The position numbers were made by a program, and so were the translations under genes. From the IMG/VR virus record IMGVR_UViG_3300031992_000019: a DNA stretch of 64,000 nt. One strand, 5' to 3'. This DNA is from a virus (taxonomy: Duplodnaviria; Caudoviricetes). The notes beneath the pieces were generated by a model. The model ran no database searches. It saw only the letters and a list, made by a program, of their open reading frames with translations, and was not told the DNA's origin. Positions 1 through 64,000 of this stretch are shown in pieces (within the stretch, counting starts at the first letter, position 1; every line of letters starts with the position of its first letter).

Positions 1-1220
1 ATTCCGAGGTACACCTTCTTGCAGTAGTCGGGGAACTCCTTCACTACGCCCCACTTCTTGAAGATAGCACCCTCTGCGACATCTGCCCATCGTCCCATAA
101 AGATGTGTGCATACCTCTCTGGGTCGCGCTCCTTCATCGCCTTCGCCTCCTCTATGAACTGCGGCGCGAGGTGTTCGAGGTTGTCCAAGTAGGAGGTGTG
201 GATGTGAAGCACATTAGGGTGGGTGGATATCTGCACGTCAAAGCCGTCATACTTGACCAACTTGTGCGTGTCCTTGATATATCTCTGGTAGATGAAGTGG
301 TTGGAGTCCGTGGGGTTCATGATGATTATCACGAGATTCTTTAGACCCGACTGACGGATGGAATACACTATCGTCTCGAAGTCCTTCTCGTTGACGAACT
401 CCTCTGCCTCATCACACACGAACACACTCAATCCCTTGATGGATTTCAGTTTCGCGGTCTGGTTGCCCGAAGATGTCTTGATGCCTCGGAACATTATCTT
501 TGAACCCGTCTTGACATTGATGATGTCCGACTTCGACCTCGCGAAATACTTCTGCGTGCCGTCAGCCTCTATCTTGTCATAGACCTCGGGGATGATACTT
601 ATGTTCGCGGAGACCATCGTATATCTTGAGTAGAGTATCTGGTGCGCTATCTTGTGCCCCGTGGTGTCCCTGCCCAACTCGAAGGTCAATCTCTCGATGA
701 AGGTGGACAAAGCAAACGACTTGCCCGAATTGTGCGTTATCGTCCCATCGGAGTGTACGTACCTCTGGTTTCCGTCAAGGCTGATGCCGCACCACTCTTC
801 CTTGTCTATCGGGGTGATGGTCATCTCGGTCTTGATAAGGGAAAAGTCCCCATTGAGAGGGTCGGAGAGTCTTGCACCGAAACACTTGTTTGGCGCGTAG
901 CCTACCCGAACGTCCTTTAATCCACCATTGTCATATAGCGTGAGGATGTGGTTGTCATTCACATAGTACGTTTCCCCGTTGCTCTGGGTGACTTCGTACA
1001 TCTGCCCATACCCCTTATGAGTCTGGAGTACCTTTCGCGGTGTGCCGTCATCGCCTAAAACCATATCTCCAACCCTAACGTCCTTGAGCTGCTTGACGGA
1101 AAGGTCAGCCATAATGATTTCTTGCGTTGGTCTTTCACACCCACGGCCTCCCGTGACAAGAATGATGAACTTGTCCTTGTTCAGATATAGTGGCGTGTAT
1201 ATGTCGTGGTTGAGTATCAT
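1..1220 (-). CDS. terL: Terminase large subunit (PBSX-type), 3' end outside window, contains a mini-intein
   Basis: Hand translation from ATG 1220: MILNHDIYTPLYLNKDKFIILVTGGRG-[intein]-SGKSF (Walker A), then LKSIKG, VCDEAEE (Walker B), MNP, TSYLDN, FMGRW. Open to the window edge, so absent from the ORF track. Confidence 0.93.
   Translation of the reverse strand, partial: MILNHDIYTPLYLNKDKFIILVTGGRGCERPTQEIIMADLSVKQLKDVRVGDMVLGDDGTPRKVLQTHKGYGQMYEVTQSNGETYYVNDNHILTLYDNGGLKDVRVGYAPNKCFGARLSDPLNGDFSLIKTEMTITPIDKEEWCGISLDGNQRYVHSDGTITHNSGKSFALSTFIERLTFELGRDTTGHKIAHQILYSRYTMVSANISIIPEVYDKIEADGTQKYFARSKSDIINVKTGSKIMFRGIKTSSGNQTAKLKSIKGLSVFVCDEAEEFVNEKDFETIVYSIRQSGLKNLVIIIMNPTDSNHFIYQRYIKDTHKLVKYDGFDVQISTHPNVLHIHTSYLDNLEHLAPQFIEEAKAMKERDPERYAHIFMGRWADVAEGAIFKKWGVVKEFPDYCKKVYLG
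729..1139 (-). mobile_element. Mini-intein (137 aa, Hint domain only) inside the terminase Walker A motif
   Basis: Starts Cys (CERPTQEIIMAD..), has VGDMVLGDDGTPRKV and VNDNHIL blocks, ends THN followed by Ser; removal restores GGRG/SGKS. Confidence 0.93.
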
Positions 1221-1957
1221 ACGGACGAGTCTCCTTCGTCATGGGTTTCCTCCGATTCGGCGGCTTCATTCCTCTTCTCCTTGGCTTTGGTTTCCTGGTC
1301 TATCCACTTCGAGATGTCGATGCCCTCCTCTGCCTCGGTGACTACATTCGGGTCTTCGTTGTCCTCTGGGACTACTCCCTCCCTCTTGCGCCATTCGGGG
1401 TCGTGGTGGTGCAGCCATACGCTCATCGCCTGTAGTGATGGTGCGTACTCTATCTCCGAGGTAGAGGTCTGGATGTCCTCGTCATCGGTCAATACCCCGT
1501 TGATTCTCATCCTCCTTGACACCGTTGTGACGTTCTTCGTCTTGTGCAATCCAAGTGCCATCTTGAGGTATTTGTTTCTCACCGCGGCATTGATTTTGCG
1601 CCTCGCACGTTCCAAGACTCGTTGCATTCGCTGGGAGCGGTAGGCATTCTCCTCGTCCGTCCACGACTGGTATCGTCCCGCCTTCATCGCGTTAAAGGTG
1701 TCGGGGGAAATATACACATGGAGGTCGGAGTCGAGGAGTCCGTCGGCTATCTCCGCGTCAGTCATACCTTGGTAGGCGAGTGTCCAGATTATCTCGTAGA
1801 ACTCGTCATCGTCGTAGTCTATCTTGGGTTTCAGACCGCCCTTCTTGACCACATCCTCCTGCCGTTCTTGGTATGACCTTGGTGGCTTGGGGTTTGACTT
1901 GGGAGGCTTGTAGTTCCTTTTCTTTGCAGCCTCTTTCTTCTTGTCATCTTTCTTCAT
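1217..1957 (-). CDS. terS: Terminase small subunit (probable)
   Basis: HTH-like AYQGMTDAEIA, C-terminal APSLQAMSVWLHHHDPEWR; ATGA overlap with terL. Confidence 0.8.
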   Translation of the reverse strand: MKKDDKKKEAAKKRNYKPPKSNPKPPRSYQERQEDVVKKGGLKPKIDYDDDEFYEIIWTLAYQGMTDAEIADGLLDSDLHVYISPDTFNAMKAGRYQSWTDEENAYRSQRMQRVLERARRKINAAVRNKYLKMALGLHKTKNVTTVSRRMRINGVLTDDEDIQTSTSEIEYAPSLQAMSVWLHHHDPEWRKREGVVPEDNEDPNVVTEAEEGIDISKWIDQETKAKEKRNEAAESEETHDEGDSSV

Positions 1958-2069
1958 AGTGGGGTTATTGTATATTTTTCGTGTGATGTGATTTTTGCGT
2001 TTTGTCGGTAAATCTTGTTATGAGGATAGGTTTTTTATTTGTGGGTTATTGTACTTTTTAACACTTATT

Positions 2070-2387
2070 TTAGCCGTTAGAGGCTGCTTTTGCCTTGTCG
2101 GTGTTGTAATTCTCATACTGGCGATTCCAAGCACCCTTGTTGAGTTTTGAGAGATAGTTCCCGTAATCTCCTTGGACACCTCCAGTCTTTTCCACATCGT
2201 TCTTGAATGCCTTCGTGCCTATTATATTCTCGATATACTGGTCACGAATCCTCTGCGCCTTTTCAAACCTACCAATCCCCCGATTGTCATTTTCGTTGGC
2301 TATAAGCGAATTGGCGGCATTCATCCATATCCTCCCAAGCTGCGCATCTATGTCATTGATGGACTTTGTTCTTTTCCTTGTTGCCAT
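2070..2387 (-). CDS. MATR-family basic protein
   Basis: MATRKRTKSINDI..Q..RI; RDQYIENI; ends AASNG. Confidence 0.88.
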   Translation of the reverse strand: MATRKRTKSINDIDAQLGRIWMNAANSLIANENDNRGIGRFEKAQRIRDQYIENIIGTKAFKNDVEKTGGVQGDYGNYLSKLNKGAWNRQYENYNTDKAKAASNG

Positions 2388-2391
2388 AGCC

Positions 2392-2658
2392 TTATCCGTT
2401 AGAACCCGTCATATACGCCCTACGGGAGTATTTCGTTGCAGATGCAGTTCGCCAGTTCTGCGCGTTCTCGTTCTTGAAACGCGACTGCTTCTTGATGTTA
2501 GCGGAGTATTTCCTCTCCGCACCGATTGCCCTGTCGAGCATCTTGTTGTACCTCTCCTTCGAGATAGTGCCGTCCGAATATCGGTCGAGAACCAGCTTGT
2601 AGATTCTATCCGTCTGCTTGCGGATGTCATCCAGTGATTTCCTTCGTCTTGTTGCCAT
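2392..2658 (-). CDS. MATR-family basic protein
   Basis: MATRRRKSLDDIRKQ; KYSRRAYMTGSNG; promoter at 2675-2683. Confidence 0.88.
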   Translation of the reverse strand: MATRRRKSLDDIRKQTDRIYKLVLDRYSDGTISKERYNKMLDRAIGAERKYSANIKKQSRFKNENAQNWRTASATKYSRRAYMTGSNG

Positions 2659-2674
2659 AACTGTTTGTTTTTGC

Positions 2675-2745
2675 GCAAAGATAGTTAAAATTATCCTAAT
2701 TTTAGATTTGCTATTTGAAAACTATCGCACTTTGTGGTTTTGTGC
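2675..2745 (-). promoter_or_regulatory. Class A (late-type) promoter: GCAC-N11-GTGC box plus TATCTTTGC
   Basis: TATCTTTGC at 2683-2675, box at 2727-2745. Confidence 0.75.
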
Positions 2746-2748
2746 TAT

Positions 2749-2777
2749 AAAAGGCGGGAGTTCATCGCCCCCGCCCC
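2749..2777 (-). terminator. Intrinsic terminator
   Basis: Minus strand GGCGGGGG-CGATGAA-CTCCCGCC-TTTT. Confidence 0.65.
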
Positions 2778-2815
2778 CACAAACACACACTAATCACACT
2801 ATGAAGATTATATTT

Positions 2816-2845
2816 TTATCCTTTTCCTCCCTTGGCTTTCGCCAT
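2816..2845 (-). CDS. Micro-peptide MAKAKGGKG (9 aa)
   Basis: ATG GCG AAA GCC AAG GGA GGA AAA GGA TAA, just downstream of a MATR gene; ends in Gly. Confidence 0.4.
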   Translation of the reverse strand: MAKAKGGKG

Positions 2846-2856
2846 ATAGGTCTTTT

Positions 2857-3222
2857 TTATCCGTTTGACGCGGCTCTCGCCTTGTCAGTTGTATAATCTA
2901 CGTACTTTCGGTTAGACACCCTTTTGACAGCCTTATCCAGTCTTTCTTCTGCCGCGTCATATTTGTCCACTGGGCCTCTACCTCTATAATAGTTTCGCTC
3001 GCGTAATGCTCTGCTATGCTCTTCCATATCTTTTTGATGGATTGCGGTTTTCCTTATGTTGTTGAAATACCTTTGCGTAGCATTTTCGACCGCTTTGAGC
3101 CTCCTTGTTAATATTTGCTCATCTCCACCTTCTCGCCTCCTTTTATCTAAAAGTTCCGCGATTCTGGACTCTTGATTTCGCAAGTCTTCTAATGACTTTG
3201 CCCTTTTCTTTCTTGTTGCCAT
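2857..3222 (-). CDS. MATR-family basic protein
   Basis: MATRKKRAKSLEDL..Q..RI; RYFNNI; RKYVDY..ARAASNG. Confidence 0.88.
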   Translation of the reverse strand: MATRKKRAKSLEDLRNQESRIAELLDKRRREGGDEQILTRRLKAVENATQRYFNNIRKTAIHQKDMEEHSRALRERNYYRGRGPVDKYDAAEERLDKAVKRVSNRKYVDYTTDKARAASNG

Positions 3223-3247
3223 ATTGTTATCCTTTATTAAGTCCCAT

Positions 3248-3793
3248 TTAACCTACTATTAGAGATGATTTGCCTACAAGCGAGGAGATTCTTCTTTCAG
3301 TCACGTCACGCAGCATATTCTTTGTAGCGATAGTAACATTTGAAAGGGACTCCTTTAGGCTTGATATCCTCTTGTAGAACCCAGCAGTGTGCATTGTTTC
3401 TATCTTGAGGTATCTGGTGTCATAGTGATGCACAAACTCGTGTAGGAGTGTGTCGGCAAAACTCTTTATGGACACCTTCTTCCCAGTCTTGGCAGTGGTG
3501 TTATAGATGACAATGGAATCCTTTACCCCACCTCCGTGACGATAATACCCGTATGTCTGCCCACCTCCGCTACTTCTCCTCGGTCTTTCAGTCACATAGA
3601 CTTTTGGGGAATTTATCTTGTATTGCTTACACAAGTCATCGACCAGAGCTTGAGCAGCCTTTTGCCTACTGCCCTCGTCCTCCTTGGCTTCAAGCAGCTT
3701 TGAGAATAGCGATTTCTTGAATCGTTTCTTCTCAATGGTCTCTATGCTATTGCTCCTCTCATAGTCGGTCGATGTTGTCCTTCGCGTTGCCAT
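3248..3793 (-). CDS. MATR-tagged SprT-like zinc metalloprotease
   Basis: MATRR start; YGYY strand, DTLLHEFVHH (HExxH), downstream HTAGF; in-frame MGLNKG* follows the stop. Confidence 0.78.
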   Translation of the reverse strand: MATRRTTSTDYERSNSIETIEKKRFKKSLFSKLLEAKEDEGSRQKAAQALVDDLCKQYKINSPKVYVTERPRRSSGGGQTYGYYRHGGGVKDSIVIYNTTAKTGKKVSIKSFADTLLHEFVHHYDTRYLKIETMHTAGFYKRISSLKESLSNVTIATKNMLRDVTERRISSLVGKSSLIVG

Positions 3794-3794
3794 A

Positions 3795-4175
3795 TTAAGT
3801 TGTTCCTTGCGACTTGGATGCGGTGACGTACTTTGTCACATTGTCACGGAGTGCATTACTGCCCCTATCTACCGTGTCATACTTGGTATAGAGAAGACGC
3901 TTTGCGGTATTATTTCCGAGCCTACTCATATTGTAGAGCCTCTGCGCGGTATTCCCAGGCGAGAACTCTGGCTTGAGTCCTCCATCGGAGGCTTTGCTTA
4001 CATCAATCATAAGCCTACCTGCAGATGTCTTGTTCAGCCTCCTCTGCATCTCGTTGCCCAGTGCGCGGTTGATGCGGTTATAGTTGCGACTTCCGTACCT
4101 TGCCCCGTATGTTCTCTCCATACGATTAGACTGCTCTACCAAGTCGTTGATTGATTTCTTTCTTCGTGTTGCCAT
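3795..4175 (-). CDS. MATR-family basic protein
   Basis: MATRRKKSINDLVEQ; ends SQGTT. Confidence 0.87.
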   Translation of the reverse strand: MATRRKKSINDLVEQSNRMERTYGARYGSRNYNRINRALGNEMQRRLNKTSAGRLMIDVSKASDGGLKPEFSPGNTAQRLYNMSRLGNNTAKRLLYTKYDTVDRGSNALRDNVTKYVTASKSQGTT

Positions 4176-4177
4176 AA

Positions 4178-4477
4178 TTAACCTTTGTTTAACCCCCGAT
4201 AGGTGTTCGGGGAGTATTTCCTATTCAACTGCTTGCTGACGATTTCGTCCCTCTTGACACCCTCCGCGCCCGCGAACTTGTCATCAAGCCTACGGAAGGA
4301 CTTCGAGTTGGATATATTCCTCTGGTAGTTCCTCGCGGCGGTCAATGCCCTCCTATATCGCCTGTATATTGGAATGGCAATCTCATCGGGTTGGTTCGCT
4401 CCCCTACTCAATGCCATCGTCCTAATTCTTTCAAGCTGCGCCTCTATGTCGTTTACGGATTTCTTTCGTGTAGCCAT
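4178..4477 (-). CDS. MATR-family basic protein
   Basis: MATRKKSVNDIEAQLERI; RKYSPNTYRGLNKG. Confidence 0.88.
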   Translation of the reverse strand: MATRKKSVNDIEAQLERIRTMALSRGANQPDEIAIPIYRRYRRALTAARNYQRNISNSKSFRRLDDKFAGAEGVKRDEIVSKQLNRKYSPNTYRGLNKG

Positions 4478-4478
4478 A

Positions 4479-4775
4479 TTATCCTTTGTTTAGTCCAACC
4501 GCCTTGGTGGTGTCGGGATTGTTGTAGCCAGTATATTTCTGATTCAAGTTCCTCCACGCCCTCTTTCCGTATTCGGTCGGGGTGGCATCACCATTTCGAG
4601 CCTCCCTCACGCGGTTCAACAACCTTTTCCCAGTCTTGCTATTGTCTATGTTGTTCACATAGTTGGAATATATGCGGTTTATCCGCTCCGCTCTTTCGGG
4701 GGAGGGGCTGTAGTCATACAATAACCTACCGCGCTGAATGGATAGGTCGTTCTTGGATTTCGCTCGTGTCGGCAT
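4479..4775 (-). CDS. MATR-family basic protein (MPTR variant)
   Basis: Start reassigned to MPTRAKSKNDL (downstream of promoter 4797-4805); ends VGLNKG. Confidence 0.85.
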   Translation of the reverse strand: MPTRAKSKNDLSIQRGRLLYDYSPSPERAERINRIYSNYVNNIDNSKTGKRLLNRVREARNGDATPTEYGKRAWRNLNQKYTGYNNPDTTKAVGLNKG

Positions 4776-4796
4776 AACTTTTATTTTTTTTCTGCT

Positions 4797-4867
4797 GCAA
4801 AGATACACACTTATCATATTGTGCAATCAAATACCCATCCGATAGTTTGCACGATAAAAATTTGTGC
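4797..4867 (-). promoter_or_regulatory. Class A promoter
   Basis: TATCTTTGC 4805-4797, TTGATTG element, GCAC-N11-GTGC 4849-4867. Confidence 0.78.
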
Positions 4868-4872
4868 ATAAT

Positions 4873-4900
4873 GTAAACAATTTTCGGACTTGTGCGTTAT
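4873..4900 (+). promoter_or_regulatory. Class C promoter GTAAA-N17-CGTTAT
   Basis: One of five copies with an identical 17-nt spacer, each just upstream of an operon start. Confidence 0.72.
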
Positions 4901-4916
4901 AGAAGAAAAGAGAGTT

Positions 4917-5126
4917 ATGACAGTTTTAGAACAAGAACTTTTAACAATGGCAAAGAGTTTCTTTGCGCACTACAACAAAGAGGGACTGCGTGAGAGAGTA
5001 GCGACACAGGTCTTCTCCAATGTTTACGCGACTTATGACCACATCCCGAGTGAAGAACAGACAAAGAGGCTGGCATCCGAGGCGGTAAAGGCTGCGGACA
5101 TCCTCATTAAAGAGTTGGACAAATGA
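4917..5126 (+). CDS. Hypothetical phage protein
   Basis: ATG after A-rich leader; C-terminal AVKAADILIKEL; coupled to next ORF. Confidence 0.72.
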   Translation: MTVLEQELLTMAKSFFAHYNKEGLRERVATQVFSNVYATYDHIPSEEQTKRLASEAVKAADILIKELDK

Positions 5127-5518
5127 AAGAGATTATCGCTAACGACATCCTCAATTACATCGAGGATTCACTTAAAGGACTTTCCTTCAACGACTACACC
5201 GAGGTCGCCCTTATGGTGGGTGACAAGTTGGGCAACGCAATGATTAAGGACTTCAAGGCTTATGACAACATCCGCTCCAAGAGGATGGAACGGCTCGAAG
5301 CCGAAATCGCGAGACTCAAAGAAGAACTCGAAGAAGAGAAGGCAAAGAACGACCATCAGGAGAACTTCTACCTCTCCCAGATAGCCATCCACAACATCAA
5401 CACCGAGAACGCGCACCTCGTCAAAAGACAGAAGGACGCGATAACCAACATGAGAAGGTCTTACCGAGCCACCATCAAGGGACTCCAAGACCAGATTGAC
5501 AATTACAAGAATATATGA
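5123..5518 (+). CDS. Hypothetical coiled-coil protein
   Basis: ATGA coupling, heptad-rich. Confidence 0.72.
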   Translation: MKEIIANDILNYIEDSLKGLSFNDYTEVALMVGDKLGNAMIKDFKAYDNIRSKRMERLEAEIARLKEELEEEKAKNDHQENFYLSQIAIHNINTENAHLVKRQKDAITNMRRSYRATIKGLQDQIDNYKNI

Positions 5519-5600
5519 TTTTCTTCGCAATTACTGGCATCGTCTTCGGGTTATACATCTACTTGAAGGATGCGAGAAACTTTAATGAGTTTGATTGATT

Positions 5601-5804
5601 ATGAGAGTTTGGAAACCGAAAGTCGGGGAAACATTCTACCTCCCCCACTTCATCTATTCTGGATTCACCACGATTAAGGCTACCTACAAAGAGGGGTACA
5701 ACTTCATTACCGACAACAGACTTGCATTCCCCACCGAGGACGAATGCCAAAAGTTCTGCGAGTATCTTAACAAGAAATTCAAGGCAGCAATAAATGAGTA
5801 TTAA
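5601..5804 (+). CDS. Hypothetical phage protein
   Basis: WKPKVGETFY..FPTEDEC pattern; operon position. Confidence 0.65.
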   Translation: MRVWKPKVGETFYLPHFIYSGFTTIKATYKEGYNFITDNRLAFPTEDECQKFCEYLNKKFKAAINEY

Positions 5805-5961
5805 CGAGCATTGGACGCAAAAGCACGGCAGACACGTTCCCAAGAAACAATTCACCTCTCTTGAAGAATGTATCGAGTTTCTCCGCGAGAACAAGATTCG
5901 GGGATATCACCCCTATGTTTGCAGCGTCTGCGGTCAATGGCATATAGGTCACGACAAATGA
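5794..5961 (+). CDS. Small zinc-ribbon protein (55 aa)
   Basis: Hand translation ends YHPYVCSVCGQWHIGHDK. Confidence 0.65.
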   Translation: MSINEHWTQKHGRHVPKKQFTSLEECIEFLRENKIRGYHPYVCSVCGQWHIGHDK

Positions 5962-6209
5962 TAGAACTCCTTCTAATCGGTATGTTGAGGTTTTCCGCAG
6001 ACTCCCTCATAGTCAACTCTACCGAAAGGGTAGAGATAGGCTGCGAGAAAATCTCCCTTGTGTTCCGTCCGTCTGGGTATGTTTTGAAATCATATTTCCC
6101 GAAGAAACTCAAGGAAGGTCTCAAAGAGTCCGCATACATCAAGGTCGGGGACAAGAAATACGTCCTCAACGAGAAAGAGAAATGTGTCTTGCTTAACTGG
6201 TTAAAGTGA
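5958..6209 (+). CDS. Hypothetical protein
   Basis: MIELLLIG start in ATGA overlap. Confidence 0.6.
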   Translation: MIELLLIGMLRFSADSLIVNSTERVEIGCEKISLVFRPSGYVLKSYFPKKLKEGLKESAYIKVGDKKYVLNEKEKCVLLNWLK

Positions 6210-6400
6210 TGGAAGAGAAAGAAAACGGATGTGCAGACATCTTTATCATACCCCTATGTATCTTCGGTGGTGCGTGGGTTATCATGTGGTCTTGGAATGA
6301 CCTTGCCCCTTTTTTCCTTGGTGAGGTGAACACCATGTCATACAAGTTCGCACTCAAGTGCATGTTGTACTTGTTCGTGATGCGTGTATTGCTGAAATAG
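6206..6400 (+). CDS. Small membrane protein
   Basis: Two hydrophobic segments. Confidence 0.65.
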   Translation: MMEEKENGCADIFIIPLCIFGGAWVIMWSWNDLAPFFLGEVNTMSYKFALKCMLYLFVMRVLLK

Positions 6401-6471
6401 TTGCTTTCTACGGCACTTTCTCTTTTCTGACGATAAGGTTATCGTTTGGATTGAGAAAGTCCGTTAGAAAC

Positions 6472-6503
6472 AAAAAAAATCGGGATATCCGCGATACCCC
6501 GAT
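6472..6503 (-). terminator. Intrinsic terminator between convergent operons
   Basis: Minus strand ATCGGGGTATC-GCG-GATATCCCGAT followed by a T run. Confidence 0.7.
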
Positions 6504-6583
6504 TATGTTAAATTTTGTTAACACTTGCAACAAATACGTTTTTTCTGCGTCTTATATATAGAAACACCTAAAAACATACGATT

Positions 6584-6724
6584 ATGAAAGAAAAAAAATT
6601 CCCAGAGTGCATCTTATCTTCCGAAGAACTCGAGAAGATGGACAAAGAAGAAATGAAGAAGGGTCGCTACCGCGTAGGATTTGAGGACGGACTTCCCATC
6701 TATCTTGCTGTTGGTGGCGAATGA
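6584..6724 (+). CDS. Small hypothetical protein (46 aa) with its own ECF-like promoter
   Basis: MKEKKFPECIL..GLPIYLAVGGE; upstream GCAAC-N16-CGTCTT and A-rich leader. Confidence 0.55.
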   Translation: MKEKKFPECILSSEELEKMDKEEMKKGRYRVGFEDGLPIYLAVGGE

Positions 6725-7501
6725 CTATCGCTTTGTTGGATGGTTCTGGCGAGATGTATAGTTCCAACCGAATCTCTTGGCTACCCTCTTGTTAAGTTCG
6801 TTGGCCATATATACATCAGTTCTATCAGTGACTTGGGCATCCCAACCCCTTCCTTTACGAATTAACTTCAATCGACCCCTTTGGTGCTCGTGTAATGCTA
6901 TCTCCTTTCCAAGTTTTGCCGCCTCTATTTCATAGGCTCTTTTTACTTGTGCAGGAGTTGCTCCCCATCCGTTTTTCGGTCGTTTGAAGGAGAAAGTAAA
7001 GGTAGGAGTTGCGGCACGCATTTCTGCCGCATTCCAAGCCACCGCAGAAATCATATCGTCTTTGCTGAATGAGTGCCCAATTCCACCGAATCCTTTTTTG
7101 CCTATTGACAAAGGATGGTTGTGAGTCAAAACGATATTCTTCTTGGCTCCGAGCATCATAAGGGCAAGTTGTTCATACTGGTTAGGCTCAACCTTATTGC
7201 CCTTTCCTTGTTTGCTAAAAAGTTTGTTGCCATTCTCATCAAAGACGTGAAGCTGCTCATCGTGAAGATTGCGAGTGTTTTCCTCTACATCTGATAATGC
7301 CTTCTTGAGACCCTCGCTATGACCTACCTCGGTGTCATGCTTGGAAAGTTCCCTTTTAGCCTTCATCTGGACACTTACCGATGGCTTCTCGTACTTTTTC
7401 TTCTTGTCGGAGGCATAGGACAGACTACCGAAGCCTATCTGCGGTTTCGTATAGACCTTCTTCGGTTTCTCCTTGCGATACTTGTAGATTCCTTCTGCCA
7501 T
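6725..7501 (-). CDS. Basic protein with JAB/MPN-like metallo-isopeptidase domain
   Basis: DEQLHVFDENG (upstream Glu) and VLTHNHP...SFSKDD (HxH..SxxD); Lys-rich N-terminus; last gene of a MATR operon. Confidence 0.7.
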   Translation of the reverse strand: MAEGIYKYRKEKPKKVYTKPQIGFGSLSYASDKKKKYEKPSVSVQMKAKRELSKHDTEVGHSEGLKKALSDVEENTRNLHDEQLHVFDENGNKLFSKQGKGNKVEPNQYEQLALMMLGAKKNIVLTHNHPLSIGKKGFGGIGHSFSKDDMISAVAWNAAEMRAATPTFTFSFKRPKNGWGATPAQVKRAYEIEAAKLGKEIALHEHQRGRLKLIRKGRGWDAQVTDRTDVYMANELNKRVAKRFGWNYTSRQNHPTKR

Positions 7502-7502
7502 A

Positions 7503-7862
7503 TTATCCTTGGTTTCTACCCATATAGGTGTTACGTGAATACTTGCGGTTCATCCTCTGCCAATAGTATTTTCCCGCCTTTTTCATTATTTTCCTATGCT
7601 TCTCCAACTCTTTGCGCTCCCAAGGTGTAGGTTCGTGGAAGATAAGGTCAATCTTACTGGCTCGGTTAAGTTCGCGATTTTCCTTCTCCCTCGCATTGCT
7701 CGCACTTTTCGTTCTTCGGATATTACCCGAATACCTAAACGTGATGCCCTCGGCACGCCTTGCCCTCTCTCTGCTACTTTCAGTGCCAAGTTCCTCGGCA
7801 AGCCTTTCTATTCGTGCCTGCTGTTCTATCAAGTCTTCTATTGACTTTTTACGTGTAGCCAT
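7503..7862 (-). CDS. MATR-family basic protein
   Basis: MATRKKSIEDLIEQQARI; RKYSRNTYMGRNQG. Confidence 0.88.
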   Translation of the reverse strand: MATRKKSIEDLIEQQARIERLAEELGTESSRERARRAEGITFRYSGNIRRTKSASNAREKENRELNRASKIDLIFHEPTPWERKELEKHRKIMKKAGKYYWQRMNRKYSRNTYMGRNQG

Positions 7863-7866
7863 AGTT

Positions 7867-8304
7867 TTAACCCGCTGAAAGTCCTTTTGATTTCCTTTTT
7901 GCCCTATACTCTGCGCGACTTGACGATGGAAGGGAGTTTATCACCGACCTTGCTTTCTCTGCGGAGTCAATCCCCCATTTGTTTGCATCAATGTCAAGCC
8001 GCTTTCCGTTGCGGAAAATCTCATAGGCATATTTATCTACCCTTTTGACCTCATATCCGTTATGGGAGAAATTGTTGGTGTTATAATCCCTATCAATGGC
8101 AGCTTTCGTCTTGGTTATATCAAACTGGTCACCGATATTCAGGTCGAGGCCTTCTCCATAAGGTGTTTCCACACTATACTGCCTACCGCCATCGGCTGAT
8201 ATGTTGCGTATAGTGTACCCCTTGTAATTCTCACTATAAGATGATGGGGAGATATAAGCCACATCCCCATCGTCACCGCTTGTAAGTCTAATTCGTCTTG
8301 CCAT
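7867..8304 (-). CDS. MATR-related protein (C-terminal tag only)
   Basis: MARR start; ends SSRAEYRAKRKSKGLSAG, as in 8713..9579. Confidence 0.8.
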   Translation of the reverse strand: MARRIRLTSGDDGDVAYISPSSYSENYKGYTIRNISADGGRQYSVETPYGEGLDLNIGDQFDITKTKAAIDRDYNTNNFSHNGYEVKRVDKYAYEIFRNGKRLDIDANKWGIDSAEKARSVINSLPSSSRAEYRAKRKSKGLSAG

Positions 8305-8617
8305 AGTCTAATATGTTATAACCCTCTTCAACGGAAATACCCAAGTCCTCACACCCACACTCAAAACCATAGTTGGTGAATGAGTCGGCATTGAACAAAC
8401 CATTGTCGCCATTGTGGACTTTCGGAAATCCGTTCTGCGTAAGAAATATGAGAACCGATGCACAAGTTGCTTCGTCTATGCTGACAAAAGGATTGAAAAC
8501 GAATCCCTCGCCATTCTTGAACTCAAATGCTTTCTCGCCATAGATGTTGTAGATTGCTCTACCCTTGATGATGTACTCATCATTGAAACACTTGTTGTAA
8601 ATAGTCTTGATGTTCAT
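8288..8617 (-). CDS. Hypothetical acidic protein with class B promoter
   Basis: TATCTTTGC 8653-8645 with TTGGAT boxes; overlaps next gene. Confidence 0.7.
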   Translation of the reverse strand: MNIKTIYNKCFNDEYIIKGRAIYNIYGEKAFEFKNGEGFVFNPFVSIDEATCASVLIFLTQNGFPKVHNGDNGLFNADSFTNYGFECGCEDLGISVEEGYNILDYGKTN

Positions 8618-8712
8618 AATCCAATATATTTATCGTTTGACGCTGCAAAGATATTGGATATTCGTTGGATGTTCAACGAACTATTGTGCAAGTGCCCCGA
8701 ATTTAACATCTT

Positions 8713-9579
8713 TTAACCTGCTGATAATCCTTGCGCTCTTCTGCGTGCGCGATATTCCGCTCTTGAACTTGCCTTTGGTTTGGGTGCTCTCGGTGTGTCG
8801 ATGAGTTTCTGGGCATACCGCCTATCCTCGGCTTCGCGTTCCTTGTCGGCAATGGCACTCATAACGTCCTTGAGTTCGCTTGGTCGGATTCTCAAGTCGC
8901 TATGCCGTGTCCTTGTGCGCTCCCCATCAAAATAATGCTCCGCTGGGATGGTTTTACCCCTTTCAAGTTCATCAAGCGAGATAGCTTCGTCTCCGTCAGT
9001 AGAATCACCTTGCCAATAGACATTCGCCCAGTATCTTCCCTTGTTGTCTTGATAGACACTATCTATGCGATGATTCCAGTTGAACTTCGTGTCTATACGT
9101 CCCGTGCGCTTGTCAGGTTGAGAGGACACATACCGCTTCAAGGCATCCATTCCTCCGTTTCTTAATCTCTCGGAGTTGGTGTGTTCGCTTTCGGGGACTC
9201 TGTTAGACCTACGGAGTTCCCTCGCATAGGCATCCACATCACTCACGCCAGTTCGCGTGGCTCTATCCACCTTGAAATCGTCGTTGTAGGCAAGGGGAAT
9301 GCGGTCGTACCTTCTTTCGTAGCGATTCCACTCCTCGCGCACACTCGTTACTGGCGACTTCTTTCTTGTGGTGTTGAGATAGGAATTTGCAGTTCGTCCA
9401 GCATTCCTCACCCTTCGCTCCATATCGTAGGTGTGCGGATTGTAGTCATTGGTGTCCCGATAACCGCTCTCCCTCCACTTGCGTATCTGGGAATCGGTCA
9501 TACCGCCAAGCCTACCGATGCGCTCTATCTGCCTAACGATGTCGTTGTAGGACTTTCCCCTTTGTCTTGTCTTTGCCAT
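8713..9579 (-). CDS. Long MATR-family protein with internal cargo domain
   Basis: MAKTRQRGKSYNDIVRQIERI; ends SSRAEYRARRRAQGLSAG. Confidence 0.85.
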   Translation of the reverse strand: MAKTRQRGKSYNDIVRQIERIGRLGGMTDSQIRKWRESGYRDTNDYNPHTYDMERRVRNAGRTANSYLNTTRKKSPVTSVREEWNRYERRYDRIPLAYNDDFKVDRATRTGVSDVDAYARELRRSNRVPESEHTNSERLRNGGMDALKRYVSSQPDKRTGRIDTKFNWNHRIDSVYQDNKGRYWANVYWQGDSTDGDEAISLDELERGKTIPAEHYFDGERTRTRHSDLRIRPSELKDVMSAIADKEREAEDRRYAQKLIDTPRAPKPKASSRAEYRARRRAQGLSAG

Positions 9580-9582
9580 AGC

Positions 9583-9720
9583 TTAAAATTGTCTTACCTT
9601 GCCGCTCCCACCGATGGGATAGGTCGGGGAAGGAGTATTCTTTCCCCAACTGATGCTCCTTGTGGTGGAGTCGCGCTGAATGTCCTTTAGGACGCTATTG
9701 TTGTGAGTTGATGGTTTCAT
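9583..9720 (-). CDS. Small protein (45 aa), probably leaderless
   Basis: MKPSTHNNSVLK..GGSGKVRQF; ATG 4 nt after TATCTTTG; stop abuts the next start. Confidence 0.5.
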   Translation of the reverse strand: MKPSTHNNSVLKDIQRDSTTRSISWGKNTPSPTYPIGGSGKVRQF

Positions 9721-9723
9721 GCC

Positions 9724-9793
9724 GCAAAGATACGCGATATTACATTCCCACAATCAATTTTCTTTCGTCAAGATGCACAATATCATTTTGTGC
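9724..9793 (-). promoter_or_regulatory. Class A promoter
   Basis: TATCTTTGC 9732-9724, TTGATTG, box 9775-9793. Confidence 0.78.
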
Positions 9794-10160
9794 GGAAATT
9801 CCTCACCATTTCGGCCAATCCGACACGCTTGAGGACATAAAGGAACTCATGGACATAGCGGACATGGATGCGCCAATCGTCATTGTTCTTCTCATAGACC
9901 TTGGAGTAGTACAACACCCCGCTCTCAAACCACCTGATACACGACCCACCAAATATCATCTCAACGAACGCGCCCTTGTCCGTAAACCCGTTCAACAAAA
10001 GCATTTCCCTCGTCAAAGGAATAGGCTCAAGCACCGACGCGTCATAGTTGTTCATGTTCTCGTCCGTGACCTCGTTGAAAGTGCCGTTGATACCGCACAC
10101 CACGATAGGTTTCCCCTTATAGGAGACCCTATCAAGATAACACAATTCAGTGATATTCAT
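9783..10160 (-). CDS. Hypothetical phage protein (EPIPLT..LL.NGF / YVHE type)
   Basis: Motifs common in Bacteroidota phage small proteins. Confidence 0.75.
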   Translation of the reverse strand: MNITELCYLDRVSYKGKPIVVCGINGTFNEVTDENMNNYDASVLEPIPLTREMLLLNGFTDKGAFVEMIFGGSCIRWFESGVLYYSKVYEKNNDDWRIHVRYVHEFLYVLKRVGLAEMVRNFRTK

Positions 10161-10497
10161 CTTCTACAAAATATTTGCAAATTATACCATTCTGCTCAAC
10201 AAAGAACTGGAAGGAGGCATTGAAATAGTTTGGTTTCGGATAGTTCTTATCCCAAGTGTTTCTGCCCATCTTTCCGTCTTGTTGGTTCTTTATATCCCTC
10301 ATCTCGGTCTTGTTGGACGCATAATGCAACCCCAATCTGTATCTGGCATAGAAAAGACACTTATTGCGGAGGTGACAATACCCGTTCACGCAGCTTATCC
10401 GCTTATCCTTAATCTTGTAGTCTTGCGGAAGGTCTATTGCCCTCACAAGTCCTTCATATTGCTGCCAGAAATACTCTAATGTTTCTTCATCATTCAT
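10147..10497 (-). CDS. Hypothetical protein
   Basis: Start reassigned to MNDEET (ATGA overlap); Cys cluster. Confidence 0.62.
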   Translation of the reverse strand: MNDEETLEYFWQQYEGLVRAIDLPQDYKIKDKRISCVNGYCHLRNKCLFYARYRLGLHYASNKTEMRDIKNQQDGKMGRNTWDKNYPKPNYFNASFQFFVEQNGIICKYFVEDEYH

Positions 10498-10799
10498 TTC
10501 TCTATCATTTTTAATGCAAGAGGCTTTTGGGAGACATCGGTCATCTTCTGTATCGCCCACCACCTCAAGAAATCTCGTGAAATATCTCTCTTCACCCACC
10601 GATTCGATGAGGAATACTCAAAAATCACGTCATAGCCGTGGTTCATGCCCAGACCTTCGTTGCTTATCTCGGCATAATCCACGACCCATAGTTTACCATC
10701 GGGACAGACCTTCTTGATATACATCACCTCGAAGGAGTATCTGTTTCTCTTGAAGATACAATCCCCGACACCTATCCTTTTAGCCTCTTCGCGGTTCAT
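10494..10799 (-). CDS. Hypothetical protein
   Basis: Operon continuity. Confidence 0.62.
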   Translation of the reverse strand: MNREEAKRIGVGDCIFKRNRYSFEVMYIKKVCPDGKLWVVDYAEISNEGLGMNHGYDVIFEYSSSNRWVKRDISRDFLRWWAIQKMTDVSQKPLALKMIEK

Positions 10800-11091
10800 G
10801 CTCTTCGAGATATTCTATGAGGAGTTCACCCCGTTCCTTTATGTCTTGGATGGTTTCAAGTATATCCACCGCCAAGTCCTTGTCATCCTCATCGGAGGAA
10901 CACAATAGTTCGTCAGCAAGGCTCTTGACCATCTCGGATGTCTTTATGTACGCATCCAGCAACAGGACAAGGGCATTGTGGCTTTTCAGTTTGCCGCCCT
11001 TGACCTTATCCAAGCATTGCGTCTCCATCTCGTTGTAGCCATTGAGCATAGCCTCGGAGGTGTGACGCAGTTTATATCCGCTATCCGTCAT
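10780..11091 (-). CDS. Hypothetical protein
   Basis: First gene after a class C promoter. Confidence 0.72.
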   Translation of the reverse strand: MTDSGYKLRHTSEAMLNGYNEMETQCLDKVKGGKLKSHNALVLLLDAYIKTSEMVKSLADELLCSSDEDDKDLAVDILETIQDIKERGELLIEYLEEHEPRRG

Positions 11092-11102
11092 ACTTTTCTT
11101 TT

Positions 11103-11130
11103 ATAACGGACAAAAGGGCATTTTCTTTAC
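11103..11130 (-). promoter_or_regulatory. Class C promoter GTAAA-N17-CGTTAT
   Basis: gtaaa gaaaatgcccttttgtc cgttat on the minus strand. Confidence 0.72.
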
Positions 11131-11162
11131 GTGTATTGCAAGATAATCGTTTGATTTAATGT

Positions 11163-11453
11163 TTACGATGCAAGGATGTTCTTTCGCTCTTCGGGGGAGA
11201 GTTCTATCTTCAGCCGTTGCCCGAAGATGTCCCAGAGTTCTACCTCTTTGCCCCCGATGATGTCCATCATCCCGAAGGGAGTGTCGGCTTCTGCCTCGAA
11301 ATAGTCCTTCTCGACTATCGTCAGCAGAATCCTCTCGTTTTCGAGCCGTACCGCGTCTATTTCAGCCAAGGGTACATTTCTACCGCCCACAAGGTAAAAC
11401 CCCTCAAAAACGGCATCTATCGGCTTGTACGAGCCTTTAACCTTCGCGTTCAT
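11163..11453 (-). CDS. Hypothetical protein
   Basis: Start MNAKVKG; weakly resembles 11771..12124. Confidence 0.62.
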   Translation of the reverse strand: MNAKVKGSYKPIDAVFEGFYLVGGRNVPLAEIDAVRLENERILLTIVEKDYFEAEADTPFGMMDIIGGKEVELWDIFGQRLKIELSPEERKNILAS

Positions 11454-11739
11454 ACAACTCGAAGTGGATATCGTCCACAAGGGACTTGATTCGGGACTCG
11501 TACTCTTCGTCATTCTCTTCTCGCTCGTGGGTGAGCCACACCTCGCGCAGATGGGTCATGAACTCGACTTTCCAGCCTACAAACGCACCGAAGAACGCGG
11601 AAAGGTTTCCAGCATCTTCGGGCAAATCGGACACCTCAAATTTCTTGATGTCCTCGACTCTTTCTCTCTTCACCTCTTCGGGTGTGAGACGGGCAAGGCA
11701 CTCTTGTACCTCGCCCTCTGGGTAGTTGTACTCTATCAT
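11437..11739 (-). CDS. Hypothetical acidic protein
   Basis: Start MIEYNYP. Confidence 0.65.
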   Translation of the reverse strand: MIEYNYPEGEVQECLARLTPEEVKRERVEDIKKFEVSDLPEDAGNLSAFFGAFVGWKVEFMTHLREVWLTHEREENDEEYESRIKSLVDDIHFELYEREG

Positions 11740-11770
11740 ATTAAAAAGCGATATAGTTAAAGGCGGTTGG

Positions 11771-12124
11771 TTAGACCGCCATACCCTTGATTTTCTTGTT
11801 AGCTTTCTCACACTCACCGAACTCGACCTCGAAGGTGTTGCCGAAGTTGTCGGTAGCCTCGCCCGAAACAAGGTTGAACCCGATGATGTGGTTGTCGGCT
11901 ATGTCAGCACCGCCATTTGCCACAATCTCGAACTCGCCAGACTCGCCAATTACGTCTAAAATGTATTCGGGGTACTCGCCATCTATTGTGAAGCCATCTA
12001 CCTCGAAGTCATCTACCCATACCTTCTTGATGTTCTCTATGGGGACAATCTTGCCCTCGATGATGTAACTTTCTTCGCCAGTGACCTCGATGTTGCGCCA
12101 CTCATTGTTTACTAATGCCTTCAT
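11771..12124 (-). CDS. Highly acidic early protein
   Basis: Start MKALVNNEW after class B promoter TACATTTGC 12194-12186; D/E-rich. Confidence 0.72.
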   Translation of the reverse strand: MKALVNNEWRNIEVTGEESYIIEGKIVPIENIKKVWVDDFEVDGFTIDGEYPEYILDVIGESGEFEIVANGGADIADNHIIGFNLVSGEATDNFGNTFEVEFGECEKANKKIKGMAV

Positions 12125-12291
12125 ATTAAGAGGTATTACTCGGGTACGTTGCCCGCTCGGTCGCAAGACTGATTCTTTTGACACCGCAAATGTACGATAT
12201 TATATTGGATTAAGCAAGATTATTTTATAGTTTTATCCAATATATGTATAGTTTTAACCAATATTAACGCGATTTGTAATGTCCAATAGAC

Positions 12292-12329
12292 AAAAAAATA
12301 GAGATGACACCGAAATGCCACCTCTATTG
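12292..12329 (-). terminator. Intrinsic terminator of the MATR/ParB/PP-loop operon
   Basis: Minus strand ATAGAGGTGGCA-TTTCGG-TGTCATCTCTAT followed by a T run. Confidence 0.75.
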
Positions 12330-12348
12330 TCAAAATAAGCAATGAAAG

Positions 12349-12927
12349 TTAACCAGTTGATACTGCGCGGTAGGGTGCTGGACGACCGTTGCCGCGTCCT
12401 GTGAGTGCGGTGATTTCGTCCTCGGATGCTCCGTTTGCCCTCAATGTGGCTTCGAGCCTTGCGAGTGCTTCGGGTGAACGCTTGTCGTTGTTCAAGCCTA
12501 CCCTTACGTAATAGTCGCGCTGGCGGCGGTTGGCTTCGCTTGTCATCCTTCCGTTTTCGCCCTTGCGTGTGCCGCTCTGCCTCTTGTTGCCCTTGGAGTC
12601 GAGAACTGCCGTTCCGTCATCGTTCTTCGGGGTGAAGAGGTTGGTCTTGGCGTTCTTGGTGTCCGTTCCAATGAGCCTTCCGTTCTCATCGCGCTTGGCT
12701 ACCGCCAGTTTGCCGCCCTTTGAGGTGGTGGAGTCTGCGGTGTACCTTCCGTCCTGATAGTTCTGGTTCATTGCGCCCATAGAGGAACGTCCATCGGTAC
12801 GGGTGTGGTAAGGAGTGTTGCCGACCTTCGTCACGTTATAGTGCTTGACCTTGACACCCTTGCCCCTCAACTTCTCGTCGAGTTTCTGCCCGAGTTCTGC
12901 TGTCCTTTTCGGTTTTCGTGTTGCCAT
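12349..12927 (-). CDS. Long MATR-family basic protein
   Basis: MATRKPKR; NRRQRDYYVRVGL; ends RAVSTG; own class A promoter. Confidence 0.85.
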   Translation of the reverse strand: MATRKPKRTAELGQKLDEKLRGKGVKVKHYNVTKVGNTPYHTRTDGRSSMGAMNQNYQDGRYTADSTTSKGGKLAVAKRDENGRLIGTDTKNAKTNLFTPKNDDGTAVLDSKGNKRQSGTRKGENGRMTSEANRRQRDYYVRVGLNNDKRSPEALARLEATLRANGASEDEITALTGRGNGRPAPYRAVSTG

Positions 12928-12955
12928 ATTATTTAGTTAATTTAAGTTTCACGCT

Positions 12956-13026
12956 GCAAAGATAGGGGTTTATTCCTCTTCGCAATCATTTTCATCCGTT
13001 TCACTTTGCACTATTCTTTGTTGTGC
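12956..13026 (-). promoter_or_regulatory. Class A promoter (box lies inside the 3' end of the PP-loop gene)
   Basis: TATCTTTGC 12964-12956, TGATTG, TTGCAC-N11-GTGCAA with core 13008-13026. Confidence 0.78.
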
Positions 13027-13707
13027 AAGTTTCCTTCTCTCCGCTTCGTCATACTCAAAGAGAATAGTCCTCGCAAACGGAAAGACTTCGTAGATTTTCA
13101 GCAGGTCTTGGGGGTAGTTCTCCCTCAACCAGAGAAAGCAGTCCTTCGAGAATCCCACACCCGATGATGCCTTTAACGAGTACCTCACGGGTTCGGGGAT
13201 GCCCCTATTCTTCATATACAAAAGAATCTCCTTCTGCGTCCAGCTCGCCAACGGATAGACCAGACCCTTGTTGATGTAGTCGCTCTCCTTGTAGGTGTTG
13301 AGCATAAGCCTTCGGTTCATCGAGTCGGCTTTCTTCATACCCAAGAAGACATACTCCACATTATAGGTCAGCCTTATCGTCTTTATCACGTCGTCCAACT
13401 TAATCAACTTGACATTCGGGTCGGGTGCGCAGTAGAGTCCGCTCCTCAATACATAACTTAACGTCCAATGGGGGATTTCCACGAACTCTATATTCGGATA
13501 TCTCGCCTTCGTCCAGTTTATCCATCTTTGGATGTGGTCTAACCCCTTGACGAAATACATGAAGAAACACACTATCCTATTGAATTTCGGATAGCACAAG
13601 TCCAAGGTCACGAGGGAGTCCTTTCCTAACGACAGTCCTATCGCTATCGTGTCGGTCTGCTCCCTCACCTTGTCAATGACCAGATTGGCTTCTTGCAGCT
13701 TGTTCAT
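12970..13707 (-). CDS. PAPS-reductase-like PP-loop (adenine nucleotide alpha hydrolase) protein
   Basis: GLSLGKDS PP-loop, GMKKADSMNRR, YPLASWTQKEI. Confidence 0.88.
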   Translation of the reverse strand: MNKLQEANLVIDKVREQTDTIAIGLSLGKDSLVTLDLCYPKFNRIVCFFMYFVKGLDHIQRWINWTKARYPNIEFVEIPHWTLSYVLRSGLYCAPDPNVKLIKLDDVIKTIRLTYNVEYVFLGMKKADSMNRRLMLNTYKESDYINKGLVYPLASWTQKEILLYMKNRGIPEPVRYSLKASSGVGFSKDCFLWLRENYPQDLLKIYEVFPFARTILFEYDEAERRKLAQQRIVQSETDENDCEEE

Positions 13708-13910
13708 CCCACACCCATATAAGTGGTTCGCGAATACTTCTTGTCATACGCATCCCTCCCCTTGAATGAAGGGTGCTTGATGATGTTGTCCGTGTATCGG
13801 TCTGCCGCAATGTTCGCCCTGTCCACACGTTCCTTGGTGGCGCGTGGGTGGTTCTCAATCCTCTCTGCTTGCGCGAGGATGTCGGAAAAACTTTTCTTTC
13901 GTGTTGCCAT
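13704..13910 (-). CDS. Minimal MATR-family protein between ParB-like and PP-loop genes
   Basis: MATRKKSFSDILAQAERI..RYTDNI..KKYSRTTYMGVG; overlaps both neighbours. Confidence 0.88.
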   Translation of the reverse strand: MATRKKSFSDILAQAERIENHPRATKERVDRANIAADRYTDNIIKHPSFKGRDAYDKKYSRTTYMGVG

Positions 13911-14731
13911 TACTCTTCGTCTTCAAATGAATCGTCAACCAGTGGTTCGCATCGCATCTCGAAGTCCTCCCCCTTGATTGTACGGCTATAAGGGTCGTAG
14001 TTGAATTTCTGGCAGAAGGCGGCTTTCGCGTTGAAGGTGGAGAAACTCAACACGAGGAAGGCATCCATATTCTGCGCGTTCTCGACGGCTTGCTCACGGA
14101 CTTGCTGCTTGACATCCTTCATGTGCTGCACCCTCTGCTCCCTCGTCATCTCCTCCTGTGCAAGTCTTTCGGCTTCCTTTGAGGCTTCGCGGATGGCGGC
14201 TCTCTCGGCTTTCTCCTGCTCATGCTGCTCGTTTACTGGAGCCATAAGGTCATCCAAGGCATTTCGCGTGTCTGACTGCCCAGCCGTCTTGTAGAGGTCT
14301 TCCAAGCCAATCATTGAAAGGTCGGCTTCGGTGAGTCCAGCATCCTTGTAGTCGATGTCGGGAACGATGGCGGCTAACTTGTCGAAGTCCCACTGCCCTT
14401 GCGCGTTGGGGTTGTTCAAGAGGATAAGGAGCGCATCCGCATCCTTCTTGTCCAAGTCCACCACATCGCAGCGAATCTTGTAGTCGGTTTCGGGTGTGCC
14501 GTCGTACTTCTGAATCTCGTCCATGATGGTGAGTCGCTGGTGTCCAGAGAGGAGCGTGTAGCCGTACCTCTTGTTTACAACGATACCTCCCACCAGACCG
14601 AACTTCTTGATGCCCCTCTTGAGCTTCTTCTTGGATTCGGGGTCGATACGTCTTGGGTTGTTCTCGCTGAATTGGATTTCGGAGCGCATCAGTTCGATGT
14701 TCTCCGAGGTGAAAAGTTCTGATAGTTGCAT
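13910..14731 (-). CDS. ParB/Srx N-terminal domain protein
   Basis: NPRRI, KKFGLVGGIVVN, LLSGHQRL, LNNPNAQGQWD. Confidence 0.88.
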   Translation of the reverse strand: MQLSELFTSENIELMRSEIQFSENNPRRIDPESKKKLKRGIKKFGLVGGIVVNKRYGYTLLSGHQRLTIMDEIQKYDGTPETDYKIRCDVVDLDKKDADALLILLNNPNAQGQWDFDKLAAIVPDIDYKDAGLTEADLSMIGLEDLYKTAGQSDTRNALDDLMAPVNEQHEQEKAERAAIREASKEAERLAQEEMTREQRVQHMKDVKQQVREQAVENAQNMDAFLVLSFSTFNAKAAFCQKFNYDPYSRTIKGEDFEMRCEPLVDDSFEDEE

Positions 14732-14751
14732 TGTGTTTGTGTATTTAGTGA

Positions 14752-15024
14752 TTAACCTTCGTTTCCAGCACGCGCGGAGTAAGACCGCTTGGTCTCATAA
14801 GCCTTGTTCACGGCTTGCCCAGGCATCATACCGCTCTCCACGTTACGTTTGTACTCCCTCTTGACCCTTTCCGAGTTGTTGATGTTTGAAACGTACCTTT
14901 GGGCGATGGCTTTTGCCCTCTTGAGCCACGGGTTGTTGGAGTCATAGTTCTCCACCGCGTTCTCCGCAATCCTGTTGTACTGGTCTATGATGTCCTTTGC
15001 GGACTTTCTCCTACGTGTTGCCAT
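14752..15024 (-). CDS. MATR-family basic protein
   Basis: MATRRRKSAKDIIDQYNRI; RYVSNI; ends AGNEG. Confidence 0.88.
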   Translation of the reverse strand: MATRRRKSAKDIIDQYNRIAENAVENYDSNNPWLKRAKAIAQRYVSNINNSERVKREYKRNVESGMMPGQAVNKAYETKRSYSARAGNEG

Positions 15025-15025
15025 A

Positions 15026-15304
15026 TTATCCTACTCCCATATAAGTTGAACGGGAATACTTCTTCGTGTTGATTTTCGCGATGTCCTCAAAGCTCGCGTT
15101 CTCGCCTTGGCTGGCTACATTCCTATAACCGCTCTGCTTGGCGATGTTTGCCGCATACCTCTTATATGCGTCCTTGATGCGCTTATCCCTCGCGTCAAGC
15201 ACCGCAGCTTGTGACGGGTCTTGCACCCACCTCCTATTTATCGCATTGCGAATCCTCAATGTCTGGTTGATGAGGTCATCCAAAGATTTCTTTCTTGTTG
15301 CCAT
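15026..15304 (-). CDS. MATR-family basic protein
   Basis: MATRKKSLDDL; KKYSRSTYMGVG. Confidence 0.88.
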   Translation of the reverse strand: MATRKKSLDDLINQTLRIRNAINRRWVQDPSQAAVLDARDKRIKDAYKRYAANIAKQSGYRNVASQGENASFEDIAKINTKKYSRSTYMGVG

Positions 15305-15305
15305 A

Positions 15306-15602
15306 TTATCCGTTGCTCAATGCCCTCGTTGTCGATGCGTTCTGATAACCCGTGTACTTCTTGCGATAGCCTTCTGCTGCGATAGTCCCGTAGGTCTGAC
15401 TCATAGGTAATATCGTTTTTTTGAGCAGATTCTTCTGGCTTCTCGTACCCACGATGTTCTCGCGATACTTGTCACTGATGTCGTATGCGCGGAGTGCCCT
15501 ATTATAGGCGCGTGGTGTACCAAGTTTTATTGCGAGTGCTCCAATACGCAGCCTCTGTCTGGTAATATCTTCCAGTGACTTTGCTCTTTTTCTTGTTGCC
15601 AT
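15306..15602 (-). CDS. MATR-family basic protein
   Basis: MATRKRAKSLEDI; ends ALSNG. Confidence 0.88.
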   Translation of the reverse strand: MATRKRAKSLEDITRQRLRIGALAIKLGTPRAYNRALRAYDISDKYRENIVGTRSQKNLLKKTILPMSQTYGTIAAEGYRKKYTGYQNASTTRALSNG

Positions 15603-15604
15603 AA

Positions 15605-15928
15605 TTAGCCTCCGTTTTTACCCATGTAGGTGGATTGTGAATACTTGCGGTTGCGATAAGCATCATAAAACCTATCTGCATCCTCGTAGTTCTTGTTCTT
15701 ACGGGCTTCCTCATACTTAGCCATCATCTTACGGACATAAGGAGACCGCTTGATGATGTTTCGAGTATAATGAGGTTGTGTGAGTGCATTGTATTCCCTA
15801 TTACGGGTGCGATTCAATGCCTCCTCGTCATTGTTCCTCTCGTAACGACCTTGTAATTCCGCCGAAAGGTCTTCTATACGATGCCGTTGGTCAATAATGT
15901 CCTGAATGGATTTCTTTCTCGTTGCCAT
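15605..15928 (-). CDS. MATR-family basic protein
   Basis: Start reassigned to MATRKKSIQDIIDQ; RKYSQSTYMGKNGG. Confidence 0.88.
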   Translation of the reverse strand: MATRKKSIQDIIDQRHRIEDLSAELQGRYERNNDEEALNRTRNREYNALTQPHYTRNIIKRSPYVRKMMAKYEEARKNKNYEDADRFYDAYRNRKYSQSTYMGKNGG

Positions 15929-15929
15929 A

Positions 15930-16346
15930 TTATCCTTGTGATAAACCTTGTGACTTGCGGCTTTCTCGGTATAGTTTCCGTTGTGCCGCACGATACGTGT
16001 TGTTAAGTTCACTCTCCGATGCCTCAGACTTGAACCGCCAAGTCCCGTTTGCGCCGTACTCCGTCTTGAGGTTGGTATTCAACCCTTGTCGGGTGGCTGC
16101 GTTGTTAAGCATCCTCCATAGGCGTTGACGTTCAATGTCCGCTTTCCTCTCGTTTCTCAAGGTCCGGTTGTACTCGGCTCTCGCCCCTCGCGCCCTACCC
16201 TTCTTGTTGGTGAACGCATCCCTCAAGTCCCGATGAAAAGTGTTGTTGATTCTGCGGTTTCCCGTCAAATCGCCTGCATAAAGCATATTTACAAGCCTTT
16301 CATATTGCGCTTGTTTCTCGGCTCTCGTCTTTTTTCTCGTTGCCAT
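15930..16346 (-). CDS. MATR-family basic protein
   Basis: MATRKKTRAEKQAQYERL; ends KSQGLSQG. Confidence 0.87.
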   Translation of the reverse strand: MATRKKTRAEKQAQYERLVNMLYAGDLTGNRRINNTFHRDLRDAFTNKKGRARGARAEYNRTLRNERKADIERQRLWRMLNNAATRQGLNTNLKTEYGANGTWRFKSEASESELNNTYRAAQRKLYRESRKSQGLSQG

Positions 16347-16352
16347 AATAGT

Positions 16353-16400
16353 TTACTTTCCGCAACCCTTGCCTTTGCCCTTACCTTTCTTCTTGCACAT
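16353..16400 (-). CDS. Micro-peptide MCKKKGKGKGKGCGK (15 aa)
   Basis: Fills the gap between two MATR genes with 4- and 6-nt spacers. Confidence 0.6.
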   Translation of the reverse strand: MCKKKGKGKGKGCGK

Positions 16401-16404
16401 AGTT

Positions 16405-16761
16405 TTAAGTGTTTGAGTTAGACTTCGATGCTATGCCCATTCGCTGCTCACGGGTAGCCGATGCTCCCTTGTAGGCTGCGAAAGCCACGTTATCTCCATA
16501 CCCCGCTGCTCGCGCGGTGTTCCTTTCGTAGTTGTCACGCGCATTGCGCACACGCGCCATCCTTTCACCCAACTGGTTGGTTCGGGCGACTGAACGCCCA
16601 TATCCCCTCGCCTCCCAAGGGCTGCGGTAGTTTCTCCGATACTCGGCTTCTACACCCCTCTGGAAGTCCTTCCTTGCTCCCCACTCCCTATCAAGGCTGG
16701 TGAGAATCCTATTGGCTTGCTCGGTGATTTGCTGAATAGTTTTCCTTCGTCTTGTTGCCAT
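16405..16761 (-). CDS. MATR-family basic protein
   Basis: MATRRRKTIQQITEQANRI; ends SNSNT. Confidence 0.87.
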   Translation of the reverse strand: MATRRRKTIQQITEQANRILTSLDREWGARKDFQRGVEAEYRRNYRSPWEARGYGRSVARTNQLGERMARVRNARDNYERNTARAAGYGDNVAFAAYKGASATREQRMGIASKSNSNT

Positions 16762-16762
16762 A

Positions 16763-17119
16763 TTACCCGTTACTTGCGGCTTTCGCTGCGTTAGTGTTAT
16801 AGTTCACATACTTGCGGTTGTCCATCTTGTCGTAGTACCGATAGGCTTTTTCATCCTCATCCCAATATTTTTCTTCGTTGTCATCCATAAACGCCTCGTA
16901 TTTCGCCGCTTGTGCCTTATTAACCCTTTGCAGGTCGCGCTGGAAAGTGGATGAACCAGTAATGTTGTTGTTATACTCCCTTGCTATGTTACGCGCCCTT
17001 TCCAATCTTCCTTGGTTGCGCTCCCTTTCCCTTGCATAGGGTGAAGTTGCGAGTAACTTGATTCTTGCAACTTGTCGCCTTATGTCAGCGAGGGATTTCT
17101 GCCTTTTCCGTGTTGCCAT
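16763..17119 (-). CDS. MATR-family basic protein
   Basis: MATRKRQKSLADI; RKYVNYNTNAAKAASNG. Confidence 0.88.
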   Translation of the reverse strand: MATRKRQKSLADIRRQVARIKLLATSPYARERERNQGRLERARNIAREYNNNITGSSTFQRDLQRVNKAQAAKYEAFMDDNEEKYWDEDEKAYRYYDKMDNRKYVNYNTNAAKAASNG

Positions 17120-17123
17120 AACT

Positions 17124-17384
17124 TTATGTGTTAGAACCCGCTGCGGTGGCTCTCGTGTAGATTTCCTTGTCGAACTTCCTATCGAGCCTATCCTCTACGG
17201 GGGTGTTCTTGTTTTCCCTATCTATCGCGTTGTTTATGTTGTTGCGATACCTGTTCGCGATTCTCTCAACCCTCCTGTTCCACCTTTCTATGCGGTGTCT
17301 GTCCGCACTCTTCGGGTCAACTGGTCGGATGAGCCTCTGCATCTGCTCGAACAAGTCCCTTATGGATTTTCGTCTTGTTGCCAT
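17124..17384 (-). CDS. MATR-family basic protein
   Basis: Start reassigned to MATRRKSIRDLFEQ; ends AAGSNT. Confidence 0.87.
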   Translation of the reverse strand: MATRRKSIRDLFEQMQRLIRPVDPKSADRHRIERWNRRVERIANRYRNNINNAIDRENKNTPVEDRLDRKFDKEIYTRATAAGSNT

Positions 17385-17397
17385 ATTATTTTTTGCC

Positions 17398-17519
17398 GCA
17401 AAGATAGCCGTAAATATTCCTCTCCAATCAAAATTCTTGTCTCTCTTTGCACTTGTTTTTATTGTGCAATAATACGGGGGATTTAATTCCTCTCCTTTAT
17501 GAAATGTGCCTATCTTTGC
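17398..17519. promoter_or_regulatory. Divergent class A promoter pair sharing one box
   Basis: TATCTTTGC at 17406-17398 (-) and 17511-17519 (+); TTGCAC-N11-GTGCAA core 17449-17467 at offsets 43 and 44. Confidence 0.82.
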
Positions 17520-17532
17520 ACCAAAAAAAGAC

Positions 17533-17811
17533 ATGGTGACAGAACTAACTTTCACGAAAATAGAGAACGGGTACGAATCCCAAGTGGTAACGGTGACCAG
17601 CGACTTCAACCTCCACCTTGAAAGGGAGAATAGGGGCGCGGTGTATATCTTCCAGAAGACGGACGGAAACAAGTTCGGGTACGGCACATCGTTTGACGCG
17701 GGGAATCTATGGAAAGACCTCGACGTTGACCTTGACGCAAGACTCTATCCCAAGGACATAAAGATTGTATCTTCAAGCGCGGTATTTTACGGCAGCATTT
17801 CGCAAGAATGA
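17533..17811 (+). CDS. Hypothetical virion-associated protein
   Basis: First gene after class A promoter; beta-rich. Confidence 0.68.
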   Translation: MVTELTFTKIENGYESQVVTVTSDFNLHLERENRGAVYIFQKTDGNKFGYGTSFDAGNLWKDLDVDLDARLYPKDIKIVSSSAVFYGSISQE

Positions 17812-17975
17812 GACATCTATCGGGATATAACAAATTAGGAAGAAACCTTTCGCGGGTACTGACAAGACCAGACATCCTTCTCTCCGAACAAAAGAGGGAA
17901 AGGTTCTATCTTCTCGACTCCGAGGGGTATAGATTGAAGGATAGTGACGGAAATTATTTAATGGTAAATGGATAA
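17808..17975 (+). CDS. Small protein (55 aa)
   Basis: Hand translation ends LLDSEGYRLKDSDGNYLMVNG; overlaps both neighbours. Confidence 0.6.
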   Translation: MRHLSGYNKLGRNLSRVLTRPDILLSEQKRERFYLLDSEGYRLKDSDGNYLMVNG

Positions 17976-18288
17976 GACTCTAACACGCAAGGCTGCGGAC
18001 ATAGATAGGATTCTTTCAAAAGCCGACTCCATACAAGCCACGTATGACGGAAGTGTCTGCTCGATAACCTACAACGCGGCTAAAACCGCGATAGACAACG
18101 GAAGGGATGTGACCATAACCTACAATGGACGTAACTACATCTACTCCAAGTTCTCAAACAACACCCTTTTCTTCGTCTGCGCGGACAACAACCTACATTA
18201 TCTTACCGCCACCCAAGACGGATGGCAATCCTCGACAAGGAAACTCCTTTTTGCGGAGGACGGGGAAAACACCTATAACGACTTCTAA
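17968..18288 (+). CDS. Tail-fibre adaptor-like protein
   Basis: Ends NTYNDF, like 58230..58682 (NTFNDF). Confidence 0.65.
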   Translation: MDKTLTRKAADIDRILSKADSIQATYDGSVCSITYNAAKTAIDNGRDVTITYNGRNYIYSKFSNNTLFFVCADNNLHYLTATQDGWQSSTRKLLFAEDGENTYNDF

Positions 18289-18289
18289 T

Positions 18290-20482
18290 ATGGCAAAGGA
18301 ATTAAGAATACGCGATGAGCAAGGCAATCTGCTCTACCCAGTAACCGTTACCGACCTCGTTTTTGACGATTCTACGGGTAAAACCGCAAAGGAACAACTT
18401 GCAGAGAAGCAAGATACCATCAGTGACCTCTCCACCATTCGCAGTGGAGCATCTGCTGGTGCAACGGCATATCAAAAGCCGAGCGGAGGAATACCCAAGA
18501 CCGACCTCGCAAGTGCGGTGCAGACATCATTGGGGAAGGCAGACACGGCATTGCAAACTCATCAAGACATCAGCGGAAAGCAAGATGTCCTCGTGTCTGG
18601 AACTAACATAAAAACTGTAAACAACACTTCTCTGTTGGGAAGTGGCAATATTTCTATCCCAAAGGGAGACCCAGGAGAGGATGGTACAGATGGCGAAGAT
18701 GCCTACCAACCTTTCAAAGGTTGGTTCGATTCTTCCTCTGCCCTATCTGCGGCCTATCCTTCCCCACAGGTGGGAGATTTCGCCTATGTGAAGGGTGCTA
18801 CTTCCACTGACCCCGTTGCTATCTACGCTTGCGCTACGGCTGGCACTTGGGCAGATAGCGGAAGCGAGTTCAACCCTGCCAACAATCAAGAGTTCGGTAG
18901 CGGTGAAGCGTTGAACGTGACCAACATTGTCGATAGTCTTACTTCGACAAATGCCCACGATATTCTGTCAGCCAAGCAAGGTAATGTGCTTGACCAAAAG
19001 GTAGCCGCTTTAGGCCTGGATTTAGGTGAGGTCACTGATGTAATCAAGCCGCAGGATACGAATAATGTTTTCTACATAATTGATGGAAACGGCAATGTCA
19101 TAGCACAGATTGACTATGAAGGACTAAAGACGATAGCTTTGTTTGTCAAGAATGGAGAGGGGGAGTTGCAAAATATATTAGACCTCATCCCAGAGCCTTC
19201 ATCTTCCGACATTGCTGACATACTTTCGGATTACTATACTGCAAGCCTCAAGGTATCTGACAAGTTTGGTAATGTGATATTCAACATTGACCAAGATGGC
19301 GTTGAATACATCAGCAAGATGGGAAGTTCACACTTCCTTTACAAGAAGAAACTTGTAACTATATGTGACAGCCTTGGAGCTGCAAGTCAATGGCAGACAC
19401 GCTTGGCAAAGATAACGGGTGCAATATATGACAAGACCAAGAATGATAACAGGCACTCATTCGGAGGAACTACCACAATAAGTTCAAGCCAAGTGTGTGG
19501 TCAGGATAGGGCAAAGTTGATTGTATCTGATGAGATTGACCCCGATGTAATCATCATAGAGAATGTCAATGACAGTGCGTATATGTCAAATGTGGGGAGC
19601 GACGAAGATGTAGCCTTCTTCAAGGCATCGCAATCACTTTTGGACGTTACAAGCCAAGCATCGTCTTCTGACGCAGAAACCTATTGGACAAACAATTTCT
19701 CTACAATCGTAGGTGGCCTTACACCAACCATAGGGAAGGTAGTCGGAATCCCATTTACTCAAAGCAATGCCGTAAAGCTGACCATAACTGGAGCAGCAAC
19801 AGCAAGTGGAGAGTTCGGCATAACATTGAGTGGGACAGGCGTAGGAAAGCAGAGCATAAGCGTATCTGCTGGCGAGAGCGTTTCTTCCATCATATCGAAG
19901 ATATACGAATATGCTTGGAACAACTTTGTATGCACATATTCGAACAATGTGGTCACATTTACTCCCACATCTTCATCTGCCACTCCTACGATAACCATTG
20001 ATGCTGGAGGAACGGGAATCACCTCGACAACTGCAACAGGGCAGACTGGCAGCAATGCCGTTTGGAAGTATTTTAACAGCCACGACGCAAGTGATTGGGA
20101 TGACCCGACAAAATGGGTGGACAATATCTCTTTGTGGGCAGCATGGAAAGGTCTTGTCGAGTATCTGCAAGGCCAGTTTCCAAATGCGTATATCTATTGG
20201 TTTATCCCAAAGACCTACAATTTTGACTATACAAGCAGCTCATACAAGAGGGCTGATGGCACGATAGACTATGATAAAGTCCTTTCAGAGAAGGATTATG
20301 CAAAGTCATTGTTCACAGCGCAACTTGCATTTTGCGAATACTACCAGATACCTGTGATTGACATTCGCAACGAGAGTTGTATTACTCCTGCCAATATAGC
20401 GGAATACTGCAACGTGAACAACGTGCATCCCAAACAGGCGGCCTATGACCGATGGGCAGATGTGATTGCAAAGATTATGTAG
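18290..20482 (+). CDS. Tail fibre/spike with SGNH-hydrolase (esterase) domain
   Basis: Start MAKELRIR..YPVT; fibre repeat; collagen-like PKGDPGEDG; ICDSLG, ENVND, NNVHP blocks. Confidence 0.8.
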   Translation: MAKELRIRDEQGNLLYPVTVTDLVFDDSTGKTAKEQLAEKQDTISDLSTIRSGASAGATAYQKPSGGIPKTDLASAVQTSLGKADTALQTHQDISGKQDVLVSGTNIKTVNNTSLLGSGNISIPKGDPGEDGTDGEDAYQPFKGWFDSSSALSAAYPSPQVGDFAYVKGATSTDPVAIYACATAGTWADSGSEFNPANNQEFGSGEALNVTNIVDSLTSTNAHDILSAKQGNVLDQKVAALGLDLGEVTDVIKPQDTNNVFYIIDGNGNVIAQIDYEGLKTIALFVKNGEGELQNILDLIPEPSSSDIADILSDYYTASLKVSDKFGNVIFNIDQDGVEYISKMGSSHFLYKKKLVTICDSLGAASQWQTRLAKITGAIYDKTKNDNRHSFGGTTTISSSQVCGQDRAKLIVSDEIDPDVIIIENVNDSAYMSNVGSDEDVAFFKASQSLLDVTSQASSSDAETYWTNNFSTIVGGLTPTIGKVVGIPFTQSNAVKLTITGAATASGEFGITLSGTGVGKQSISVSAGESVSSIISKIYEYAWNNFVCTYSNNVVTFTPTSSSATPTITIDAGGTGITSTTATGQTGSNAVWKYFNSHDASDWDDPTKWVDNISLWAAWKGLVEYLQGQFPNAYIYWFIPKTYNFDYTSSSYKRADGTIDYDKVLSEKDYAKSLFTAQLAFCEYYQIPVIDIRNESCITPANIAEYCNVNNVHPKQAAYDRWADVIAKIM
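18434..18528 (+). repeat. 95-bp perfect inverted repeat, copy 1 (partner 54954-55048)
   Basis: Base-by-base identity to the reverse complement of 54954-55048. Confidence 0.9.
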
Positions 20483-20503
20483 AATTATAAATATCAGAAT
20501 ACT

Positions 20504-21349
20504 ATGGTTTTTATACTTAAAGACGCTGATTTTTCGGCAAACAATGTGGGAACGATAGAAATTCCCGTAGAGCTTAATGAAGAGACGCTGGCTATTCTTG
20601 CCAAGACAACAAAGTATAGCGAGAGTTCTTCGCAGACTTTAGCACTTGATGCGTTCATTACAGCCTTGAAGCGCAATGGCTTGTGGTCAAAGATTGCCCT
20701 ATTTGTGCCTACATTTATGGCAGCATCTACAACTGAAATGGCTTACGATGTCATCAGTGACGCATATCTTGTATGGACTAACGCTGGCACATACAATTCT
20801 GCCAATGATACCTATGCCTCTGCATCGAAGTATGGTTCTTATGTGACTATTCCGCAGTTGAAGGCCATTGACAACTTCCATTTGCATTTCAAGAAATCTA
20901 CTTGTGCATTGTCGATAGATTCCAACAAGATTAACATTGCAATAGGCCGTTACTATAACACGAACTATCCAGGTGTGAACGTGGGTACATTCAACGTGAA
21001 CAAGAACTATTACGATGCAGAATTGTCATACTACAATTATGGTAGAGGTTTGTTTAATTTGAAGTCTGCCAGTCTTGATTCTGATGGGAGTAAGTTCTAT
21101 GGCCATGACCATCAAGGCGAACTTGAGTCTTGCACATTGACACAGAGTTCGACCTATGATGCTGGAGTGGTATCTAATTACAGCCTCTCAACCAAGATGA
21201 TAATCGGTTATCATGATACAAGTGCTAAAACTATCAAGCAGGAGTTTCACATTATCGGTAACACAGCATTAACGGATTCAGAGGCTACGGCATTGATTGA
21301 GGCAGCCCACACACTGTTTATCTCGCTTGGCGGTGAAGATGACAACTAA
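20504..21349 (+). CDS. Putative receptor-binding/fibre partner protein
   Basis: N-terminal KDADFSANN motif shared with 59825..62113. Confidence 0.68.
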   Translation: MVFILKDADFSANNVGTIEIPVELNEETLAILAKTTKYSESSSQTLALDAFITALKRNGLWSKIALFVPTFMAASTTEMAYDVISDAYLVWTNAGTYNSANDTYASASKYGSYVTIPQLKAIDNFHLHFKKSTCALSIDSNKINIAIGRYYNTNYPGVNVGTFNVNKNYYDAELSYYNYGRGLFNLKSASLDSDGSKFYGHDHQGELESCTLTQSSTYDAGVVSNYSLSTKMIIGYHDTSAKTIKQEFHIIGNTALTDSEATALIEAAHTLFISLGGEDDN

Positions 21350-21366
21350 TCCAATTAGAGAAGACT

Positions 21367-21513
21367 ATGGAAGAAGATTACAAAAACAACCCCATCTATC
21401 AGCAAGGTTTGAAGGATGGCTACAAGAAGGCTCTTGCCGATTTTCGTGAAATGCTAACAAAAGTGGAGGTGAATCACGAGATTGAAATCGGTGTGGTAGC
21501 ACGAACACTTTAG
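21367..21513 (+). CDS. Small hypothetical protein (48 aa)
   Basis: YQQGLKDGY motif; hand translated. Confidence 0.5.
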   Translation: MEEDYKNNPIYQQGLKDGYKKALADFREMLTKVEVNHEIEIGVVARTL

Positions 21514-21521
21514 ATTTAAAT

Positions 21522-21662
21522 ATGGAAGAATTAACTGACTATCAAAAGGGAATGATAGATGCTGTTTGTGGCATTATCGAACTCATCTTTGAGGAGTGTG
21601 ACGAACCTGCAAGGAAAATCATCTTTGAGAAGATTGAAAAGTTCAGACCCTCACCTAATTAG
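21522..21662 (+). CDS. Small hypothetical protein (46 aa)
   Basis: MEELTDYQKG..; hand translated. Confidence 0.5.
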   Translation: MEELTDYQKGMIDAVCGIIELIFEECDEPARKIIFEKIEKFRPSPN

Positions 21663-21741
21663 AGCCCTAAAGCGGTTAGGCATCCTGCCAACTTCTTGGT
21701 AGGGGAAGCGGGGTTATAATAAACAAAAAAACTAAAAAATT

Positions 21742-22083
21742 ATGAAAGATTTAGAAAAATTAAAAATTGAACAAGTAGAGCTGAAAGAAAAGCTAATACG
21801 ACTGATTGACTTCATGAACGGCGAGGAGTTCGCTGGTCTTGATGGCACTGAAAAGGGACTTCTTGCAAGCCAGAGGGCAGGCATGGAGGTATATCTCAAT
21901 GCTCTTACACAGCGGATTTATGGGACTAATGAAGCTCGCGTGGAAACGATGCTACCCATCATGATGATGAGTCTGTTGGGTTCTCCATTTGGCGCATCAT
22001 CACAGAAGATTCCGCCTTTGCCTGAAAGCCTTGTGAGCCAACAGGCAAAAGATAGCGGCTCGCAACCATTACAGACATCGTAA
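21742..22083 (+). CDS. Small coiled-coil phage protein (crAss001_48-like)
   Basis: L..F.....F..L...E..LL..Q...M..Y...L..RI pattern. Confidence 0.65.
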   Translation: MKDLEKLKIEQVELKEKLIRLIDFMNGEEFAGLDGTEKGLLASQRAGMEVYLNALTQRIYGTNEARVETMLPIMMMSLLGSPFGASSQKIPPLPESLVSQQAKDSGSQPLQTS

Positions 22084-22177
22084 GCCCTAAAGCAGCAATG
22101 TTCAGTTGTTCACTTTTTCCGAACAAGTGGTTGGTCGGGATTCCCGACTGACCACCATAAAAGAAAACTTAAAACTT

Positions 22178-22456
22178 ATGGAAGAAAAAGAACAAAAAGA
22201 TAACCTCGAGGAATTGATTGAATCGTTAAGACCAGATGACAAAGCTCACGAGGAATGGATGCGGTCAATGCTGGAGAAACTCGCACCTCTTGACCCCAAG
22301 GAATTGGCCGACCACAATGCGAAGATTGAAGAGGTCAAGTATTGGAGGGAGTTTGAGGGTAATGTATTTCTTGAACTGCTTCGACAATATCCGCAAAATG
22401 ACATTGATGACCTGCTTAACCTGACGAAATATGTCATTGAGGTATTAAAGCGATAA
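22178..22456 (+). CDS. Hypothetical protein
   Basis: ATG after A-rich leader. Confidence 0.62.
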   Translation: MEEKEQKDNLEELIESLRPDDKAHEEWMRSMLEKLAPLDPKELADHNAKIEEVKYWREFEGNVFLELLRQYPQNDIDDLLNLTKYVIEVLKR

Positions 22457-22549
22457 AATGGCACAAGACGTTGTGCAAGTCCAAGGCGCAAGCCTTTGCG
22501 CTCAAATCGCGCCTTGGGCGATTTATAGACCCTTTTAATTAACTGATAT

Positions 22550-23257
22550 ATGATTAGCGAGCAACTGAAAAAAGATGCCGAGGGTTTCATCAAGAACGTG
22601 GAGTCCGAGGCTTACGCGAAAGCGAAAGAGGCTTTCGACAAGCAGGTAAGTGACATCATCGCCCAGCACGACAAGGAAATCGTGTTAGAGAGGGATAGGT
22701 CTTACAACGAGGGGTTCGAGGACGGCAAGAACTCCCAAGTCGAGACTCCCGAGATTTTCCCACCCGTTACCTTTGCGGACGGCACGGAGTATCTCGCGGA
22801 CGAGACGAGGCTTGTCACATCATTCACCTACTCGCGTGTGTTCAAAGCAACCACGTGGGGGACAATCATCCTCCCCGTTTCCCTTCATTATTCCGACTGG
22901 TCAAGCAAGTTCGAGATTGCGGAGATTGTGGGAGTGGAAGTAAATAATGGGAAAATCTACGCGAAGAGAAATGTCCTTGGAGTGGGGTCGCAGACTCTTC
23001 CCAACACCCCCTATCTCATCAGGGCGAAACTCACCAGCAATACCCCTCAAGCCATCACCAAGAAAAACTGCCTTATGTTCCCCGCCGAGGAAGGAAAGGT
23101 GGTGATTCAGTACAAAGGAAAGACCTACACCTTCAAGGGTTCGTATCTCACAATGACATCCGAAGACCTCGCAGGGAAATACTATTCGAGCGGAGGGTAC
23201 TTCAAGGAGGCTACCTCTATCCTTAAACCAATGCGTGTTTATCTTGAAATCGAATGA
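22550..23257 (+). CDS. Hypothetical protein with Bacteroidales surface-protein-like beta domain
   Basis: WGTIILP, PNTPYLIR, FKGSY, LKPMRVYL motifs; N-terminal coiled coil with YNEGFEDG. Confidence 0.7.
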   Translation: MISEQLKKDAEGFIKNVESEAYAKAKEAFDKQVSDIIAQHDKEIVLERDRSYNEGFEDGKNSQVETPEIFPPVTFADGTEYLADETRLVTSFTYSRVFKATTWGTIILPVSLHYSDWSSKFEIAEIVGVEVNNGKIYAKRNVLGVGSQTLPNTPYLIRAKLTSNTPQAITKKNCLMFPAEEGKVVIQYKGKTYTFKGSYLTMTSEDLAGKYYSSGGYFKEATSILKPMRVYLEIE

Positions 23258-24429
23258 TTATGAATGAGCAGATGCTTGCCCTTCTGAATAGGGCGTATGT
23301 AGAGGGCGCAACCGAATCAAAAGCCGTCTACGAAGAGAGAATCGGCAAAATCACCGCCGACCACAAGGCAGAGATGGAAACCGCCAAGGAGACCGCTTAC
23401 AGACAAGGCGTGTCGGACACATTATCGTCAGTCAACCTCAAGCCGACCACCGAGGACGAGGAGATGCCAGAGCATGACATCACCAATCCCCTTGTGAAGG
23501 CATTCTTCCTCTCTATCCCAAAGGGAGGGTATGCGCAAGACGATATTTCGAGGACGTGGTATTTCTCGAAGTTTGTCAGCGGTTCTTCAAAAAAGAACAT
23601 GGCAGACCGAGGGAATCCCTATCTCGTCTTCTGCAAGGGCGACTACCTCCTCTTGGAGAGTGCGGGCGAGAAACCCCAGACCATCCTACCCGAGAACAAC
23701 GTCTTCGCGTGCTATCTCTTGATGCCCGAGAAGGTCTATCACTGGAAGGTGTATAAGAGCAAGAAAGTCATCAAGGAGGGGTCGTTCAAGACGGTCGGGG
23801 ACATTAGGCTGATTCAAATCCCCACATGGCCTAACGTGAGGGACATCGCCTACACTCCATTGATGAAGGCTGGACTCGTCTATTCTGGTGCAAACCCTGA
23901 CAACGTGGTTGTAGGGAGCGATGACTACAATACCATAAAATACTTGGGGATTGACACGCAGATTAACCTCCGCAACCCTTCGGAGGACTCCAACACAGAA
24001 AAGCCTTGGCGACCAGACCTCTTCACCTACGGCTATGACATCATGATTGCCGACTACATCTCCGCTTTCTCGAATGCCTCGGGTATCAAGACGGCTTTCG
24101 AGACCCTTGTTTCCGAACTCGAAAATGGAAGGAAGGTTGCCTTCAACTGTTTCGCTGGCGCGGACAGGACGGGAACTTTCCGCTATCTCCTCCAAGGTCT
24201 TTGCGGTGTGCCAAGGCATATCGCCCAAGGCTATTACGAACTGACCTCGTTTATGTTCTGGGAGAACTTCAAGCGTTGGGACAAGGAGGACAAGTTCAGA
24301 GCCTTGGACAAGGAGCTTATAACGAGGTATGGCAAGGATTTCCAGTACCAGTGCCTTATGTTCTTCACGGAGGTCGCAAAAGTCCCCATCGAAAAGGTCA
24401 AGAAGTTCCAAGACATCATGAAGAAGTGA
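23254..24429 (+). CDS. Cys-dependent tyrosine/lipid phosphatase family protein
   Basis: PNVRDI, INLR, P-loop NCFAGADRTG (CX5R), YELT. Confidence 0.82.
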   Translation: MIMNEQMLALLNRAYVEGATESKAVYEERIGKITADHKAEMETAKETAYRQGVSDTLSSVNLKPTTEDEEMPEHDITNPLVKAFFLSIPKGGYAQDDISRTWYFSKFVSGSSKKNMADRGNPYLVFCKGDYLLLESAGEKPQTILPENNVFACYLLMPEKVYHWKVYKSKKVIKEGSFKTVGDIRLIQIPTWPNVRDIAYTPLMKAGLVYSGANPDNVVVGSDDYNTIKYLGIDTQINLRNPSEDSNTEKPWRPDLFTYGYDIMIADYISAFSNASGIKTAFETLVSELENGRKVAFNCFAGADRTGTFRYLLQGLCGVPRHIAQGYYELTSFMFWENFKRWDKEDKFRALDKELITRYGKDFQYQCLMFFTEVAKVPIEKVKKFQDIMKK

Positions 24430-24830
24430 GGTATCTTTTCATTCTCCTGTTTCTTCTTTCCTCCTCCCTCTATGCGCAGAGAATCTATTTGGGTACGGCT
24501 CTTCCGTTGAGAAGGACTTTCATCGGAGCGGAGGTAGGAAAGAGGATTGAAAACATCTCCATCGGTCTATCTGGGGAGATAAGTCCCACGGAGTCGAATT
24601 TGTCCCCGAAACTGAATCTTCATTTCAAAAATGTCAGTTTGGAGGGCGGTATGGGTTGGGGACATAGGTTCGGAGAGAATAACGACCACAACTACCATAC
24701 TTATACCTTGGGCGTGGTCTATGAGAGAAAGAGGTTGTTCTTCGGCACTAATATGTTCTGGCGTTCATATCAAGCGCACATCGGTTTTCATAGAGGGACT
24801 TTAAGGTTCATAATCGGAATACGGCTATAA
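24426..24830 (+). CDS. Small outer-membrane beta-barrel-like protein
   Basis: GTG start overlapping upstream stop; signal peptide ..SLYAQ; amphipathic strands; ends FIIGIRL. Confidence 0.6.
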   Translation: MRYLFILLFLLSSSLYAQRIYLGTALPLRRTFIGAEVGKRIENISIGLSGEISPTESNLSPKLNLHFKNVSLEGGMGWGHRFGENNDHNYHTYTLGVVYERKRLFFGTNMFWRSYQAHIGFHRGTLRFIIGIRL

Positions 24831-24864
24831 AAAAATACCCGTCCTCTTTTTAGGGGGCGGGTAA
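24829..24864. terminator. Terminator between convergent genes
   Basis: A-run then TACCCGTCCTCT...AGGGGGCGGGTA hairpin. Confidence 0.7.
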
Positions 24865-24883
24865 ATTGATTTATGGCAGCGAA

Positions 24884-25378
24884 TCAGTTGTTGAGCTTTG
24901 TGAGAACCACCTTGCCAAGGTCGAAGGTAATCTGCTCGCGGAAATAGGCTTCGTAGTCCTCGATGACGTTGTTGTTCTCGTCCAGAGCCTCGTAGGTGTC
25001 GGCATCGTAGTAGTGCGGAAAGACCTCTTTGCGGGTGTTCTTGTCGATGAAGTAGAAGATGGGTTCGTTCTCTTCGTCAACGAGAATCTGGGTGGACGCG
25101 CCCGTGCATTCGATAAGTGCAGCCTCGCGGTCGGGGGCATAGCCGACGTAGAGCAGCAGAAAGTCATAGTGAAGGGGCACGGTGTTGCCGTTCTCGTCTT
25201 CGATGGGGTAGCCGTCATTGTCGAACTTGATGTACTTGCGCTCGGTGCTCGGCTTGATTTCGCGGAACTCTTGAACCTTCGTCCCTGCGATAATCTGGTC
25301 GAAATACTTCTTCTTGATGATGAGGGTGAGGACAGCCTTGCCCTTCGTCACCTCTTTAACTTGGTCTTTGAAACTCAT
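24884..25378 (-). CDS. ASCH (PUA-like) domain protein
   Basis: LTLIIKKKYFDQIIAGTKVQEFREIKP; class B promoter 25414-25406. Confidence 0.82.
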   Translation of the reverse strand: MSFKDQVKEVTKGKAVLTLIIKKKYFDQIIAGTKVQEFREIKPSTERKYIKFDNDGYPIEDENGNTVPLHYDFLLLYVGYAPDREAALIECTGASTQILVDEENEPIFYFIDKNTRKEVFPHYYDADTYEALDENNNVIEDYEAYFREQITFDLGKVVLTKLNN

Positions 25379-25493
25379 AATATAAAAAGTGTTTGGTTTG
25401 ACGCCGCAAAGATATGTAATTTTATTGACATATCCAACATTTTCGCGATAATTTTAACGAATTTTAATCGAATAAGCCAATATTTAACAATCA

Positions 25494-25745
25494 TTAAAGG
25501 TCGGTGGGGTTGTTTGCCGCCAAAAAGTTGACCGCTCTCGAATAATCGGGTGCGATGTCCATCAGGTCGGGGTTGTTGTAGAATTGTTTTGATACCTTCT
25601 TGCAAGCGTGGTGCGCCAGCATCTCGGCAAAGTCACTTGAGGATTTGCTCACGATATACTCTGCCGCCTTTTCCTCGCCCAAGTTGGAAACAAGTTCCTT
25701 TAGGCATTGCGCGAAGTCAACCGATGCCTCTGCCTTAACTTTCAT
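25494..25745 (-). CDS. Hypothetical protein
   Basis: Operon continuity. Confidence 0.62.
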   Translation of the reverse strand: MKVKAEASVDFAQCLKELVSNLGEEKAAEYIVSKSSSDFAEMLAHHACKKVSKQFYNNPDLMDIAPDYSRAVNFLAANNPTDL

Positions 25746-25953
25746 AGCATCTGAACTTTCTCACCTTGAAGATTTCCTTGACCTTCCCCTCCCTATGAAG
25801 TTCTTTCAACAGTTTTAGGAAGCACTTGATTTTAGACCTGTCCTTCACGTAGGCAATCATATCAATGTCCCCGATGTCGGTGGTGTCATTTTTTGAGTCC
25901 CAGATGCCCATATACCACATCCCGACAATCTTTTCCGAATAGAAGATGTTCAT
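25735..25953 (-). CDS. Hypothetical protein
   Basis: Operon continuity. Confidence 0.62.
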   Translation of the reverse strand: MNIFYSEKIVGMWYMGIWDSKNDTTDIGDIDMIAYVKDRSKIKCFLKLLKELHREGKVKEIFKVRKFRCYES

Positions 25954-25954
25954 A

Positions 25955-26095
25955 TCAAAATATAGTTAGTTGTTGTTTTTCTTGCTCTACGCGCGAGGTC
26001 AGTTTGTATGGAGGGTCGGTGACTACCAAATCCACACTTCCGTCTTGGAGAGTGGACATAAATTCAACGCAGTCCACGTTAAAGATTTCATTCAT
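25955..26095 (-). pseudogene. Internally deleted amino-methyltransferase remnant (46 aa)
   Basis: MNEIFNVDCVEFM..DLVVTDPPY fused to QQLTIF; paralogous to the start of 26088..26726. Confidence 0.68.
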
Positions 26096-26726
26096 CGAAT
26101 AATGTTCCTTGTTTTACTATTTGTCCGTTTACCTTGAACTCCCCGTGGCACTCCTTTTGGAATCGTTCGTTGCCCTTGTCGAAGAAGTCCTTGTTTATCT
26201 CACACCCCCAGAAGTCAAAGCCTAACTTGTAGGCAGCGATTCTACTACTTTCACTGCCCATCATCGGGTCGAAGATTTTACCCCCCCCATTGAGATAAGT
26301 ATTCAACAACCAGCCGTATACTTCTACTGGCTTGGATGTCGGGTGAATCTTCCCCTTGAAATAGCACGAAATCTGCACATATCTTGACACCGTTCCGAGG
26401 TTTTCCGAAAGCGAGGCTATCTCAACTTGTGAGTACCTATCTGCTCCCCTCACCATCTTGTCCCACGCGACAAATCCCTTGAACGGATAGCCAAAGTTGT
26501 TTGCACCGAAGATTATCTGCGCCTCGCTCACCCTCCTTAACTCCTTGAAGAACTCCTCATTAGGCTTGTTTCCGAAGTTGTCCATACCAATGTCGCGCAT
26601 CTCCTTTTGCGGTGCGTTCTCGCTCTCATCCCTATACGGAGGGTCTGCGATAGCCAAGTCAAAGAACTTGTTGGGGATAGTCCTCATATATTCCATGCAA
26701 TCGCAATTAAATACATCGCTTATCAT
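26088..26726 (-). CDS. DNA amino-methyltransferase (m6A/m4C, beta class)
   Basis: DPPY, HPTSKP, FDPMMGS, GCEI; ends QGTLFDE. Confidence 0.9.
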   Translation of the reverse strand: MISDVFNCDCMEYMRTIPNKFFDLAIADPPYRDESENAPQKEMRDIGMDNFGNKPNEEFFKELRRVSEAQIIFGANNFGYPFKGFVAWDKMVRGADRYSQVEIASLSENLGTVSRYVQISCYFKGKIHPTSKPVEVYGWLLNTYLNGGGKIFDPMMGSESSRIAAYKLGFDFWGCEINKDFFDKGNERFQKECHGEFKVNGQIVKQGTLFDE

Positions 26727-26856
26727 ATTTTCTTTATTTAAGTGAAACTTTATCGTTTGTAAATAGAAAGTGGCTCATACACCCATTAAAATGGCTCTAC
26801 GCGGCTAAAAGAGTGTCGGTTGTGCCATTTCAGCTATTATGCGCTTATTGGCAATG

Positions 26857-27762
26857 TCATATAAACAGTTCCGATACATATCTACTTGCAAAAGGCTTTT
26901 GTGTATATATCTTTTCTGCCATTATAGATTGTTTCCCATTTGCCGACATTATACTTCTTAATCCGCACATAGCAATAGGAGCGAAACCTTCTGGCATATC
27001 ATACTCGCTAACAAATATAGGAAAATCCAATGACAATGCCCATTTATAGAAGGCATCGTGGTCAAATGGGCAATTATACTCATTTGTCCCCTTATATGGA
27101 ATATCACAATAGACAACATCGCCTTCTTTTATTTCAATATCACGATAATCGCTTTGCAGACTTTCCAACCTTTGCAGACTTTCCAACCTTTGCAGACTTT
27201 CCAACCTTTGCAGACTTTCCAACATCTCTATTGATTGTAGTCTTTCAACACTACACAATTCCGAATCTCTTCCGACAAGTCCGTTTGCCAAGGTTTTCCA
27301 AGAGGTATATCTTTGTGATATGTCTTTTCCTTTCACTTTACCACTTATGCCTAATTCTTCTGCGGCTTTCATATCGTCATAGAAAATGGCGAAATGTGCG
27401 GCTCTTTTTAAGGCTTCAACATCTCTTCCGTAGGCATACGTCCGTAGGTCGTTGCCGAACGAGAAACAAATTGCCGCATACGCATCGGTGTCTTTCAGTT
27501 TGAAGAAGTCCTCTCGGCTTATCCATCTATCTTCACCCTTGAAGCCTCCGTGAGCCGCGCGAAGAAACGCATCGGGCATCATCCCGTTTATGTCGTTGAT
27601 GAGGAAATCGTGCCACCTTCCGCTTAACATAGCGCAATGTGTGACCGAACATCCACCGCAGAACATATCAACCAGTCTGCGCCCCGTGGGTAGCACACTT
27701 ACCACCCATTCGGCTATCCTTGCCTTACTGCCCTTGTAGGGCATTCCGTATTTTCTTGCCAT
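26857..27762 (-). CDS. Dam-like (D12 class) adenine methyltransferase
   Basis: PYKGSK, DMFCGG, INDIN, YCDIPY, FVSEY. Confidence 0.88.
   Translation of the reverse strand: MARKYGMPYKGSKARIAEWVVSVLPTGRRLVDMFCGGCSVTHCAMLSGRWHDFLINDINGMMPDAFLRAAHGGFKGEDRWISREDFFKLKDTDAYAAICFSFGNDLRTYAYGRDVEALKRAAHFAIFYDDMKAAEELGISGKVKGKDISQRYTSWKTLANGLVGRDSELCSVERLQSIEMLESLQRLESLQRLESLQRLESLQSDYRDIEIKEGDVVYCDIPYKGTNEYNCPFDHDAFYKWALSLDFPIFVSEYDMPEGFAPIAMCGLRSIMSANGKQSIMAEKIYTQKPFASRYVSELFI
27152..27223. repeat. 4 x 18-bp perfect tandem repeat (LESLQR)
   Basis: ctttgcagactttccaac x4. Confidence 0.92.
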
Positions 27763-27765
27763 AGA

Positions 27766-27930
27766 CTATCCCAAGCATATCCAGAGAATCGTAGATACAA
27801 TGATAACCAAGACAACAAAACACCCGATGAGGAACTTCGCGCACCCCCAGAAGAACTGCTTGTCCTCCTCCTCTTGTCTTTTTCGGTCGAGTTCGTACAA
27901 CTCGTCCCAATCGTAATAGTTACTTCCCAT
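27766..27930 (-). CDS. Small membrane protein
   Basis: MGSNYYDW start; C-terminal TM. Confidence 0.6.
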   Translation of the reverse strand: MGSNYYDWDELYELDRKRQEEEDKQFFWGCAKFLIGCFVVLVIIVSTILWICLG

Positions 27931-28468
27931 ACCTCGGAACATTACAACCAATGAAATTTCCAAAGACAATCACACACCAATAGGGCAGATAATCCCTCAC
28001 CAACTCCCAGTCCTCCAAGGAGGAGAACATATAGAAGCAGTCGGCTATTGAGTGATAGAATCCGCACGAAATGAACAAGGTTATGCCCCAGATGAGGGGT
28101 AACTTGTTCCCCTCCCTCGCAGCACCCACCACGAAGGTCATTATCATACCGCAGAGAATGGAACGTGTGAAACAAGTAAGATACCCAGCCTCTATCCGCG
28201 TGAAGATGATGTCCGCTCCGTCAAACCCTATCAACAAAGCACCGACAAGACACCCCACGCAGTTCAAGACGAGGGTGAGAACCAATTTTTCCCACTCTTT
28301 TATTGAGGAGTAGTCGAAAAACCCAGCCATACCCGTATATAAGGGGTACTTGTAGTGGATGATGGTCAGTAACCCGAAGGCGAAGAGTACCGCGCCCTCC
28401 AGACCTCCTAATTTCAGATATGCCGCACCTCCCAAGGAGATGCAGATGCCAGCCAATATACCTTTCAT
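27920..28468 (-). CDS. Short formate/nitrite transporter (FNT)-like channel
   Basis: GAVLFAFGL, LYTG, NCVG, CGFYHSIAD, GNFIG; multiple TM helices. Confidence 0.8.
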   Translation of the reverse strand: MKGILAGICISLGGAAYLKLGGLEGAVLFAFGLLTIIHYKYPLYTGMAGFFDYSSIKEWEKLVLTLVLNCVGCLVGALLIGFDGADIIFTRIEAGYLTCFTRSILCGMIMTFVVGAAREGNKLPLIWGITLFISCGFYHSIADCFYMFSSLEDWELVRDYLPYWCVIVFGNFIGCNVPRYGK

Positions 28469-28534
28469 TTTCCCAAAATGTAAACCTCGAAAAGTAACTT
28501 GATGTATTCGATAAATGATTTCAGTAGTTTCATA

Positions 28535-29083
28535 TTAGAATAGTGTTAGTTGTCCCTCTGGCTCTGGAGGGTAGAATAAAGATTCAAAGATACAAGTGAG
28601 TACATTAACCGTAATAGAGTTGCCGTACAATTTATACATAGCAGAATTACTCAACCCCGAACTCTCCAAGATGTCTATTTGTTCATCATCCACATCTTGC
28701 AAACGTCCGCATTCCCTTGGGGTTAGCTTGCGTATTCTCAACCTTACGGGTGTGATGTCGGTGAGGAACTGGTCTGCCGCATTTCCTTCGGAGATTGTGG
28801 TCAGGAGTTCTGCCCCTTGGAGAATGTGTGTTGCAACCCATTCGTTCTCCTGCTCGGTAAACTTGTTTCTCCACTTTGCGAAAAGTTTGGAGAGAGCATC
28901 CACGAAAGCGGTTGATAGGTTTCTGTCACCCTCTTCGGACAACCTCTGCTGCTCTTCGGAGGTGAGTTTCCAAATCTCCGCAGCCTCCTCTTGGACTTCA
29001 TCGTCACCATACTGTTTCTTCAGTTTCAGATAGCCGATTCTCAAAGCCTTGTTGAGTTCGGAACGATTTTGATGCTTGAACAT
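28535..29083 (-). CDS. C5-cytosine methyltransferase, C-terminal subunit (motifs IX-X)
   Basis: RIRKLTPRECGRLQ, YKLYGNSITV; ends QLTLF. Confidence 0.88.
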   Translation of the reverse strand: MFKHQNRSELNKALRIGYLKLKKQYGDDEVQEEAAEIWKLTSEEQQRLSEEGDRNLSTAFVDALSKLFAKWRNKFTEQENEWVATHILQGAELLTTISEGNAADQFLTDITPVRLRIRKLTPRECGRLQDVDDEQIDILESSGLSNSAMYKLYGNSITVNVLTCIFESLFYPPEPEGQLTLF

Positions 29084-29084
29084 A

Positions 29085-29261
29085 TTATATCTCGATTAAA
29101 ATGAATACTTTCGGTTCGTGTGCCGTTGTTACGGTCATTGATTCGTTGTAGGGACTATTTATCTGCAATTCGCTTACCCCTCGCTTGTCTGGAGTGTCCT
29201 GATAGAAACGGATATTCCCATTCGGCATAAACTTCCAGCGGATAGACTCCTTACGTTTCAT
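29085..29261 (-). CDS. TRD-like micro-ORF 16 (58 aa)
   Basis: MKRKESIRW..SMTVTTAHEPKVFILIEI. Confidence 0.75.
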   Translation of the reverse strand: MKRKESIRWKFMPNGNIRFYQDTPDKRGVSELQINSPYNESMTVTTAHEPKVFILIEI

Positions 29262-29397
29262 AAAGTTCTATTAGTTTCCACCCCGCTCTCAAGGCATTTC
29301 TGCTCCAAGTCTGCGTGAGTGTGCCTATGTAATGTCGCTTTTCTGGGGGAGGTATTACCCCATTGTAGTCATCATAAGGAATATATCTACGTTTCAT
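29251..29397 (-). CDS. TRD-like micro-ORF 15 (48 aa)
   Basis: MKRRYIPYDDYN..IGTLTQTW..GWKLIELYET. Confidence 0.77.
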   Translation of the reverse strand: MKRRYIPYDDYNGVIPPPEKRHYIGTLTQTWSRNALRAGWKLIELYET

Positions 29398-29533
29398 ATA
29401 TCTCTACAAGTTTCCATCCGTGGCGGGGAGCGGGATTGCCAAACTGCGTGGTTATTGCCCCGATGAGCTTCTGCTCCCAGTTTGGCGGTGATGAATTATA
29501 ATCGTCAAAGGCGGTTATCTTACGTTTCCTCAT
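29387..29533 (-). CDS. TRD-like micro-ORF 14 (48 aa)
   Basis: MRKRKITAFDDYN..IGAITTQF..GWKLVEIYET. Confidence 0.77.
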   Translation of the reverse strand: MRKRKITAFDDYNSSPPNWEQKLIGAITTQFGNPAPRHGWKLVEIYET

Positions 29534-29711
29534 ATTCTACAATCAAAGAATCCTTGGTGAAGAAGGTTGTCACGCACGAGCAGACACCATCGTTGCCAGG
29601 ATATGCGTACTTCGCGTTGAATTTCGCCCCGTTCTCTCCGTGGAGATGTCTGCGCTCTCGCTCCTCGTCCGTGCGTTGCCTACGCAAGCCTTGCGCGTCA
29701 AACCTCGTCAT
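29520..29711 (-). CDS. TRD-like micro-ORF 13 (63 aa)
   Basis: ..DGVCSCVTTFFTKDSLIVEYEET. Confidence 0.77.
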   Translation of the reverse strand: MTRFDAQGLRRQRTDEERERRHLHGENGAKFNAKYAYPGNDGVCSCVTTFFTKDSLIVEYEET

Positions 29712-29856
29712 ATCCGATAACCATATAGTCTTTTTGCAGACTTGTTATTGCATTACTTGTCCCACCTCCGCGAATCTCCAACCTTTGTCGGTGTTCGGAG
29801 TTGTGCCAGTCGCCATCGGAGCGACCACGGAACGCGCAGGCTTTAACATTCGTCAT
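29698..29856 (-). CDS. TRD-like micro-ORF 12 (52 aa)
   Basis: ACAFRGR..QRLEIR..SNAITSLQKDYMVIGYDEV. Confidence 0.8.
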   Translation of the reverse strand: MTNVKACAFRGRSDGDWHNSEHRQRLEIRGGGTSNAITSLQKDYMVIGYDEV

Positions 29857-30061
29857 AGTATGCTATGTTATATCTGCCAAGCACTTCTCCAGAGCAGATG
29901 GACGGAGCGATGCCGTATATACCGTGGATGCGGTGGGGTTGAGAGTGCATCCGACTATTGAGTATCGAGCCTTCGTTGAAACGGAGTTTGCCGTGTATGA
30001 ATCCGCAGAAGATGTCGTCATTGCTGATGCTACGGATTTCATCGTAGAACATTGTTATCAT
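29843..30061 (-). CDS. TRD-like micro-ORF 11 (72 aa)
   Basis: ..QPHRIHGIYGIAPSICS..YYDEC. Confidence 0.75.
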   Translation of the reverse strand: MITMFYDEIRSISNDDIFCGFIHGKLRFNEGSILNSRMHSQPHRIHGIYGIAPSICSGEVLGRYNIAYYDEC

Positions 30062-30207
30062 ACCTCATTGTACTCTACCACTCTCATACAAGTTTGGAAT
30101 CCAGTACCCTCCAACGTGTGAACAACGTTCGCCACAACCAAAGGATGAAGATATAGGAGCGACCCCTCCCTATCTCGGACGTGTCCCAAAAGATGTTTAT
30201 GTTTCAT
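30058..30207 (-). CDS. TRD-like micro-ORF 10 (49 aa)
   Basis: MKHKHLLG..VANVVHTLEG..VVEYNEV. Confidence 0.75.
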   Translation of the reverse strand: MKHKHLLGHVRDREGSLLYLHPLVVANVVHTLEGTGFQTCMRVVEYNEV

Positions 30208-30337
30208 AATACTCTAACACTCCCATCTCTCTTCGCCCACCTTTCGAACAGACAATATTGAGGGAATAGTGGTTGGACGTAAGAAGTGCTGCTGCACATC
30301 CGTCTGCCGTTTCGTTGAATATTCTACGTTTCCTCAT
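30197..30337 (-). CDS. TRD-like micro-ORF 9 (46 aa)
   Basis: MRKRRIFNETADGCAAALLT..GVLEYYET. Confidence 0.77.
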   Translation of the reverse strand: MRKRRIFNETADGCAAALLTSNHYSLNIVCSKGGRREMGVLEYYET

Positions 30338-30461
30338 ACTCAATAACAAGTTGTCCCCTATCGGACATAGGATTTGCAGGGACGCAGAACGCGATGTCCT
30401 TGTAGGAGTAGTACCCAGCACCCCTATCACCGACCATCTGGCATATCTTATATTTCCTCAT
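30324..30461 (-). CDS. TRD-like micro-ORF 8 (45 aa)
   Basis: MRKYKICQMVGDRG..IAFCVPANPMSDRGQLVIEYEET. Confidence 0.75.
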   Translation of the reverse strand: MRKYKICQMVGDRGAGYYSYKDIAFCVPANPMSDRGQLVIEYEET

Positions 30462-30588
30462 ACCTTACGCAAAGCAAAGGAGATTTATAATCGGTCTGCA
30501 ATATCGTTGGCGCGATGTTGAAAGACTCCCTTATCTCGCCGAACTTCTTGAGAGGATTAGGACAAATGGAAGCCTTACTCATTCTCAT
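30448..30588 (-). CDS. TRD-like micro-ORF 7 (46 aa)
   Basis: ..IAPTILQTDYKSPLLCVRYEEI. Confidence 0.77.
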   Translation of the reverse strand: MRMSKASICPNPLKKFGEIRESFNIAPTILQTDYKSPLLCVRYEEI

Positions 30589-30724
30589 AGACTATGATTT
30601 TCGGTTCTACGCCAGAATGACAACCTACTCCGATGGTAGGGCACAAACCCCTCGGATGACACACCACCCCATTTTGTCGGGAATGATAGCAATATCCCAC
30701 AATGATAATCCTACTGCTCGCCAT
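30575..30724 (-). CDS. TRD-like micro-ORF 6 (49 aa)
   Basis: ..QNGVVCHPRGLCPTIGVG..EPKIIVYENE. Confidence 0.8.
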   Translation of the reverse strand: MASSRIIIVGYCYHSRQNGVVCHPRGLCPTIGVGCHSGVEPKIIVYENE

Positions 30725-30887
30725 AGACGCTCACGAAGAAATGATTTCTGAACGATATACCCACGCAGATTGTTCCCGCGATGTCATTCGTTATCTGGTT
30801 GTAGTCATCTATCCAAATGTTCGGTCGGTCTATCCTGCCCTCTCTTATCATCTTGTGGAGAGTCTTGCAGCCGTTAATCTTCCGCAT
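30711..30887 (-). CDS. TRD-like micro-ORF 5 (58 aa)
   Basis: ..WIDDYNQ..IAGTICVG..FFVSVYGEQ. Confidence 0.77.
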   Translation of the reverse strand: MRKINGCKTLHKMIREGRIDRPNIWIDDYNQITNDIAGTICVGISFRNHFFVSVYGEQ

Positions 30888-31044
30888 AGTCGCTCACGAA
30901 AAATATTCCTGCGTCATACCTCGCCCTTATCGTACCAGCATATCCATCAAAGACGATTTGGTTGTAGGTGTCCAGATACTGACCGCCACGAAAGACCTTA
31001 CCGCTCGACAATAGCGATTTCAACCTTGTCCTATCGTTCTTCAT
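30874..31044 (-). CDS. TRD-like micro-ORF 4 (56 aa)
   Basis: ..YLDTYNQ..YAGTIRARYD..FFVSDYAED. Confidence 0.77.
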   Translation of the reverse strand: MKNDRTRLKSLLSSGKVFRGGQYLDTYNQIVFDGYAGTIRARYDAGIFFVSDYAED

Positions 31045-31174
31045 ATTCCATTACTGCCGTTGCCCCAAGTCCGTCACTCCTGATGAAGTTCGCGACTCCA
31101 TTCTTGAAATACTGCGCCTTGATGGTTCGTGCCGTACATCCTTCGGCAGGGTTGATGATTCTCTTATTGCTCAT
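31031..31174 (-). CDS. TRD-like micro-ORF 3 (47 aa)
   Basis: ..ARTIKAQYFKNGVANF..ATAVMEYEER. Confidence 0.8.
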   Translation of the reverse strand: MSNKRIINPAEGCTARTIKAQYFKNGVANFIRSDGLGATAVMEYEER

Positions 31175-31304
31175 AATACTCCATTGCACCCGTTGCCGCG
31201 AAAGTACCCTCTCTAACGAGGTTGGCGGTGGAGGTCTGCTGATATTGCGCCTTTATAGTTCGACATAAACCTTTCTGGTCATTCAAGGGTTTAACTCTCT
31301 TCAT
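31164..31304 (-). CDS. TRD-like micro-ORF 2 (46 aa)
   Basis: ..GLCRTIKAQYQQTSTAN..ATGAMEYYEQ. Confidence 0.8.
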   Translation of the reverse strand: MKRVKPLNDQKGLCRTIKAQYQQTSTANLVREGTFAATGAMEYYEQ

Positions 31305-31464
31305 AGGCTATCACCGCAGTCATAGGGAAATGTCCGAGGGAGAGGACATTGGTGTCACCCATACCAGCACCGTATCTTGTCGTGATGGTCGCGGTACATC
31401 CGTCCCTTGTGCAGGGACAGGCCCCGTAATACCCCCCCCTAAATCGGAACAGGTCAATCTTCAT
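31291..31464 (-). CDS. TRD-like micro-ORF 1 (57 aa), contains a G8 tract
   Basis: MKIDLFRFRGG..DGCTATITTRY..HFPMTAVIAYEES. Confidence 0.77.
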   Translation of the reverse strand: MKIDLFRFRGGYYGACPCTRDGCTATITTRYGAGMGDTNVLSLGHFPMTAVIAYEES

Positions 31465-32179
31465 GCTGTCTGCGGAAATAGCTCAACATCTTGTCGGAGA
31501 TGAAGTATTTCTCGTCAACCTCGTCCTCAAGGACATCAATCAGGTGTTTCTCCAGAGGGAAAGGCTTGGGGAACGTGTAACGTGGCAGCGGGTCTTCATC
31601 GTCAATACGGATGGAAACCAAGAAGATTCTCTCTCTATTCTGCGGCACGCCGTAACTCTTGGAGTTGAGGATTTCACCGCTTGAATAATAACCCTGCTTT
31701 TCGAGGTAGAGTTGCCAGTCGAGAAAGTAACCACGGAATCGGTTGCTTACAAGGTTCTTCACGTTCTCCATAAGCAGATACTTTGGTTTCTTCTCCTCGA
31801 TTGCTTTTGCGCATACCCAAAGGAGAGAGGAACGTGTGCCGCTATCCTTTTCAAGACCTAACATTTTACCCGCTTGGCTGACATCGGTGCAGGGGAAAGA
31901 GTAAGTGAAAAGGTCGAAATCGGGAACCTTGCTCCAATCAATCTTGCAGATGTCACCGTAATTCTTGTCGGCAGAATCAGGGAACAATGCCTTATGAGCA
32001 ATTACCGCAGGTTGCTTGTCGATGGGTGCATTGCTTTCTGGGTCAAACTCCGACCAACCAACAAGTGTATAGTCGAAATCGGGGTGTATTTTCTTCAACC
32101 GCTCCAACGCAAGACATTGAGAGTCATAGCCTGCGAACGCCGTGAACACTCTTAAAGGGTTTTCCTTATTGTACTTCAT
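31454..32179 (-). CDS. C5-cytosine methyltransferase, N-terminal catalytic subunit (motifs I-VIII)
   Basis: FTAFAGYD, YGDI, SFPCTD (catalytic PC), LMENV, PQNRERIF; stops at the start of the variable region. Confidence 0.92.
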   Translation of the reverse strand: MKYNKENPLRVFTAFAGYDSQCLALERLKKIHPDFDYTLVGWSEFDPESNAPIDKQPAVIAHKALFPDSADKNYGDICKIDWSKVPDFDLFTYSFPCTDVSQAGKMLGLEKDSGTRSSLLWVCAKAIEEKKPKYLLMENVKNLVSNRFRGYFLDWQLYLEKQGYYSSGEILNSKSYGVPQNRERIFLVSIRIDDEDPLPRYTFPKPFPLEKHLIDVLEDEVDEKYFISDKMLSYFRRQHED

Positions 32180-32402
32180 CTTTTTTCAGTTTGTAATTTG
32201 CGAATCTAACTGGGTTGCCCGTAATTTTTGACTTTGACATCATCTCCTCGGTGTCGATGACATACCCCTCCTTTTTGAGAACATAGATGATGTGACTCAA
32301 CCGAAAACATCCGTACTCTCTCAACGCATCAAGCGGGGTAATAGAGCCGTAGGCTTTAAGGTGGGCAAGCACCAGTTTCTTCTGGGTTAGTTTCTCTCTC
32401 AT
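32166..32402 (-). CDS. Winged-HTH phage protein
   Basis: GSITPLDALREYGCFRLSHIIYVLKKEG. Confidence 0.78.
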   Translation of the reverse strand: MREKLTQKKLVLAHLKAYGSITPLDALREYGCFRLSHIIYVLKKEGYVIDTEEMMSKSKITGNPVRFANYKLKKDEVQ

Positions 32403-32802
32403 ATTTCTGGATAATCTCTAATGATTGCGTGTGAATCTTGTCGCAGTCCTCTCTAAAAGACCTATAATGCCTATACCGAAATAAAATGTGTTTGGTGAGG
32501 TGGGAGATGTTGTTCTCGCTGACACCGAGAACCATAGCCAAGTCCTGCCTCAACCCCTTCCGCATCTTTCTCACGATGGAGGTGGGGTCAAACACATATA
32601 AACTAACAAATAGGAAATACTCCCTCACCTTGGATTCGGTGAAGTTAAATTCCGCAGCCTTGGCTCGTGTGACGGCATAGATGACCTTTAACTTTTCAAG
32701 TCCGTACTCGACATCCCCCTTGATTGAGTTCTGCTCTTTCCTTATCCGCACCTCCTCATCACGGAGATGCTCTATGCGGTCTATCTTACCTACATCAATC
32801 AC
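32356..32802 (-). CDS. Hypothetical protein with possible HTH
   Basis: GLRQDLAMVLGVSENNISH. Confidence 0.68.
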   Translation of the reverse strand: MIDVGKIDRIEHLRDEEVRIRKEQNSIKGDVEYGLEKLKVIYAVTRAKAAEFNFTESKVREYFLFVSLYVFDPTSIVRKMRKGLRQDLAMVLGVSENNISHLTKHILFRYRHYRSFREDCDKIHTQSLEIIQKYERETNPEETGACPP

Positions 32803-33181
32803 AAGGAACTAACTTGATGCCCAAGAAACTCATCAGCCTCTCTACCTTGTCTATGCTCATTCCTATCCTCCCGTGGAGGAAATTAGTTAGTGTGCAATAG
32901 CCTATGTTAAGAGTCTTCGCGGTTTCACGGACATTGATTTTCTTTGACCTAATCTCCATCCAGCAGCTCTTCTGGATGGATAGCGGTGTGTCGGACTTGT
33001 AAGTCCCTACGGCTGACAACCCTACTACATCCAAACAACTCTGCGCCCTCTCAAACCATATCCCCTTGTGTCCGTTGAGGAAGGTGTTGATGGCGGTGTA
33101 TTCTATACCCGTGGTGTTGGATAGAGTCCTCTGGGTCATATTCAGGTCATACAGCCTCGATGAAATATTCTCTCTAATCAT
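32795..33181 (-). CDS. Tandem XRE-type HTH regulator, probably leaderless
   Basis: Two HTH repeats (..INTFLNG, ..LTNFLHG); ATG 4 nt after TATCTTTG. Confidence 0.78.
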   Translation of the reverse strand: MIRENISSRLYDLNMTQRTLSNTTGIEYTAINTFLNGHKGIWFERAQSCLDVVGLSAVGTYKSDTPLSIQKSCWMEIRSKKINVRETAKTLNIGYCTLTNFLHGRIGMSIDKVERLMSFLGIKLVPCD

Positions 33182-33279
33182 GCTGCAAAGATACAACATT
33201 TTCCCAACATTTCCAAGACCTCATCCAATATTTTCACGATTTATAAACAATTTTTAACATTTAACCCAACATTTAACTC

Positions 33280-33314
33280 AAAAAAGGGGCACAATCCTCA
33301 CGGACTATGCCCCT
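33280..33314 (-). terminator. Intrinsic terminator
   Basis: Minus strand AGGGGCATAGTC..GATTGTGCCCCT followed by a T run. Confidence 0.65.
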
Positions 33315-33445
33315 CCCAAGTAAAATCAAATTATCTGTTGCGTTTCTTCGCGTATTGGTTTCTATTTATACATATCGGTCTGCCTTCACGTATGCAATGC
33401 CAGCCGATACCCATCACTGGTGAGAACTCCCAAAATACGCAGTCC

Positions 33446-33637
33446 TCACACCTTCTTGTTTCGGGGTGCGAATCCTCCCTTATATTTGAGTCGTTCGGAA
33501 ACATGTCGCTTGTAGGTTCTTACGTGGTCGAAATCCAGATAGAACACCCCTTCCTCAACCCTTTGGTCAAGGAACTCATAGAAGATTTTCTTCGCAAGTT
33601 TCGTGGCATCTTCCCAGCCTTTATCGTAGTCGGTCAT
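33446..33637 (-). CDS. Hypothetical protein
   Basis: MTDYDKGWED start in ATGA overlap. Confidence 0.6.
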   Translation of the reverse strand: MTDYDKGWEDATKLAKKIFYEFLDQRVEEGVFYLDFDHVRTYKRHVSERLKYKGGFAPRNKKV

Positions 33638-34065
33638 TTGAATTGTCTTAATGGTAAGGACATATATGAATTTATCTCTCTCATGAACTCCTCTATCGTT
33701 CGGCACACGACATACTTGTTGCCCGCCCTCTCGCAGATTTCCTGCCACTCCTTCTGCACGGGTCTCTGGTAGCCGCCCCTCTGCTTCATCTCGATATACA
33801 AAGCACCATAGCCTCCCCTCGGGATGGCTAAACACAAGTCGGCGACACCAGCCACCACACCCTCGGCTTTCAGCTTACCAGCCGTGGCTTTCCCCCTGAA
33901 CCCTCCGTTGGGTATGGCGAACAACAATGAGGCATAATTCCTGTATTGAAGTCTAAACCACTTGACGCAGTTCACTTGTATGTTATGCTCCTCCTCTATC
34001 CTTTTCGGCGGTGTCTTGTCGCCCCTTATCAGTGCGCGGAGGAACTCATCGGTGACTTTCTGCAT
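33634..34065 (-). CDS. VRR-NUC domain nuclease
   Basis: EHNIQ, AIPNGG, GVVAGVADL, YIEMK, Q..WQ. Confidence 0.88.
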   Translation of the reverse strand: MQKVTDEFLRALIRGDKTPPKRIEEEHNIQVNCVKWFRLQYRNYASLLFAIPNGGFRGKATAGKLKAEGVVAGVADLCLAIPRGGYGALYIEMKQRGGYQRPVQKEWQEICERAGNKYVVCRTIEEFMREINSYMSLPLRQFK

Positions 34066-34247
34066 AGCTGCTTGCGGTATTCATTCGCCCACTTCAAGGC
34101 TTCATTCTTGTCGGTCTCCTCATGGGCAGGAACCCACGACACCTCTTCCCTTCGGTAGATGATGTACTTCTTCACCTCCCCTTTCTGGAAATAGGTCACG
34201 AGAACATATCGGTTCTCATAAATTGTTGATTCGGTTGTCTTTTCCAT
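34029..34247 (-). CDS. Hypothetical protein
   Basis: Operon continuity. Confidence 0.58.
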   Translation of the reverse strand: MEKTTESTIYENRYVLVTYFQKGEVKKYIIYRREEVSWVPAHEETDKNEALKWANEYRKQLCRKSPMSSSAH

Positions 34248-34696
34248 ATCTCGAACTTTGCTCCTTTCATTTCCTTTCCGTAGATGAGCCTTCCAGTAAC
34301 TTGCGGTATGAACGTATCGCAGTCATAGTCCCCCTCTACTCTTGTAATGTAAAACAGGTCGGCATACTCCCAAGCCGCCTCGTATATCTTCTGCCCGCCG
34401 ATGATGAAGATGTCCATATCGGGGAGAATGTTCTTCAACTCTGGGATGTTCTTCGGGTCTTTGCAGATGAAGTCCACGTCACTCGGCTTGAAATTGGGGT
34501 CTTTGGACACCACGATGTTTATCCTCCCCTTCAAGGCGTGCCCGATGGAGTCATAGGTCTTTCTCCCCATCACCACGGCATTGTTGAGGGTGTATTTCTT
34601 GAACTGCTTCAAGTCCTCGGGGAGATGCCAAGGTATCTTTCCGTCCTTGCCTATGCCGTTTCTCTCATCGGCGGCTGCTATTACAATTATCCGCAT
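34196..34696 (-). CDS. folA: Dihydrofolate reductase
   Basis: GIGKDGKIPWHLPEDL, VMGRKT, FIIGG, CDTF. Confidence 0.93.
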   Translation of the reverse strand: MRIIVIAAADERNGIGKDGKIPWHLPEDLKQFKKYTLNNAVVMGRKTYDSIGHALKGRINIVVSKDPNFKPSDVDFICKDPKNIPELKNILPDMDIFIIGGQKIYEAAWEYADLFYITRVEGDYDCDTFIPQVTGRLIYGKEMKGAKFEIWKRQPNQQFMRTDMFS

Positions 34697-34890
34697 GAAT
34701 TTCTGTATATATGTTCATCGCAACTCTCTATATATTTCTTTATCGGCTTGTCAAAGAGGGTGCATGTGTTTACTCTCCTATGCTTGCACACGTAGCACAT
34801 CGGGGTGAAGTCCTTGCAAATCATCTTGGACACCCGTCTATACTCGCACGTATTTTCGTGGAATCTCACGCAGTCAGAACACGTCTTCAT
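34687..34890 (-). CDS. Small Cys-rich protein
   Basis: Two CxxC..C..C repeats. Confidence 0.6.
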   Translation of the reverse strand: MKTCSDCVRFHENTCEYRRVSKMICKDFTPMCYVCKHRRVNTCTLFDKPIKKYIESCDEHIYRNSCG

Positions 34891-35060
34891 CCGAATAAGT
34901 TTAATTGTCGCTTGTCGGCATCCTTCTGCTCCTTTTCATTGAGGTATGCCTCAAGCCATTTCTTTTCTTTGTCAAGTTCGGCGGCATTGAGTCCCTTCGA
35001 CTCAAAGAACTGGTCGATAGTCCTCAACAACCGCCGCACTCTCTTTTCAAACTCGCTCAT
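34887..35060 (-). CDS. Small protein (57 aa) ending QLNLFG
   Basis: Hand translated; ATGA overlaps on both sides. Confidence 0.6.
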   Translation of the reverse strand: MSEFEKRVRRLLRTIDQFFESKGLNAAELDKEKKWLEAYLNEKEQKDADKRQLNLFG

Positions 35061-35503
35061 ATATATTCCTTGTTCGCCTCTATCACCTTCTCCGCGTGGA
35101 CAAGCATCTGCCTATCCTCTGGGGAGGGGAGATAAAGACCGAATTGGGAGGATGACCAGTTGCGGAATCGGTCAATAGCCGTGGTCAGTTCGGAGGTGGT
35201 CAGTTCGGCGGTGCTTCTCAAGTACCTCACCATCGTCCCGAACCTGTTGGTCTTGTACCTCACGAACAACTCTGGGTTGACCAGTGCCTTGAAGTAGTCG
35301 TTCTTCGCCTCTTCCACGCTCACCCCATACTCCGAACCGAAATACCCGAAAAGAAGATACATGTACCTATTCTGCGCCAAGGAGCGTTGCGGTGACTTTC
35401 TCGTTAGGGACACCACCTCGCCCTTGTCAAGCATCTCCTTAACCTTCTCTTGGAACTTCGCCCTATCGAAGGGGTTGTTCTTGCTCAAATCATAAATTGG
35501 CAT
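35057..35503 (-). CDS. NinB/YbcN-like recombination accessory protein
   Basis: RSLAQNRY, RSTAELT, YLPSP. Confidence 0.75.
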   Translation of the reverse strand: MPIYDLSKNNPFDRAKFQEKVKEMLDKGEVVSLTRKSPQRSLAQNRYMYLLFGYFGSEYGVSVEEAKNDYFKALVNPELFVRYKTNRFGTMVRYLRSTAELTTSELTTAIDRFRNWSSSQFGLYLPSPEDRQMLVHAEKVIEANKEYI

Positions 35504-35531
35504 ACTCTATCTAAATTTTTTAACATCAAAA

Positions 35532-35655
35532 TAAAAAAATCCCCTTGCGGTTCGCGCTACCGAACTCTTCGGCAACTCGGTGTGTAGGTGCTGCGTTGAC
35601 CTGTATTTACTTTGAGTTGTTTTGTCCTATTCGACATACGACACATCGGGGATGA
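35532..35655 (-). ncRNA. Candidate structured RNA/ssDNA element downstream of ssb
   Basis: Closing stem ATCCCC..GGGGAT followed by a T run, enclosing smaller hairpins (e.g. GTTCG-GTAGCG-CGAAC). Confidence 0.35.
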
Positions 35656-35658
35656 ATC

Positions 35659-36201
35659 TTAATACGGAGGATTGCCCGTGTTCTGCGGTGTCCACCCAGC
35701 ATTCGGATTCCACCCCGTGTTGGGATTCCATCCGTTTTGCGGAGGGAACTGGGGTTGCTGATACTGCGGGTTTGGCTGCTGCGTGTACTGCGGAGGATAT
35801 TGGGGCTGCGGAGCTTGGAACTGCGGTGCTTGCTGCTGCGGTAGCGGGTCTTGCGCATCCTTTCTGCGGCATAGGTTGACCTCTTCGGCAACAATGTCCG
35901 TGAACCTCTCCTTCCTGCCGTCCTTCTCAACCTCGGTGTACTTCAACGAACCCTCCACATAAACGGTGTCACCCTTGTGGATGAGGGATTCAACTATTTC
36001 TGCCAGTCCTCGCCAAGCCGTCACGCGGTGGAACTGGGTCTCCTCCTTGACGGGTGTGCCGTCCTTCTTTGTGTAACCCCCAGTGGAGGTGGCTACGGAG
36101 AACCGAACGACCTTGACATTCTCACTACCCATCTGGATAGTCTTGACCTCTGGGTCTTTTGCCACATTGCCCAAGAGGATGATTTTATTTACACTTTTCA
36201 T
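35659..36201 (-). CDS. ssb: Single-stranded DNA-binding protein
   Basis: VNKIILLGNVAKDPE, FSVAT, AWRGLAE, KGDTVYVEG; Q/P-rich tail. Confidence 0.93.
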   Translation of the reverse strand: MKSVNKIILLGNVAKDPEVKTIQMGSENVKVVRFSVATSTGGYTKKDGTPVKEETQFHRVTAWRGLAEIVESLIHKGDTVYVEGSLKYTEVEKDGRKERFTDIVAEEVNLCRRKDAQDPLPQQQAPQFQAPQPQYPPQYTQQPNPQYQQPQFPPQNGWNPNTGWNPNAGWTPQNTGNPPY

Positions 36202-37247
36202 AATTTACATTTTGCGGTGAAACTTCCATCGACCTGCGACTCCTTGTAGTAGGGAGTGAGGTCAATCTCGGGGTGCGCTGCCTTGAACGCATCCATATCG
36301 AAACTCTTCTTGGTGTAGGGAGTGCCTCGGGTGAAACTGAACTGCTCGGTAGTCCAGCTCTTGATGTTGAGCCTTTCCATCGCGTCCTTCATCTTGGCTA
36401 CCATCTCCTTTTTGGCTTGCTCGGCTTGCTGATAAAGGGAGAAGGTCTTGACGATGTAGTTCGTCATACCCTCGATTTCTGCGGGCATCGAATCCGCTTT
36501 CTTGACGGGGAGGTAGTCATCCCTATCCGACCTGCGCACCGAATAGTCAAACATCTTCTCGTTGCTGATTTCGGCTTTCAGTAACCTTTGCACCTCTTCT
36601 ACGGGAATCCTCTTTAATTCCTTGATGCAAGGTCTCTTCGTCTTTGTCCAGTATTTCGGGTCGGGCAACCAGATGACAAGGAGTTTCCGAACCTTGATTG
36701 TCGGGTTCATCTTCTCAAAGAAATAGGCATAGATGGAGTCTTGCCAAGTCACTTTCTTCAGCGCGGTTTCATCCAAGGAGGATATGCCCTTGATGTCGGC
36801 GATATCTACCTCGTTCTCGCCAGCCTTGAAGAGTTTGTCAATAGGTGAGGCGAAGTTTTCGTCATTGACTATATACTCGCTCTCGATGTACTCCATACCC
36901 TTTGTGAGGGTCTTGTACTCCAAGAGGTCGGAGATAGCCGACTTATACATACTCACCTTATCGTAGATTTCCGCGTATGGATAACCCTCCAACTCCAGAC
37001 TCTCTTCGTACCGCTTGACATCATTCTCATCGGGAACTGACCCGAAATTGTCAAATGTCTCGCAGAGGTCGTGAACCATAGACCCTCGCTGTGCCGCCCT
37101 CTCAAGGACGTAGGAGGGTATGCCGCTAAAAGCATCGGGCGCAATTTGATAACCAATCATCTTGGTAACGCCCGAAAGCAACACACCATCCAGAGTGTAG
37201 GTGTGCTGCTCGCGGTCATATATTACGGGAGATTTCGCCAGTTTCAT
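36198..37247 (-). CDS. PD-(D/E)xK (YqaJ/Cas4-like) exonuclease
   Basis: HTY..LSGVT, RGSMVH, ASPID..IADIK, WQDSIY; next to ERF. Confidence 0.78.
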   Translation of the reverse strand: MKLAKSPVIYDREQHTYTLDGVLLSGVTKMIGYQIAPDAFSGIPSYVLERAAQRGSMVHDLCETFDNFGSVPDENDVKRYEESLELEGYPYAEIYDKVSMYKSAISDLLEYKTLTKGMEYIESEYIVNDENFASPIDKLFKAGENEVDIADIKGISSLDETALKKVTWQDSIYAYFFEKMNPTIKVRKLLVIWLPDPKYWTKTKRPCIKELKRIPVEEVQRLLKAEISNEKMFDYSVRRSDRDDYLPVKKADSMPAEIEGMTNYIVKTFSLYQQAEQAKKEMVAKMKDAMERLNIKSWTTEQFSFTRGTPYTKKSFDMDAFKAAHPEIDLTPYYKESQVDGSFTAKCKL

Positions 37248-37801
37248 GATACCTGCTTGAATCGCTCATTAAGGGCATTGCGGAACGCATCGTTGGTCTT
37301 GTAGTCGGGGTTCGCGTTGTAGAGTGCCTTCAACTCGTCTTGGGTGTTACACTGGGCAACCTTCTCGACCAGAGCCTTGATGACAAGTTCGGCACTTTCT
37401 GCCGCCTTGCGTTCGTTGGCATTCTCTTCGGTGTCGGCATCCTTGGAATCGTCAATCGCGAACAATCCGTTCAGCGCATACTTTCGCGCATAACTGGATG
37501 TTGAACCAGTCACTTGTGAGCCGTCCATGCCCTTCTTGTCATCATCGTGGCGGGCAAACGCGGTGGCGGTCTCTTTTTCGCCCTCTTTGTTCGTGAGGAC
37601 ATAGGTAGCCTTGAGGAATACGTAATTGCCGACGAGGACAATATCGTCACTACCTACCAAGGTACACTCGTTCTCTTTGAGGAGCGGCTTGACTGCCTCA
37701 AGGATAGACTCGCACGAACGATACTTGTACTTACCGAAGTTGTTATACTTGTCCTTCGGTGCTTTCAGATACTGCTGAATGTTGAATAGTTCTTTCATCA
37801 T
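37244..37801 (-). CDS. ERF-family single-strand annealing protein
   Basis: YKYRSCESIL, QVTGSTSSYARKYALNGLF, DAD. Confidence 0.9.
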   Translation of the reverse strand: MMKELFNIQQYLKAPKDKYNNFGKYKYRSCESILEAVKPLLKENECTLVGSDDIVLVGNYVFLKATYVLTNKEGEKETATAFARHDDDKKGMDGSQVTGSTSSYARKYALNGLFAIDDSKDADTEENANERKAAESAELVIKALVEKVAQCNTQDELKALYNANPDYKTNDAFRNALNERFKQVS

Positions 37802-37838
37802 AGTTTTAACCTCTAATTAAGTTGTCTAACTCACTTTA

Positions 37839-37866
37839 ATAACGCACGAAAGTCAAAAAACTTTAC
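37839..37866 (-). promoter_or_regulatory. Class C promoter GTAAA-N17-CGTTAT
   Basis: Upstream of the ERF-exonuclease-SSB operon. Confidence 0.72.
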
Positions 37867-38077
37867 AGTGCGATAAAATTTCTTCGGCACGGAAACATCT
37901 TTTCGAGTTGGGAGCATCACCGCCCGTCTCGTGGAGTTTCCCCTCGGCAATAAGCTCATTCAACCTTCTTCGCCCGACAAACGATACCGACTGGCGATAG
38001 GAGAATGTTATCCCCCTATGTGAGAGCAGCCTCATCAGGTTGTCCCAAGCCTTCGCCTTTATCTCATTCTCGGACAT
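37853..38077 (-). CDS. Excisionase/Cro-like small DNA-binding protein
   Basis: VGRRRLNELIAEGKL; divergent from repressor. Confidence 0.6.
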   Translation of the reverse strand: MSENEIKAKAWDNLMRLLSHRGITFSYRQSVSFVGRRRLNELIAEGKLHETGGDAPNSKRCFRAEEILSHCKVF

Positions 38078-38271
38078 TGTTAAATAAACCTAATTTTAAC
38101 CTTTCTTAAAACCGAAAATGTTGGATGGAATAATACATTTTACTATATTTGCCACAGACATTTATCGGTTTCGCGGTGCAAAGATACGATAAATATCCGA
38201 TATATGCAATACCTGTGCAATAAAAATGAGATTCTTTCACAATATTTAACACTTAATACTATAATTGGACT

Positions 38272-38673
38272 ATGAATGAGACTATGACAACCCCGCAGAG
38301 CATCCTCCGAAGGATAGTGGATGAACTGCACATGAGCGTGCGAGCATTCGCGCTGGGAATGAATGAACCCTATTCCAAGATTTTTGATATCTACAACGGA
38401 CGGACGAAGGTGATAGTCCCCTCGGTACAGAGGTCTATCGTGGAGCATTACGGAGTGGATGCCAACTTCTTGAGGACGGGCAAGGGCGAGGTTTTTGCCA
38501 ACCAGAGCCAAGTGCCAACGACATCGGATGACCTGACGAACTCCTTCCTAAAGGTCATATCGGTATTGTCCGAGGAAAACGCAAGACTAAAGGCAAGAAT
38601 CGAGGAGCTTGAAAGGGAGAGGATTTCCGAATCCTTGCCCCATACACAAAACGGAGAGAACTCTTTGCGCTGA
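38272..38673 (+). CDS. XRE-family repressor-like protein
   Basis: MSVRAFA..IYNGR, VDANFLRTGKGEVF, C-terminal coiled coil; upstream of integrase. Confidence 0.8.
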   Translation: MNETMTTPQSILRRIVDELHMSVRAFALGMNEPYSKIFDIYNGRTKVIVPSVQRSIVEHYGVDANFLRTGKGEVFANQSQVPTTSDDLTNSFLKVISVLSEENARLKARIEELERERISESLPHTQNGENSLR

Positions 38674-38839
38674 TATTTAGAAACTTACGGGGAGTAATTG
38701 CAAAAAAACACGATTTTTGCACTCGAAAGCCGAAAAACGTGTCTGGATGGCGTGTAATTGGGATTTCCACATTACCTCCGACACACTTTTAGGTGCAGAA
38801 TCCTTGTACGATGTGCAAAATTATTTCCGAATCCTTGTA
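38674..38839. other. Possible attP region
   Basis: Non-coding gap before integrase with direct repeat GAATCCTTGTA (38798-38808, 38829-38839). Confidence 0.4.
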
Positions 38840-40074
38840 TGAAGCAGATATCCATCTACCCAGTTATCGTAAAGAGCAAAGTCCTCAATGACGGAACGCA
38901 TAGGATAAGAATCGCGGTGTCCCACAACAACGCAACAAGATACCTCCTTACCCGTTTCGTTATCCCCTCCCCCAACAACCTAAAGAGAGGCGAGGTGTGC
39001 GGTGTGCCCAACTCAAACGTGATAAACAGGAGTTTGCGGAAACGGATAGACGAACTCTATTTATTATATGACACCATACCCCACGGGGAGATATTGTCTT
39101 GTTCGCAGATTATCGAGATATTCAAGGACGGGGGTCTGGAACAACCCACCACGATAAAAGAGATACTTGACGAATGGGTGTCCTCAAAGCCTAACATCAA
39201 GGAATCCTCCGCGAACCTATACAGAAAGGGGATAAGCTACTTTATGGACTATATGGGCGAGGACTATGTTCTTTCCCGACTCACTCCCTCGGTAATCAAC
39301 GGGTATATAAGGCATCTAAAAAAGACCCTCAACCCCACCACGATAACGATGAAGATAAGCAACCTTCACTCCTTGGTCAACTTCGCGGTGCAGAGGGGAT
39401 TCGTGAAATTCAACATCGACCCGTTTATTGATTATCGCAAACTCCCCTCCATAATAAGGGACGTGGCACTTACTGTCTCCCAGTTAAGAAAGATAAGGGA
39501 CGCGGAGATTGATTCAATACCGATGAGAGCCGCGAGGGACTACTTTATGTTATCCTTCTATTTGTGTGGTATGAACTACGCAGATTATTCTACTCTTGAC
39601 TTGACGAAGGATATAATAAGGTTCAAGAGGAAGAAGACCGAAAACCGAAGGGAGGAGTACACGGCTTTCACTATGCCCAAGGAGGCAAGGGCGATAGCGG
39701 ATAAATCTCTGGATAGAAACCGAATCGTCTTGGGTATGAGGTACACCCCGTCCTCCCTACATTCCATCTTCTACCTCCAACTTCCCAAATTGAGGGATAT
39801 GGTCATCCCCGACTGCGAAAGGCTCATTATGTACTCCGCTCGAAAGACGTTTGCCCAGATATGTGCCGAACTCGGTGTCAGCGATGCGATAATCGAATAC
39901 TGCTTGGGTGATGCCTCTTCGAGGTCAAAGGCGATAACTTATTATAGGAAGGTCACTATGGAGATGGCAGATAGGGAGATTAGGAGGGTATTGGATTTCG
40001 TGGCTTCGGACTTGAGTGTCGAAGAATACCTAAAAGGCGCATCCGCCGAAGAATCACTCCCCAACGGATGCTGA
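38839..40074 (+). CDS. int: Tyrosine integrase (Bacteroidales type)
   Basis: Arm-binding N-terminus, SAM-like middle, FYLCGMNYAD, RKKT, YSARKTFA, CLGD, YY. Confidence 0.88.
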   Translation: MKQISIYPVIVKSKVLNDGTHRIRIAVSHNNATRYLLTRFVIPSPNNLKRGEVCGVPNSNVINRSLRKRIDELYLLYDTIPHGEILSCSQIIEIFKDGGLEQPTTIKEILDEWVSSKPNIKESSANLYRKGISYFMDYMGEDYVLSRLTPSVINGYIRHLKKTLNPTTITMKISNLHSLVNFAVQRGFVKFNIDPFIDYRKLPSIIRDVALTVSQLRKIRDAEIDSIPMRAARDYFMLSFYLCGMNYADYSTLDLTKDIIRFKRKKTENRREEYTAFTMPKEARAIADKSLDRNRIVLGMRYTPSSLHSIFYLQLPKLRDMVIPDCERLIMYSARKTFAQICAELGVSDAIIEYCLGDASSRSKAITYYRKVTMEMADREIRRVLDFVASDLSVEEYLKGASAEESLPNGC

Positions 40075-40100
40075 ATGTTGCTCTCTGTCTTATCCTGCTC
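40032..40100 (-). ncRNA. Candidate small RNA antisense to the integrase 3' end
   Basis: Class A promoter 40112-40104 with no ORF found behind it; hairpin 40071-40039 pairs fully only on the minus strand; then a T run. Confidence 0.45.
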
Positions 40101-40103
40101 GGT

Positions 40104-40224
40104 GCAAAGATATACAATATTATCCCTCTACGCGCATTTTGAGGGGTATTCATTGCACTTTTATTTATTGTGCGGACATACCCCCCCCTAATGATTGAAA
40201 TAAGGGATTTTAGGCTATCTTTGC
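40104..40224. promoter_or_regulatory. Divergent class A promoter pair sharing box 40155-40173
   Basis: TATCTTTGC at 40112-40104 (-) and 40216-40224 (+), both at offset 43; C8 tract 40181-40188. Confidence 0.78.
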
Positions 40225-40256
40225 AGCGAAAAAGTTTAACTTAAATATAAAAGGAT

Positions 40257-40724
40257 ATGCCACAAAGACGAAATCGAAATTTTGAAATTAGGCCAAACGA
40301 AAGGTCAAGGAGGGGCCGAGCAGCCTTTTTACGTCAAATTCGCAAATGGCGCGGCACTCCAAAATCCATCAACGACCTCGACTCTCAAGGTAATAGGATT
40401 GCGAATGAAATCAAAGCAGCCTACGACAAGGCGAAGTCGGAGGGGAACAAGGCTCGTATGAAGCAACTTCACAAGAGGCTTATTGGTGTCTATAAGTCTT
40501 GGGACAGATATGCGATGAACACTCGAGGTTATCTGAAGAATAGGATGCGAGACACCACAGGATTAAGCTCTTTTCCTCTTACCAAGGAAGACCGCACCGA
40601 CAACAACAATGCCGCAAAGTGGCTTGGCAAGGGTTTCGCACGTGAGCTTCGGAATGAAGGTATTAGAGCCGCGAAACAAGATGCAGCGAATCTCCTCGGA
40701 GCGAAAGTGTTGAACGAAGGATAA
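40257..40724 (+). CDS. MATR-family basic protein (outlier)
   Basis: KSINDLDSQGNRI, RYAMNT; ends VLNEG. Confidence 0.85.
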   Translation: MPQRRNRNFEIRPNERSRRGRAAFLRQIRKWRGTPKSINDLDSQGNRIANEIKAAYDKAKSEGNKARMKQLHKRLIGVYKSWDRYAMNTRGYLKNRMRDTTGLSSFPLTKEDRTDNNNAAKWLGKGFARELRNEGIRAAKQDAANLLGAKVLNEG

Positions 40725-40739
40725 CCCTCCAACAACAAT

Positions 40740-40770
40740 ACACCCTCCCACTTTATCGGTGAGAGGGTGT
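40740..40770. terminator. Terminator between convergent genes
   Basis: ACACCCTC..GAGGGTGT stem, T-rich tail. Confidence 0.65.
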
Positions 40771-40798
40771 TTGTTTTTATCCATTGCCGCCTGCGAAC

Positions 40799-41164
40799 TT
40801 ACCCAGCAGACAAACCTTGAGCCTTACGATGCTCGCGATACTCTTTCCGTTTTCGTTCAGGACTTACATAGTTCCTATTTATTCTCTCCATAAAATCGGA
40901 TGGACTCTCCCTATTAAGCCACGCGGCCATTTCTGGCGTAACTCGTCTTGGTGTTGCAAGCATTTTTGCTCGTTTCAACCTTCCATCCAACCCCCTATCG
41001 AGTTTATCAAGGGCTTCTTGAAGTTTGATATTGTCACCAAACATACCGCGACCACTACGTTGCTTCTTCTTGTAGTCGGCTATCAACTTCTTTCTTTCCC
41101 TCTCATAACGCTTGCGTTCCTTCTCTTGCGCAAGGGCAATCTTGTCTTCTTGTCTTTCTGCCAT
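40799..41164 (-). CDS. MATR-related basic protein (outlier)
   Basis: Ends EYREHRKAQGLSAG. Confidence 0.83.
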   Translation of the reverse strand: MAERQEDKIALAQEKERKRYERERKKLIADYKKKQRSGRGMFGDNIKLQEALDKLDRGLDGRLKRAKMLATPRRVTPEMAAWLNRESPSDFMERINRNYVSPERKRKEYREHRKAQGLSAG

Positions 41165-41204
41165 ACTTAATACTTACAATTAAAAGTTAAACATTTTTCT
41201 CGCT

Positions 41205-41273
41205 GCAAAGATAGCGCATTTTAGCCGTTTGCAATCACTGGGGGGGGGAATAACGCACAATAAATAAAAGTGC
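41205..41273 (-). promoter_or_regulatory. Class A promoter with a 9-nt G/C homopolymer spacer
   Basis: TATCTTTGC 41213-41205, TGATTG, box 41255-41273; G9 at 41240-41248. Confidence 0.78.
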
Positions 41274-41307
41274 AATGAAGGGTTGTCTATGAGCCTATAT
41301 CGGGGTC

Positions 41308-41928
41308 TTACCACCAGTGATTATACTCTTTCGCGCGTTCTTTGCGGAGATAGTCGCACATCCAGCTATACATCCAACCGCCCTTGTTCTTGTGGGACTT
41401 CCACCTTTGATGGAGCAAGGCAATCTGCGGAAGATTATCCGTGGAGATTTCGGGCCATATATCGAAATAGATGGTGTCATACCTCTCGTCTTTTTGAGGC
41501 TTGTATTCGAGGATGTCAGCGCAAATAACCTTCAAGGGGAGGTCTTTGTATTTAGGATAGACCAAATCAATCACGTCTTGGTACTTCTCATACACGGTTA
41601 TGTCGGTGATAGTCCCGTCATTGACCTTATCGCGGAGGTTCTCGAGGATAAGTCCGATACCCAGACCACCAATCATAACCTTGCCCTTGGCTTTCTGTAT
41701 GAATAGTCGGTTTGTTTCCATCTCCATATTGGTGTCGGACATCATCAACTCCCCGTTCACGGAAAGCCTTACGAAGTCACCGCTTGTGACTTGCATAAAG
41801 TACGGCTGTCGGCTGAATAGAGAGCGCATATTATACATCTGCGCCTTCTCCTTGTCGATGGAGATATGCGTTATCTTTGCACACCCGATGGTTTCGGGTA
41901 CTGGGAAATTTTGCTTCACACCTTTCAT
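41308..41928 (-). CDS. Spermidine-synthase-like class I SAM-dependent transferase
   Basis: LMMSDT, IGGLGIG, VYEKYQDVI, YDTIYFDIW. Confidence 0.78.
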   Translation of the reverse strand: MKGVKQNFPVPETIGCAKITHISIDKEKAQMYNMRSLFSRQPYFMQVTSGDFVRLSVNGELMMSDTNMEMETNRLFIQKAKGKVMIGGLGIGLILENLRDKVNDGTITDITVYEKYQDVIDLVYPKYKDLPLKVICADILEYKPQKDERYDTIYFDIWPEISTDNLPQIALLHQRWKSHKNKGGWMYSWMCDYLRKERAKEYNHWW

Positions 41929-42050
41929 ATTCCTTTCTTTTTCATTTCTTCCAGAATCTTTCGCGTCTTCTGTATCGTGTCAATCTTGCTTGCTTTCCAC
42001 CCAAGATAGAAGAAGAACAAGCAGAGGGGGATAATCAAGAGAACCATATC

Positions 42051-42272
42051 CTACGGGTAGTAAACTCCGTTTATGAATGTCTTGTAGTGGCTATCCGCAT
42101 TGGGGACTTTAACCAGTTCAAACACACGTTTCCAGAAGGTGTTCTTCGGGTCGGGTTTCTCCTCAAGCATCATATTGACGATGCCTTTGCCATTCGGGTA
42201 GCACGCGGTGAGCGCACGTTCCCTTGACCCTTTTTCAAGGGTGTTCCAATACTTGATGCTTACTTTCTTCAT
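42051..42272 (-). CDS. Hypothetical protein
   Basis: Operon continuity. Confidence 0.65.
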   Translation of the reverse strand: MKKVSIKYWNTLEKGSRERALTACYPNGKGIVNMMLEEKPDPKNTFWKRVFELVKVPNADSHYKTFINGVYYP

Positions 42273-42277
42273 AATCC

Positions 42278-42700
42278 TTAATGTTTATACATATTTTTCG
42301 GTGCTTCGATGAACATCCCTATTGGGAGTCGGTAATTGAAATGATGCTCGTCAAGATAGTCCTTCACCTCGATGGACATCCTGTATAGATTGGTGTTGAA
42401 GTCGATATCATCGTCACCCAAGATAGTGAAGCCATCCCACCCCTCATAAGCCTCGAAGTCGTGAGGAAGGAGCTTGTTGAGTTCCCTCTTCTCTTTCTGC
42501 GTGGCATTCTTCCAAGAGCGGAGATAGGGACGGCAGTCCTCTATTGGATAGAAGGAGTCCAAACACTTATCGTTAAGGTCGATAAGGGGTATCTCATACT
42601 CTGGCGCACCTTCTTTCCCCTCATAGGCGAACCTCATCTTGTAGGGGTAGCCATCGCAGAAAACGCGGAAGAGCAGCTTCTTCTTTTCTTTCTTGGTCAT
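42278..42700 (-). CDS. Hypothetical phage protein (RPYLR / HHFNYR type)
   Basis: Motif pattern common in Bacteroidales phages. Confidence 0.72.
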   Translation of the reverse strand: MTKKEKKKLLFRVFCDGYPYKMRFAYEGKEGAPEYEIPLIDLNDKCLDSFYPIEDCRPYLRSWKNATQKEKRELNKLLPHDFEAYEGWDGFTILGDDDIDFNTNLYRMSIEVKDYLDEHHFNYRLPIGMFIEAPKNMYKH

Positions 42701-42909
42701 TTCTTCACGATTTTGATGGTGTCGCCCACTTGGTAGAGGGTGTTGGTATAGATGTTCACATTATCAGCTCTTCTATTGCAGTCGGCAACGGATATTTTAT
42801 ACTTTTTGTCAAATTGCGGAGAGAGCACCTTGACCTCCTCTACAACTCCCGTGTCATTTATATTGACACAAGACGAAAGCAGCAGACATAACAATAAAAA
42901 TTTCTTCAT
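42697..42909 (-). CDS. Small lipoprotein
   Basis: MKK-hydrophobic-LSSC lipobox; YQVGDTI. Confidence 0.72.
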   Translation of the reverse strand: MKKFLLLCLLLSSCVNINDTGVVEEVKVLSPQFDKKYKISVADCNRRADNVNIYTNTLYQVGDTIKIVKK

Positions 42910-42917
42910 TTTCTTTT

Positions 42918-42945
42918 ATAACGTATAAATAGGATAAATGTTTAC
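42918..42945 (-). promoter_or_regulatory. Class C promoter GTAAA-N17-CGTTAT
   Basis: 17-nt spacer; directly upstream of 42909. Confidence 0.72.
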
Positions 42946-43426
42946 TTGTTTGCTTTTTTTAACCTTTTAACAGCCTCTTCTTCCGTGTCACCCCAAGCCG
43001 CGTTTATTTTCCCGTTTTTGGAGGCATTGGCACACCACTGGCGAAACCTCTTGTCAAAGTAAACTTTCATTTGTTTATGAGTATCTGGTTGCCTTTGCAA
43101 GGGCAGTCTCTACCTTGAAAAAAATCGCACCTCTTGTTGGGAGAGGCATCACCCGCGTCACAATACGGGCATCGCCCATTTCTTGCGACCAGACTCGGAG
43201 TCATTTCTACCCTCTTGTAATGGTTGCGCCATCAAGTCTCTTTCTTAATCCAGTCTATCAGTTTGAATAGTCTTTCCATAATCATTCGTGATTACATACT
43301 ATCGAGTAAATATTATCCTTGACAAAATGTTCACATCCTCTGCAAAAAGTGCCTCCTACCAAGGCTATATGTCCAAGGAAGTTCTTGCCATAAGGACACC
43401 TATCCATCAAGACATTGTATTGCTTG

Positions 43427-43621
43427 TTATACTTTATTTCTTTCATAGTCCTTTATTTCCTTTATCTTGTAGTCGGCATCGTCGGTCGCGTCCCTCAACT
43501 CCCTTTTAAGAGCCTTCTTCGCCTTCTTTATCGTGTCGAAAATCTCACTGCAATAACAAGAAGACCATTCGCCCCAGCCTTTGCCGACATAGTAGTGCCT
43601 AAATATTATCGCGTATTTCAT
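43427..43621 (-). CDS. Hypothetical protein
   Basis: Operon continuity. Confidence 0.62.
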   Translation of the reverse strand: MKYAIIFRHYYVGKGWGEWSSCYCSEIFDTIKKAKKALKRELRDATDDADYKIKEIKDYERNKV

Positions 43622-43851
43622 AACTTGGATAGGAACTCATTCATCTTTCCGTACAACTCCTTGTAGGTCTTGGCTTCAAAACCGACTTTGGATGTGATGT
43701 TGTCTTTCGTAAATGTGATGGCAGCCACCCAGCCGTTTCCACCATAAATGGGCGATTCCCACTTTTTGCAGTAATGGATATAAAGTTCGTTGATACATTC
43801 GGGGTTGAACTCGAATACGACAGGTTGCTTGATTTGTTCGAGGAGGTTCAT
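43618..43851 (-). CDS. Hypothetical protein
   Basis: Start MNLLEQ. Confidence 0.62.
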   Translation of the reverse strand: MNLLEQIKQPVVFEFNPECINELYIHYCKKWESPIYGGNGWVAAITFTKDNITSKVGFEAKTYKELYGKMNEFLSKL

Positions 43852-43983
43852 AGTCTTATCTTTTTTTCTTGTCATTGGGAACGCGGGCAAAGTCCTTGCA
43901 GTAGAAGGTCATAAGTTTGCCAAGTCTATCCCCATTGGTACATTTGCATAGCCTTTGACAAAAATAGCAGCATTTATACTTTT

Positions 43984-44259
43984 TCATTCGTTTCGGAGTA
44001 TTACAATTTCCTTGCCAAGTGATTTCGCTATCCTCTCGGCACAATCCTTGCAGAACAACTGGTTCAGCGAGCCTTTAATCATCCCGATATAGGTGTATTC
44101 TTCATCTTGGAACTTGTGCCCGCACTTGAAGCAAGTCTTCTGGAGGGAGAGGCTATGTCTTGTCCGCACCTCTTTGTGGACATCGTATTTGAGGAATCGC
44201 GCTATCTGCGTGACCTCATACCTCTTGATGGTGGTCTTGGTGATGATATGGTCGTTCAT
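43984..44259 (-). CDS. Zinc-finger-like protein
   Basis: CFKC..CKDC. Confidence 0.68.
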   Translation of the reverse strand: MNDHIITKTTIKRYEVTQIARFLKYDVHKEVRTRHSLSLQKTCFKCGHKFQDEEYTYIGMIKGSLNQLFCKDCAERIAKSLGKEIVILRNE

Positions 44260-44263
44260 AGTC

Positions 44264-44710
44264 TTATTTGAAGTTACTCATATCCCAGTACCCGACAACG
44301 GCTTTCTCACCGCAATTCCAAGTGTCTAACACCACCCCGTCCACACACGCGCAGACGTGATTCGCGATTTGGATGATGTACTTACCCTTGTGGCTCTTCG
44401 CGAAGTTAAGCACCGTCATTCTGGGTTTGCCCCTCTCTGCCTTTACAGCCGTCCACGGACACCCACAATCAACGAACCACTTGCGGCAAGCCGATATGTC
44501 ATTAGGCACATAGAAGTCGGCTCTCGCGCGAATTGTGAGCCAATCGAAGGACTCTAACCAAGATATACCCGTAGAGTTGGCTAACGCGCGTATCACGCAG
44601 TCAGCTCGATTCCAGACCATCGTCTTTCGGGACTTGTCGGCAGGATTCGGGTTAGTGTACCGAAAATTGCTCGTGGGAGCATAATATTTTTGAAATCGCT
44701 TATTATCCAT
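44264..44710 (-). CDS. Papain-like/peptidase C39-like phage protein
   Basis: DCVIRALA..HVCACVDG..DTW (Cys-His-Asp). Confidence 0.65.
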   Translation of the reverse strand: MDNKRFQKYYAPTSNFRYTNPNPADKSRKTMVWNRADCVIRALANSTGISWLESFDWLTIRARADFYVPNDISACRKWFVDCGCPWTAVKAERGKPRMTVLNFAKSHKGKYIIQIANHVCACVDGVVLDTWNCGEKAVVGYWDMSNFK

Positions 44711-44712
44711 AG

Positions 44713-45210
44713 TCAAATAAGTTGTGCGCACCAATAGCACGTTTTGTATCTTTTGTCGCTAACTCTACGCTTAAGGCAGCACTGACACCATTCTGGATTA
44801 CCCTTGCGTGATTCGAGTGTTTCTTCGTCAAGTGCCACGTTGAAATTTTGAGGTCTATCCGTTATCTTGTTGCAGCTTGGGCGATACTTTTTGATAAGCT
44901 CATACTCAAGTTCGAGCATATCTTTCTCGTTGTCAAACCTCTTGTACTCTTTGAACACAAGATTTTTGCCATGTGTCTTGTGGTAATACCACCGCGACAA
45001 GGGAAATTGGATTGTTGTGCCGACGTAAATTATCTTGGAGCAATCCTTGTCCTTCTTGCTATACCCGACATACACAAGATACTTGTCCTTTCGGTACTTG
45101 TATTCGGACATGAGCCTCATAAAGTCGGTGAACGATAAAGGATTTGGCTCTTGTCCAAGGTAGTCATTGTAAAGACCAAGTTGGTAATTGCGGAAAACGT
45201 ATTTTGCCAT
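44713..45210 (-). CDS. GIY-YIG-like nuclease
   Basis: LVY..IIYVGTT..RW..H..ELEYELIKKYRPSCN; C-terminal CxxC pair. Confidence 0.72.
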   Translation of the reverse strand: MAKYVFRNYQLGLYNDYLGQEPNPLSFTDFMRLMSEYKYRKDKYLVYVGYSKKDKDCSKIIYVGTTIQFPLSRWYYHKTHGKNLVFKEYKRFDNEKDMLELEYELIKKYRPSCNKITDRPQNFNVALDEETLESRKGNPEWCQCCLKRRVSDKRYKTCYWCAQLI

Positions 45211-45211
45211 A

Positions 45212-45493
45212 TTAGGAGTTCATAGCCTTAATGGTTATCTCTACCATCTTGTCAAGATGCGCCCAGTAGATATCCTCTACCAAGGAGTCCTTGAGGACGT
45301 TTCTCGCGTTGTTGCCGAAGAGAAAGTTCTGCGACCACTCATACGCCTCAACCTTGCCACGGAAGTTGGCGCGGAAACTCTGGTAGGCATCAAAAACATT
45401 CTTGCTATACTTGTTCTCAAGGTGATAGGCGACATACCCGCCAAGGCGGGGGTTAATCTCATTGAAGACCTTCTTTATCTTCTCGATGTTCAT
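45212..45493 (-). CDS. Hypothetical early protein
   Basis: Start MNIEKI after hairpin motif. Confidence 0.68.
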   Translation of the reverse strand: MNIEKIKKVFNEINPRLGGYVAYHLENKYSKNVFDAYQSFRANFRGKVEAYEWSQNFLFGNNARNVLKDSLVEDIYWAHLDKMVEITIKAMNS

Positions 45494-45524
45494 TGCTTTA
45501 TTTTGTTGTGGGTAGTTGGTTGGA

Positions 45525-45713
45525 CTACACGTGACCTTTGACATAATCACACTCAACCGCGTTCTCTGCGGGATAATTCTTCTTGTTGTATGGGCAACAA
45601 GACTTGCACCATATAGACCCTATATAGGCAGCACCATTGCGCTCGTTCGGGCATCTTGTGAGGCATCGGCATTCAAAATCCGTCTTCTTTATATCATAAT
45701 ACAACTTTGCCAT
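45525..45713 (-). CDS. Small Cys-rich protein
   Basis: CLTRCP..IGSIWCKSCCP. Confidence 0.62.
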   Translation of the reverse strand: MAKLYYDIKKTDFECRCLTRCPNERNGAAYIGSIWCKSCCPYNKKNYPAENAVECDYVKGHV

Positions 45714-45754
45714 AATAGAATTATTGTGGGCGGCTGGTTAGACCGCCCGTGACC

Positions 45755-46051
45755 TTAAAATATCTTCGGCTTTGACTCTATAAGCCGTTTGCCGTAGGCG
45801 CAAGCCTCTTTATCGTCAGTGTAGCACACAATACCAGTGAGGTGTCCGAAAATCGGGTGCTTGTAAAGAAAGAAAATCACTGGCTTGCCGTCCAATGTGT
45901 AGGCTACAAGTCCGTTGTTGAGGTGATAGTCACCCTCATAAAGATTAACCAAGTCAGTGCCAAGGTCATCTTCTAACTTGCCGTGGGCATACACGTAAGG
46001 CACTCTTTTGCCATACTCGCCATCACCATAAACTCTTGCATCGTGTACCAT
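45755..46051 (-). CDS. Hypothetical early protein
   Basis: First gene after class B promoter 46112-46104. Confidence 0.72.
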   Translation of the reverse strand: MVHDARVYGDGEYGKRVPYVYAHGKLEDDLGTDLVNLYEGDYHLNNGLVAYTLDGKPVIFFLYKHPIFGHLTGIVCYTDDKEACAYGKRLIESKPKIF

Positions 46052-46103
46052 ACATTATAGTATTAAGAACTCGGCTCGCCCGCCGTGGGATTTTTTTAAC
46101 ACC

Positions 46104-46160
46104 GCAAATATACGACATTGTGTTGGATTATCCAATAGTTACATAGAATAATCCAACAAT
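46104..46160 (-). promoter_or_regulatory. Class B (early-type) promoter with TTGGAT-T-ATCCAA palindrome
   Basis: TATATTTGC 46112-46104; palindrome 46123-46135. Confidence 0.65.
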
Positions 46161-46172
46161 TTACCTATATAT

Positions 46173-46376
46173 TTAACTTTCGTTAACTTGTTTTGACAAG
46201 TCGAGTTGCTTAAAGTTGACAAAACTATTCAGGTAGCACCGCGAAGGATTGCCCTCACCGATATAATTGATGATATGTTTGCCCTCTCGCTTGTATTCGA
46301 GGTGTCGATGATAGTGTATGCAGTCCTTTTTCTTCGCGCAACACGCACCCGTACACGGCTCACGATACTTTTGCAT
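46173..46376 (-). CDS. Small Cys-rich protein
   Basis: Operon continuity. Confidence 0.58.
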   Translation of the reverse strand: MQKYREPCTGACCAKKKDCIHYHRHLEYKREGKHIINYIGEGNPSRCYLNSFVNFKQLDLSKQVNES

Positions 46377-46956
46377 TCTTCTTTCCTATGCTTATGTTCT
46401 TGTTTCTTCTTTCCTTGAGGGCGGCGGGCAGTTTCTTCCAGTTCGCCTTGTACTTCTCCACCGCCCCGTTCTCGATGGCCTTTCTTCGTATCTGGCTCAT
46501 CTTCTCGCTGAACTCCCTCTTCCTCTCCTCCGACCAGTTCCTCTTTGTCTCCGCGCCCTTTCTGGCGATGTCAATACGAGTAGCGAGTTTCGTCTTTCTT
46601 CCCTTCTCAATCCTCGCCTTTCTCTGCTCGGGTGTCTCGTTCATGATGTAGTCGGTTATCTTTCCGTCCCTATACTTGTACCTCTTCGGGGTCAGTCGGG
46701 AGCATAGCGTCCCGTAGCGGAGGTTCTTCATTCTCGTCTCGTGGAGGAAATACGGGTCTTTGACCAGACCGAGTTCCTTGACCTTGTATTGCAGGGTGGA
46801 TAACCCGATGCCCAACTCGGCAGCGAGTTCCTTGTTGGTGGTGAAGGGATAAAGCCTCTTTAACTTTTCAAGCATCGCGGGTGACCAATATAACTTTGTG
46901 CCATCGCCAGAACTGCGCATAACGAGTTGTCCTTTGCTATTCTTCCAGATTTTCAT
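46360..46956 (-). CDS. Basic DNA-binding protein (HTH plus NUMOD3-like repeats)
   Basis: YPFTTNKELAAELG; SEERKREFSE. Confidence 0.65.
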   Translation of the reverse strand: MKIWKNSKGQLVMRSSGDGTKLYWSPAMLEKLKRLYPFTTNKELAAELGIGLSTLQYKVKELGLVKDPYFLHETRMKNLRYGTLCSRLTPKRYKYRDGKITDYIMNETPEQRKARIEKGRKTKLATRIDIARKGAETKRNWSEERKREFSEKMSQIRRKAIENGAVEKYKANWKKLPAALKERRNKNISIGKKNAKVS

Positions 46957-46966
46957 GTTTTCTTTT

Positions 46967-46994
46967 ATAACGCACGAAAAGGGTTTTTATTTAC
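46967..46994 (-). promoter_or_regulatory. Class C promoter GTAAA-N17-CGTTAT
   Basis: 17-nt spacer; directly upstream of 46956. Confidence 0.72.
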
Positions 46995-47022
46995 AAAAAA
47001 AAGCAGCCAATCTCACGACTGA

Positions 47023-47451
47023 CTACCTTCTGTGAAATAACACAACCATTAAAACCAATAAAACCAATATTCCTATAAACCAATAATATCTATATGAGTT
47101 CTTTATCGTTGTCTTCTCCGCGTCTATTTTTTCTTTCTCCACCTCGACCTTCTCCTCCACATAGGTAAGGGTGTCCTTTATCTGGGTTGTTGTCTGCGTG
47201 GTGTCCCTCTGGACTATCTCCGCGACCAATGGGGAATAAAACCCACCGCCCGTGTCCTTCGCCAAGGAGGTGTCATAGATGTAGATGTGCAGCTCACCTA
47301 TCTTGCTCTCGTCTATCACCGAATACTTTCCGAGATTGAGCTGCGAGGCTAATTCCGTGGCTGAATAGTGCGTTCCCGTATAATGTTCGACTTTCTTCGT
47401 GGTCTTGCACGATACGAACAGAATTAGGATAAGGAGCAATATCTTCTTCAT
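47023..47451 (-). CDS. Spanin-like lipoprotein with C-terminal TM helix
   Basis: MKKILL..FVSC lipobox plus C-terminal TM; follows endolysin. Confidence 0.7.
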   Translation of the reverse strand: MKKILLLILILFVSCKTTKKVEHYTGTHYSATELASQLNLGKYSVIDESKIGELHIYIYDTSLAKDTGGGFYSPLVAEIVQRDTTQTTTQIKDTLTYVEEKVEVEKEKIDAEKTTIKNSYRYYWFIGILVLLVLMVVLFHRR

Positions 47452-47942
47452 GTCCAAGTGCTGCTTATTTCAATGACTATCTTCTCTCTTGCGGACTTCA
47501 AGATGTTGTAGAGTTTCTTGAAGGCTGGTACTGACGAACCTCCCTTGAGCATATAGGGGTATTTCTCGTGCCTTTCCCCAGTTAAGACACACCCATAGGA
47601 ATCCGATGTAAAGTTCCCGCTATGCAGAAGGATGCCCTCAAAGAAGGGAACATTCAATATCCTCGGCATATATCCCTCGGTAAAGGCAAGCGCGTGCCTC
47701 GGGTTCTTCTTTATCTTCTCCGTGTACTTCGGGGACGGGGAAATCCTTATCTCATACACACCCTCTGGGATGCACGTCTCCCCGTACACCTTGGTCTCCT
47801 TTTTCCCGAGGACACCCATGAGGTCGCGCCATTGGTCTTCGAGGGTGTTGCAGATGAACCTGTCCTTGTTCCCCTCGTTGAGATACAAAGAGCCAGCGGT
47901 GTATGTCTTTCCGCGAATCGTCCTAATCAGTCTTATCTTCAT
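47448..47942 (-). CDS. Putative endolysin (DUF5675-like)
   Basis: TLED, TCIPEGVY, GILLHSGN..DSYGCVL. Confidence 0.78.
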   Translation of the reverse strand: MKIRLIRTIRGKTYTAGSLYLNEGNKDRFICNTLEDQWRDLMGVLGKKETKVYGETCIPEGVYEIRISPSPKYTEKIKKNPRHALAFTEGYMPRILNVPFFEGILLHSGNFTSDSYGCVLTGERHEKYPYMLKGGSSVPAFKKLYNILKSAREKIVIEISSTWT

Positions 47943-48420
47943 CTTTCAAAGAGTTAATGGCTTCCCCGAACTCCTCGATATGCCGTGATGCCTTGTTCAC
48001 CATAAACTTCTGAAGGAACTTCGCCCAAGAGCGAGGGTTTTCCGAACTCTCGTTCTCAAGGATGCTCCACACTTGATACAATGAGAATCCACCAGCCATA
48101 AAGTTGGCGAGGTACATGTCAAGGAACGGGAAAATAACGGTATCTATCAAGTGACAAGTCAGTATGAGGGAGTAGATAATCAAAAGGGTAGGAAAGCACT
48201 TCCACGCCTTCTCACTCTCGAACTTGTCATGGATTTTATCGTCAGGGATTTCGGGATGATGCCTCCTCACCCTCTTGGCTAATCTCCACGCGGAGATGGC
48301 ATCAATGAATACTGCAAAAAGACACACCAGGGCGAATGGGAGCGTTGGCTCAAGATAACCCCATACTCCCCCTAAAATAAAGAAAAGCCATCTGGCGATT
48401 ATGCTGGGAATTTCGTTCAT
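47923..48420 (-). CDS. Holin
   Basis: Three TM segments, WSILEN; class A promoter upstream. Confidence 0.82.
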   Translation of the reverse strand: MNEIPSIIARWLFFILGGVWGYLEPTLPFALVCLFAVFIDAISAWRLAKRVRRHHPEIPDDKIHDKFESEKAWKCFPTLLIIYSLILTCHLIDTVIFPFLDMYLANFMAGGFSLYQVWSILENESSENPRSWAKFLQKFMVNKASRHIEEFGEAINSLKDEDKTD

Positions 48421-48433
48421 TTCTTTTTTTGGT

Positions 48434-48504
48434 GCAAAGATAGAGAATATTTCCCACATGTCAACCGAAACGGCTTTTTACTTTGTCACAAAAAATTATC
48501 GTGC
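48434..48504 (-). promoter_or_regulatory. Class A promoter of the lysis cassette
   Basis: TATCTTTGC 48442-48434; TCAC-N11-GTGC 48486-48504. Confidence 0.7.
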
Positions 48505-48529
48505 AATAAAGAAAGGGATAGTCGGTTGA

Positions 48530-48820
48530 CTACCCCTCTATGATATCCACCCATCCAGATGAAATCGTTGTCAGAATTGCAGGGTCAAGATTGCCCAGAG
48601 AATTGAACACCTCGTCTGCCGATTTTTTGGAGTATGTGGTGACGATAAGACTCGCCGCCTCGCCAGTGATTTCGTGGTATTCCGTTTCGTGCGTCTTGCA
48701 CCACTCCACCGCCTTGTCGTGCCAGTTTTTGTTGAAAAACACGAACGCCTGGCTGATAGGTTCGCCATCCTTGTACTCTTCTGCCCTCTTTCGGGGGTTC
48801 TCTACTTCTTGGTATCGCAT
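48530..48820 (-). CDS. Hypothetical protein
   Basis: Start MRYQEV. Confidence 0.62.
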   Translation of the reverse strand: MRYQEVENPRKRAEEYKDGEPISQAFVFFNKNWHDKAVEWCKTHETEYHEITGEAASLIVTTYSKKSADEVFNSLGNLDPAILTTISSGWVDIIEG

Positions 48821-49143
48821 AACTTTCCGATTTTGATGATTATTACTTTGCAGTCTGGTGCGCCCCATTTGGGGTTGCCGACACCGATGCTTATATTTCT
48901 TATCTCATAGGTCATTGTCCGCTTTGTATAACCGTAGCGGAATCTGACGTGGGTAAAGTCCTTAGGCTTGAGGTACGGGGGTATCTCGCAACGGCAGATG
49001 TTGGAGCAAGGTAACTTTGCTGGATTACAATCGAAGATGCGTTTCATCCAGAAGGGTTTAATCTCGCGGTACTCTTCTCTCTTTATCCCCGACTCAATCA
49101 TTTCGTACCACTCTTTCTTGAGGGGGAGGTCTAATACTTTCAT
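48802..49143 (-). CDS. ASCH domain protein (second copy)
   Basis: LPLKKEWYEMIESGIKREEYREIKPFW, FRYGY. Confidence 0.82.
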   Translation of the reverse strand: MKVLDLPLKKEWYEMIESGIKREEYREIKPFWMKRIFDCNPAKLPCSNICRCEIPPYLKPKDFTHVRFRYGYTKRTMTYEIRNISIGVGNPKWGAPDCKVIIIKIGKLCDTKK

Positions 49144-49827
49144 TCTTGCTTATTGATGCAGCCATCGCATCTTTTGATTATTCGTTTCTCGTTATCTACA
49201 CACGCTTCGTTTATTTCTCCACGGCTTGTTCCAACCCACGGGAGGAACTTGGGGCAATGATGTTTCGGTCTCATCTTGGAAAATAGTTTTTACATTCGTC
49301 ACACCGATTACACAAGTATTCGTGAGGATTGTTATATCCTTTGTCTGCAAAGCAGTATGCGCCATAAGAATCGTCTGGCTCGTGCCACTCTACGCACGTC
49401 TTGCATAGCGGTCTTTTTGCGCCTTTATTCGGTTTCATAGGTCAATCGGTTTTATTTACATTCATTCTCTTTACCCACTCTTCAAGCGGTTCTTTGCTCT
49501 TGGAGCGGTTCTTGTAGTCGGGGCAATAACTATCATCATTGGTATTGTGCCGCCACATATAGCAATATGCCCCATCGTGCCACCAGCACTTTCTGCATCG
49601 TCCGTGGTTCATTCTTCGTCATAGTCGTTAAGTCCGTTCTCATCGCGGTAATATTTCGCGAAGAGGGGACACCTCATACAATCACACCCGCAGTCGGGGT
49701 TCTTCTCACACAATCTCTCTAATTCGTACTCGGTCATTTTGTTTGCCCTACACGGGACTTTGGTTTATTGGTTGGTAGTTTATGCGTTTGCTTGATAAAG
49801 TCGCACTACGTGCGATAATAGAGGCAT

Positions 49828-50142
49828 CTACACACCTTTGTTCAGATATCGGCGCAAAGCCTTGATATCAACGGTTGAATGAAAGGTGTCGGTTGTTGCA
49901 TCATACTTGGTAGCATTGTTTTCGAGCCACTTGCAAATAAGGTCAAGCATCGTGTCACTACCTGCGATATATGCCGCTCTCGCCAGATTTTCGCTACTTT
50001 TATCATAACAAAAGCAGTTTTCATCTACCCACTTGTCGGCATACTTGTCTATCACATTCTTGCTATTCAACACAATTTCATTTTTATGCTCATCAAAGAA
50101 CTTTTCACTTATAGCCTTAAGGTCAATATTCTTTTTCTTCAT
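49828..50142 (-). CDS. Hypothetical protein
   Basis: AAYIAG..CKWLENN pattern. Confidence 0.65.
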   Translation of the reverse strand: MKKKNIDLKAISEKFFDEHKNEIVLNSKNVIDKYADKWVDENCFCYDKSSENLARAAYIAGSDTMLDLICKWLENNATKYDATTDTFHSTVDIKALRRYLNKGV

Positions 50143-50192
50143 AGTCCTATTCGATTTCGTTTTGTGGGCAAGTGGTTGGCTTGCCCGTTACC

Positions 50193-50879
50193 TTAAACAT
50201 AAGAATGGTAGTCGTAGCCATCGTGCAAGTTGCGGCACATATCGTCCGTGTTCTTGACATAGGACTTGCAAGCGTCGAGGCTGACCTCAATCGGGGTGAA
50301 ACCCTCGATAACCTTGCAGTTGTCGATGTTGATGTAGAGCTTGTCCTTGCCGTTGGCAAAGGTGTCGCCATACACCAGAGGACGCACGAGAACGAGGTTC
50401 TCATTGGCGCAGGGGATAGTGTACGGACGATAGTTCGCGATGGCGAGGATGGCAGATGCACGCCACCCCATATTGGACTTGCGGGTAGTACCACCGAACT
50501 GGCTCTTGCCCACCCAAGTGACCTTGCCCTTGATGCCCTTGTACTTGCCAGATGTGACCTCGACAATCTGACCGACCTTCTGGACGCGGCGAGAGGCATT
50601 GTATGCCTCAACCTCGGCATTGTACTTGGCTTGGCACTCGGCTGCACGCTTCTCGATACGCGCGGCTACCGACTTGTGGTAGAGAGCCTTGATTTCGTCG
50701 GTCATCGGGACAATCTCGGCATTGGGTTCAAACTTCTCGCCCCAGCCAGAGCCGACCTTTTCGCGGGTAATCTCGCCCGTCTCGATGTCGATATATGTAT
50801 AGACCGTGTACCAAGCGCAAGCCATATCGGTCATTGGGTCATCGTAGTTGTAGGTGCTGATGATAGCAATCTTCTTCAT
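50193..50879 (-). CDS. Early protein with KOW/SH3-like segment
   Basis: VGQIVEVTSGKYKGIKGKV; class B promoter 50946-50938. Confidence 0.75.
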   Translation of the reverse strand: MKKIAIISTYNYDDPMTDMACAWYTVYTYIDIETGEITREKVGSGWGEKFEPNAEIVPMTDEIKALYHKSVAARIEKRAAECQAKYNAEVEAYNASRRVQKVGQIVEVTSGKYKGIKGKVTWVGKSQFGGTTRKSNMGWRASAILAIANYRPYTIPCANENLVLVRPLVYGDTFANGKDKLYINIDNCKVIEGFTPIEVSLDACKSYVKNTDDMCRNLHDGYDYHSYV

Positions 50880-51060
50880 AGTAGTAAGAGTATTAAGAAC
50901 TCGGCTACCCCGCCGTGGGTTTGTCTTGTTTGACACCGCAAAGATACATATTATCATTTAACCATCCAATAGTTTTATAATAATATCCAATATTTTTCCA
51001 ATTATTTAACTTTCTTTAACTTGGTTTGATAACTATAAATAACAAATGAGGGCGCGTTGT

Positions 51061-51444
51061 TCACGCACCCCCACAAATAACCATTGCTGCTGCTGGAAAC
51101 ATCCTTCTCGCTATCTCGCCTTGAAGATACGCGACCTTCTCGCCCCACGGGTCTAAATCGTAGAACTCGCTCAAGTGGTCGGCTGCGTGTCTTGTCTCGT
51201 GAGAGATGGAATCGTACATCTCTTCCGCGCTATCGGTCTGGGATATGGCGATAATCGTGATGTGCTTCCGAAAGTTCGTGAACGTATATCCGCAATTCAC
51301 GTCTTTAAGAACCTCACAAGCCTCGTCCGCTCCCTTGTCACCCGTCTTTACAAGCCTTCTATGTACGGTGGGCAGATTCCCCTCCCTCACGTCATAATAG
51401 ACGATGAAGTACCAGTCCTTCAAGCCGAACCCTTGGGTAATCAT
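51061..51444 (-). CDS. HExxH-containing protein
   Basis: SISHETRH..GEKVAYL. Confidence 0.7.
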   Translation of the reverse strand: MITQGFGLKDWYFIVYYDVREGNLPTVHRRLVKTGDKGADEACEVLKDVNCGYTFTNFRKHITIIAISQTDSAEEMYDSISHETRHAADHLSEFYDLDPWGEKVAYLQGEIARRMFPAAAMVICGGA

Positions 51445-51833
51445 AGAAACCTCTCCCACATGATAGGCACACCCGCCTTGGTCGTCTTCGCTTGAAAGCA
51501 ATCCAAGACATCGGACGGGTCGCCATCGGGGTCGATGAGGGTTTCCTCGACAAACGAACACTTGAGTTTGTCAGTACCCAAGGTCTTCGGGTAGTCGGCG
51601 ATAGCCATCATAAAGAGGTAATAGGCGGTGTAGATGAGCTGCTCTGGGAGTTCCACTCCGTTGGTCTTGAGTATCTCCTCCACCTCCTCCACGCTCCTTG
51701 GTGTCAAAGGCTTCATCTTTCCCGACACATCCCTCATCCTCATATTGTCAACCGCCCATTTTGCGAGTTTGCGGCTGAACAACCCTTGGTAGGTGTCGCG
51801 GTAGATGGCCTCCTCATCGGACATATACCTCAT
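51441..51833 (-). CDS. Hypothetical phage protein
   Basis: FSRKLAKWAV..M..ADY..DPDG; ATGA overlaps. Confidence 0.72.
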   Translation of the reverse strand: MRYMSDEEAIYRDTYQGLFSRKLAKWAVDNMRMRDVSGKMKPLTPRSVEEVEEILKTNGVELPEQLIYTAYYLFMMAIADYPKTLGTDKLKCSFVEETLIDPDGDPSDVLDCFQAKTTKAGVPIMWERFL

Positions 51834-51979
51834 TTGTGTTCCTTCTCGCAGTCCTTCCAACCCTGTTCGTAACCCTTCTCGTAACCATCGCGGTAGTTGG
51901 AGCCAGTGCCACGCATGTTCCTGCGCATTTGCGAGCGCATCTCTTCTTCGTTTTCCTTATCTACGAAAATCCATCCCAT
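51830..51979 (-). CDS. Small protein (49 aa)
   Basis: MGWIFVD..YRDGYEKGYEQGW. Confidence 0.62.
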   Translation of the reverse strand: MGWIFVDKENEEEMRSQMRRNMRGTGSNYRDGYEKGYEQGWKDCEKEHK

Positions 51980-51994
51980 AGTTTTGTAAGTTTT

Positions 51995-52543
51995 TTAGGA
52001 TTCCTTCTTCTTGGTGAGTTGCCGAAGCATTTGCAGCATCTCCGTGTTCTGCGCCTTGAGTTCCGAGAGTTGCTTGTCTTGCGCGTCCTGCTTCTCTTGG
52101 AGGGACTGGATGACCCTCGCGTTCTGCTTCGACTCCGCGTACTGCGGATTAAGACCCTCGACCATCTTCTCGAACTCGGGGAGTGCCCTATTGTGGTAGG
52201 GTACTTGCGACAATGCCTTCTTCGACTCTTGCATCATCCCGTCGATGGCTTGGAGCATAGCCTCGCGACTGCCAGAGAAGACCATATCGCCCTTTGAGGC
52301 AATCTCCACACCCAAGGGTATGTCGGTGAAGGTGATGTCCTTTCCGTTAACGGATGCGATGATGTCAATCACTTGCTGCGTCTGTAGTCCCGCCATCAGG
52401 TTAGGGGTCTGTGTGGGAAACTTGACGTGAGGCTGGCTCTTTGACTTGACGATGCCCATTTCGAGGGTGGGAGTGCCTTCGAGCATGTCACCCCTTTTAA
52501 GAATGTAGAACGGATTACCGCTCCCAAGACTGTTGAAATCCAT
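51995..52543 (-). CDS. Hypothetical coiled-coil protein
   Basis: LNPQYA followed by coiled coil. Confidence 0.75.
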   Translation of the reverse strand: MDFNSLGSGNPFYILKRGDMLEGTPTLEMGIVKSKSQPHVKFPTQTPNLMAGLQTQQVIDIIASVNGKDITFTDIPLGVEIASKGDMVFSGSREAMLQAIDGMMQESKKALSQVPYHNRALPEFEKMVEGLNPQYAESKQNARVIQSLQEKQDAQDKQLSELKAQNTEMLQMLRQLTKKKES

Positions 52544-52545
52544 AG

Positions 52546-52881
52546 TTAGACGATTGTTCTCGACATCAACTGAAGGATGCCGTCAAATTTGTTGTTATAC
52601 ACAAGAATCGCACCAGTACCGCCGATGAGTTCTGCCACGGTTACGGGCGTGCCGTCGAAAAGGGTAAGCGGACGGATGACACCTCCCATCGAAAGATTGA
52701 CGGGAAGGGTTGCCGTTGTTCCAGTTGGAATTGCATCGTTGATGTGCAAAGTAAAATATCCTACAGGCTGCAACCTGCGCAACCCGAGGGAAATATCCAC
52801 ACTCTCAGTTCCGACGGTTGTTTTAGTGGATTCAATCAGCGGAATACCACCTGCATTCGTTGTAACGTTGAAACAATTCAT
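52546..52881 (-). CDS. Hypothetical beta-rich protein
   Basis: Operon continuity. Confidence 0.72.
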   Translation of the reverse strand: MNCFNVTTNAGGIPLIESTKTTVGTESVDISLGLRRLQPVGYFTLHINDAIPTGTTATLPVNLSMGGVIRPLTLFDGTPVTVAELIGGTGAILVYNNKFDGILQLMSRTIV

Positions 52882-52906
52882 GCTTTTACCTCCTTTCCGC
52901 TAAATG

Positions 52907-53773
52907 TTAGAATACCACGTTACCGCCGAAGCCGTTGAAACCGAAACCACCAAAGGCAGAACCTGCGTAGGGAGTGGTATTGACCGCCTGAACATTTGGC
53001 CATTGCACTGGGATTGTCGAAGGCATCTTGTCGGCAATCTCCGTGATGGTCTTCTGGATTGGAGAAATGACGCTATTGACATAACCGATGATTTGGTTAC
53101 TTTGAGCGGCATTGTCAATCTGCCCACGGAGCTGCGTGATGATTTCAGCCTGGGTGTCAATCTTTGTCTGGAGTTCACGCTCCTTCAAGGCACAGAACTG
53201 GTCGTTCATTGCGATGGTCTGCTGATTGATGGCGTTGAGTACCGCGTTGTGGTTGCGGTCTGCCTGCGACTGAAGGGTGTTGGTCTGCTGGCACATTGCC
53301 AACTGATTATCGCAACAGCACTTCTGGAATGCGCTCATAAGCGATGCGTCACCGCTCTGAATCGAGTTGATAATCTGAGGAACGCTTACGGCCTGCTGGA
53401 GTGCGAGGTTGGAGAGGGCGTTCTGCACATTGGCTACACCCGCGTTGACGAGGTTGAAGTCCTGACCGAGGGTGGTGGCGAGTGCTTGGATAGCGGAACG
53501 CGATGCCTCACCCTGCGATGTTACGGCCTGCATAATGAGTTCACGGCTGCTGTCGTTGTTGATGAGGTTGCCGAGGTAGGCCGAATTGCCTCCACCGAAG
53601 CCACCAAGGCCGTTGTTGCCCCACCCGAACATAGACGCGATGATAGCAAGTCCGAAGAGGTCGGCGATGGAGTTGAAGCCGTTGCCGAACATGCCATTTC
53701 CCCCGATAGGGATAGAGAATGGAATATTGCCATTGCCGCCACCATTCTCTGGAATCTGATAGATTTCTGCCAT
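52907..53773 (-). CDS. Gly/Asn-rich TM plus coiled-coil protein with CCC motif
   Basis: FGWGNNG, KCCCDNQL; pattern typical of gut-phage accessory clusters; function unknown. Confidence 0.8.
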   Translation of the reverse strand: MAEIYQIPENGGGNGNIPFSIPIGGNGMFGNGFNSIADLFGLAIIASMFGWGNNGLGGFGGGNSAYLGNLINNDSSRELIMQAVTSQGEASRSAIQALATTLGQDFNLVNAGVANVQNALSNLALQQAVSVPQIINSIQSGDASLMSAFQKCCCDNQLAMCQQTNTLQSQADRNHNAVLNAINQQTIAMNDQFCALKERELQTKIDTQAEIITQLRGQIDNAAQSNQIIGYVNSVISPIQKTITEIADKMPSTIPVQWPNVQAVNTTPYAGSAFGGFGFNGFGGNVVF

Positions 53774-53887
53774 AAAAAATGAGATTAGGTTAAACAATAT
53801 GTCTTTCGCGATTGACGATGCAAATATATCGAAAGACCTTCTTGTTTCCTAATCCCATTCGGAAAATTAGCCGTCAAAAAAAGGGGG

Positions 53888-54118
53888 TCAACCGACCTCC
53901 CTCTTGAATCTCCTTATTATCCTTTCTACCGATGTGGCACTCAACCCGTTCTTCCTTGCGAGTTCATCGACCGCCACGCGGTATTTTACATTATTATTTC
54001 TCATCTCCTCAAACTCGTCATATAGGCTCACGTATCTCCAGTCATTTATCGTGCCGTCATATTGTGACATCAATTTTAACATTTCGGCACATAGGAGGAC
54101 AATGTTTGCAAACTTCAT
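53888..54118 (-). CDS. Small HTH regulator
   Basis: LARKNGLSATSVERIIRRF. Confidence 0.68.
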   Translation of the reverse strand: MKFANIVLLCAEMLKLMSQYDGTINDWRYVSLYDEFEEMRNNNVKYRVAVDELARKNGLSATSVERIIRRFKREVG

Positions 54119-54128
54119 ATTGCAGCGT

Positions 54129-54413
54129 TTACCCAAAAATAAGATACCTCAACAACTCTGCAACACCAAACACTCCCATCCAAATGATATCGTTCATGTC
54201 TGGCTGCTCGTCCATCTTCTCCCTCAAGTAACCGAAGCCTACCATCAAGCCAAGTCCGAGGACACCACCGAAGAACCCGAAATGCTCGAAAAGACAAATG
54301 ACATACGCGGTAAAGAACCCGTGGGCGAGCTTGTCATGCCCGAGTTTCTCGACAATTTTAGTCGGAAACGTGTTCGTAAGATACGAAACAATACTCTTGA
54401 ATCTCTCCTTCAT
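54129..54413 (-). CDS. Small membrane protein (DKxxH type)
   Basis: HDKLAH plus TM helices. Confidence 0.68.
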   Translation of the reverse strand: MKERFKSIVSYLTNTFPTKIVEKLGHDKLAHGFFTAYVICLFEHFGFFGGVLGLGLMVGFGYLREKMDEQPDMNDIIWMGVFGVAELLRYLIFG

Positions 54414-54510
54414 TTTAATAGATTTTAATGTTTAGGTGCGCAAAGATAATAACAAATTGCCGTTTTTGCAAATTATTTGTGGAATAATTTTATTAAAACG
54501 TGAAAATTTC

Positions 54511-54873
54511 TTAATTCTTGTCCAGCGAGAGGTCTATCACCGCCTTGGCGAAACCCTCCCCCTTCTTTTCTTGCTTTGTCCTTGGGACGATATCAAACAC
54601 GTCGGAGTCAAGCGCGGACATCATTTCCTTCATATAGTTCTCGAAGACATCGACCCTATATCGACCCGTGTATTTCTGGTCTTTCCCCTCGTAGATGAAG
54701 GTTATCTCATTTTCATCTTCCCCGCCGATTGAAAAGTCCTCGATGAAGGTCTTGTTACCCCTCGGGTCAACGAGAATAACAGTTATATCCCTACCAAGGA
54801 GGCTTATGCTCTCCCCCTCGGTAAGGACTGCCATCTTGATTTCAAGTGTCGTGTATATCCTCTTGCTATACAT
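54511..54873 (-). CDS. Baseplate/fibre adaptor-like protein, paralogue of 57635..58228
   Basis: LVDPRGN, YEGK.Q..TG.YR...ENY, VPRTK shared. Confidence 0.75.
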   Translation of the reverse strand: MYSKRIYTTLEIKMAVLTEGESISLLGRDITVILVDPRGNKTFIEDFSIGGEDENEITFIYEGKDQKYTGRYRVDVFENYMKEMMSALDSDVFDIVPRTKQEKKGEGFAKAVIDLSLDKN

Positions 54874-54874
54874 A

Positions 54875-56647
54875 CTAATGATTGTTATACGTGTGAGTGC
54901 CTATGTCCAAGGTAAAGGGTAGTGACTGAATGGCGGTGTCTGCTTTCCCCAAGGATGTCTGCACCGCACTTGCGAGGTCGGTCTTGGGTATTCCTCCGCT
55001 CGGCTTTTGATATGCCGTTGCACCAGCAGATGCTCCACTGCGAATGGTTGCCAAATCGCTAATGGTGTCTTGCTTGCCAGAGATAGCAGTCTTGACGAAT
55101 GCCGTGGTCGCTATTTGCGTGGAGTTCGTGCTTGCGGCTGCGGTTGGCGCGGTTGGAGTTCCTGTTAATGTGGGACTCGCTAAAGGTGCATAAGAGGTAG
55201 AATCAAGAGTGCCATCACCTTTTACAAATTGTGAAGAAGTTGCCCCTCTCGTTATGAACTTGGCGGCGGTAACGTGGTCGCTATCGTTGATGGTCACTCC
55301 GCTATTCTGTACCGCACCAGATGTCCCGTCGAACCTCACGACGGCATTGTCGGTGGATGTCACCTTATCAACCTTTCCGTTCCAACTTGTTATGTCGGCA
55401 CTTGTTATATTAGCCGCAGGACTTGCGCTGAATACGGGGTCGGTCTCTTGTTCGACAAGGTATTGCCTTACCTTCCCGTCCTTGAAATAGTATATCGGAT
55501 GGAACGGATAGAGCTGAATGCAATAGGTGTTGTAGGCATTTCCAAGTAGGATATACACCTTTCCGTCATCCGTGGAGGGAAGCGTCTGTGTGTGCCACAC
55601 GTCTGCAAGGTAGAATAGTCCGTCACTCCCAACCGTTCCGACAAGATACACCTCCCTATGCGTTGTAAGCGTTGTGCCGCAGTTCGTGGAATACCTCAAG
55701 TCCATAGGTATGGACAAATAAGGGCTACTAATATTCGCCGTGTTAGCCGCTCCCGCCGAACTTTATGACCAGTAATAGATGGGACTATCAATCCTAAATC
55801 CTATTGTTTTTTTGGTCTTGTTCGTTCCCACTCCGCTATTCGTAGCGGGGAAGCAATCCCATGAGCCTACGTTATTTTGCATAATCAGCGAATATGCAAA
55901 CAACCCGTTGGCACTCATCGGCCCGACACCTCCGTTGTATATAAGTCTATCGGTTTGGTTGACATCACCAGAATGCGTGTCGCCTTGGGTGGTGGCATTG
56001 AGTGTGGTCTCTCCGCTATAATTGGTGCTCCCAGTTCCTGTTACGTTGGCATACTTCGTCATCGTGTCGAAGAGCGTAAACGTGCCGTTTGAGATTTCAA
56101 GTACCTCTACATCGAATGTCCTCGCGTTGGCTGCTGTTGTCGGATTGTAAGAGGAGTTGAGTCCTATTCCCAACAAATGACCATAACCAGCATTGAATCC
56201 CGTTTCTGTTGCGAGATACCTATAATGATAATAGTATGGTCTATATGAGGTGTTGCCTATGTAGTTCCACACTCCGTAGGCGGTCTGCGTGTTTCTCGTG
56301 AATGCGACCTTGAGGATAGATACGGCGGTTCCCGAGTTTACTCCGCTTATCTTTGCGGTGATTCGGTAGGTAATTATACAAGGAAAGTTCCAGTCCGTTG
56401 GATTGACACTCAAGAAATAGAACACCGCCCCAGGGTTGTTGTTGGCAGTTCCTATTACATTGGTGTAGGTCTTGGATTGGAGTATAGTTAATGCTCCCGC
56501 TTGCGTAGCATACGGGACTGTTATGTTATTTGTCGTGCCGTTCTTGGTGTAGGTGAGGTCATTCCCACTTACACCAATACTTGACACGAAGGCTGATTTT
56601 ATCTTGCTCCATAGATAGGTCAGCCCAGCCTTGTCGAGGATAAACAT
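54875..56647 (-). pseudogene. Tail-fibre gene interrupted by one in-frame TAA (55763-55765)
   Basis: Track ORFs 55763..56647 and 54875..55717 are in the same frame: YYWS*SSAGAANTANISSPYLSIPMDLRY; fibre repeats ASPTLTGTPTAPT. Confidence 0.75.
54954..55048 (-). repeat. 95-bp perfect inverted repeat, copy 2
   Basis: Reverse complement identical to 18434-18528. Confidence 0.9.
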
Positions 56648-56648
56648 A

Positions 56649-57629
56649 TTATACCGCTATTGCGTCAATCTCCGCGTTGGTGATGGATTGGATGTCGAGG
56701 TTCGTCTGTACTACCGAGAAGTCGGATGCTTGATATGCCGCGTCGAAGTCAGCGATGCAGTAAATCATATCGCCCACCTCACACGTCTGCCCTACGTATG
56801 TTCCCGCCGTCTTGACAACCCAATACCAGCCTTTCTTGTAGTCGGAGAGTCCAGTGATGGCGGTAGCCGAGGTTATTGCCCCTTGGAACATTGCCGCTCC
56901 TGTCTGCGCGGTGGCTATCGCGCTCGTCACGAAGGCGGTGGTGGCAATCTGCGTGGTATTAGTGCCAGCCGTAGCCGTAGGAGCAGTGGGAATACCCGTG
57001 AGCGCAGGACTCGCCAAGGGTGCGCGTGTGGTGTCGGTGGGGTGTACGTGGTCGCCCTTCGCCCATTTCGTCTCCGTTCCCACTGCCGCCGTGCCGTTGG
57101 CTTTCGGGGTGGTGGTGGTGGCTACTGGGAGGTCACTCTGCTGCATTGCCGAGTCTGCCTTGTCAAGAGATGTCTGCACCGCAGTTGAAAGGTCTGATAG
57201 CGGAACACCGCCACTTGGTTTCTGGTATGCCGTAGCACCCGCCGAAGCACCGCTCCTTATGGTGGCAAGGTCACTAATGACATCTTGCTTGGAGGAGTCG
57301 CTCGGGTGCTTGTGGTCGCCACGCGCAAAGGCGGTCTCGCTACCTGCCGATGCCACTCCGTCCATGAGAGGTGTAGTAGTGGATGCCGCAGCACCCTCGG
57401 GGACTTGCGAAAGAGTGATGAACCCAACATCATTGGTGAGATGCGAAGTGTTGGTGGGGATATTCATCTCCGCAGCACCGTCCGTGACATTGATGGTGGT
57501 GTGCTTGCCCGCCGTGGTCTTGACACTCGTTATAGTACCAGTATTGGTGGTGTAGCCTTTAGCCTCCACCCAAGCCTTGATTTTACTCCAGAAGTAAAGT
57601 AGGCCATTGGAATCAAGATATTTGCTCAT
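56649..57629 (-). CDS. Tail fibre protein
   Basis: YLDSNGLLYFW start, ARGDHKHP repeats, ASPALTGIPTAPT..QIATTAFV, ends ITNAEIDAI. Confidence 0.82.
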   Translation of the reverse strand: MSKYLDSNGLLYFWSKIKAWVEAKGYTTNTGTITSVKTTAGKHTTINVTDGAAEMNIPTNTSHLTNDVGFITLSQVPEGAAASTTTPLMDGVASAGSETAFARGDHKHPSDSSKQDVISDLATIRSGASAGATAYQKPSGGVPLSDLSTAVQTSLDKADSAMQQSDLPVATTTTPKANGTAAVGTETKWAKGDHVHPTDTTRAPLASPALTGIPTAPTATAGTNTTQIATTAFVTSAIATAQTGAAMFQGAITSATAITGLSDYKKGWYWVVKTAGTYVGQTCEVGDMIYCIADFDAAYQASDFSVVQTNLDIQSITNAEIDAIAV

Positions 57630-57634
57630 TTTTC

Positions 57635-58228
57635 TTAAAAGTTTAGTAATGCGTCTATTTCCATATTTGTCAGTGCGTCACCCGTGGTTATGAAGTCGGA
57701 TGGGTCGGCGGCTTCGCCATCGTCGCCCTTTTCGCCCTTCTCCCCGTTCTTCACATAGAAATCCTTCTCTACGTCATTGTCGAGGATAACGGTGACTACG
57801 TTTGTTCCTCCGCTCACTTCCGAGGTTGTGGTCTGGACAATATCCTTTATTCCTATGCCGTCCTTTCCGCACACCATAAGGTTTCCAGCAGAGATGTCTA
57901 TCGTCTCTATCGCGAGGTCATCAATGTCATCATTCTCCATCTTTGTCCTCGGGACAAGCTCAAAGCAGTCCACGTCGAGGGAGGCCATGTTGTCCTCCAT
58001 GTAGTTCTCATATATCTCCGTGCGATATACTCCCGTGAACTCCTGAACCTTGCCCTCATAGACGTAGGTGATGATGTTGCTCTCCACACGGAAGGATGGC
58101 TCAAACTGATTACCTCGGGGGTCAACCAAGAACACCTTGATGTCCCTTCCCTCAAGGCTTCTGCTCTCACCGCCCGTAAGTACGGATATCCTTAATTGGA
58201 GTGTGGAGTTTATCCTCTTCTTCCTCAT
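57635..58228 (-). CDS. Baseplate/fibre adaptor-like protein
   Basis: Collagen-like GEKGEKGDDG; ends LTNMEIDALL. Confidence 0.75.
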   Translation of the reverse strand: MRKKRINSTLQLRISVLTGGESRSLEGRDIKVFLVDPRGNQFEPSFRVESNIITYVYEGKVQEFTGVYRTEIYENYMEDNMASLDVDCFELVPRTKMENDDIDDLAIETIDISAGNLMVCGKDGIGIKDIVQTTTSEVSGGTNVVTVILDNDVEKDFYVKNGEKGEKGDDGEAADPSDFITTGDALTNMEIDALLNF

Positions 58229-58229
58229 G

Positions 58230-58682
58230 TTAGAAATCGTTGAAGGTGTTTGTGCCGATGTCCGCGTTCATCCCGCTCTTGGCGCGTATCGTATAAGTGG
58301 TCTTTTCGAGTGTTATGTCCCCCTCCGTCTTTCGCGAGAAGTAATATGTCCCGTTGACTGGAATCTTGAATGACGTATTGCCGCTCTTCGAGGTGAATAT
58401 CACCCCTTGGGAATTTAATATGCTATACCCGATGGGAAGGGTTATCAAGTCCCGCTTGTTGAGGGTCACGTTCTCGGTGGCATACGACCCGCTCCTTAAT
58501 GTGGTTGGATAGACAAGTGTTTCGGTGTCGCTTTCCACGAACTCGCCAAGGACATCATCCACCTCCCCAAGTTTCTGGTACAACGGAAGTCTGCGAGTAC
58601 CGTCCGTGACGCTCACAGCCTCCGCTACCGTTATCGGGTAAAATACTTGGTTCTTGTTCGTTATCCTCTTTATCCTTCCCAT
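58230..58682 (-). CDS. Tail-associated protein
   Basis: N-terminal FYPITVAEAV; ends NTFNDF. Confidence 0.7.
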   Translation of the reverse strand: MGRIKRITNKNQVFYPITVAEAVSVTDGTRRLPLYQKLGEVDDVLGEFVESDTETLVYPTTLRSGSYATENVTLNKRDLITLPIGYSILNSQGVIFTSKSGNTSFKIPVNGTYYFSRKTEGDITLEKTTYTIRAKSGMNADIGTNTFNDF

Positions 58683-58867
58683 TAGAAGCAGTCCGTATAT
58701 TCGGTATCGTCAACGTCCTCAAGAAACAATGCCGCGTCCTGCGCAATCTGTATCTGCTCCTTGATGAACTCCTGTATTCTTCGCCCCGACACCCTCATAT
58801 TGTCGGTGGAGGCATCACCTCCCCAGTCTTGGTCGAAGCTGACCAGTTTCTTGTTGTATGTAGCCAT
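58682..58867 (-). CDS. Small tail-associated protein
   Basis: DWGGD..VSGRRIQEFIK. Confidence 0.68.
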   Translation of the reverse strand: MATYNKKLVSFDQDWGGDASTDNMRVSGRRIQEFIKEQIQIAQDAALFLEDVDDTEYTDCF

Positions 58868-59163
58868 CAGTCTATCCAGCCTTTAAGGTTGCTCCACGAG
58901 TTTTCGTTGTGCCACCCGTCATTCATTATCACGGGCATCATTATGTCTATCGGGCAGTATAGACCCATACTTGCATCGGTTATCCTCTCCTCGAAACTTG
59001 CCCTTGTATTTATCACCGCGCTCGTCTTGACCGATGCCCCGATTCTTGCGTACATCTTGGTCTTGAACCCGAAGACACCCCTGACCCTCGCCACTGGTAT
59101 GTCCTGCCCTAATTTGACATCCGTGGATATTATCGGGGTGATTCTAACAGTTAGGCATCCCAT
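58867..59163 (-). CDS. Hypothetical structural-region protein
   Basis: 1-nt overlap/gap coupling with neighbours. Confidence 0.62.
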   Translation of the reverse strand: MGCLTVRITPIISTDVKLGQDIPVARVRGVFGFKTKMYARIGASVKTSAVINTRASFEERITDASMGLYCPIDIMMPVIMNDGWHNENSWSNLKGWID

Positions 59164-59164
59164 A

Positions 59165-59737
59165 TTAAGAAGGAGATATGGCGGTAACTCCCGTGGACAC
59201 GATGAGAACCTCCTTGATGCTCTTTCCAGTCTGCACGTCGGGGTACTCCACGGTCACTACCGCGTTTATATTGCCGTTGGTGAATCCCGTGGTGTCGCAG
59301 ATGGCGATGTAATCGTCACTGAAGTCCGTGATGGCATAGTCAACGTCATCCACCGCTCCCCCAGCAACGATATTCACCACCATATCGCTATTGGCTTGAT
59401 ACCTTATCGTTTCAGTAGTCGCAGCCACCAAGGTAGTGTTACCGCTCACCAAGGACAAGGAGTATATGGACGGGGATATGGTTATCCAAGCACCTTCCGA
59501 GAGGGAGATGCCCGCGCTCTTGTAACCCGCGCCAGAGCAGTCTGCGGAATATGTCGATTCGCTTTCCACCATCGTCATGTCCGACTTCTCCACAAGATAG
59601 GAACGCGAGTTGTATTTTCCGTTGATGTAGAACTCCGCAGAGATGTCCACATCATCGTCCGAGAGGTGTGCATCGCCCAGTCCGTCAATGTGGATGAGCA
59701 TCTTGAACCTCGAGCCTAAACCGATATTGCTTGCCAT
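59165..59737 (-). CDS. Hypothetical structural-region protein
   Basis: Start MASNIG after class A promoter. Confidence 0.7.
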   Translation of the reverse strand: MASNIGLGSRFKMLIHIDGLGDAHLSDDDVDISAEFYINGKYNSRSYLVEKSDMTMVESESTYSADCSGAGYKSAGISLSEGAWITISPSIYSLSLVSGNTTLVAATTETIRYQANSDMVVNIVAGGAVDDVDYAITDFSDDYIAICDTTGFTNGNINAVVTVEYPDVQTGKSIKEVLIVSTGVTAISPS

Positions 59738-59752
59738 AATGATTTTTATTGC

Positions 59753-59822
59753 GCAAAGATACACAAAACAAAACCTCCACAATCAAATTATGAAGGTTTG
59801 TTTGCACTTTATAATTTTGTGC
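59753..59822 (-). promoter_or_regulatory. Class A promoter
   Basis: TATCTTTGC 59761-59753, TTGATTG, box 59804-59822. Confidence 0.78.
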
Positions 59823-59824
59823 GG

Positions 59825-62113
59825 TTAAGTACGATATTCGGGAATCGTAATGGTGAATCTATATAGATAAGCATTCGAGCTATTCACAAGAACGCAGTAG
59901 AGGACTCCGTTGCCAGCATATATGATACCATCATGCTCATAGCCGTTCAATATCCTATTTGTGGGTAGCCATCCGATGATGTTTCCAGACGATGTTCCCG
60001 CCCTATAAAATACCAATCCCGCGTGCTTGTACGGCATGTCCATTGTCGGGCCATAGGAGTTGACGAATATATCATCCTTGCCTGACTGGGTAATAATGGT
60101 GCAGTCTTGTCCCGTTCTTTGATAGAAACTTGGAAGGATTCTAACGGCATTTGTCATCGTTGACAAATCGAAGATGGTGTCCACATAGATTGATGAGTCA
60201 TTGAAGCTCATAGGTATTCTCCAAAGTCCCCTCAACCTCGAATTTGAGTCACTCGACCTTGCCATCATGTAAAGAATATTTCCATTCACTTGGTTGTCAA
60301 GTAAAAGACAATTTGTGAATGTCCAATCGCAGATTCTTTGGATAGTGAAGGATGTTGCCGTTGTTCCCGCCAACCTAAATACAATTAGTTTGTCACTACT
60401 TTCCGACGAGGTGTGAACATTGGTAAGCAGCATCGGGTAATAGTCACTTTCCGAATATTTCTTCGGAAGGAAACATGCACTATTCGCGTGTATGTCGCTT
60501 TGATATGAGGAATTGGTTATCGTAGCCGCCACCTTCAAGGTGTCAAGGTTGATAACCTTTACTTGCCTCATTGTAGCGGAAAACGTGAGCATATACCCGT
60601 TGTAGAGAGCTGCGCTCTGATTCCATGTATTGTTGGTACTCGACGTGCCTACTGCTCCCAAGTCCAATACCTTCTCCCACTTGAAGGCTGGAACACCCCA
60701 TGCCGATGTGCAAGCGTAGTTTATCTCTATACCCTTGATGTCGCTCTCCGACAACACTGTAGCGGTATAATCCGAGGCATAAGATGGGTTTAGTGCAAAA
60801 TGCCCAGTCATCTTCGGGATTATAGTGCCTACCCCATTTGCATCAAGTTCGATGGAAAGAAGTCCGCTATTATCTGCGTTATATGTCCCATAAGAAGAGC
60901 AATACCATGTCCTCACCTTGATGGTCTCGTTGGAGTGGTTTGGCACTTTGATGATTAGAGGCTCATCCTTTACCACTGGGATTATTTCCGTCCTATAATG
61001 CACAGAGTCCGTGACAACAGTCTTATTCTCGCCCCACTTACCCCCGCTATATTTGATATAGGCCAAGTTGCCGTTGACTTTCGGCACTAATACCGAGTCA
61101 CCAGTAATTTGGAACGGGGAAGTGACAATGTTTCCATTAAGCAACAACCCTTGGATTGTTTCTCCATAAACCGTGGGGACTGCGCTTATTTCTATGTCCG
61201 TATTTGTAAAGACCTCCAAATCCACGCCATTTGCCGAGGTATAGGAGCCTGACGTTGTGGTAGAGGCATCGCCTTGGTCGGCAGTGATATTAACATCGTA
61301 CTTTCCTAAGATGGTGAGTTTCTTGTCCTCTATCACTACTTGCTGTGTCGCACTCGCAATAACCACTATATCTCCGCTGACATTACTGATGCTATACGTG
61401 TAGCCGCTTGTAGGAGTTACCACATTCCCGTTATGGGTTACGACAACGGAGTCCATATCATAACCGTTGTCTGGTGACAACGTAAACGAATAGTTCGCGC
61501 CCTCATTGACAACCATTGTAGTATTGTCGGAGGTGCAATTAGTGAGGTCGTATGTCACGAGGAATGTATCAACGGCTTGTGCCTCCGCTATGGCAGATAT
61601 CACTATGTCACCCGATACACTATTGACCCTATATGTGAAACCGCTTCCAGCGGGCATTATAGACATTCCGTTATGGGTAACAGAGATGCTGCTTATGACA
61701 TAATCTGCCCTTGGCATCAAAGTAACCACGAAACTTGAACCCTCCGCGATAGTAGAGACATCGGTGCTTGACATCACGTTGGTCAAGTTGTAAGTTACCG
61801 AGTAGTTCACCTCTTGGTGCTGTACCGCCGTGGCATTGATGATGATGTTTCCTATCACGTTGTCGATAGTATAGGTATATCCGCTTGAAGGACTCACCTC
61901 TTGCCCGTTGTGCATGACTGTAACCGAGTCCATGTCATACCCTTCCGCAGGGGTCAAGGTAACGGAATAGGTAGAGCCTTCCACTACGGATGTCGCGTTG
62001 TTGGAGGCGACAACATGCAAAAGGTTTCTTATGACGCTATATGTGGTCGATACCGAACTATCTATTGCGTTAAAGGAGAAGTCAGCTCCCTTTATTTTCA
62101 CTCTTATGCCCAT
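59825..62113 (-). CDS. Adhesin/receptor-binding protein with three Ig-like repeats and a propeller-like C-terminus
   Basis: Three ~80-aa repeats YSVT.NL..V.EG..Y..TL.P..GY....V.V.HNG..TY.I..V.G.I.I.A.A; N-terminal GADFS.N. Confidence 0.78.
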   Translation of the reverse strand: MGIRVKIKGADFSFNAIDSSVSTTYSVIRNLLHVVASNNATSVVEGSTYSVTLTPAEGYDMDSVTVMHNGQEVSPSSGYTYTIDNVIGNIIINATAVQHQEVNYSVTYNLTNVMSSTDVSTIAEGSSFVVTLMPRADYVISSISVTHNGMSIMPAGSGFTYRVNSVSGDIVISAIAEAQAVDTFLVTYDLTNCTSDNTTMVVNEGANYSFTLSPDNGYDMDSVVVTHNGNVVTPTSGYTYSISNVSGDIVVIASATQQVVIEDKKLTILGKYDVNITADQGDASTTTSGSYTSANGVDLEVFTNTDIEISAVPTVYGETIQGLLLNGNIVTSPFQITGDSVLVPKVNGNLAYIKYSGGKWGENKTVVTDSVHYRTEIIPVVKDEPLIIKVPNHSNETIKVRTWYCSSYGTYNADNSGLLSIELDANGVGTIIPKMTGHFALNPSYASDYTATVLSESDIKGIEINYACTSAWGVPAFKWEKVLDLGAVGTSSTNNTWNQSAALYNGYMLTFSATMRQVKVINLDTLKVAATITNSSYQSDIHANSACFLPKKYSESDYYPMLLTNVHTSSESSDKLIVFRLAGTTATSFTIQRICDWTFTNCLLLDNQVNGNILYMMARSSDSNSRLRGLWRIPMSFNDSSIYVDTIFDLSTMTNAVRILPSFYQRTGQDCTIITQSGKDDIFVNSYGPTMDMPYKHAGLVFYRAGTSSGNIIGWLPTNRILNGYEHDGIIYAGNGVLYCVLVNSSNAYLYRFTITIPEYRT

Positions 62114-62114
62114 A

Positions 62115-62975
62115 TCAGCTATTTATTTGACTTAATAATTGATTTATTAAAGCGTCTATCTCTGCTTTCGTGTAGTAGTTGGCACTATTGAAGTTCTTAG
62201 TTCTAAAATGCCCCTTCTCAAACCTTCCCAAGACGTTTCCGCTCTCATCGGTGATGTCCAAGTCGCTTTCAGCCTCCTTGTCAATCACTATCTCCGTGCA
62301 AGCATCCCCGCTATAGAAGTTCTTTGTCCGAAAATGTCCGTTCTCGAATCGACCCAAGACATTGCCATTCATATCGGAGATGTCCAAGTCGCCTTCACCT
62401 TCAGCATCAACCTCTATATTGGAATCACCGCCAATCGGCACAAGTCCGTCATTCTCCCACACGTAGAGTTTCCACTCCTCAATGCAGAAATAAAGTTTCT
62501 CCTCATAGGGTGTCTCCCCATCCGAATACTCGTCCCTATTCACCCAGTTGTTGTAGTATTGGGATAGAGGTGTCACGACACCTTGGACATACCCGAACTC
62601 GTTGTTGTTGGAGAAGAAATACACCTCGTCTGGGGTACTTGTCGCAGTAGAGGATGATGTTTTCACCATACCGCTTGTCTTGATGGCGCGGAAGAATGAT
62701 ACCTTGACCTTTTTAAGCTCTTCTCTTTGCCCGTCTAATGCCTCTGCCGCCGCCTCGTTACTGATGGGGTTCTGACTTGTCGGGTCTAAAACGGTATCAA
62801 CATTATACACGGCATTCTCCGACCGCTCATATAGCTGCCCGAGGTACTCGATGATTTTGTTGTACTCCTCCGAGGTCTGCTTGTAGTTATCTGGGAGGGG
62901 TACAACCACCGAGGTTAGTTTCGGGTATCTGCTTGAGTTTTCAAGATACTCCTTGTTTTCGATTATCGTACTCAT
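62115..62975 (-). CDS. Tail-associated protein with duplicated DLDI.D..GNVLGRFE.GHFRTKNF repeat
   Basis: Two internal repeats; SQNPISN; YYTKAEID. Confidence 0.72.
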   Translation of the reverse strand: MSTIIENKEYLENSSRYPKLTSVVVPLPDNYKQTSEEYNKIIEYLGQLYERSENAVYNVDTVLDPTSQNPISNEAAAEALDGQREELKKVKVSFFRAIKTSGMVKTSSSTATSTPDEVYFFSNNNEFGYVQGVVTPLSQYYNNWVNRDEYSDGETPYEEKLYFCIEEWKLYVWENDGLVPIGGDSNIEVDAEGEGDLDISDMNGNVLGRFENGHFRTKNFYSGDACTEIVIDKEAESDLDITDESGNVLGRFEKGHFRTKNFNSANYYTKAEIDALINQLLSQINS

Positions 62976-63175
62976 TAGAATCCTATTGGGAATGTGTAGT
63001 CAAATGCTGTGTTGTTCTCTTTTTGCTCGTCAATGATGTCCCAGCGCATCCTCAACCTCAATACCTGCATCAAGGTGTCGTGGGTGTCTTCCTCGGGTTT
63101 CATTCGGTTCTCCCCGACTATGTTCACCTCATAGTTGCCTAATCGGGGGTTGCCCGTCACTCTCAAGCATTTCAT
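62975..63175 (-). CDS. Small structural-region protein
   Basis: Ends FDYTFPIGF; coupled to neighbours. Confidence 0.62.
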   Translation of the reverse strand: MKCLRVTGNPRLGNYEVNIVGENRMKPEEDTHDTLMQVLRLRMRWDIIDEQKENNTAFDYTFPIGF

Positions 63176-64000
63176 TGGTCATAGTATCTAAATGTTGCTG
63201 CCGACATCCTTGTCACTATCCAGTCGCAATACCCGTCATTCGGGACGGATTGGAACTCTATTAAACCATAGCCGATACATATATGTATTACGAAATAGAA
63301 CTTTCCAAGTGGCACTGGTGTCAATCCCGAACTCTTGTCCGCGTCACGGCTGACTCCTATGAACGGATAGTTTGGTTGGAAATGAGGTTCAAAATCGCTA
63401 TCGTAGAAGTCTGTCGAGAAATTCAATCCATACGCGCTGACATCGCCCTCGCCAGTAGAGTAGTATTTCGTATTGACAAAAAGGACACACGTACCATTCG
63501 GGCAATAATCCGAAAGGAGCATCTCCTCATCGCGGGTGAGATTCACAGCCAAATCATGATTCACAATGAAGTTTCTGCACGCCCCCACCTCGAATTTCCG
63601 ATACTCGCTGTAACTTATCTTCTCATAGTAATTCCCTTTGAGTAGTTCAAGCAAGTCTATCGAATATATCTCCGAGTATTGGCTTCCGTCCTTCTCATAA
63701 AGGACAGGTATCGTCACGAACTCTTCGACATAGTTCTTTGCCGTGATTGTTCCCGTTATGGACACATCGCCCTCCTCGGTTACTTTGAAGTTCTGCGTGT
63801 TGACAACAAAGTAGGTTGCTTTGATGCCTATCTCGCTATAGTATTGCCCAGATGTTTCATCGTACTTGCAAAACGCGGATATTATCGCAGAAGCCTTTAG
63901 CTCGTCATTCTCCCACAAATCCGACCAAAGGGATGCGAAGTTGGATGTAGTAAGTACACCAGCACCATATAAGAGTTTTGTCACTTGCTGTCCCTCCTCC
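63172..64000 (-). CDS. C-terminal part of a large tail protein (5' end outside window)
   Basis: FKVTEEGDVSITGTITA strand pattern; frame appears open to the edge. Confidence 0.65.
   Translation of the reverse strand, partial: EEGQQVTKLLYGAGVLTTSNFASLWSDLWENDELKASAIISAFCKYDETSGQYYSEIGIKATYFVVNTQNFKVTEEGDVSITGTITAKNYVEEFVTIPVLYEKDGSQYSEIYSIDLLELLKGNYYEKISYSEYRKFEVGACRNFIVNHDLAVNLTRDEEMLLSDYCPNGTCVLFVNTKYYSTGEGDVSAYGLNFSTDFYDSDFEPHFQPNYPFIGVSRDADKSSGLTPVPLGKFYFVIHICIGYGLIEFQSVPNDGYCDWIVTRMSAATFRYYDQ

Follow-up and report, generated by a model that had tools for sequence, protein, structure and literature searches.

Small, basic, glycine-ended proteins of a rumen phage as possible clients of a PP-loop/ParB-like module

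In the 165-kb genome of a rumen phage, some 22 genes encode small and highly basic proteins, nearly all of which end in glycine. What these proteins work with, and what their conserved ends are for, are the questions raised by this locus, which lies in the window (the 64,000-nt stretch of DNA analysed here). A recount reproduced the array of the preliminary description, with 20 minus-strand ORFs in 2070-17384 plus one each at 40257-40724 (+) and 40799-41164 (-) (Table 1). As first claimed, 17 of the 22 proteins start with MATR[RK], and 19 end in Gly and three in Thr (marked in Table 1). By our estimate, a MATR[RK] start is expected by chance far less than once per genome, and only nine of the ~254 ORFs predicted in the genome end in Gly outside these 22. 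All 22 proteins have a pI of 9.2-11.2, and 21 lack Cys. The codons for MATR and those for the tail Ser (TCN/AGY) vary synonymously across the genes; therefore, selection acts on the protein, as had been proposed.

Table 1. Genes of the array and its neighbours, with positions in the window.
Position	Strand	Feature	Support
1217..1957	-	Terminase small subunit (terS)	phrog_309 7e-25
2070..2387	-	Core member, 105 aa, tail ..KAKAASNG; 112-nt gap to terS	profile
2392..2658	-	Core member, 88 aa, tail ..YMTGSNG; opens unit continuing into terS	profile
2857..3222	-	Core member, 121 aa, tail ..KARAASNG; hairpin terminator 3' at ~2750-2790	profile
3248..3793	-	Non-core; SprT-like zincin (HEFVHH), MATRR start, ..LIVG end	
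3795..4175	-	Core member, Thr-ended, 126 aa, C-terminus ..SQGTT	profile
4178..4477	-	Core member, 99 aa, tail ..NTYRGLNKG	profile
4479..4775	-	Core member, 98 aa, MPTRAKS start, tail ..AVGLNKG; first after promoter ~4805	profile
7503..7862	-	Core member, 119 aa, tail ..KYSRNTYMGRNQG	profile
7867..8304	-	Non-core, 145 aa; sole common part is GLSAG tail ..EYRAKRKSKGLSAG	
8713..9579	-	Non-core, 288-aa hybrid; N-terminus MAKTRQRGKSYNDIVRQIERI family-like, GLSAG tail ..EYRARRRAQGLSAG	weak N-terminal profile match
12349..12927	-	Non-core, 192-aa basic protein, MATRKPK.., tail ..YRAVSTG; own promoter, then terminator 12328-12297	
12970..13707	-	PP-loop enzyme (PAPS_reduct family, SLGKDS motif), 245 aa	PF01507 8e-9, phrog_424 4e-21
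13704..13910	-	Smallest core member, 68 aa, ..KYSRTTYMGVG; between ParB-like and PP-loop genes	profile
13910..14731	-	ParB-like, 273 aa; stop overlaps next family gene's start	phrog_9353 2.6e-75, phrog_620 8e-21, ParB_N weak
14752..15024	-	Core member, 90 aa, tail ..ARAGNEG	profile
15026..15304	-	Core member, 92 aa, tail ..KYSRSTYMGVG; modelled	profile, AlphaFold (pLDDT 96, pTM 0.81)
15306..15602	-	Core member, 98 aa, tail ..TTRALSNG	profile, tree
15605..15928	-	Core member, 107 aa, tail ..KYSQSTYMGKNGG	profile
15930..16346	-	Core member, 138 aa, tail ..YRESRKSQGLSQG; bridges core family and GLSAG-tail proteins	profile
16405..16761	-	Core member, Thr-ended, 118 aa, C-terminus ..SNSNT	profile
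16763..17119	-	Core member, 118 aa, tail ..AAKAASNG	profile, tree
17124..17384	-	Core member, Thr-ended, 86 aa, MATRR..GSNT; first gene 3' of promoter ~17406	profile
40257..40724	+	Core member with N-terminal extension, 155 aa, tail ..AKVLNEG; own promoter; adjoins integrase gene	profile
40799..41164	-	Non-core, 121-aa basic protein; sole common part is GLSAG tail ..EYREHRKAQGLSAG; own promoter	

The claim of a single 22-member family holds for 17 of the ORFs, which are homologous by a profile that was built from the same 17 sequences and is independently supported by further analyses, including the family tree. The other five (non-core in Table 1) share the termini only. The profile does not match the 12349-12927 protein, and the middle domain of the 8713-9579 hybrid comes from an unrelated family of ~240 aa. 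An 18th, divergent member matched by the profile is encoded outside the window (genome 72847-73053). Searches of Pfam, PHROG, NCBIfam and PDB sequences gave no match, and no described family corresponds to the MATR proteins, which make up an undescribed family of phage proteins. In metagenomes it comprises 341 representative clusters, and conservation of both termini, asserted earlier from the window, extends to these homologues: 142 of 155 representatives end in Gly (92% among the matches listed) and 142 of 155 start with MA or MP, the N-termini reading MA[TRK]R or MP, while seven of the 155 end in Thr. With Gly as the very last residue in these 142, stop-codon position is itself conserved.

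Both termini had been interpreted as sorting or processing signals of virion proteins. AlphaFold modelled the 15026..15304 protein as a confident helical domain of five helices and one short strand pair, almost entirely helical. The KSxxDIxxQxxRI stretch forms helix 1, and residues 5-6 make up a strand pair with the KYS segment of the C-terminus. This contradicts a free N-terminal tag, because the N-terminus belongs to the core of the fold. Only the last 3-5 residues protrude; the last three are coil with lower pLDDT and therefore probably exposed. A beta-grasp fold (ThiS/MoaD/TtuB/Urm1) was ruled out by the almost entirely helical model, with which Foldseek found no match and VIA-align only generic helical hairpins (Z <=6.1). 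Judging by their charge, the proteins probably bind nucleic acids; the profile searches linked them to none of the known nucleoid and DNA-binding families (HU/IHF, RHH, HTH and others).

A shared late promoter class had also been proposed, and this did not hold up: the motif TATCTTTGC, which we take to be a generic Bacteroidota -7 box, occurs 34 times in the genome ahead of genes of many kinds and is therefore uninformative on timing. Late expression is plausible from gene position, since 2392..2658 and 2070..2387 form one unit with terS, terL and portal, the latter two following terS past the start of the window. Neither a promoter motif nor a terminator was found within this unit, including the interval between 2070..2387 and terS.

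These observations bear on the view that the MATR proteins are late-made internal or ejection proteins packed with the DNA, whose termini are capsid-targeting or processing signals, whose diversity serves counter-defence, and in which the PP-loop enzyme has no part. In T4, the capsid-targeting sequence is a tag that can be cleaved off, carried at the N-terminus by proteins with unrelated bodies. T4 internal proteins and phiKZ-like inner-body paralogues are likewise several small basic proteins that share terminal sequence and vary between strains, and genes in or beside the packaging operon, two of them co-transcribed with terS, terL and portal, would suit such a role, as would the basic character of the members. 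The neighbouring zincin and ParB belong to domain types linked to packaged early effectors (Iyer et al. 2017, PMC5512222). Strains at 83-96% DNA identity differ in their cassettes, and larger genomes have more copies (1-3 in contigs of roughly 20-50 kb, ~22 in the 165-kb genome), which fits as well. However, the N-terminus, being helix 1 and a strand of the conserved fold, is not a detachable tag of the T4 type, and the portable element here is C-terminal. Moreover, MATRR occurs on only one unrelated body, the SprT-like protein (3248-3793), whose homologues lack it. Neither a cleavage motif nor any connection with the S49 prohead protease was found, the protease gene (genome 42233-43096) lying ~35 kb from the array. 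We consider this explanation unlikely, also in view of the distribution of the tail.

The tail motif Y..R...G[LM]SxG is common to folded MATR proteins, micropeptides and unrelated bodies in the window. A phage subgroup of SprT-like zincins has acquired a Gly-ended extension; in the window, MGLNKG is found in frame just past the stop codon of the zincin gene. The strongest genomic context of the family, missed in the preliminary description, is its constant association with genes for a PP-loop enzyme and a ParB-like protein, and not with the prohead protease. The two are encoded side by side here, as a PF01507 PP-loop protein (12970-13707) and a ParB_N-type protein (13910-14731), and the start and stop codons of the smallest core gene (13704..13910) overlap both of them. 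This gene occupies the slot held by a micropeptide in other phages.

In ~20 loci of other phages, the MATR genes share their strand with a PAPS-ParB-terS-terL-portal order and lie inside or next to it, often with overlapping stops and starts. The PP-loop gene is present in every inspected MATR-bearing record of at least 20 kb, a complete 129-kb genome among them. An ASCH-type amidohydrolase is often encoded just upstream. The converse search found 80 IMG/VR loci with the PP-loop protein. In 13 of 13 assessable 90%-identity clusters, a very basic ORF ending in ..G[LMT]SxG, ..ALSNG or ..RRLRRG lies beside the PP-loop gene, in most cases with a pI near 12 and finishing directly upstream of it, and the family profile matched none of these ORFs. 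One neighbour of the PP-loop gene among the IMG/VR loci carries the family N-terminal motif. In module phages without a MATR gene, tiny, very basic peptides with the Y..R...G[LM]SxG tail adjoin the PP-loop gene, and the internal-protein view leaves this shared tail unexplained. Bacteroides phage BS-TP2 gp53 ends in ..GANGSNG, and Lactobacillus phages LR1 and JNU_P7 encode, between PAPS-like and ParB-like genes, MARQR../MARKK.. proteins that end in ..GKSSG, ..GSKGG or ..GSRGG and have no detectable homology to the MATR proteins.

From this context we tentatively favour a reading in which the MATR proteins serve the PP-loop/ParB module as clients, by way of their glycine tail. In the family fold, the conserved N-terminus packs with RYxxNI at the end of helix 2 and with KYSxxTYMG at the C-terminus into one compact domain, from which a short G-[LM]-S-x-G tail with a free glycine carboxylate projects. 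This tail would make the proteins clients of the PP-loop/ParB-like pair that heads the DNA-packaging operon. The enzyme might dock the glycine tail, like TtuA with the TtuB tail, or might activate the tail carboxylate with ATP, as LarE, NAD synthetase and QueC treat carboxylate substrates. The basic, probably nucleic-acid-binding proteins would then be coupled late in infection to a target, for which phage DNA, a nucleotide or a virion component are candidates, so that one enzyme would be offered ~22 different clients, a few with enzyme-like bodies. The analysis establishes the family, its fold, the conserved tail, the occurrence of this tail on unrelated bodies and the genomic association with the module; from gene order and motif conservation, we infer the physical contact, chemistry, target and timing.

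Several observations count against the client reading. Activity on proteins is not known for PF01507 enzymes, and the PP-loop enzymes known to modify proteins are of a different clade (QueC) and act on an N-terminal glycine. The terminal Gly might merely close the fold against the basic N-terminus, three window members and seven of the 155 homologues end in Thr, and all that Riemerella phage RAP44 offers is a basic 44-aa ORF with the end ..KANGAI. Finally, in a complete 129-kb genome the PP-loop gene lies 14 kb from the array, without an adjacent peptide, and the array adjoins ParB and terS; the partner could instead be ParB, terS or portal.

This layout would fit packaging cofactors, as would a last family gene at most ~1.5 kb ahead of terS wherever the flank is long enough and, in one locus, a family copy between terS and terL. 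As DNA-binding partners of ParB or terS, such cofactors would mark DNA for the terminase or condense it, and their tail would dock ParB, terS or portal. Nevertheless, ~20 divergent paralogues and strain-level cassette turnover are hard to reconcile with a core role, and the family is absent from BS-TP2 and RAP44 despite homologous terL and portal, making this role highly improbable.

The diversifying pressure suggested earlier was not seen: dN/dS was 0.13, 0.44 and 0.11 in the orthologue pairs of 2392..2658, 4178..4477 and 4479..4775, respectively, and the orthologues are under purifying selection. The window paralogues are scattered across the family tree and are therefore old. A sample of 400 other Bacteroidales genomes yielded no member of the family, which is also lacking in cultured relatives with the same PP-loop/ParB module. 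Old and divergent paralogues under purifying selection, in cassettes gained and lost between close relatives and dispensable by this distribution, would agree with intracellular accessory factors for anti-defence or host takeover, which would bind nucleic acids or acidic host proteins, Gly and MATR being structural. The genes gather in the variable region upstream of terS, a general accessory-gene hot spot that could explain part of the synteny; the two integrase-adjacent members have their own promoters, and in the model the two termini pack against each other. We regard this alternative as doubtful, since it leaves unexplained why unrelated micropeptides have the identical tail, why Lactobacillus phages encode Gly-ended proteins in this slot, and why the ParB-like and PP-loop genes are translationally coupled.

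The client reading has its closest parallels in TtuA-TtuB and NcsA/Ncs6-Urm1, which likewise combine a PP-loop enzyme with a small protein, and in which the exposed C-terminal Gly of the carrier enters the active site. The model of the phage PP-loop enzyme resembles NcsA and TtuA (including the TtuA-TtuB complex, 5gha), as well as TilS, LarE and NAD synthetase, and a last-residue, exposed C-terminal Gly as in sulfur carriers is found in 19 of the 22 proteins and 142 of the 155 homologues. Sulfur carriers differ in their beta-grasp fold, Gly-Gly end and prior activation by an E1-like enzyme, whereas the MATR proteins are helical, very basic and end in G[LM]SxG, and no E1-like (ThiF/MoeB) gene was found among the proteins scanned, which are a part of the genome. 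That PP-loop enzymes can act on the end of a protein has precedents in Cap9-CdnD (type IV CBASS) and QatC-QatB, in which QueC-family enzymes attach deazaguanine to an N-terminal amine of a single client in host defence (bioRxiv 10.1101/2025.04.06.647259; PMC13279940). The likeness would lie in a repurposed PP-loop enzyme that modifies an adjacent-gene partner at a flexible-end glycine. The phage enzyme matches PF01507 PAPS_reduct and no QueC model, which rules out the QueC family, and a QatB/CdnD-type client was rejected because the essential N-terminal glycine motif is absent, the conserved Gly being C-terminal.

A bolder version, which we think quite improbable, is a protein-conjugation system of a new kind, in which the PF01507 enzyme and the ParB-like protein would ATP-activate the C-terminal Gly and link G[LM]SxG proteins covalently to phage DNA or a nucleotide during packaging. 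The link might then form, e.g., at a base amine, a library of ~22 kinds of adduct or cargo protein would shield injected DNA, and the ASCH-type amidohydrolase would act as eraser.

The same two-gene core, in the same place, is found in IbrA/IbrB-type pairs of a PAPS-reductase-like and a ParB-like protein, which are common before phage terminase genes. The literature found on these pairs makes no mention of a client protein; new relative to them are the putative client family and its 22-fold expansion. By analogy only, prochlorosin-type RiPP systems also have many paralogous substrates, with conserved recognition parts and variation in the rest, and one nearby enzyme, the MATR proteins being folded proteins of 70-190 aa and not leader-core peptides.

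The window, bases 77836-141835 of a single virus record of 165,288 bp, contains 20 minus-strand ORFs of the described kind between terS and position 17384, and two further set members are located next to an integrase-like gene. Seventeen of the set start with MATR[RK], and the last residue is Gly in 19 and Thr in three, which agrees with the 22-gene array and the termini claimed in the preliminary description. The pI is 9.2-11.2 for the whole set, Cys is absent from all but one of the proteins, and only 9 of the ~254 ORFs predicted in the genome outside the set end in Gly. The codons of the conserved Ala, Thr and Arg, and also those of the tail Ser, vary synonymously; this reproduces the earlier observation on the MATR codons and indicates that selection acts on the protein. 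When 17 window proteins were made into a profile, it retrieved these same 17 and, from outside the window, one more divergent copy. The ORF at 8713-9579 gave only a weak, sub-threshold N-terminal match to this profile, and those at 3248-3793, 7867-8304, 12349-12927 and 40799-41164 gave none. Therefore, the set consists of 17 (+1) true paralogues, the MATR family, and five proteins that share only a terminus. The positions of the features are listed in the table.

Features of the window and of the full record. Positions marked "genome" refer to the full record, those with an L-number to a compared locus, and all others to the window.
Feature	Position	Strand	Remark
terS	1217-1957	minus (-)	phrog_309
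Further set members	40257-40724; 40799-41164	+; -	
18th, divergent family member	genome 72847-73053 = L024:12847-13053 (same genome, outside window)	-	68 aa, MRAKSIKDIWRQ.., ends ..RIGQ; ~3 kb downstream of portal gene; profile E 1e-7
PP-loop gene	12970-13707		
68-aa family member	13704-13910		
ParB gene	13910-14731		
Modelled family protein	15026-15304		
In-frame MGLNKG, then stop	3227-3247	-	directly after stop of SprT-like gene; = family tail
Strong terminators	12328-12297; 6504-6478		
Hairpin	near 2750-2790		
Unit with two family genes	from ~2683		
164-aa protein	24884-25378	-	own promoter
258-aa basic protein	6725-7501	-	
Seven small non-family genes	9783-12184	-	between two array parts
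Split family copies, other phages	L032:3094-3533; L039:5039-5478; L040:2057-2333		two overlapping frames
terL with intein, close relative	L030:11637-14921; L031:11164-14448		1094 aa; Hint + homing-endonuclease domains
Head- or packaging-like gene sets	genome 24967-43096; genome 75877-79792		
2073-aa protein	genome 146799-153020		tape-measure-like region
Contig ends	genome 1-350; genome 165169-165288		repeat three blocks of 45832-47566, 99-100% identity
147-bp inverted repeat	18407-18552; 54929-55075	+; -	92% identity
785-aa ORF	18125-20482		contains first repeat copy

The full profile search of 1.84 billion representatives yielded 341 clusters at E <= 0.001, and among the matches listed nearly all are stand-alone proteins of 73-166 aa. 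The family consensus is MA(T)RKKSxxDIxxQxxRI ... RYxxNI ... RKYSxxTYMGLSNG. Both termini, which had been proposed to act as signals, are conserved in the homologues: 142 of 155 end in Gly, and 142 of 155 start with MA or MP. The MATR family is phage-borne; only one of the 401 Bacteroidales genomes searched has it, and this genome, already known as a carrier, is a MAG with seven copies on one 41-kb contig together with terS, terL and portal genes. We infer the host from the promoter type and this one MAG. Scans of family proteins against Pfam, PHROGs and NCBIfam did not result in a match, and PDB sequences searched with the family profile yielded no match better than E 0.5. The INPHARED phages contain neither a DNA match nor a tblastn match for P0028, so that no virion data can be transferred to the family itself. 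Our literature searches found no paper on the MATR family, nor any that describes a client of the PAPS/ParB pair.

The AlphaFold2 model of one member (15026-15304; 93 homologues used) has a pLDDT of 96 and a pTM of 0.81, and shows three short helices in addition to a long hairpin of two helices (residues 8-28 and 30-55). The KK at residues 5-6 pairs with the YS at residues 83-84, and a single structural core is predicted for the conserved N-terminus, the KYSxxTYMG segment and helix 2 at its RYxxNI end; variability lies in the tip of the hairpin and in the residues following helix 2. The last three residues are coil and of lower confidence. According to the model, the N-terminus would thus be packed into the core instead of being the free tag originally envisaged, and only a short G-x-(x-x-)G end would protrude. 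The model showed no likeness to solved or predicted viral structures of known function: no match of E < 3 came from Foldseek against the PDB, the BFVD matches were all uncharacterised proteins of gut phages, those of VIA-align were generic helical hairpins only (Z <= 6.1), and ESM Atlas gave nothing usable.

We then considered the gene neighbourhood. At ~20 loci of other phages, located by a narrow alignment and a DNA pattern, the family genes (1-9 copies per locus) are always on the same strand as, and in or beside, a module made up of the genes for a PP-loop enzyme that is PAPS-reductase-like, a ParB-like protein, terS, terL and portal; stop and start codons often overlap, and at one locus a family copy lies between terS and terL. 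In the window, the ParB gene, a 68-aa member and the PP-loop gene overlap end to start. In a complete 129-kb relative, the neighbours of the array are ParB and terS, with the PP-loop gene at a distance of 14 kb.

MATR genes were present in only three of the 80 IMG/VR loci that a search with the PP-loop protein had retrieved, and the cultured phages BS-TP2 and RAP44, which have the same module, are without the family. A small ORF is nevertheless found beside the PP-loop gene in all 13 assessable clusters, defined at 90% identity of the enzyme (four more had too little upstream sequence to judge), and mostly ends directly upstream of the enzyme gene. These micropeptides have a pI near 12 in those measured, and end in ..RVSFGLSGG, ..RLSLGLSAG, ..RRSLGMSGG, ..RAGLGMSSG, ..RAALGTSSG, ..RFALSNG or ..RRLRRG; gp53 of BS-TP2, just upstream of the PP-loop gene, is an Arg/Gly-rich protein of 53 aa ending in ..GANGSNG. 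In 42 of the 80 loci (L081-L125; gut phage contigs of 50-220 kb), two PP-loop genes flank one ParB-like gene, and a 74-aa peptide of pI 12 ending in ..RRLRRG precedes the first of them. The Lactobacillus phages LR1 and JNU_P7 have basic proteins of 123-141 aa in the slot beside the PP-loop gene, two of which begin with MARQR or MARKK, with the ends ..GKSSG, ..GSKGG and ..GSRGG; hhalign detected no homology between these proteins and the MATR family. The 164-aa window protein is homologous (E 8.5e-36) to acidic proteins of 120-130 aa whose genes, in 30 of the 80 loci, stand ahead of those for the micropeptide and the PP-loop enzyme. An ASCH domain is matched by Pfam only in the JNU_P7 counterpart and is the depositor's label in BS-TP2; the window protein itself has no Pfam match.

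The tail motif of the micropeptides, (Q)RYxx(V/L)RxxxG[LM]SxG, is the same as that of the ..EYRAKRKSKGLSAG-type tails of 7867-8304, 8713-9579, 40799-41164 and 15930-16346, and resembles the KYSRxTYMGLSNG end of core family members. The tail is present on unrelated bodies. The central part of 8713-9579 comes from a family of ~240 aa, and neither terminus is present in the other members of that family; among the SprT-like zincins, the phage subgroup has acquired an extension that ends in Gly. In the window, the stop of the SprT-like gene seems to reflect a recent truncation of a zincin that once had the tail. What is shared and portable is the C-terminal glycine tail, and its constant companion is the PP-loop/ParB pair.

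The PP-loop enzyme retains the SxGxDS PP-loop (SLGKDS). Its model (pLDDT 85) gave structure matches with E-values of 1e-7 to 1e-5, none of them outstanding, to NcsA, to TtuA, including TtuA bound to the Gly-tailed carrier TtuB, and to TilS, LarE, FAD synthase, CysD, APS reductase and NAD synthetase. Adenylation of carboxylates or carbonyls is catalysed by several of them. In addition, PP-loop enzymes of the QueC family modify N-terminal glycines of proteins (bioRxiv 10.1101/2025.04.06.647259; PMC13279940). On the basis of the portable tail with its constant companion, the enzyme matches and the QueC precedent, we rank first, tentatively and at somewhat less than even confidence, the reading that MATR proteins are clients of the PP-loop/ParB module through their tail. 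The tail, carried by micropeptides in most carrier phages examined and by a folded family in others, is a candidate substrate for the pair. If it is activated by ATP, viruses would be using a new type of protein-end modification, as a counterpart to the modification of N-terminal glycines that was recently discovered in bacterial defence systems; the array of 22 members would in that case be a natural client library that could reveal whether the system serves DNA protection, packaging or effector delivery. Even with an inert tail, the family is a large group of proteins from gut and rumen phages that is uncharacterised and has a new fold modelled with confidence.

On a family tree, which was obtained by a quick search and is poorly resolved, the 17 window copies are scattered as much as shuffled labels, and the nearest neighbour of each is a homologue from another contig. 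The copies thus appear to be old paralogues and not a recent burst, and recent tandem duplication was rejected on this scatter. The close relative L030 (83-96% DNA identity in the flanks, and 83% across the seven small non-family genes) has a different cassette set in the array adjoining terS and is without 7503-8617. For three orthologue pairs of the family, dN/dS was 0.11, 0.13 and 0.44, the range for portal, terS and the 258-aa neighbour being 0.07-0.25. Diversifying pressure, as previously suggested, is not supported by these three pairs, in which no positive selection was seen; instead, purifying selection seems to maintain each gene, and it is the repertoire of cassettes that changes. 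A simple accessory or anti-defence role, in which the Gly is purely structural, would fit such a turnover; we consider it rather unlikely. The split copies seen in other phages could be pseudogenes, sequencing errors or frameshift sites. The large terminase of the close relative contains an intein, and the terL homologue beside the window (564 aa) has none.

We take the motif upstream of the clusters, TATCTTTGC(R)G, to be the common -7 box of Bacteroidota (TAnnTTTG). The genome has 34 copies of it, ahead of genes of many kinds, so that it marks promoters and not a timing class; the late promoter class said to be shared with lysis and tail genes is accordingly dismissed. In the unit starting at ~2683, two family genes are followed by terS, terL and portal, and neither a promoter motif nor a terminator interrupts this run. 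Judging from position only, at least these two family genes are probably made together with packaging proteins. Packaging of MATR proteins into virions, as first proposed, is compatible with the client reading and with such co-production, and we regard it as unlikely; a role as packaging cofactors, to which the same gene order and the copy between terS and terL could be related, seems to us quite improbable.

The 258-aa basic protein is kept in the same neighbourhood in the compared loci L010, L013, L030 and L031. Its earlier reading as a JAB isopeptidase was based on a motif alone and was abandoned, as no JAB, MPN or RadC profile and no PDB entry matched. The record contains two head- or packaging-like gene sets, one with a tape-measure protein, an S49 prohead protease and a weak terL-like ORF of 583 aa, the other being terS-terL-portal beside the MATR array; the 2073-aa protein also has a tape-measure-like region. 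The repeats at the contig ends are compatible either with a genome that is circular or permuted and has a duplicated segment, or with joining of the assembly through a repeat. Finally, the 147-bp inverted repeat connects two distant stretches of the window.

Follow-up and report, generated by a model that had tools for sequence, protein, structure and literature searches.

Among the unexplained gene pairs with which phage packaging operons begin, that of a PAPS-reductase-like protein and a ParB-like protein is one of the commonest, and we found no functional study in the literature on such pairs near terminases. The pair is often taken for an auxiliary gene of sulfur metabolism, a label that misnames the enzyme. 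IbrA and IbrB of E. coli presumably form a PAPS-reductase-like and ParB-like pair of this kind, in which IbrA carries an extra C-terminal DUF3440 domain. Riemerella phage RAP44 (gp33/gp32) and Bacteroides phage BS-TP2 (gp54/gp55) contain the same two families as the locus described here, side by side and located before the TerS, TerL and portal genes as they are here, and the small ORFs of both records are annotated as hypothetical or not at all. In the DndB/DndC and BREX type 4 (BrxP) systems, a ParB-superfamily protein and a PAPS-reductase-like ATP pyrophosphatase act on DNA, in phosphorothioation (PMC12839542; PMC11662687). Cap9, a PP-loop enzyme of the QueC type, has been shown to modify a flexible terminal tail with glycine on its partner protein, and the same modification has been inferred for QatC; in the QueC-family systems Cap9-CdnD (type IV CBASS deazaguanylation) and QatC-QatB, the small-molecule carboxylate that is activated is that of 7-deazaguanine, and the N-terminal amine of the protein attacks it (10.1101/2025.04.06.647259; PMC13279940).

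We analysed a stretch of 64,000 nucleotides (the window) from the 165,288-bp record of a large gut phage, in which such a pair is the head of the DNA-packaging operon together with genes for small basic proteins that end in glycine. The genes and other features of the window that are placed in this and the next paragraph are on the minus strand. Our check of the open reading frames confirmed the coordinates given in the initial annotation for a ParB/Srx-like protein (13910-14731, 273 aa, with an acidic C-terminal tail), a minimal MATR protein (13704-13910, 68 aa, basic, ending in ...YMGVG) and a PP-loop ATP-pyrophosphatase of the PAPS-reductase clade (12970-13707, 245 aa). The three genes had been said to overlap at their stop and start codons, and they do: the ParB-like stop and the MATR start have one base in common (...GAG TAATG GCA...), and the MATR stop and the PP-loop start have ATGA in common (...GGA TGA / ATGAAC). 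They had also been described as set among further MATR genes, and paralogs were indeed found on both sides, at 14752-15024 (90 aa, ending in ...GNEG), next to the ParB-like gene on its upstream side, and at 12349-12927 (a MATR-headed basic protein of 192 aa, ending in ...AVSTG) on the downstream side.

Seven more MATR paralogs occupy 15026-17384 (15026-15304, 15306-15602, 15605-15928, 15930-16346, 16405-16761, 16763-17119 and 17124-17384), mostly with 1-2 nt from stop to ATG, the exception being a 58-nt gap at 16347-16404. A terminator-like hairpin at 12297-12328, with a 14-bp stem and a T run, closes the operon unit that extends from 17384 to 12349. A second group of genes for Gly-tail proteins is found at 7503-9579 and consists of a MATR gene (7503-7862) and two genes for proteins with larger bodies and the tail ...GLSAG (7867-8304 and 8713-9579), and a third group of seven paralogs is found at 2070-4817. 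An outlying protein of 121 aa with the same ...YREHRKAQGLSAG tail is encoded at 40799-41164. Downstream of the trio are the genes of the small terminase subunit, TerS (1217-1957, phrog_309, E 6.6e-25), and of the large subunit, TerL (3-1220, PF03237, 42.8 bits in a 570-aa frame), the latter of which leaves the window.

The comparison of the PP-loop protein with PF01507 (PAPS_reduct) gave 36.1 bits for a cut-off of 22.5 (36.2 bits in the genome search), and that with phrog_424 gave an E-value of 3.8e-21. PAPS_reduct was the sole family reported by Pfam at E-values up to 0.1, so that the protein is without the DUF3440 domain of IbrA and, unlike Cap9 and QatC, is not of the QueC family. In an alignment of 14 homologues, residues S26, G28, K29 and D30 of the PP motif S-x-G-K-D-S were invariant and S31 was nearly so, while C47 was the sole invariant cysteine and C190 was nearly invariant. 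A bona fide PAPS/APS reductase (CysH) was rejected, as there is no conserved C-terminal cysteine motif of the ECGLH type and the score for the NCBIfam cysH model was 13.6 bits where the cut-off is 165; DndC was rejected because the alignment contains neither a cysteine triad for an Fe-S cluster nor the DndC cysteines. These comparisons showed a predicted PAPS-reductase-clade enzyme whose ATP motif is intact and which has no redox or Fe-S cysteines of the PAPS-reductase or DndC type. The locus shares with DndB/DndC the pairing of a ParB-like and a PAPS-reductase-like protein but differs in the enzyme's cysteines and Fe-S features; no counterparts of DndA, DndD or DndE were seen in the operon of the window, and to our knowledge Dnd systems have no family of Gly-tailed peptides.

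The AF2 model of the PP-loop protein (pLDDT 85) has the adenine-nucleotide alpha-hydrolase fold. The VIA search gave a Z of 13.5 to the PAPS domain of FAD synthase (rmsd 3.0, 154 residues aligned), 12.9 to CysD, 12.5 to APS reductase, 12.4 to MesJ/TilS, 12.3 to NcsA, 11.8 to LarE and 8.8 to Cap9; TtuA, also in its complex with TtuB, was among the fold neighbours, and the fold searches picked out no single nearest enzyme. The search of the PDB by sequence gave weak matches to CysD and CysH only. The ParB-like protein matched phrog_9353 (E 2.6e-75), the 'ParB-like partition protein' families phrog_620 (E 8e-21) and phrog_723 (E 7.7e-12), and phrog_498, the ParB-N domain of DNA methylases (E 1.9e-20), and its score of 15.1 bits for Pfam ParB_N was below the cut-off of 26.3. 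The motifs of the ParB/Srx N-terminal domain (R-S...N-P-R, G..GG and S/G-G-(H/N)-Q) were invariant in 13 homologues, including N25-P26-R27, G45..G48, G63 and Q65.

The MATR family has about 20 members in the whole 165,288-bp record, every one of them inside the window; 18 were counted by the MATR pattern, and 4479-4817, 7867-8304 and 40799-41164 were added by their tails. Known phage pairs of the PAPS-reductase-like and ParB-like type, in comparison, have 1-4 tail proteins beside them. Nearly all of these small basic proteins have a C-terminal glycine, for which all four codons (GGA, GGT, GGC and GGG) are in use in the window, which points to selection at the protein level. Clustering of the family at 50% identity gave 584 clusters, and positions -5 (G), -4 (L) and -1 (G) were conserved among the representatives. 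Searches of Pfam, PHROG and NCBIfam with MATR gave no family above noise, the matches to DUF6847 (E 0.075) and DIP1984 (E 0.0042) being rejected as noise of helical regions.

The AF2 model of the 68-aa MATR protein (pLDDT 92.4) has helices at residues 8-19, 26-45 and 61-65, and residues 6-7 pair with residues 58-59. In this model MATR is a confident helical mini-domain, neither ubiquitin-like nor beta-grasp, in which two helices are clasped by the termini. The idea that the conserved head and tail of MATR are two free tags was not borne out, as they are modelled as the two halves of a single folded mini-domain. No match to this fold was found with Foldseek in the PDB (best E 2.7), and the VIA-wide search gave no known match (best Z 5.8); the shape search of the ESM Atlas returned helical-hairpin look-alikes alone, and its feature search returned no usable match.

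The three parts were then compared across phages. The PP-loop and ParB-like genes were adjacent in 80 of 80 IMG/VR loci and in all 54 of the prophages compared, which come from different species of Bacteroidales, and a small Gly-ending ORF on the same strand was adjacent to the pair in 98 of 101 loci; among the 54 prophages, such an ORF was present with an ATG start in 39 and with a GTG start in 12 more. Immediately upstream of the PP-loop gene is an ORF for a basic protein, with a C-terminal glycine in 134 of 150 loci and the tail (F/L/M)-G-(L/M)-(S/N/T/A)-x-G, and usually 0-4 nt separate its stop from the ATG of the PP-loop gene. When distinct small ORFs of the same loci were compared, 84 of 194 ended in glycine next to the pair, versus 54 of 771 elsewhere (Fisher p 4e-31, for loci that are not phylogenetically independent). 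A search of the phage collection at the DNA level gave one relative alone, which is unannotated. It had been asked whether MATR homologues commonly occur without the enzyme pair: where the flanking sequence sufficed, every homologue was found beside the pair.

The gene order varies while the association persists. The MATR gene had been presented as wedged between the pair, which is true of the window but is not a fixed position, since in a close relative (L005) the ParB-like and PP-loop genes overlap directly. The order of the pair is reversed in L002 relative to the window, and the ParB-like gene is on the opposite strand in L006, L108 and L111; in all of these the Gly-tail genes still accompany the pair, so that the association outlives rearrangement. 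It also extends to a phage of Firmicutes, Lactobacillus phage LR1, in which the gene for a PP-loop protein of 28% identity is followed by an overlapping ORF for a basic 141-aa protein ending in ...GKSSG, and then by a gene that the depositors label 'nuclease', TerS and TerL. The sampled loci are mostly from Bacteroidales phages, and shared descent could explain much of the co-occurrence.

On gene content and order, the link among the PP-loop, ParB-like and Gly-tail genes is strong, because the adjacency of the pair, the Gly tails upstream of the PP-loop gene, the Gly ends of MATR and its co-occurrence with the pair all point to it. Since in hundreds of Bacteroidales phages the DNA-packaging genes begin with this set of three, its parts almost certainly work together. 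The initial annotation was therefore supported in part: the three gene types belong together, as seen from the adjacency of the pair and from the Gly-ending ORF at the PP-loop start.

The activation of substrates by adenylation, which had been put forward for the enzyme, agrees with the class reaction of the PP-loop superfamily, the activation of an oxyanion by adenylation, and a glycine-bearing tail as the target has a precedent in Cap9 and probably in QatC. The main reading, to which we give a probability of about 40%, is a three-part module made of a PP-loop ATP-pyrophosphatase, an ever-adjacent ParB/Srx-like protein and one to many basic Gly-tail proteins, the third part being expanded to about 20 MATR paralogs in this phage of 165 kb. 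The Gly-tail proteins would be the protein partners of the PP-loop enzyme, and most probably its substrates; the enzyme would adenylate their terminal carboxylate in an ATP-dependent reaction, the acyl-adenylate would be resolved by a nucleophile (an amine on DNA or protein, ammonia or sulfide), and the ParB-like protein would couple the reaction to phage DNA at packaging. The intact PP motif argues for this reading, as do the nearest solved folds, which we take to carry out or use the adenylation of sulfate, phosphate, carboxylate or base carbonyls, and the C-terminal glycine of 131 of the 135 new MATR representatives at 50% identity (97%).

Several results count against the adenylation of the terminal glycine. 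In some MATR family members the last residue is Thr, Ser or Lys, the wedged gene is missing in L005, and the pair of RAP44 is accompanied by an ORF for a basic 44-aa protein that ends in ...NGAI. The 192-aa protein (12349-12927) is homologous to the peptide encoded ahead of the PP-loop gene in relatives (BLASTP E 4e-5 to L146 and L128), and the motif that they have in common, RRQR.Y.VR.GL, is internal here (residues 132-145) and not C-terminal. The conserved segment ...KYSR.TYMG lies inside the AF2 fold of MATR, so that just 3-6 residues beyond it would be free. Co-folding of the PP-loop protein with ATP, Mg and the 68-aa MATR gave an ipSAE of 0.00 in two runs, which speaks neither for nor against binding. 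A more specific form of the reading, in which during packaging the PP-loop enzyme, with the help of its ParB-like partner, would adenylate the C-terminal glycine of basic proteins without a ubiquitin fold and ligate them to the DNA of the phage or to a protein of the virion or the host, by an E1-independent route that would be widespread in gut Bacteroidales phages and have about 20 payloads here, we consider unlikely on balance.

Non-covalent partnership is nearly as likely as the adenylation of the terminal glycine, and we hold it as a tentative alternative. The pair would act alone on DNA or nucleotides, like IbrA/IbrB or DndB/DndC, in DNA modification or as a packaging accessory, and the Gly-tail proteins would be DNA-binding, DNA-condensing or packaged in the virion, and their tail would serve to dock them on capsid, portal, terminase or ParB. 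The Gly-tail proteins are very basic (19% K+R versus 6% D+E), and their genes, in 1 to about 20 copies, are placed anywhere from the PP-loop gene to TerS and not just beside the enzyme. The middles of the approximately 20 paralogs differ, one of them (3248-3793, third group, 181 aa) having a zincin-like HExxH insert, which fits cargo with a common address tag, and in its model MATR folds as a clasp that takes up the inserts. ParB-N domains commonly occur in fusions with phage DNA methylases (phrog_498), so that the pair could be directed at DNA without the small proteins, and the acidic tails of both enzymes could bind basic partners. However, a terminal glycine kept exactly in 97% of diverged members is not obviously needed for docking, and the tight coupling of stop and start is specific to the PP-loop gene.

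Two other explanations appear quite improbable. The enzyme could have the polarity of Cap9 and QatC and put a small-molecule carboxylate or a nucleic-acid group on the N-terminus or a lysine of the small proteins, or these could merely regulate it. This has a published mechanism for a PP-loop enzyme and the tail of its partner (10.1101/2025.04.06.647259; PMC13279940), the N-terminus of MATR is strongly conserved (MA-T/R-R/K-K-K-S) and Cap9 is a detectable structural neighbour. However, in most relatives the peptides encoded ahead of the PP-loop gene conserve the C-terminal tail and not the N-terminus, and the enzyme is in the PAPS-reductase clade and not in the QueC clade. The partners in the window start with MA(T/R)(R/K)K and have their conserved glycine at the C-terminus, whereas the glycine motif of the Cap9 and QatC partners is N-terminal; the former belong to a phage module in a packaging operon and the latter are bacterial defence genes. 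The polarity of Cap9 and QatC is the reverse of that of the terminal-glycine proposal and counts against it.

The genes could also be neighbours with no shared function, the small proteins being anti-defence or regulatory, which has no better prospects. The head of a late operon is a hot spot for small accessory genes, and both the missing wedge in L005 and the range of copy number fit with this, but a single tail motif is kept over unrelated bodies and across families, a Gly-ending ORF is near-universal directly upstream of the PP-loop gene, and LR1 has the same pattern. Least probable of all is a sulfur relay of the TtuA/TtuB or LarE type, in which the Gly tail would be thiocarboxylated and hand its sulfur to a thiolase of the PP-loop type that has DNA or RNA as its target. 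Systems of the NcsA, TtuA and LarE type (TtuA-TtuB, NcsA-Urm1, LarE) as a rule have carriers with a C-terminal Gly; their enzymes are among the nearest folds, and their carriers TtuB and Urm1 bear the reactive group on that glycine, but the window enzyme has no conserved cysteine triad for an Fe-S cluster, its modelled partner is helical and not beta-grasp, the phage is without E1/ThiF, and twenty different carriers would be pointless.

Adenylation of the terminal glycine would also resemble ubiquitin-like conjugation, a family of E1-dependent systems that includes CBASS Cap2, which conjugates the C-terminus of a CD-NTase, and the Bil systems. The likeness lies in a C-terminal glycine on a dedicated protein and in the proposed acyl-adenylate as the entry step; the window differs in that MATR as modelled is not a beta-grasp protein and the candidate activating enzyme has another fold. 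No match to a ThiF-type E1 (PF00899) or to Prok-JAB (PF14464) was found at E-values up to 0.1 in the 165-kb record. A JAB-like reading of 6725-7501 was rejected, as it had no support from Pfam, NCBIfam or PHROG. Pfam ASCH was absent from the phage genome, and Pfam gave the name ASCH neither to the homologue of the gene called 'ASCH' in relatives nor to BS-TP2 gp52; an ASCH 'eraser' was for this reason left out of the model.

If the tail is activated and transferred, it would represent a new route of protein conjugation, and perhaps a new modification of DNA or virions in abundant gut phages; if it is a docking tag, a large number of proteins can be recognised by it as candidates for packaging. 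The lack of reductase cysteines and the dedicated Gly-tail family call for a different experiment, for which the Gly tail offers an easy readout in the mass shift of a protein of 40-100 aa. Culturable relatives are Riemerella phage RAP44, Lactobacillus phage LR1 and Bacteroides phage BS-TP2, whose gp53 is a Gly-ending peptide of 53 aa encoded directly before the PP-loop gene, as in the window.

The window covers bases 77836-141835 of a virus record that is complete at 165,288 bp. The PP-loop gene, which encodes an ATP-pyrophosphatase of the PAPS-reductase clade, and its ParB-like partner (the pair) head the DNA-packaging block, since a tightly packed minus-strand run of genes leads from position 17384 down to the small (1217-1957, -; phrog_309, E 6.6e-25) and large (3-1220, -; PF03237) terminase genes. 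The initial annotation had described the ParB-like gene (13910-14731, -), a 68-aa gene of the MATR family (13704-13910, -) and the PP-loop gene (12970-13707, -) as overlapping at their start and stop codons, and the junctions confirmed this: one base (TAATG) is common to the ParB-like stop and the MATR start, and the stop codon of the MATR gene overlaps the start codon of the PP-loop gene in ATGA. A terminator-like hairpin (12328-12297), 3' of a 192-aa gene (12349-12927), ends the unit. On the other side, a plus-strand tail-fibre block (17506-24830) separates the MATR block from a gene at about 25040-25333 (-) that is homologous (E 4.8e-28) to the one preceding the peptide/PP-loop cassette in relatives. 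This preceding gene is annotated as ASCH in Bacteroides phage BS-TP2; Pfam called ASCH in neither the window protein nor the BS-TP2 protein.

The MATR family comprises small basic proteins of which 18, found by a pattern scan, start with MA(T/K)(R/T)(R/K), while three further members (4479-4817, 7867-8304 and 40799-41164) are known by their tails; pattern and tail scans placed all of them within the window and none in the remainder of the 165,288-bp genome. Their consensus is MATRKKS..DI..Q..RI ... RY..NI ... RKYSRSTYMG..G, and all four Gly codons are represented at the terminal Gly. An exhaustive profile search gave 584 MATR clusters at 50% identity, 136 of them at E up to 1e-10, and 131 of the 135 new representatives ended in Gly, with the tail RKYS(Q/R).TYMGL(S/N).G. 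The predicted fold of the 68-aa protein (pLDDT 92.4) has two helices between residues 6-7 and 58-59, which pair with each other; from this we infer that the conserved head and tail are, in this model, two halves of one mini-domain, the variable middles being predicted insertions into it. Fold searches with the model found no known fold match.

Representatives P0044 (166 aa) and P0051 (125 aa) each have two stretches matched by the MATR profile, suggesting a tandem fusion of copies. The 181-aa protein at 3248-3793 (-) has a MATR head and a HExxH zincin-like insert with weak Pfam matches (Peptidase_M91, E 0.001; SprT-like, E 0.011); it ends in ...LIVG, and a relic MGLN... tail lies in frame past the stop. 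The member at 40799-41164 (-; 121 aa), distant from the cluster, has the same tail, ...YREHRKAQGLSAG, as 7867-8304 and 8713-9579, and that at 4479-4817 (-) ends in ...VGLNKG, its longest ORF beginning upstream of an internal MPTRAK head.

The co-occurrence check proposed in the initial annotation showed that both genes of the pair accompany every MATR homologue with usable flanks in IMG/VR loci, assemblies and JGI metagenomes; in the sole apparent exception, locus L001, the PP-loop gene lay about 4 kb past the flank first fetched. The ParB-like gene adjoined the PP-loop gene in 80/80 IMG/VR loci (PP-loop protein 60-68% identical) and in 54/54 prophages of different Bacteroidales species, and a small Gly-ending ORF neighboured the pair in 98/101 loci, counts that are not independent events because most loci are from Bacteroidales phages. 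Among distinct small ORFs, 84/194 next to the pair ended in Gly, whereas only 54/771 did so elsewhere in the same loci. Fifteen prophages seemingly had no such ORF; most contained a GTG-start ORF ending in ...GLG(L/M)S(G/S)G, and in one the ORF ended in ...GLSAS. In 134 of 150 loci, the PP-loop gene was immediately preceded by a Gly-ending ORF, whose stop typically lay 0-4 nt from the PP-loop ATG. These upstream peptides form a family distinct from MATR (consensus RRQ(R/Q)Y..(V/I/L)R..(F/L)G(L/M)S.G), the last five positions being common to both. The 192-aa protein is a homologue of this family, with the motif internal in the window copy.

The PP-loop protein matched PF01507 above the cut-off as well as phrog_424. 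Alignment of homologues showed an invariant PP motif and neither the CysH catalytic cysteine motif nor the Fe-S cysteine triad, and the nearest solved folds, separated by only about 2 Z units, were those of the FAD synthase PAPS domain, CysD, APS reductase, TilS/MesJ, NcsA and LarE; the protein is therefore a predicted ATP-alpha-phosphate-transferring enzyme and not a sulfate-assimilation gene. The ParB-like protein had strong PHROGs matches (phrog_9353, E 2.6e-75; phrog_620, E 8e-21) and a sub-threshold Pfam match, and its NPR and GHQ(R/K) boxes are kept among 13 homologues.

Given the gene neighbourhoods, a last residue that is extremely conserved and the chemistry of the enzyme class, the best single reading, with a probability of roughly 40%, is that the PP-loop enzyme would activate the Gly carboxylate of the tail protein and that the ParB-like protein would tie this activation to DNA. 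The main rival, in which the Gly tail would be a signal for docking carried by DNA-binding or packaged proteins, is in our estimation almost as likely; about 20 payload-like MATR paralogs and the folded MATR clasp fit it well. A sulfur relay, Cap9-like N-terminal modification and plain synteny are weaker explanations. Cap9 (Z 8.8 against the phage enzyme fold) and QatC are published precedents for a PP-loop enzyme acting with a partner's glycine tail; however, they concern the N-terminus, a polarity reversed relative to the Gly-carboxylate activation proposed here (10.1101/2025.04.06.647259; PMC13279940). ThiF and Prok-JAB had no match in the 165,288-bp genome. A 258-aa gene (6725-7501, -) right after a MATR gene was considered as JAB-like and rejected, Pfam, NCBIfam and PHROG giving no support.

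The arrangement varied among relatives. Of three cultured phages, BS-TP2 has the order gp53 (53 aa, ending in ...GSNG), gp54 (PP-loop), gp55 (ParB-like) and TerL. In Lactobacillus phage LR1 (PP-loop protein 28% identical), a 141-aa basic ORF ending in ...GKSSG overlaps the PP-loop stop, and Riemerella phage RAP44 carries the pair together with a basic, unannotated ORF of 44 aa (4860-4994 of its locus) that lies between gp34 and gp33 (the PP-loop gene) and ends in ...NGAI, not Gly. The position of the MATR gene between the pair is not fixed: in locus L005 (10892-12443), a close relative whose PP-loop protein is 98% identical to that of the window, the two genes of the pair overlap each other with no 68-aa gene wedged between them; that 68-aa protein (99% identical) is present on other contigs. 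A pig-gut phage with the module (15630-17130 of its locus) has Amidoligase_2 and GATase_4 proteins right after the portal and head genes. The large terminase genes of L007 (14121-16439) and L001 (12869-15175) encode about 770 aa, the L007 product containing the intein-type domains Hom_end_hint and LAGLIDADG_3; in the relative L006, TerL has 429 aa.

Follow-up and report, generated by a model that had tools for sequence, protein, structure and literature searches.

In a 165-kb rumen phage, a C5 MTase is encoded on the minus strand by 18 separate ORFs in shifted frames: an N-half with motifs I-VIII, a C-half with motifs IX-X and, in the 2.4 kb between them, 16 ATG-started ORFs of 45-72 aa that tile the region without gaps. 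We find it reasonably probable that these micro-ORFs are TRDs that are translated separately through termination-reinitiation and dock between the two core halves of a multispecific C5 MTase.

Organisation of the locus

The window analysed here is a stretch of 64,000 nucleotides of this phage genome (IMG/VR record IMGVR_UViG_3300031992_000019). An earlier note on this DNA had proposed that a C5 MTase is split into a motif I-VIII half (31454-32179) and a motif IX-X half (28535-29083), and both halves indeed match PF00145. The 16 intact, gapless ORFs of 45-72 aa that it placed between them were recovered as well, all coordinates and numbers being correct. The features are, in order of translation:

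31454..32179, minus strand: N-half, C5 MTase motifs I-VIII and start of the small domain; 241 aa; PF00145 7-214, E 1e-42
31291..31464, minus strand: T01, TRD micro-ORF, core CTATITTRY; 57 aa; 11-nt +1 overlap with the N-half; carries a G8 tract
31432..31439, minus strand: G8 homopolymer within T01, candidate slip site that would turn T01 on or off; the homologous L165 tract is G7
31164..31304, minus strand: T02, TRD micro-ORF, core CRTIKAQY; 46 aa; 14-nt +1 overlap; paralogue of T03
31031..31174, minus strand: T03, TRD micro-ORF, core ARTIKAQY; 47 aa from ATG; 11-nt +1 overlap
30874..31044, minus strand: T04, TRD micro-ORF, core AGTIRARY; 56 aa; 14-nt overlap
30711..30887, minus strand: T05, TRD micro-ORF, core AGTICVG; 58 aa; 14-nt overlap
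30575..30724, minus strand: T06, TRD micro-ORF, QNGVV..GLCPTIGVGCHSGVEPKI; 49 aa; module of the three-chain model
30448..30588, minus strand: T07, TRD micro-ORF, core APTILQTDY; 46 aa; 14-nt overlap; homologues in L170 and L003
30324..30461, minus strand: T08, TRD micro-ORF, core VPANPMSDRG; 45 aa; 14-nt overlap
30197..30337, minus strand: T09, TRD micro-ORF, core AAALLTSNHY; 46 aa from ATG; 14-nt overlap; homologue in L001
30058..30207, minus strand: T10, TRD micro-ORF, core VHTLEG; 49 aa; 11-nt upstream overlap; ends EYNEV, with Tyr as TAC
29843..30061, minus strand: T11, TRD micro-ORF, core APSICSG; 72 aa; ATGA 4-nt overlap; homologue in L001
29698..29856, minus strand: T12, TRD micro-ORF, core SNAITSLQKD; 52 aa; matches variable regions of in-frame enzymes
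29520..29711, minus strand: T13, TRD micro-ORF, core CVTTFFTKD; 63 aa; 14-nt overlap
29387..29533, minus strand: T14, TRD micro-ORF, core GAITTQFG; 48 aa; match in the L183 variable region
29251..29397, minus strand: T15, TRD micro-ORF, core GTLTQTW; 48 aa; paralogue of T14
29085..29261, minus strand: T16, TRD micro-ORF, core SMTVTTAHE; 58 aa; LIEI-stop end 1 nt ahead of the C-half ATG
28535..29083, minus strand: C-half, helical bundle followed by motifs IX-X; 182 aa; PF00145 197-322, E 9e-10

Three independent assemblies (L246, L247 and L248) are 100% identical in the array across 2.4-3.5 kb. Contigs from an RNA library, which may be carried-over DNA, equal the DNA over the parts they cover, amounting to most of the array, and show neither indels nor joints; all comparisons were made on contigs, which drop rare variants. 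An array of this kind could also be a formerly in-frame multispecific gene broken by indels, whether as a pseudogene or in assembly: one third of the related loci have a split core, which in some cases may be a poly-G sequencing error. We judged decay or assembly error refuted by the identity of the three samples, the regular +1 overlaps with their start codons and a pN/pS of 0.09; the same design moreover stands on the distant phage backbones L001 and L003, and such an origin retains next to no probability.

The two core halves

The translation of the N-half reads FPC (motif IV), ENV (motif VI) and QNRER (motif VIII), all three invariant among 54 N-half homologues, and ends in ..YFRRQHED-stop. 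About 7,900 homologues were found, the best 120 of which measure 239-321 aa, below the size of a whole enzyme. In the C-half, a helical bundle of ~110 residues precedes motifs IX (RIRKLTPRE) and X (GNSITV); among 46 C-half homologues, RIRKL.E and GNS do not vary, and T121 and P122 hardly do. The 93 homologues of this half are 100-319 aa long. Its predicted fold (pLDDT 81) has helices at residues 9-109, and a search of that fold against the PDB gave no match. Both halves are under purifying selection with all catalytic motifs retained, and together they carry the motifs of PF00145 C5 MTases, with m5C-forming activity predicted.

The split chassis proposed in the earlier note extends to many relatives. 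Both halves are present in 198 related loci, 132 of which consist of a single ORF with motifs VIII and IX at most 1,237 nt apart, while every array of at least 1.4 kb has a split core.

Micro-ORFs as recognition modules

Sequence comparison bears out the identification of the peptides as TRDs: for 8 of the 16 modules, matches lie in the variable region between motifs VIII and IX in related in-frame enzymes, which are 448-593 aa long, hold about 4 TRDs and have TRDs in common with the window. T04 matches this region in enzymes of 509-512 aa (L009, L010 and L012; E 3e-5), T05 reaches E 9e-9, T10 and T14 both match L183 (E 2e-8 for T14), and T12 gave 29 matches among in-frame enzymes, the best at E 8e-8. 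The T12 homologue in L002 and L005 is joined in frame to motifs IX-X. Free-standing copies are common for T06, with 45 of its 51 homologous cluster representatives being of this form (46-110 aa), and micro-ORFs homologous to T08 occur in L001, L003 and L173 at 53-60% identity. Judged by this homology to the variable region of single-chain multispecific enzymes, the micro-ORFs are true TRDs. The 16 modules include three paralogous pairs, T02/T03 and T14/T15 among them, so that 16 specificities is an upper bound.

Co-folding of both halves with a peptide, as suggested in the earlier note, was run with T06. Three runs of the three-chain prediction gave scores of 0.78, 0.79 and 0.77, and the highest-scoring of three controls reached 0.01; in the prediction, the peptide lies between N-half motif VIII and C-half motifs IX/X. 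The runs share at least 90% of contacts, the partner has a pLDDT of 71, and the predicted contacts involve motif VIII (179-183), motif IX (112-120) and motif X (150-155). Among solved complexes, 58 of 80 attained that mark, as did 2 of 110 mismatched pairs, in a calibration set of single-chain pairs that is unlike three-chain runs with custom alignments; the score may only echo the intramolecular contacts of solved one-chain C5 MTases.

Micro-proteins of 45-72 aa could compete with other proteins, and the peptides might be made for another role, as inhibitors or regulators of host MTases or restriction enzymes or as decoys, beside a core that is inactive or serves a single module. This seems improbable to us, given that both core halves are selected with complete catalytic motifs, that the modules have homologues among the working TRDs of single-chain enzymes and that the model sets the module at the canonical TRD position.

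Junctions and translation

From the N-half to the C-half, successive ORFs overlap by 11, 14, 11, 14, 14, 14, 14, 14, 14, 11, 4, 14, 14, 14, 11 and 11 nt, followed by a 1-nt spacer. A recount upheld the figure of 15 among 17 junctions with an ATG in the +1 frame and an overlap of 11 or 14 nt. The step itself is +1 at 16 of the 17, the exception being the start of T11 (ATGA), which enters the -1 frame. The overlaps stem from TAT-G or CAT-G, in which a Tyr or His codon plus G yields ATG, with the stop 2-3 codons on; the Tyr-derived start is in places replaced by His (CAT-G) or by a TTG start. Overlaps of this type have a density of 4.4 per kb in the array versus 0.076 per kb in the remaining 165-kb genome, both strands counted. 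At each of the 17 junctions an ATG stands 1-14 nt from the stop, as in translationally coupled overlapping genes. Start codons at the module junctions are maintained by selection, because the Tyr codons at module ends comprise 14 TAT and 1 TAC, as against 30 TAT and 25 TAC in ORF interiors. The lone TAC, at the end of T10, coincides with a junction without a +1 overlap. The Y-E-x-x-stop ending is absent from in-frame relatives.

The earlier note had also raised serial +1 frameshifting. If programmed shifts, or four-base decoding of the stops, gave N-TRD(n) polyproteins, the active enzyme would be a fusion; all steps but one do enter the +1 frame, a stop plus one base read as one step lands in the frame of the next ORF, and in-frame TRD fusions to the N- or C-half in relatives imply that fusions do work. 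The junctions, however, have no slippery site in common (codons before the stops are AGT, CAA, CGA, GAT, CAG, GAG, ATA, ACG, ACA, GTA, TGT and GTT), all three stop codons are in use, and the conserved shift-prone codon pair with stimulator that marks a programmed +1 frameshift site was not found. The phage tRNAs are only tRNA-Gly(CCC) and tRNA-Arg(CCT); neither a suppressor nor an odd-loop tRNA was found. A start codon, unneeded for a shift, is retained at each junction, and junctions 11 (ATGA) and 17 (TAA-T-ATG) are classical restart overlaps. Frameshifted or out-of-frame modules in the relatives L245 (T12) and L165 lie upstream of intact, conserved ones. Seventeen shifts in series at 50% each would give ~1e-5 of full-length product, and a split core would therefore be needed anyway. 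The varied codons before the stops, the retained ATGs and the lack of a special tRNA make frameshifting along the array unlikely, and make a weaker case against it at single junctions.

Selection and independence of the modules

Compared with the ~90% relative L245, the modules have a pooled pN/pS of 0.09 (43 synonymous and 14 non-synonymous changes) and the C-half one of 0.17. Single modules behave alike: T10 (98% identity) has a pN/pS of 0.05, T11 and T13 of 0.10 each and T14 of 0.14, while T16 is 100% identical in amino acids despite 5 synonymous changes. Against L165, module dN/dS ranges from 0.06 to 0.30, with 0.06 for T01 (89% identity), 0.09 for T02, 0.30 for T03 and 0.11 for T04. These ratios indicate that each micro-ORF frame is protein-coding and under strong purifying selection. 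In L245, T15 is gone as a whole unit and T12 is frameshifted, and the modules downstream are still intact and conserved; in L165, G7-G9 tracts put the homologues of T01, T02, T03 and T06 out of frame, with T04 and T05 intact. On the sequence comparison with these two relatives, the units behave independently of one another.

Most modules might nevertheless be a silent store, only those adjoining the N- or C-half, or fused to it by recombination, being used. The cassettes are indeed flanked by similar 11-17-nt junction sequences, the loss of T15 in L245 took out one whole unit, and the comparison of related phages called for in the earlier note revealed that cassette order and number both differ. 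Recombination between junctions, however, restores the same stop/start overlap and never joins frames. Inner cassettes retain their ATG and a pN/pS as low as that of the core, neither of which unexpressed copies would need in the short term, and neither DNA nor RNA contigs show joints, although rare variants are lost from contigs. We give this possibility little credence.

Proposed mechanism and known systems

Under the favoured reading, in which TRDs are translated separately and dock between the core halves, one minus-strand operon would give three kinds of product, namely the catalytic N-half, 16 TRD micro-proteins and the C-half. A ribosome stopping at the end of an ORF would go back 11 or 14 nt to restart at the ATG made of the last Tyr/His codon plus G, and every module would therefore be its own peptide. 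Using its first and last strands, a single TRD peptide would dock between motif VIII and motifs IX/X, thus rebuilding the small domain of a normal C5 MTase. A core pool loaded with various TRDs could methylate up to ~13-16 sequences, whereby phage DNA would probably be shielded from many host restriction enzymes. Because all cassettes begin and end with the same short junction, gain, loss or exchange would affect each as a whole. Reinitiation across 17 successive junctions could leave very little of the last-encoded C-half; internal promoters sought in the array were none above chance.

We are evenly divided on a broader proposal, that free-standing TRDs of 45-72 residues are exchangeable specificity subunits loaded in turn onto a two-piece core, made as 16 co-translated micro-proteins, with cassettes that phages could exchange and that poly-G tracts would turn on or off one by one in relatives. 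If true, a Type-I-like 'S subunit' logic would have arisen within the C5 family. Our literature search returned no paper describing this arrangement and no characterised C5 MTase with a free-standing TRD subunit.

The Bacillus phage multispecific C5 MTases M.SPRI, M.Phi3TI, M.Rho11sI, M.H2I and M.(phi)BssHII, studied by Trautner, Noyer-Weidner and colleagues (cited in PMC8936443 and PMC12707154), carry 3-5 TRDs in one polypeptide, and independent action of each TRD has been demonstrated. In the present array, too, tandem short TRDs with a T-[LIV] core, 16 in number, occupy the stretch from motif VIII to motif IX, and the role presumed for the Bacillus enzymes, protection from several restriction systems, is the one proposed here. 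Unlike in those enzymes, the core here is in two pieces, and the TRDs and conserved parts are distributed over 18 ORFs in all three samples, the TRDs being separate shifted-frame ORFs whose independent action is predicted.

M.AquI and M.EcoHK31I each function as a pair of chains, and complementation between split fragments occurs with M.BspRI, M.BsuRI, M.HhaI and M.SssI (PMC3404938). As in M.AquI and M.EcoHK31I, motifs I-VIII and IX-X would here be on separate chains with the break in the variable region; assembly is in our case predicted by modelling. Enzymes of the M.AquI type have two pieces and one specificity, with the TRD on one or both pieces, whereas the halves here are separated by 2.4 kb holding 16 genes and the TRD is on neither half, which implies a third, exchangeable TRD piece with 16 alternatives.

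In Type I systems, HsdS is a separate specificity subunit that gives alternative specificities on a common methylase core; phase-variable hsdS exists, and variation is by DNA inversion or recombination. The likeness would be one of principle only: the families are unrelated (amino-MTase versus C5), and Type I has no co-expressed micro-gene array.

Relatives and poly-G tracts

Many phage contigs from rumen and gut share the split-array design, with varying cassette number, and in relatives some TRDs form one reading frame with the N- or C-half. Arrays of L165, L174 and similar relatives contain up to 13 poly-G tracts, which would additionally turn single modules on or off; the window has one, the G8 of T01. 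In phasevarions, simple repeats make MTases phase-variable and the whole enzyme is switched (PMC11868660). Poly-G tracts within coding sequence may switch expression in a like manner in the relatives, with single recognition modules as the units. The window array is predicted to be almost fully locked on. Comparison of contigs places T01 in frame with G8 in the window and out of frame with G7 in L165. From the G8 tract, the -1 frame is open up to 31320, 16 nt short of the start of T02.

Organization of the array and its junctions

The ORF list and the raw sequence agree on 18 consecutive ORFs on the minus strand, in which 16 small ORFs stand between two larger ones. The following features were annotated:

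31454-32179, minus strand: N-half, ORF of 241 aa matching PF00145 positions 7-214 (Pfam, E 1e-42)
Between N-half and C-half, minus strand: T01-T16, 16 ORFs of 45-72 aa with ATG starts, numbered from the N-half side (ORF list, raw sequence)
28535-29083, minus strand: C-half, ORF of 182 aa matching PF00145 positions 197-322 (Pfam, E 9e-10)

The two larger ORFs are therefore parts of a single C5 cytosine methyltransferase, the first carrying motifs I-VIII and the last motifs IX-X, and the split core with 16 micro-ORFs and stereotyped junctions described in the earlier note is confirmed. At 15 of the 17 junctions the ORFs overlap by 11 or 14 nt: TAT or CAT, together with the G that follows it, forms the ATG of the next ORF, in the +1 frame, and the upstream frame meets its stop 2 or 3 codons further on. 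The exceptions are junction 11, an ATGA overlap, and the last junction, which reads TAA-T-ATG. The density of junctions of this kind in the array exceeds that elsewhere in the 165-kb genome by a factor of about 58. Tyrosine codons at module ends are TAT in 14 cases and TAC in one (the TAT:TAC ratio inside the ORFs is 30:25), the lone TAC being found at the junction without the +1 overlap; at some junctions, histidine (CAT-G) or a TTG start replaces the tyrosine. The Y-E-x-x-stop ending is absent from TRD (target-recognition domain) boundaries in the in-frame relatives. These replacements and the missing ending mark the junction as a signal for translation rather than an element of the fold.

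The arrangement is not an assembly artefact. The source phage record is 165,288 bp long (IMG/VR), and its split array is matched at 100% identity across 2.4-3.5 kb, G8 tract included, by L246, L247 and L248, contigs obtained from three other samples. Contigs from RNA libraries (two runs of one sheep-gut sample) span nearly the whole array with no differences, gaps or joints and so give no indication that frames are repaired in the RNA, although carried-over DNA is possible in those libraries.

The micro-ORFs as target-recognition domains

Pfam scans of all 16 peptides returned nothing meaningful, as expected for variable regions. Half of the peptides (8/16) have matches in the stretch separating motif VIII from motif IX of in-frame methyltransferases of 448-593 aa (E 9e-9 to 8e-3), which carry about four TRDs per chain, bearing out the TRD nature claimed for the micro-ORFs. 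Moreover, two related loci, L002 and L005, have an in-frame fusion that joins a T12 homologue straight to motif IX. For T06, a 49-aa module, 51 homologous cluster representatives were found among 1.84 billion proteins, 45 of which are 46-110 aa long, and most of the homologues that were aligned end in YE(E/D). The T06 type resembles the recognition region of M.HhaI in layout (strand, G..RVY, G-x-x-P-T-L, GGG, strand); a T06 family profile found no C5 methyltransferase among PDB sequences. A 1161-aa protein, P0214, contains 12 weak short stretches resembling T06 residues 10-37 and was set aside, being without a methyltransferase domain.

N-half, C-half and T06 were modelled as three chains, with one alignment each, in three runs and three controls. 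The complex scored 0.78, 0.79 and 0.77, against 0.01 for the best control; of 80 solved complexes 58 reach this mark, and of 110 mismatched pairs only 2 do. The partner had a pLDDT of 71, and at least 90% of the contacts agree between runs. T06 is placed by the model in the canonical TRD position: motif VIII (N-half 179-183) is covered by its residues 21-34, N-half 226-238 and motif IX (C-half 112-120) by its end strands, and contacts are also made with motif X (C-half 150-155). The first ~110 residues of C-half are predicted with confidence as a helical bundle, for which a fold search retrieved no structural relative in the PDB, and bundle residues 28-35 touch the TRD in the model. Since the score may reflect similarity to one-chain C5 methyltransferases of known structure, co-folding of the two halves with this one peptide shows compatibility, not binding, of the pieces that the earlier note had proposed to assemble.

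Coding and independent use of the modules

Five modules pooled and compared with L245, a relative of about 90% DNA identity, show 43 synonymous and 14 non-synonymous changes (pN/pS 0.09; 0.17 for C-half in the same comparison). Against the related locus L165, dN/dS of the modules ranges from 0.06 to 0.30, and in more distant loci amino-acid identity is still 45-64% where synonymous sites are saturated. The modules also behave as independent units: in L245, T15 is absent as a whole unit and T12 is frameshifted, with T13, T14, T16 and C-half intact and conserved, and in L165 tracts of G7-G9 put the homologues of T01, T02, T03 and T06 out of frame, with T04 and T05 intact.

Directly upstream of the T10 homologue in L245 is an ORF (L245:2-271) with a terminal zinc-finger motif (CPQCG...), resembling the end of an IS200/IS605 TnpB. 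The window has T09 at this place and the L245 contig stops there; the L245 array may thus be interrupted by an insertion element. Two antisense open frames of 159 and 188 codons, at 29482-29961 and 30702-31268 on the plus strand of the window, have no family match and are taken as by-products of three-frame coding on the opposite strand.

Translation of the array

Bacterial reinitiation at start codons lying just upstream of a stop is established, and a scanning model for it was reportedly put forward by Adhin and van Duin in 1990. Termination-reinitiation at the junction start codons would yield separate TRD peptides. The earlier note also considered serial +1 frameshifting into polyproteins. 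For a full fusion the frame would have to change 17 times in succession; whatever the route, then, the two halves of the core have to come together in trans. Programmed frameshifting of this kind is disfavoured, for start codons are kept at every junction, no slippery site is shared, all three stop codons are in use, the genome holds only two tRNAs (ARAGORN), both ordinary and neither in the window, and adjacent modules are independent of each other in relatives. These features argue for termination-reinitiation as the likelier route. Decoding by quadruplet or suppressor tRNAs was dropped in view of the same tRNA content. Promoter and terminator scans of the array gave nothing above shuffled controls.

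Distribution of split arrays

Homologues of N-half number about 7,900; at 239-321 aa, the 120 best of them (60-72% identity) are too short for whole enzymes. Both halves lie within reach of each other at 198 loci, 132 of them single ORFs and 66 split. All arrays of at least 1.4 kb are split, and the motif VIII-IX distance in single ORFs does not exceed 1,237 nt. The same tight junction design recurs on different phage backbones (L001 and L003); the junction statistics leave out L167, L173 and L174, in which ORF-chaining breaks at poly-G tracts. A search of the phage collection for similar DNA gave nothing beyond a 111-nt motif match. The nearest genome matches are Bacteroidales and Prevotella MAGs, and the sequence occurs in metagenome runs from sheep and bovine gut.

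Relation to known C5 methyltransferases

The known multispecific C5 enzymes of Bacillus phages (references in PMC8936443 and PMC12707154) are single-chain, whereas the TRDs of the window are separate genes. M.AquI and M.EcoHK31I are two-chain enzymes, and fragment complementation occurs in several C5 methyltransferases (PMC3404938); in the window, the two halves are separate ORFs 2.4 kb apart, with the TRD genes between them and the TRD on neither half. What is new is that the TRDs have genes of their own, how many there are, that the core flanking them is in two pieces, and the cassette junction; a literature search found no description of this split-core, free-standing-TRD design.

A two-piece core served by separately made TRD peptides is the best-supported reading, which we put forward as a proposal. 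It would be the first C5 methyltransferase with a separate, exchangeable DNA-reading subunit, and would explain both how a very broad anti-restriction repertoire, of up to 16 targets, is packed in 3.6 kb and why no large TRD array is found unsplit. A further use would be as a natural plug-in scaffold for methyltransferases of chosen specificity. Routine phage annotation misses or leaves unnamed these apparently functional genes, which are 45-72 codons long and widespread.

Poly-G tracts and neighbouring genes

Poly-G tracts occur in some relatives, up to 13 in L174; the window has a single one, the G8 of T01. Four relatives (L174:5000-8100, L173, L167 and L061) carry 5-13 tracts of G8-G12 per array, typically at the Gly-Gly-Gly of each TRD, which suggests module-by-module phase variation, homopolymer sequencing errors being possible in metagenome contigs. 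Past the G8, the -1 frame of T01 (31320-31457, minus strand) is free of stops over 45 codons and closes 16 nt short of the start of T02; in L165, which has G7, this is the frame read from the ATG. The open -1 frame may keep ribosomes moving to the next start with T01 off.

Just downstream of the array lies a gene for a D12-class N6-adenine methyltransferase (PF02086; 26857-27762, minus strand) containing four perfect copies of an 18-nt repeat at 27152-27223. At the protein level the repeat reads (LESLQR)n and may form a linker whose length varies. Between the two phage methyltransferase genes, 27920-28468 (minus strand) encodes a 182-aa formate/nitrite-transporter-like membrane protein (PF01226, E 7e-13), whose position is kept in L245 and in a 119-kb ENA contig.
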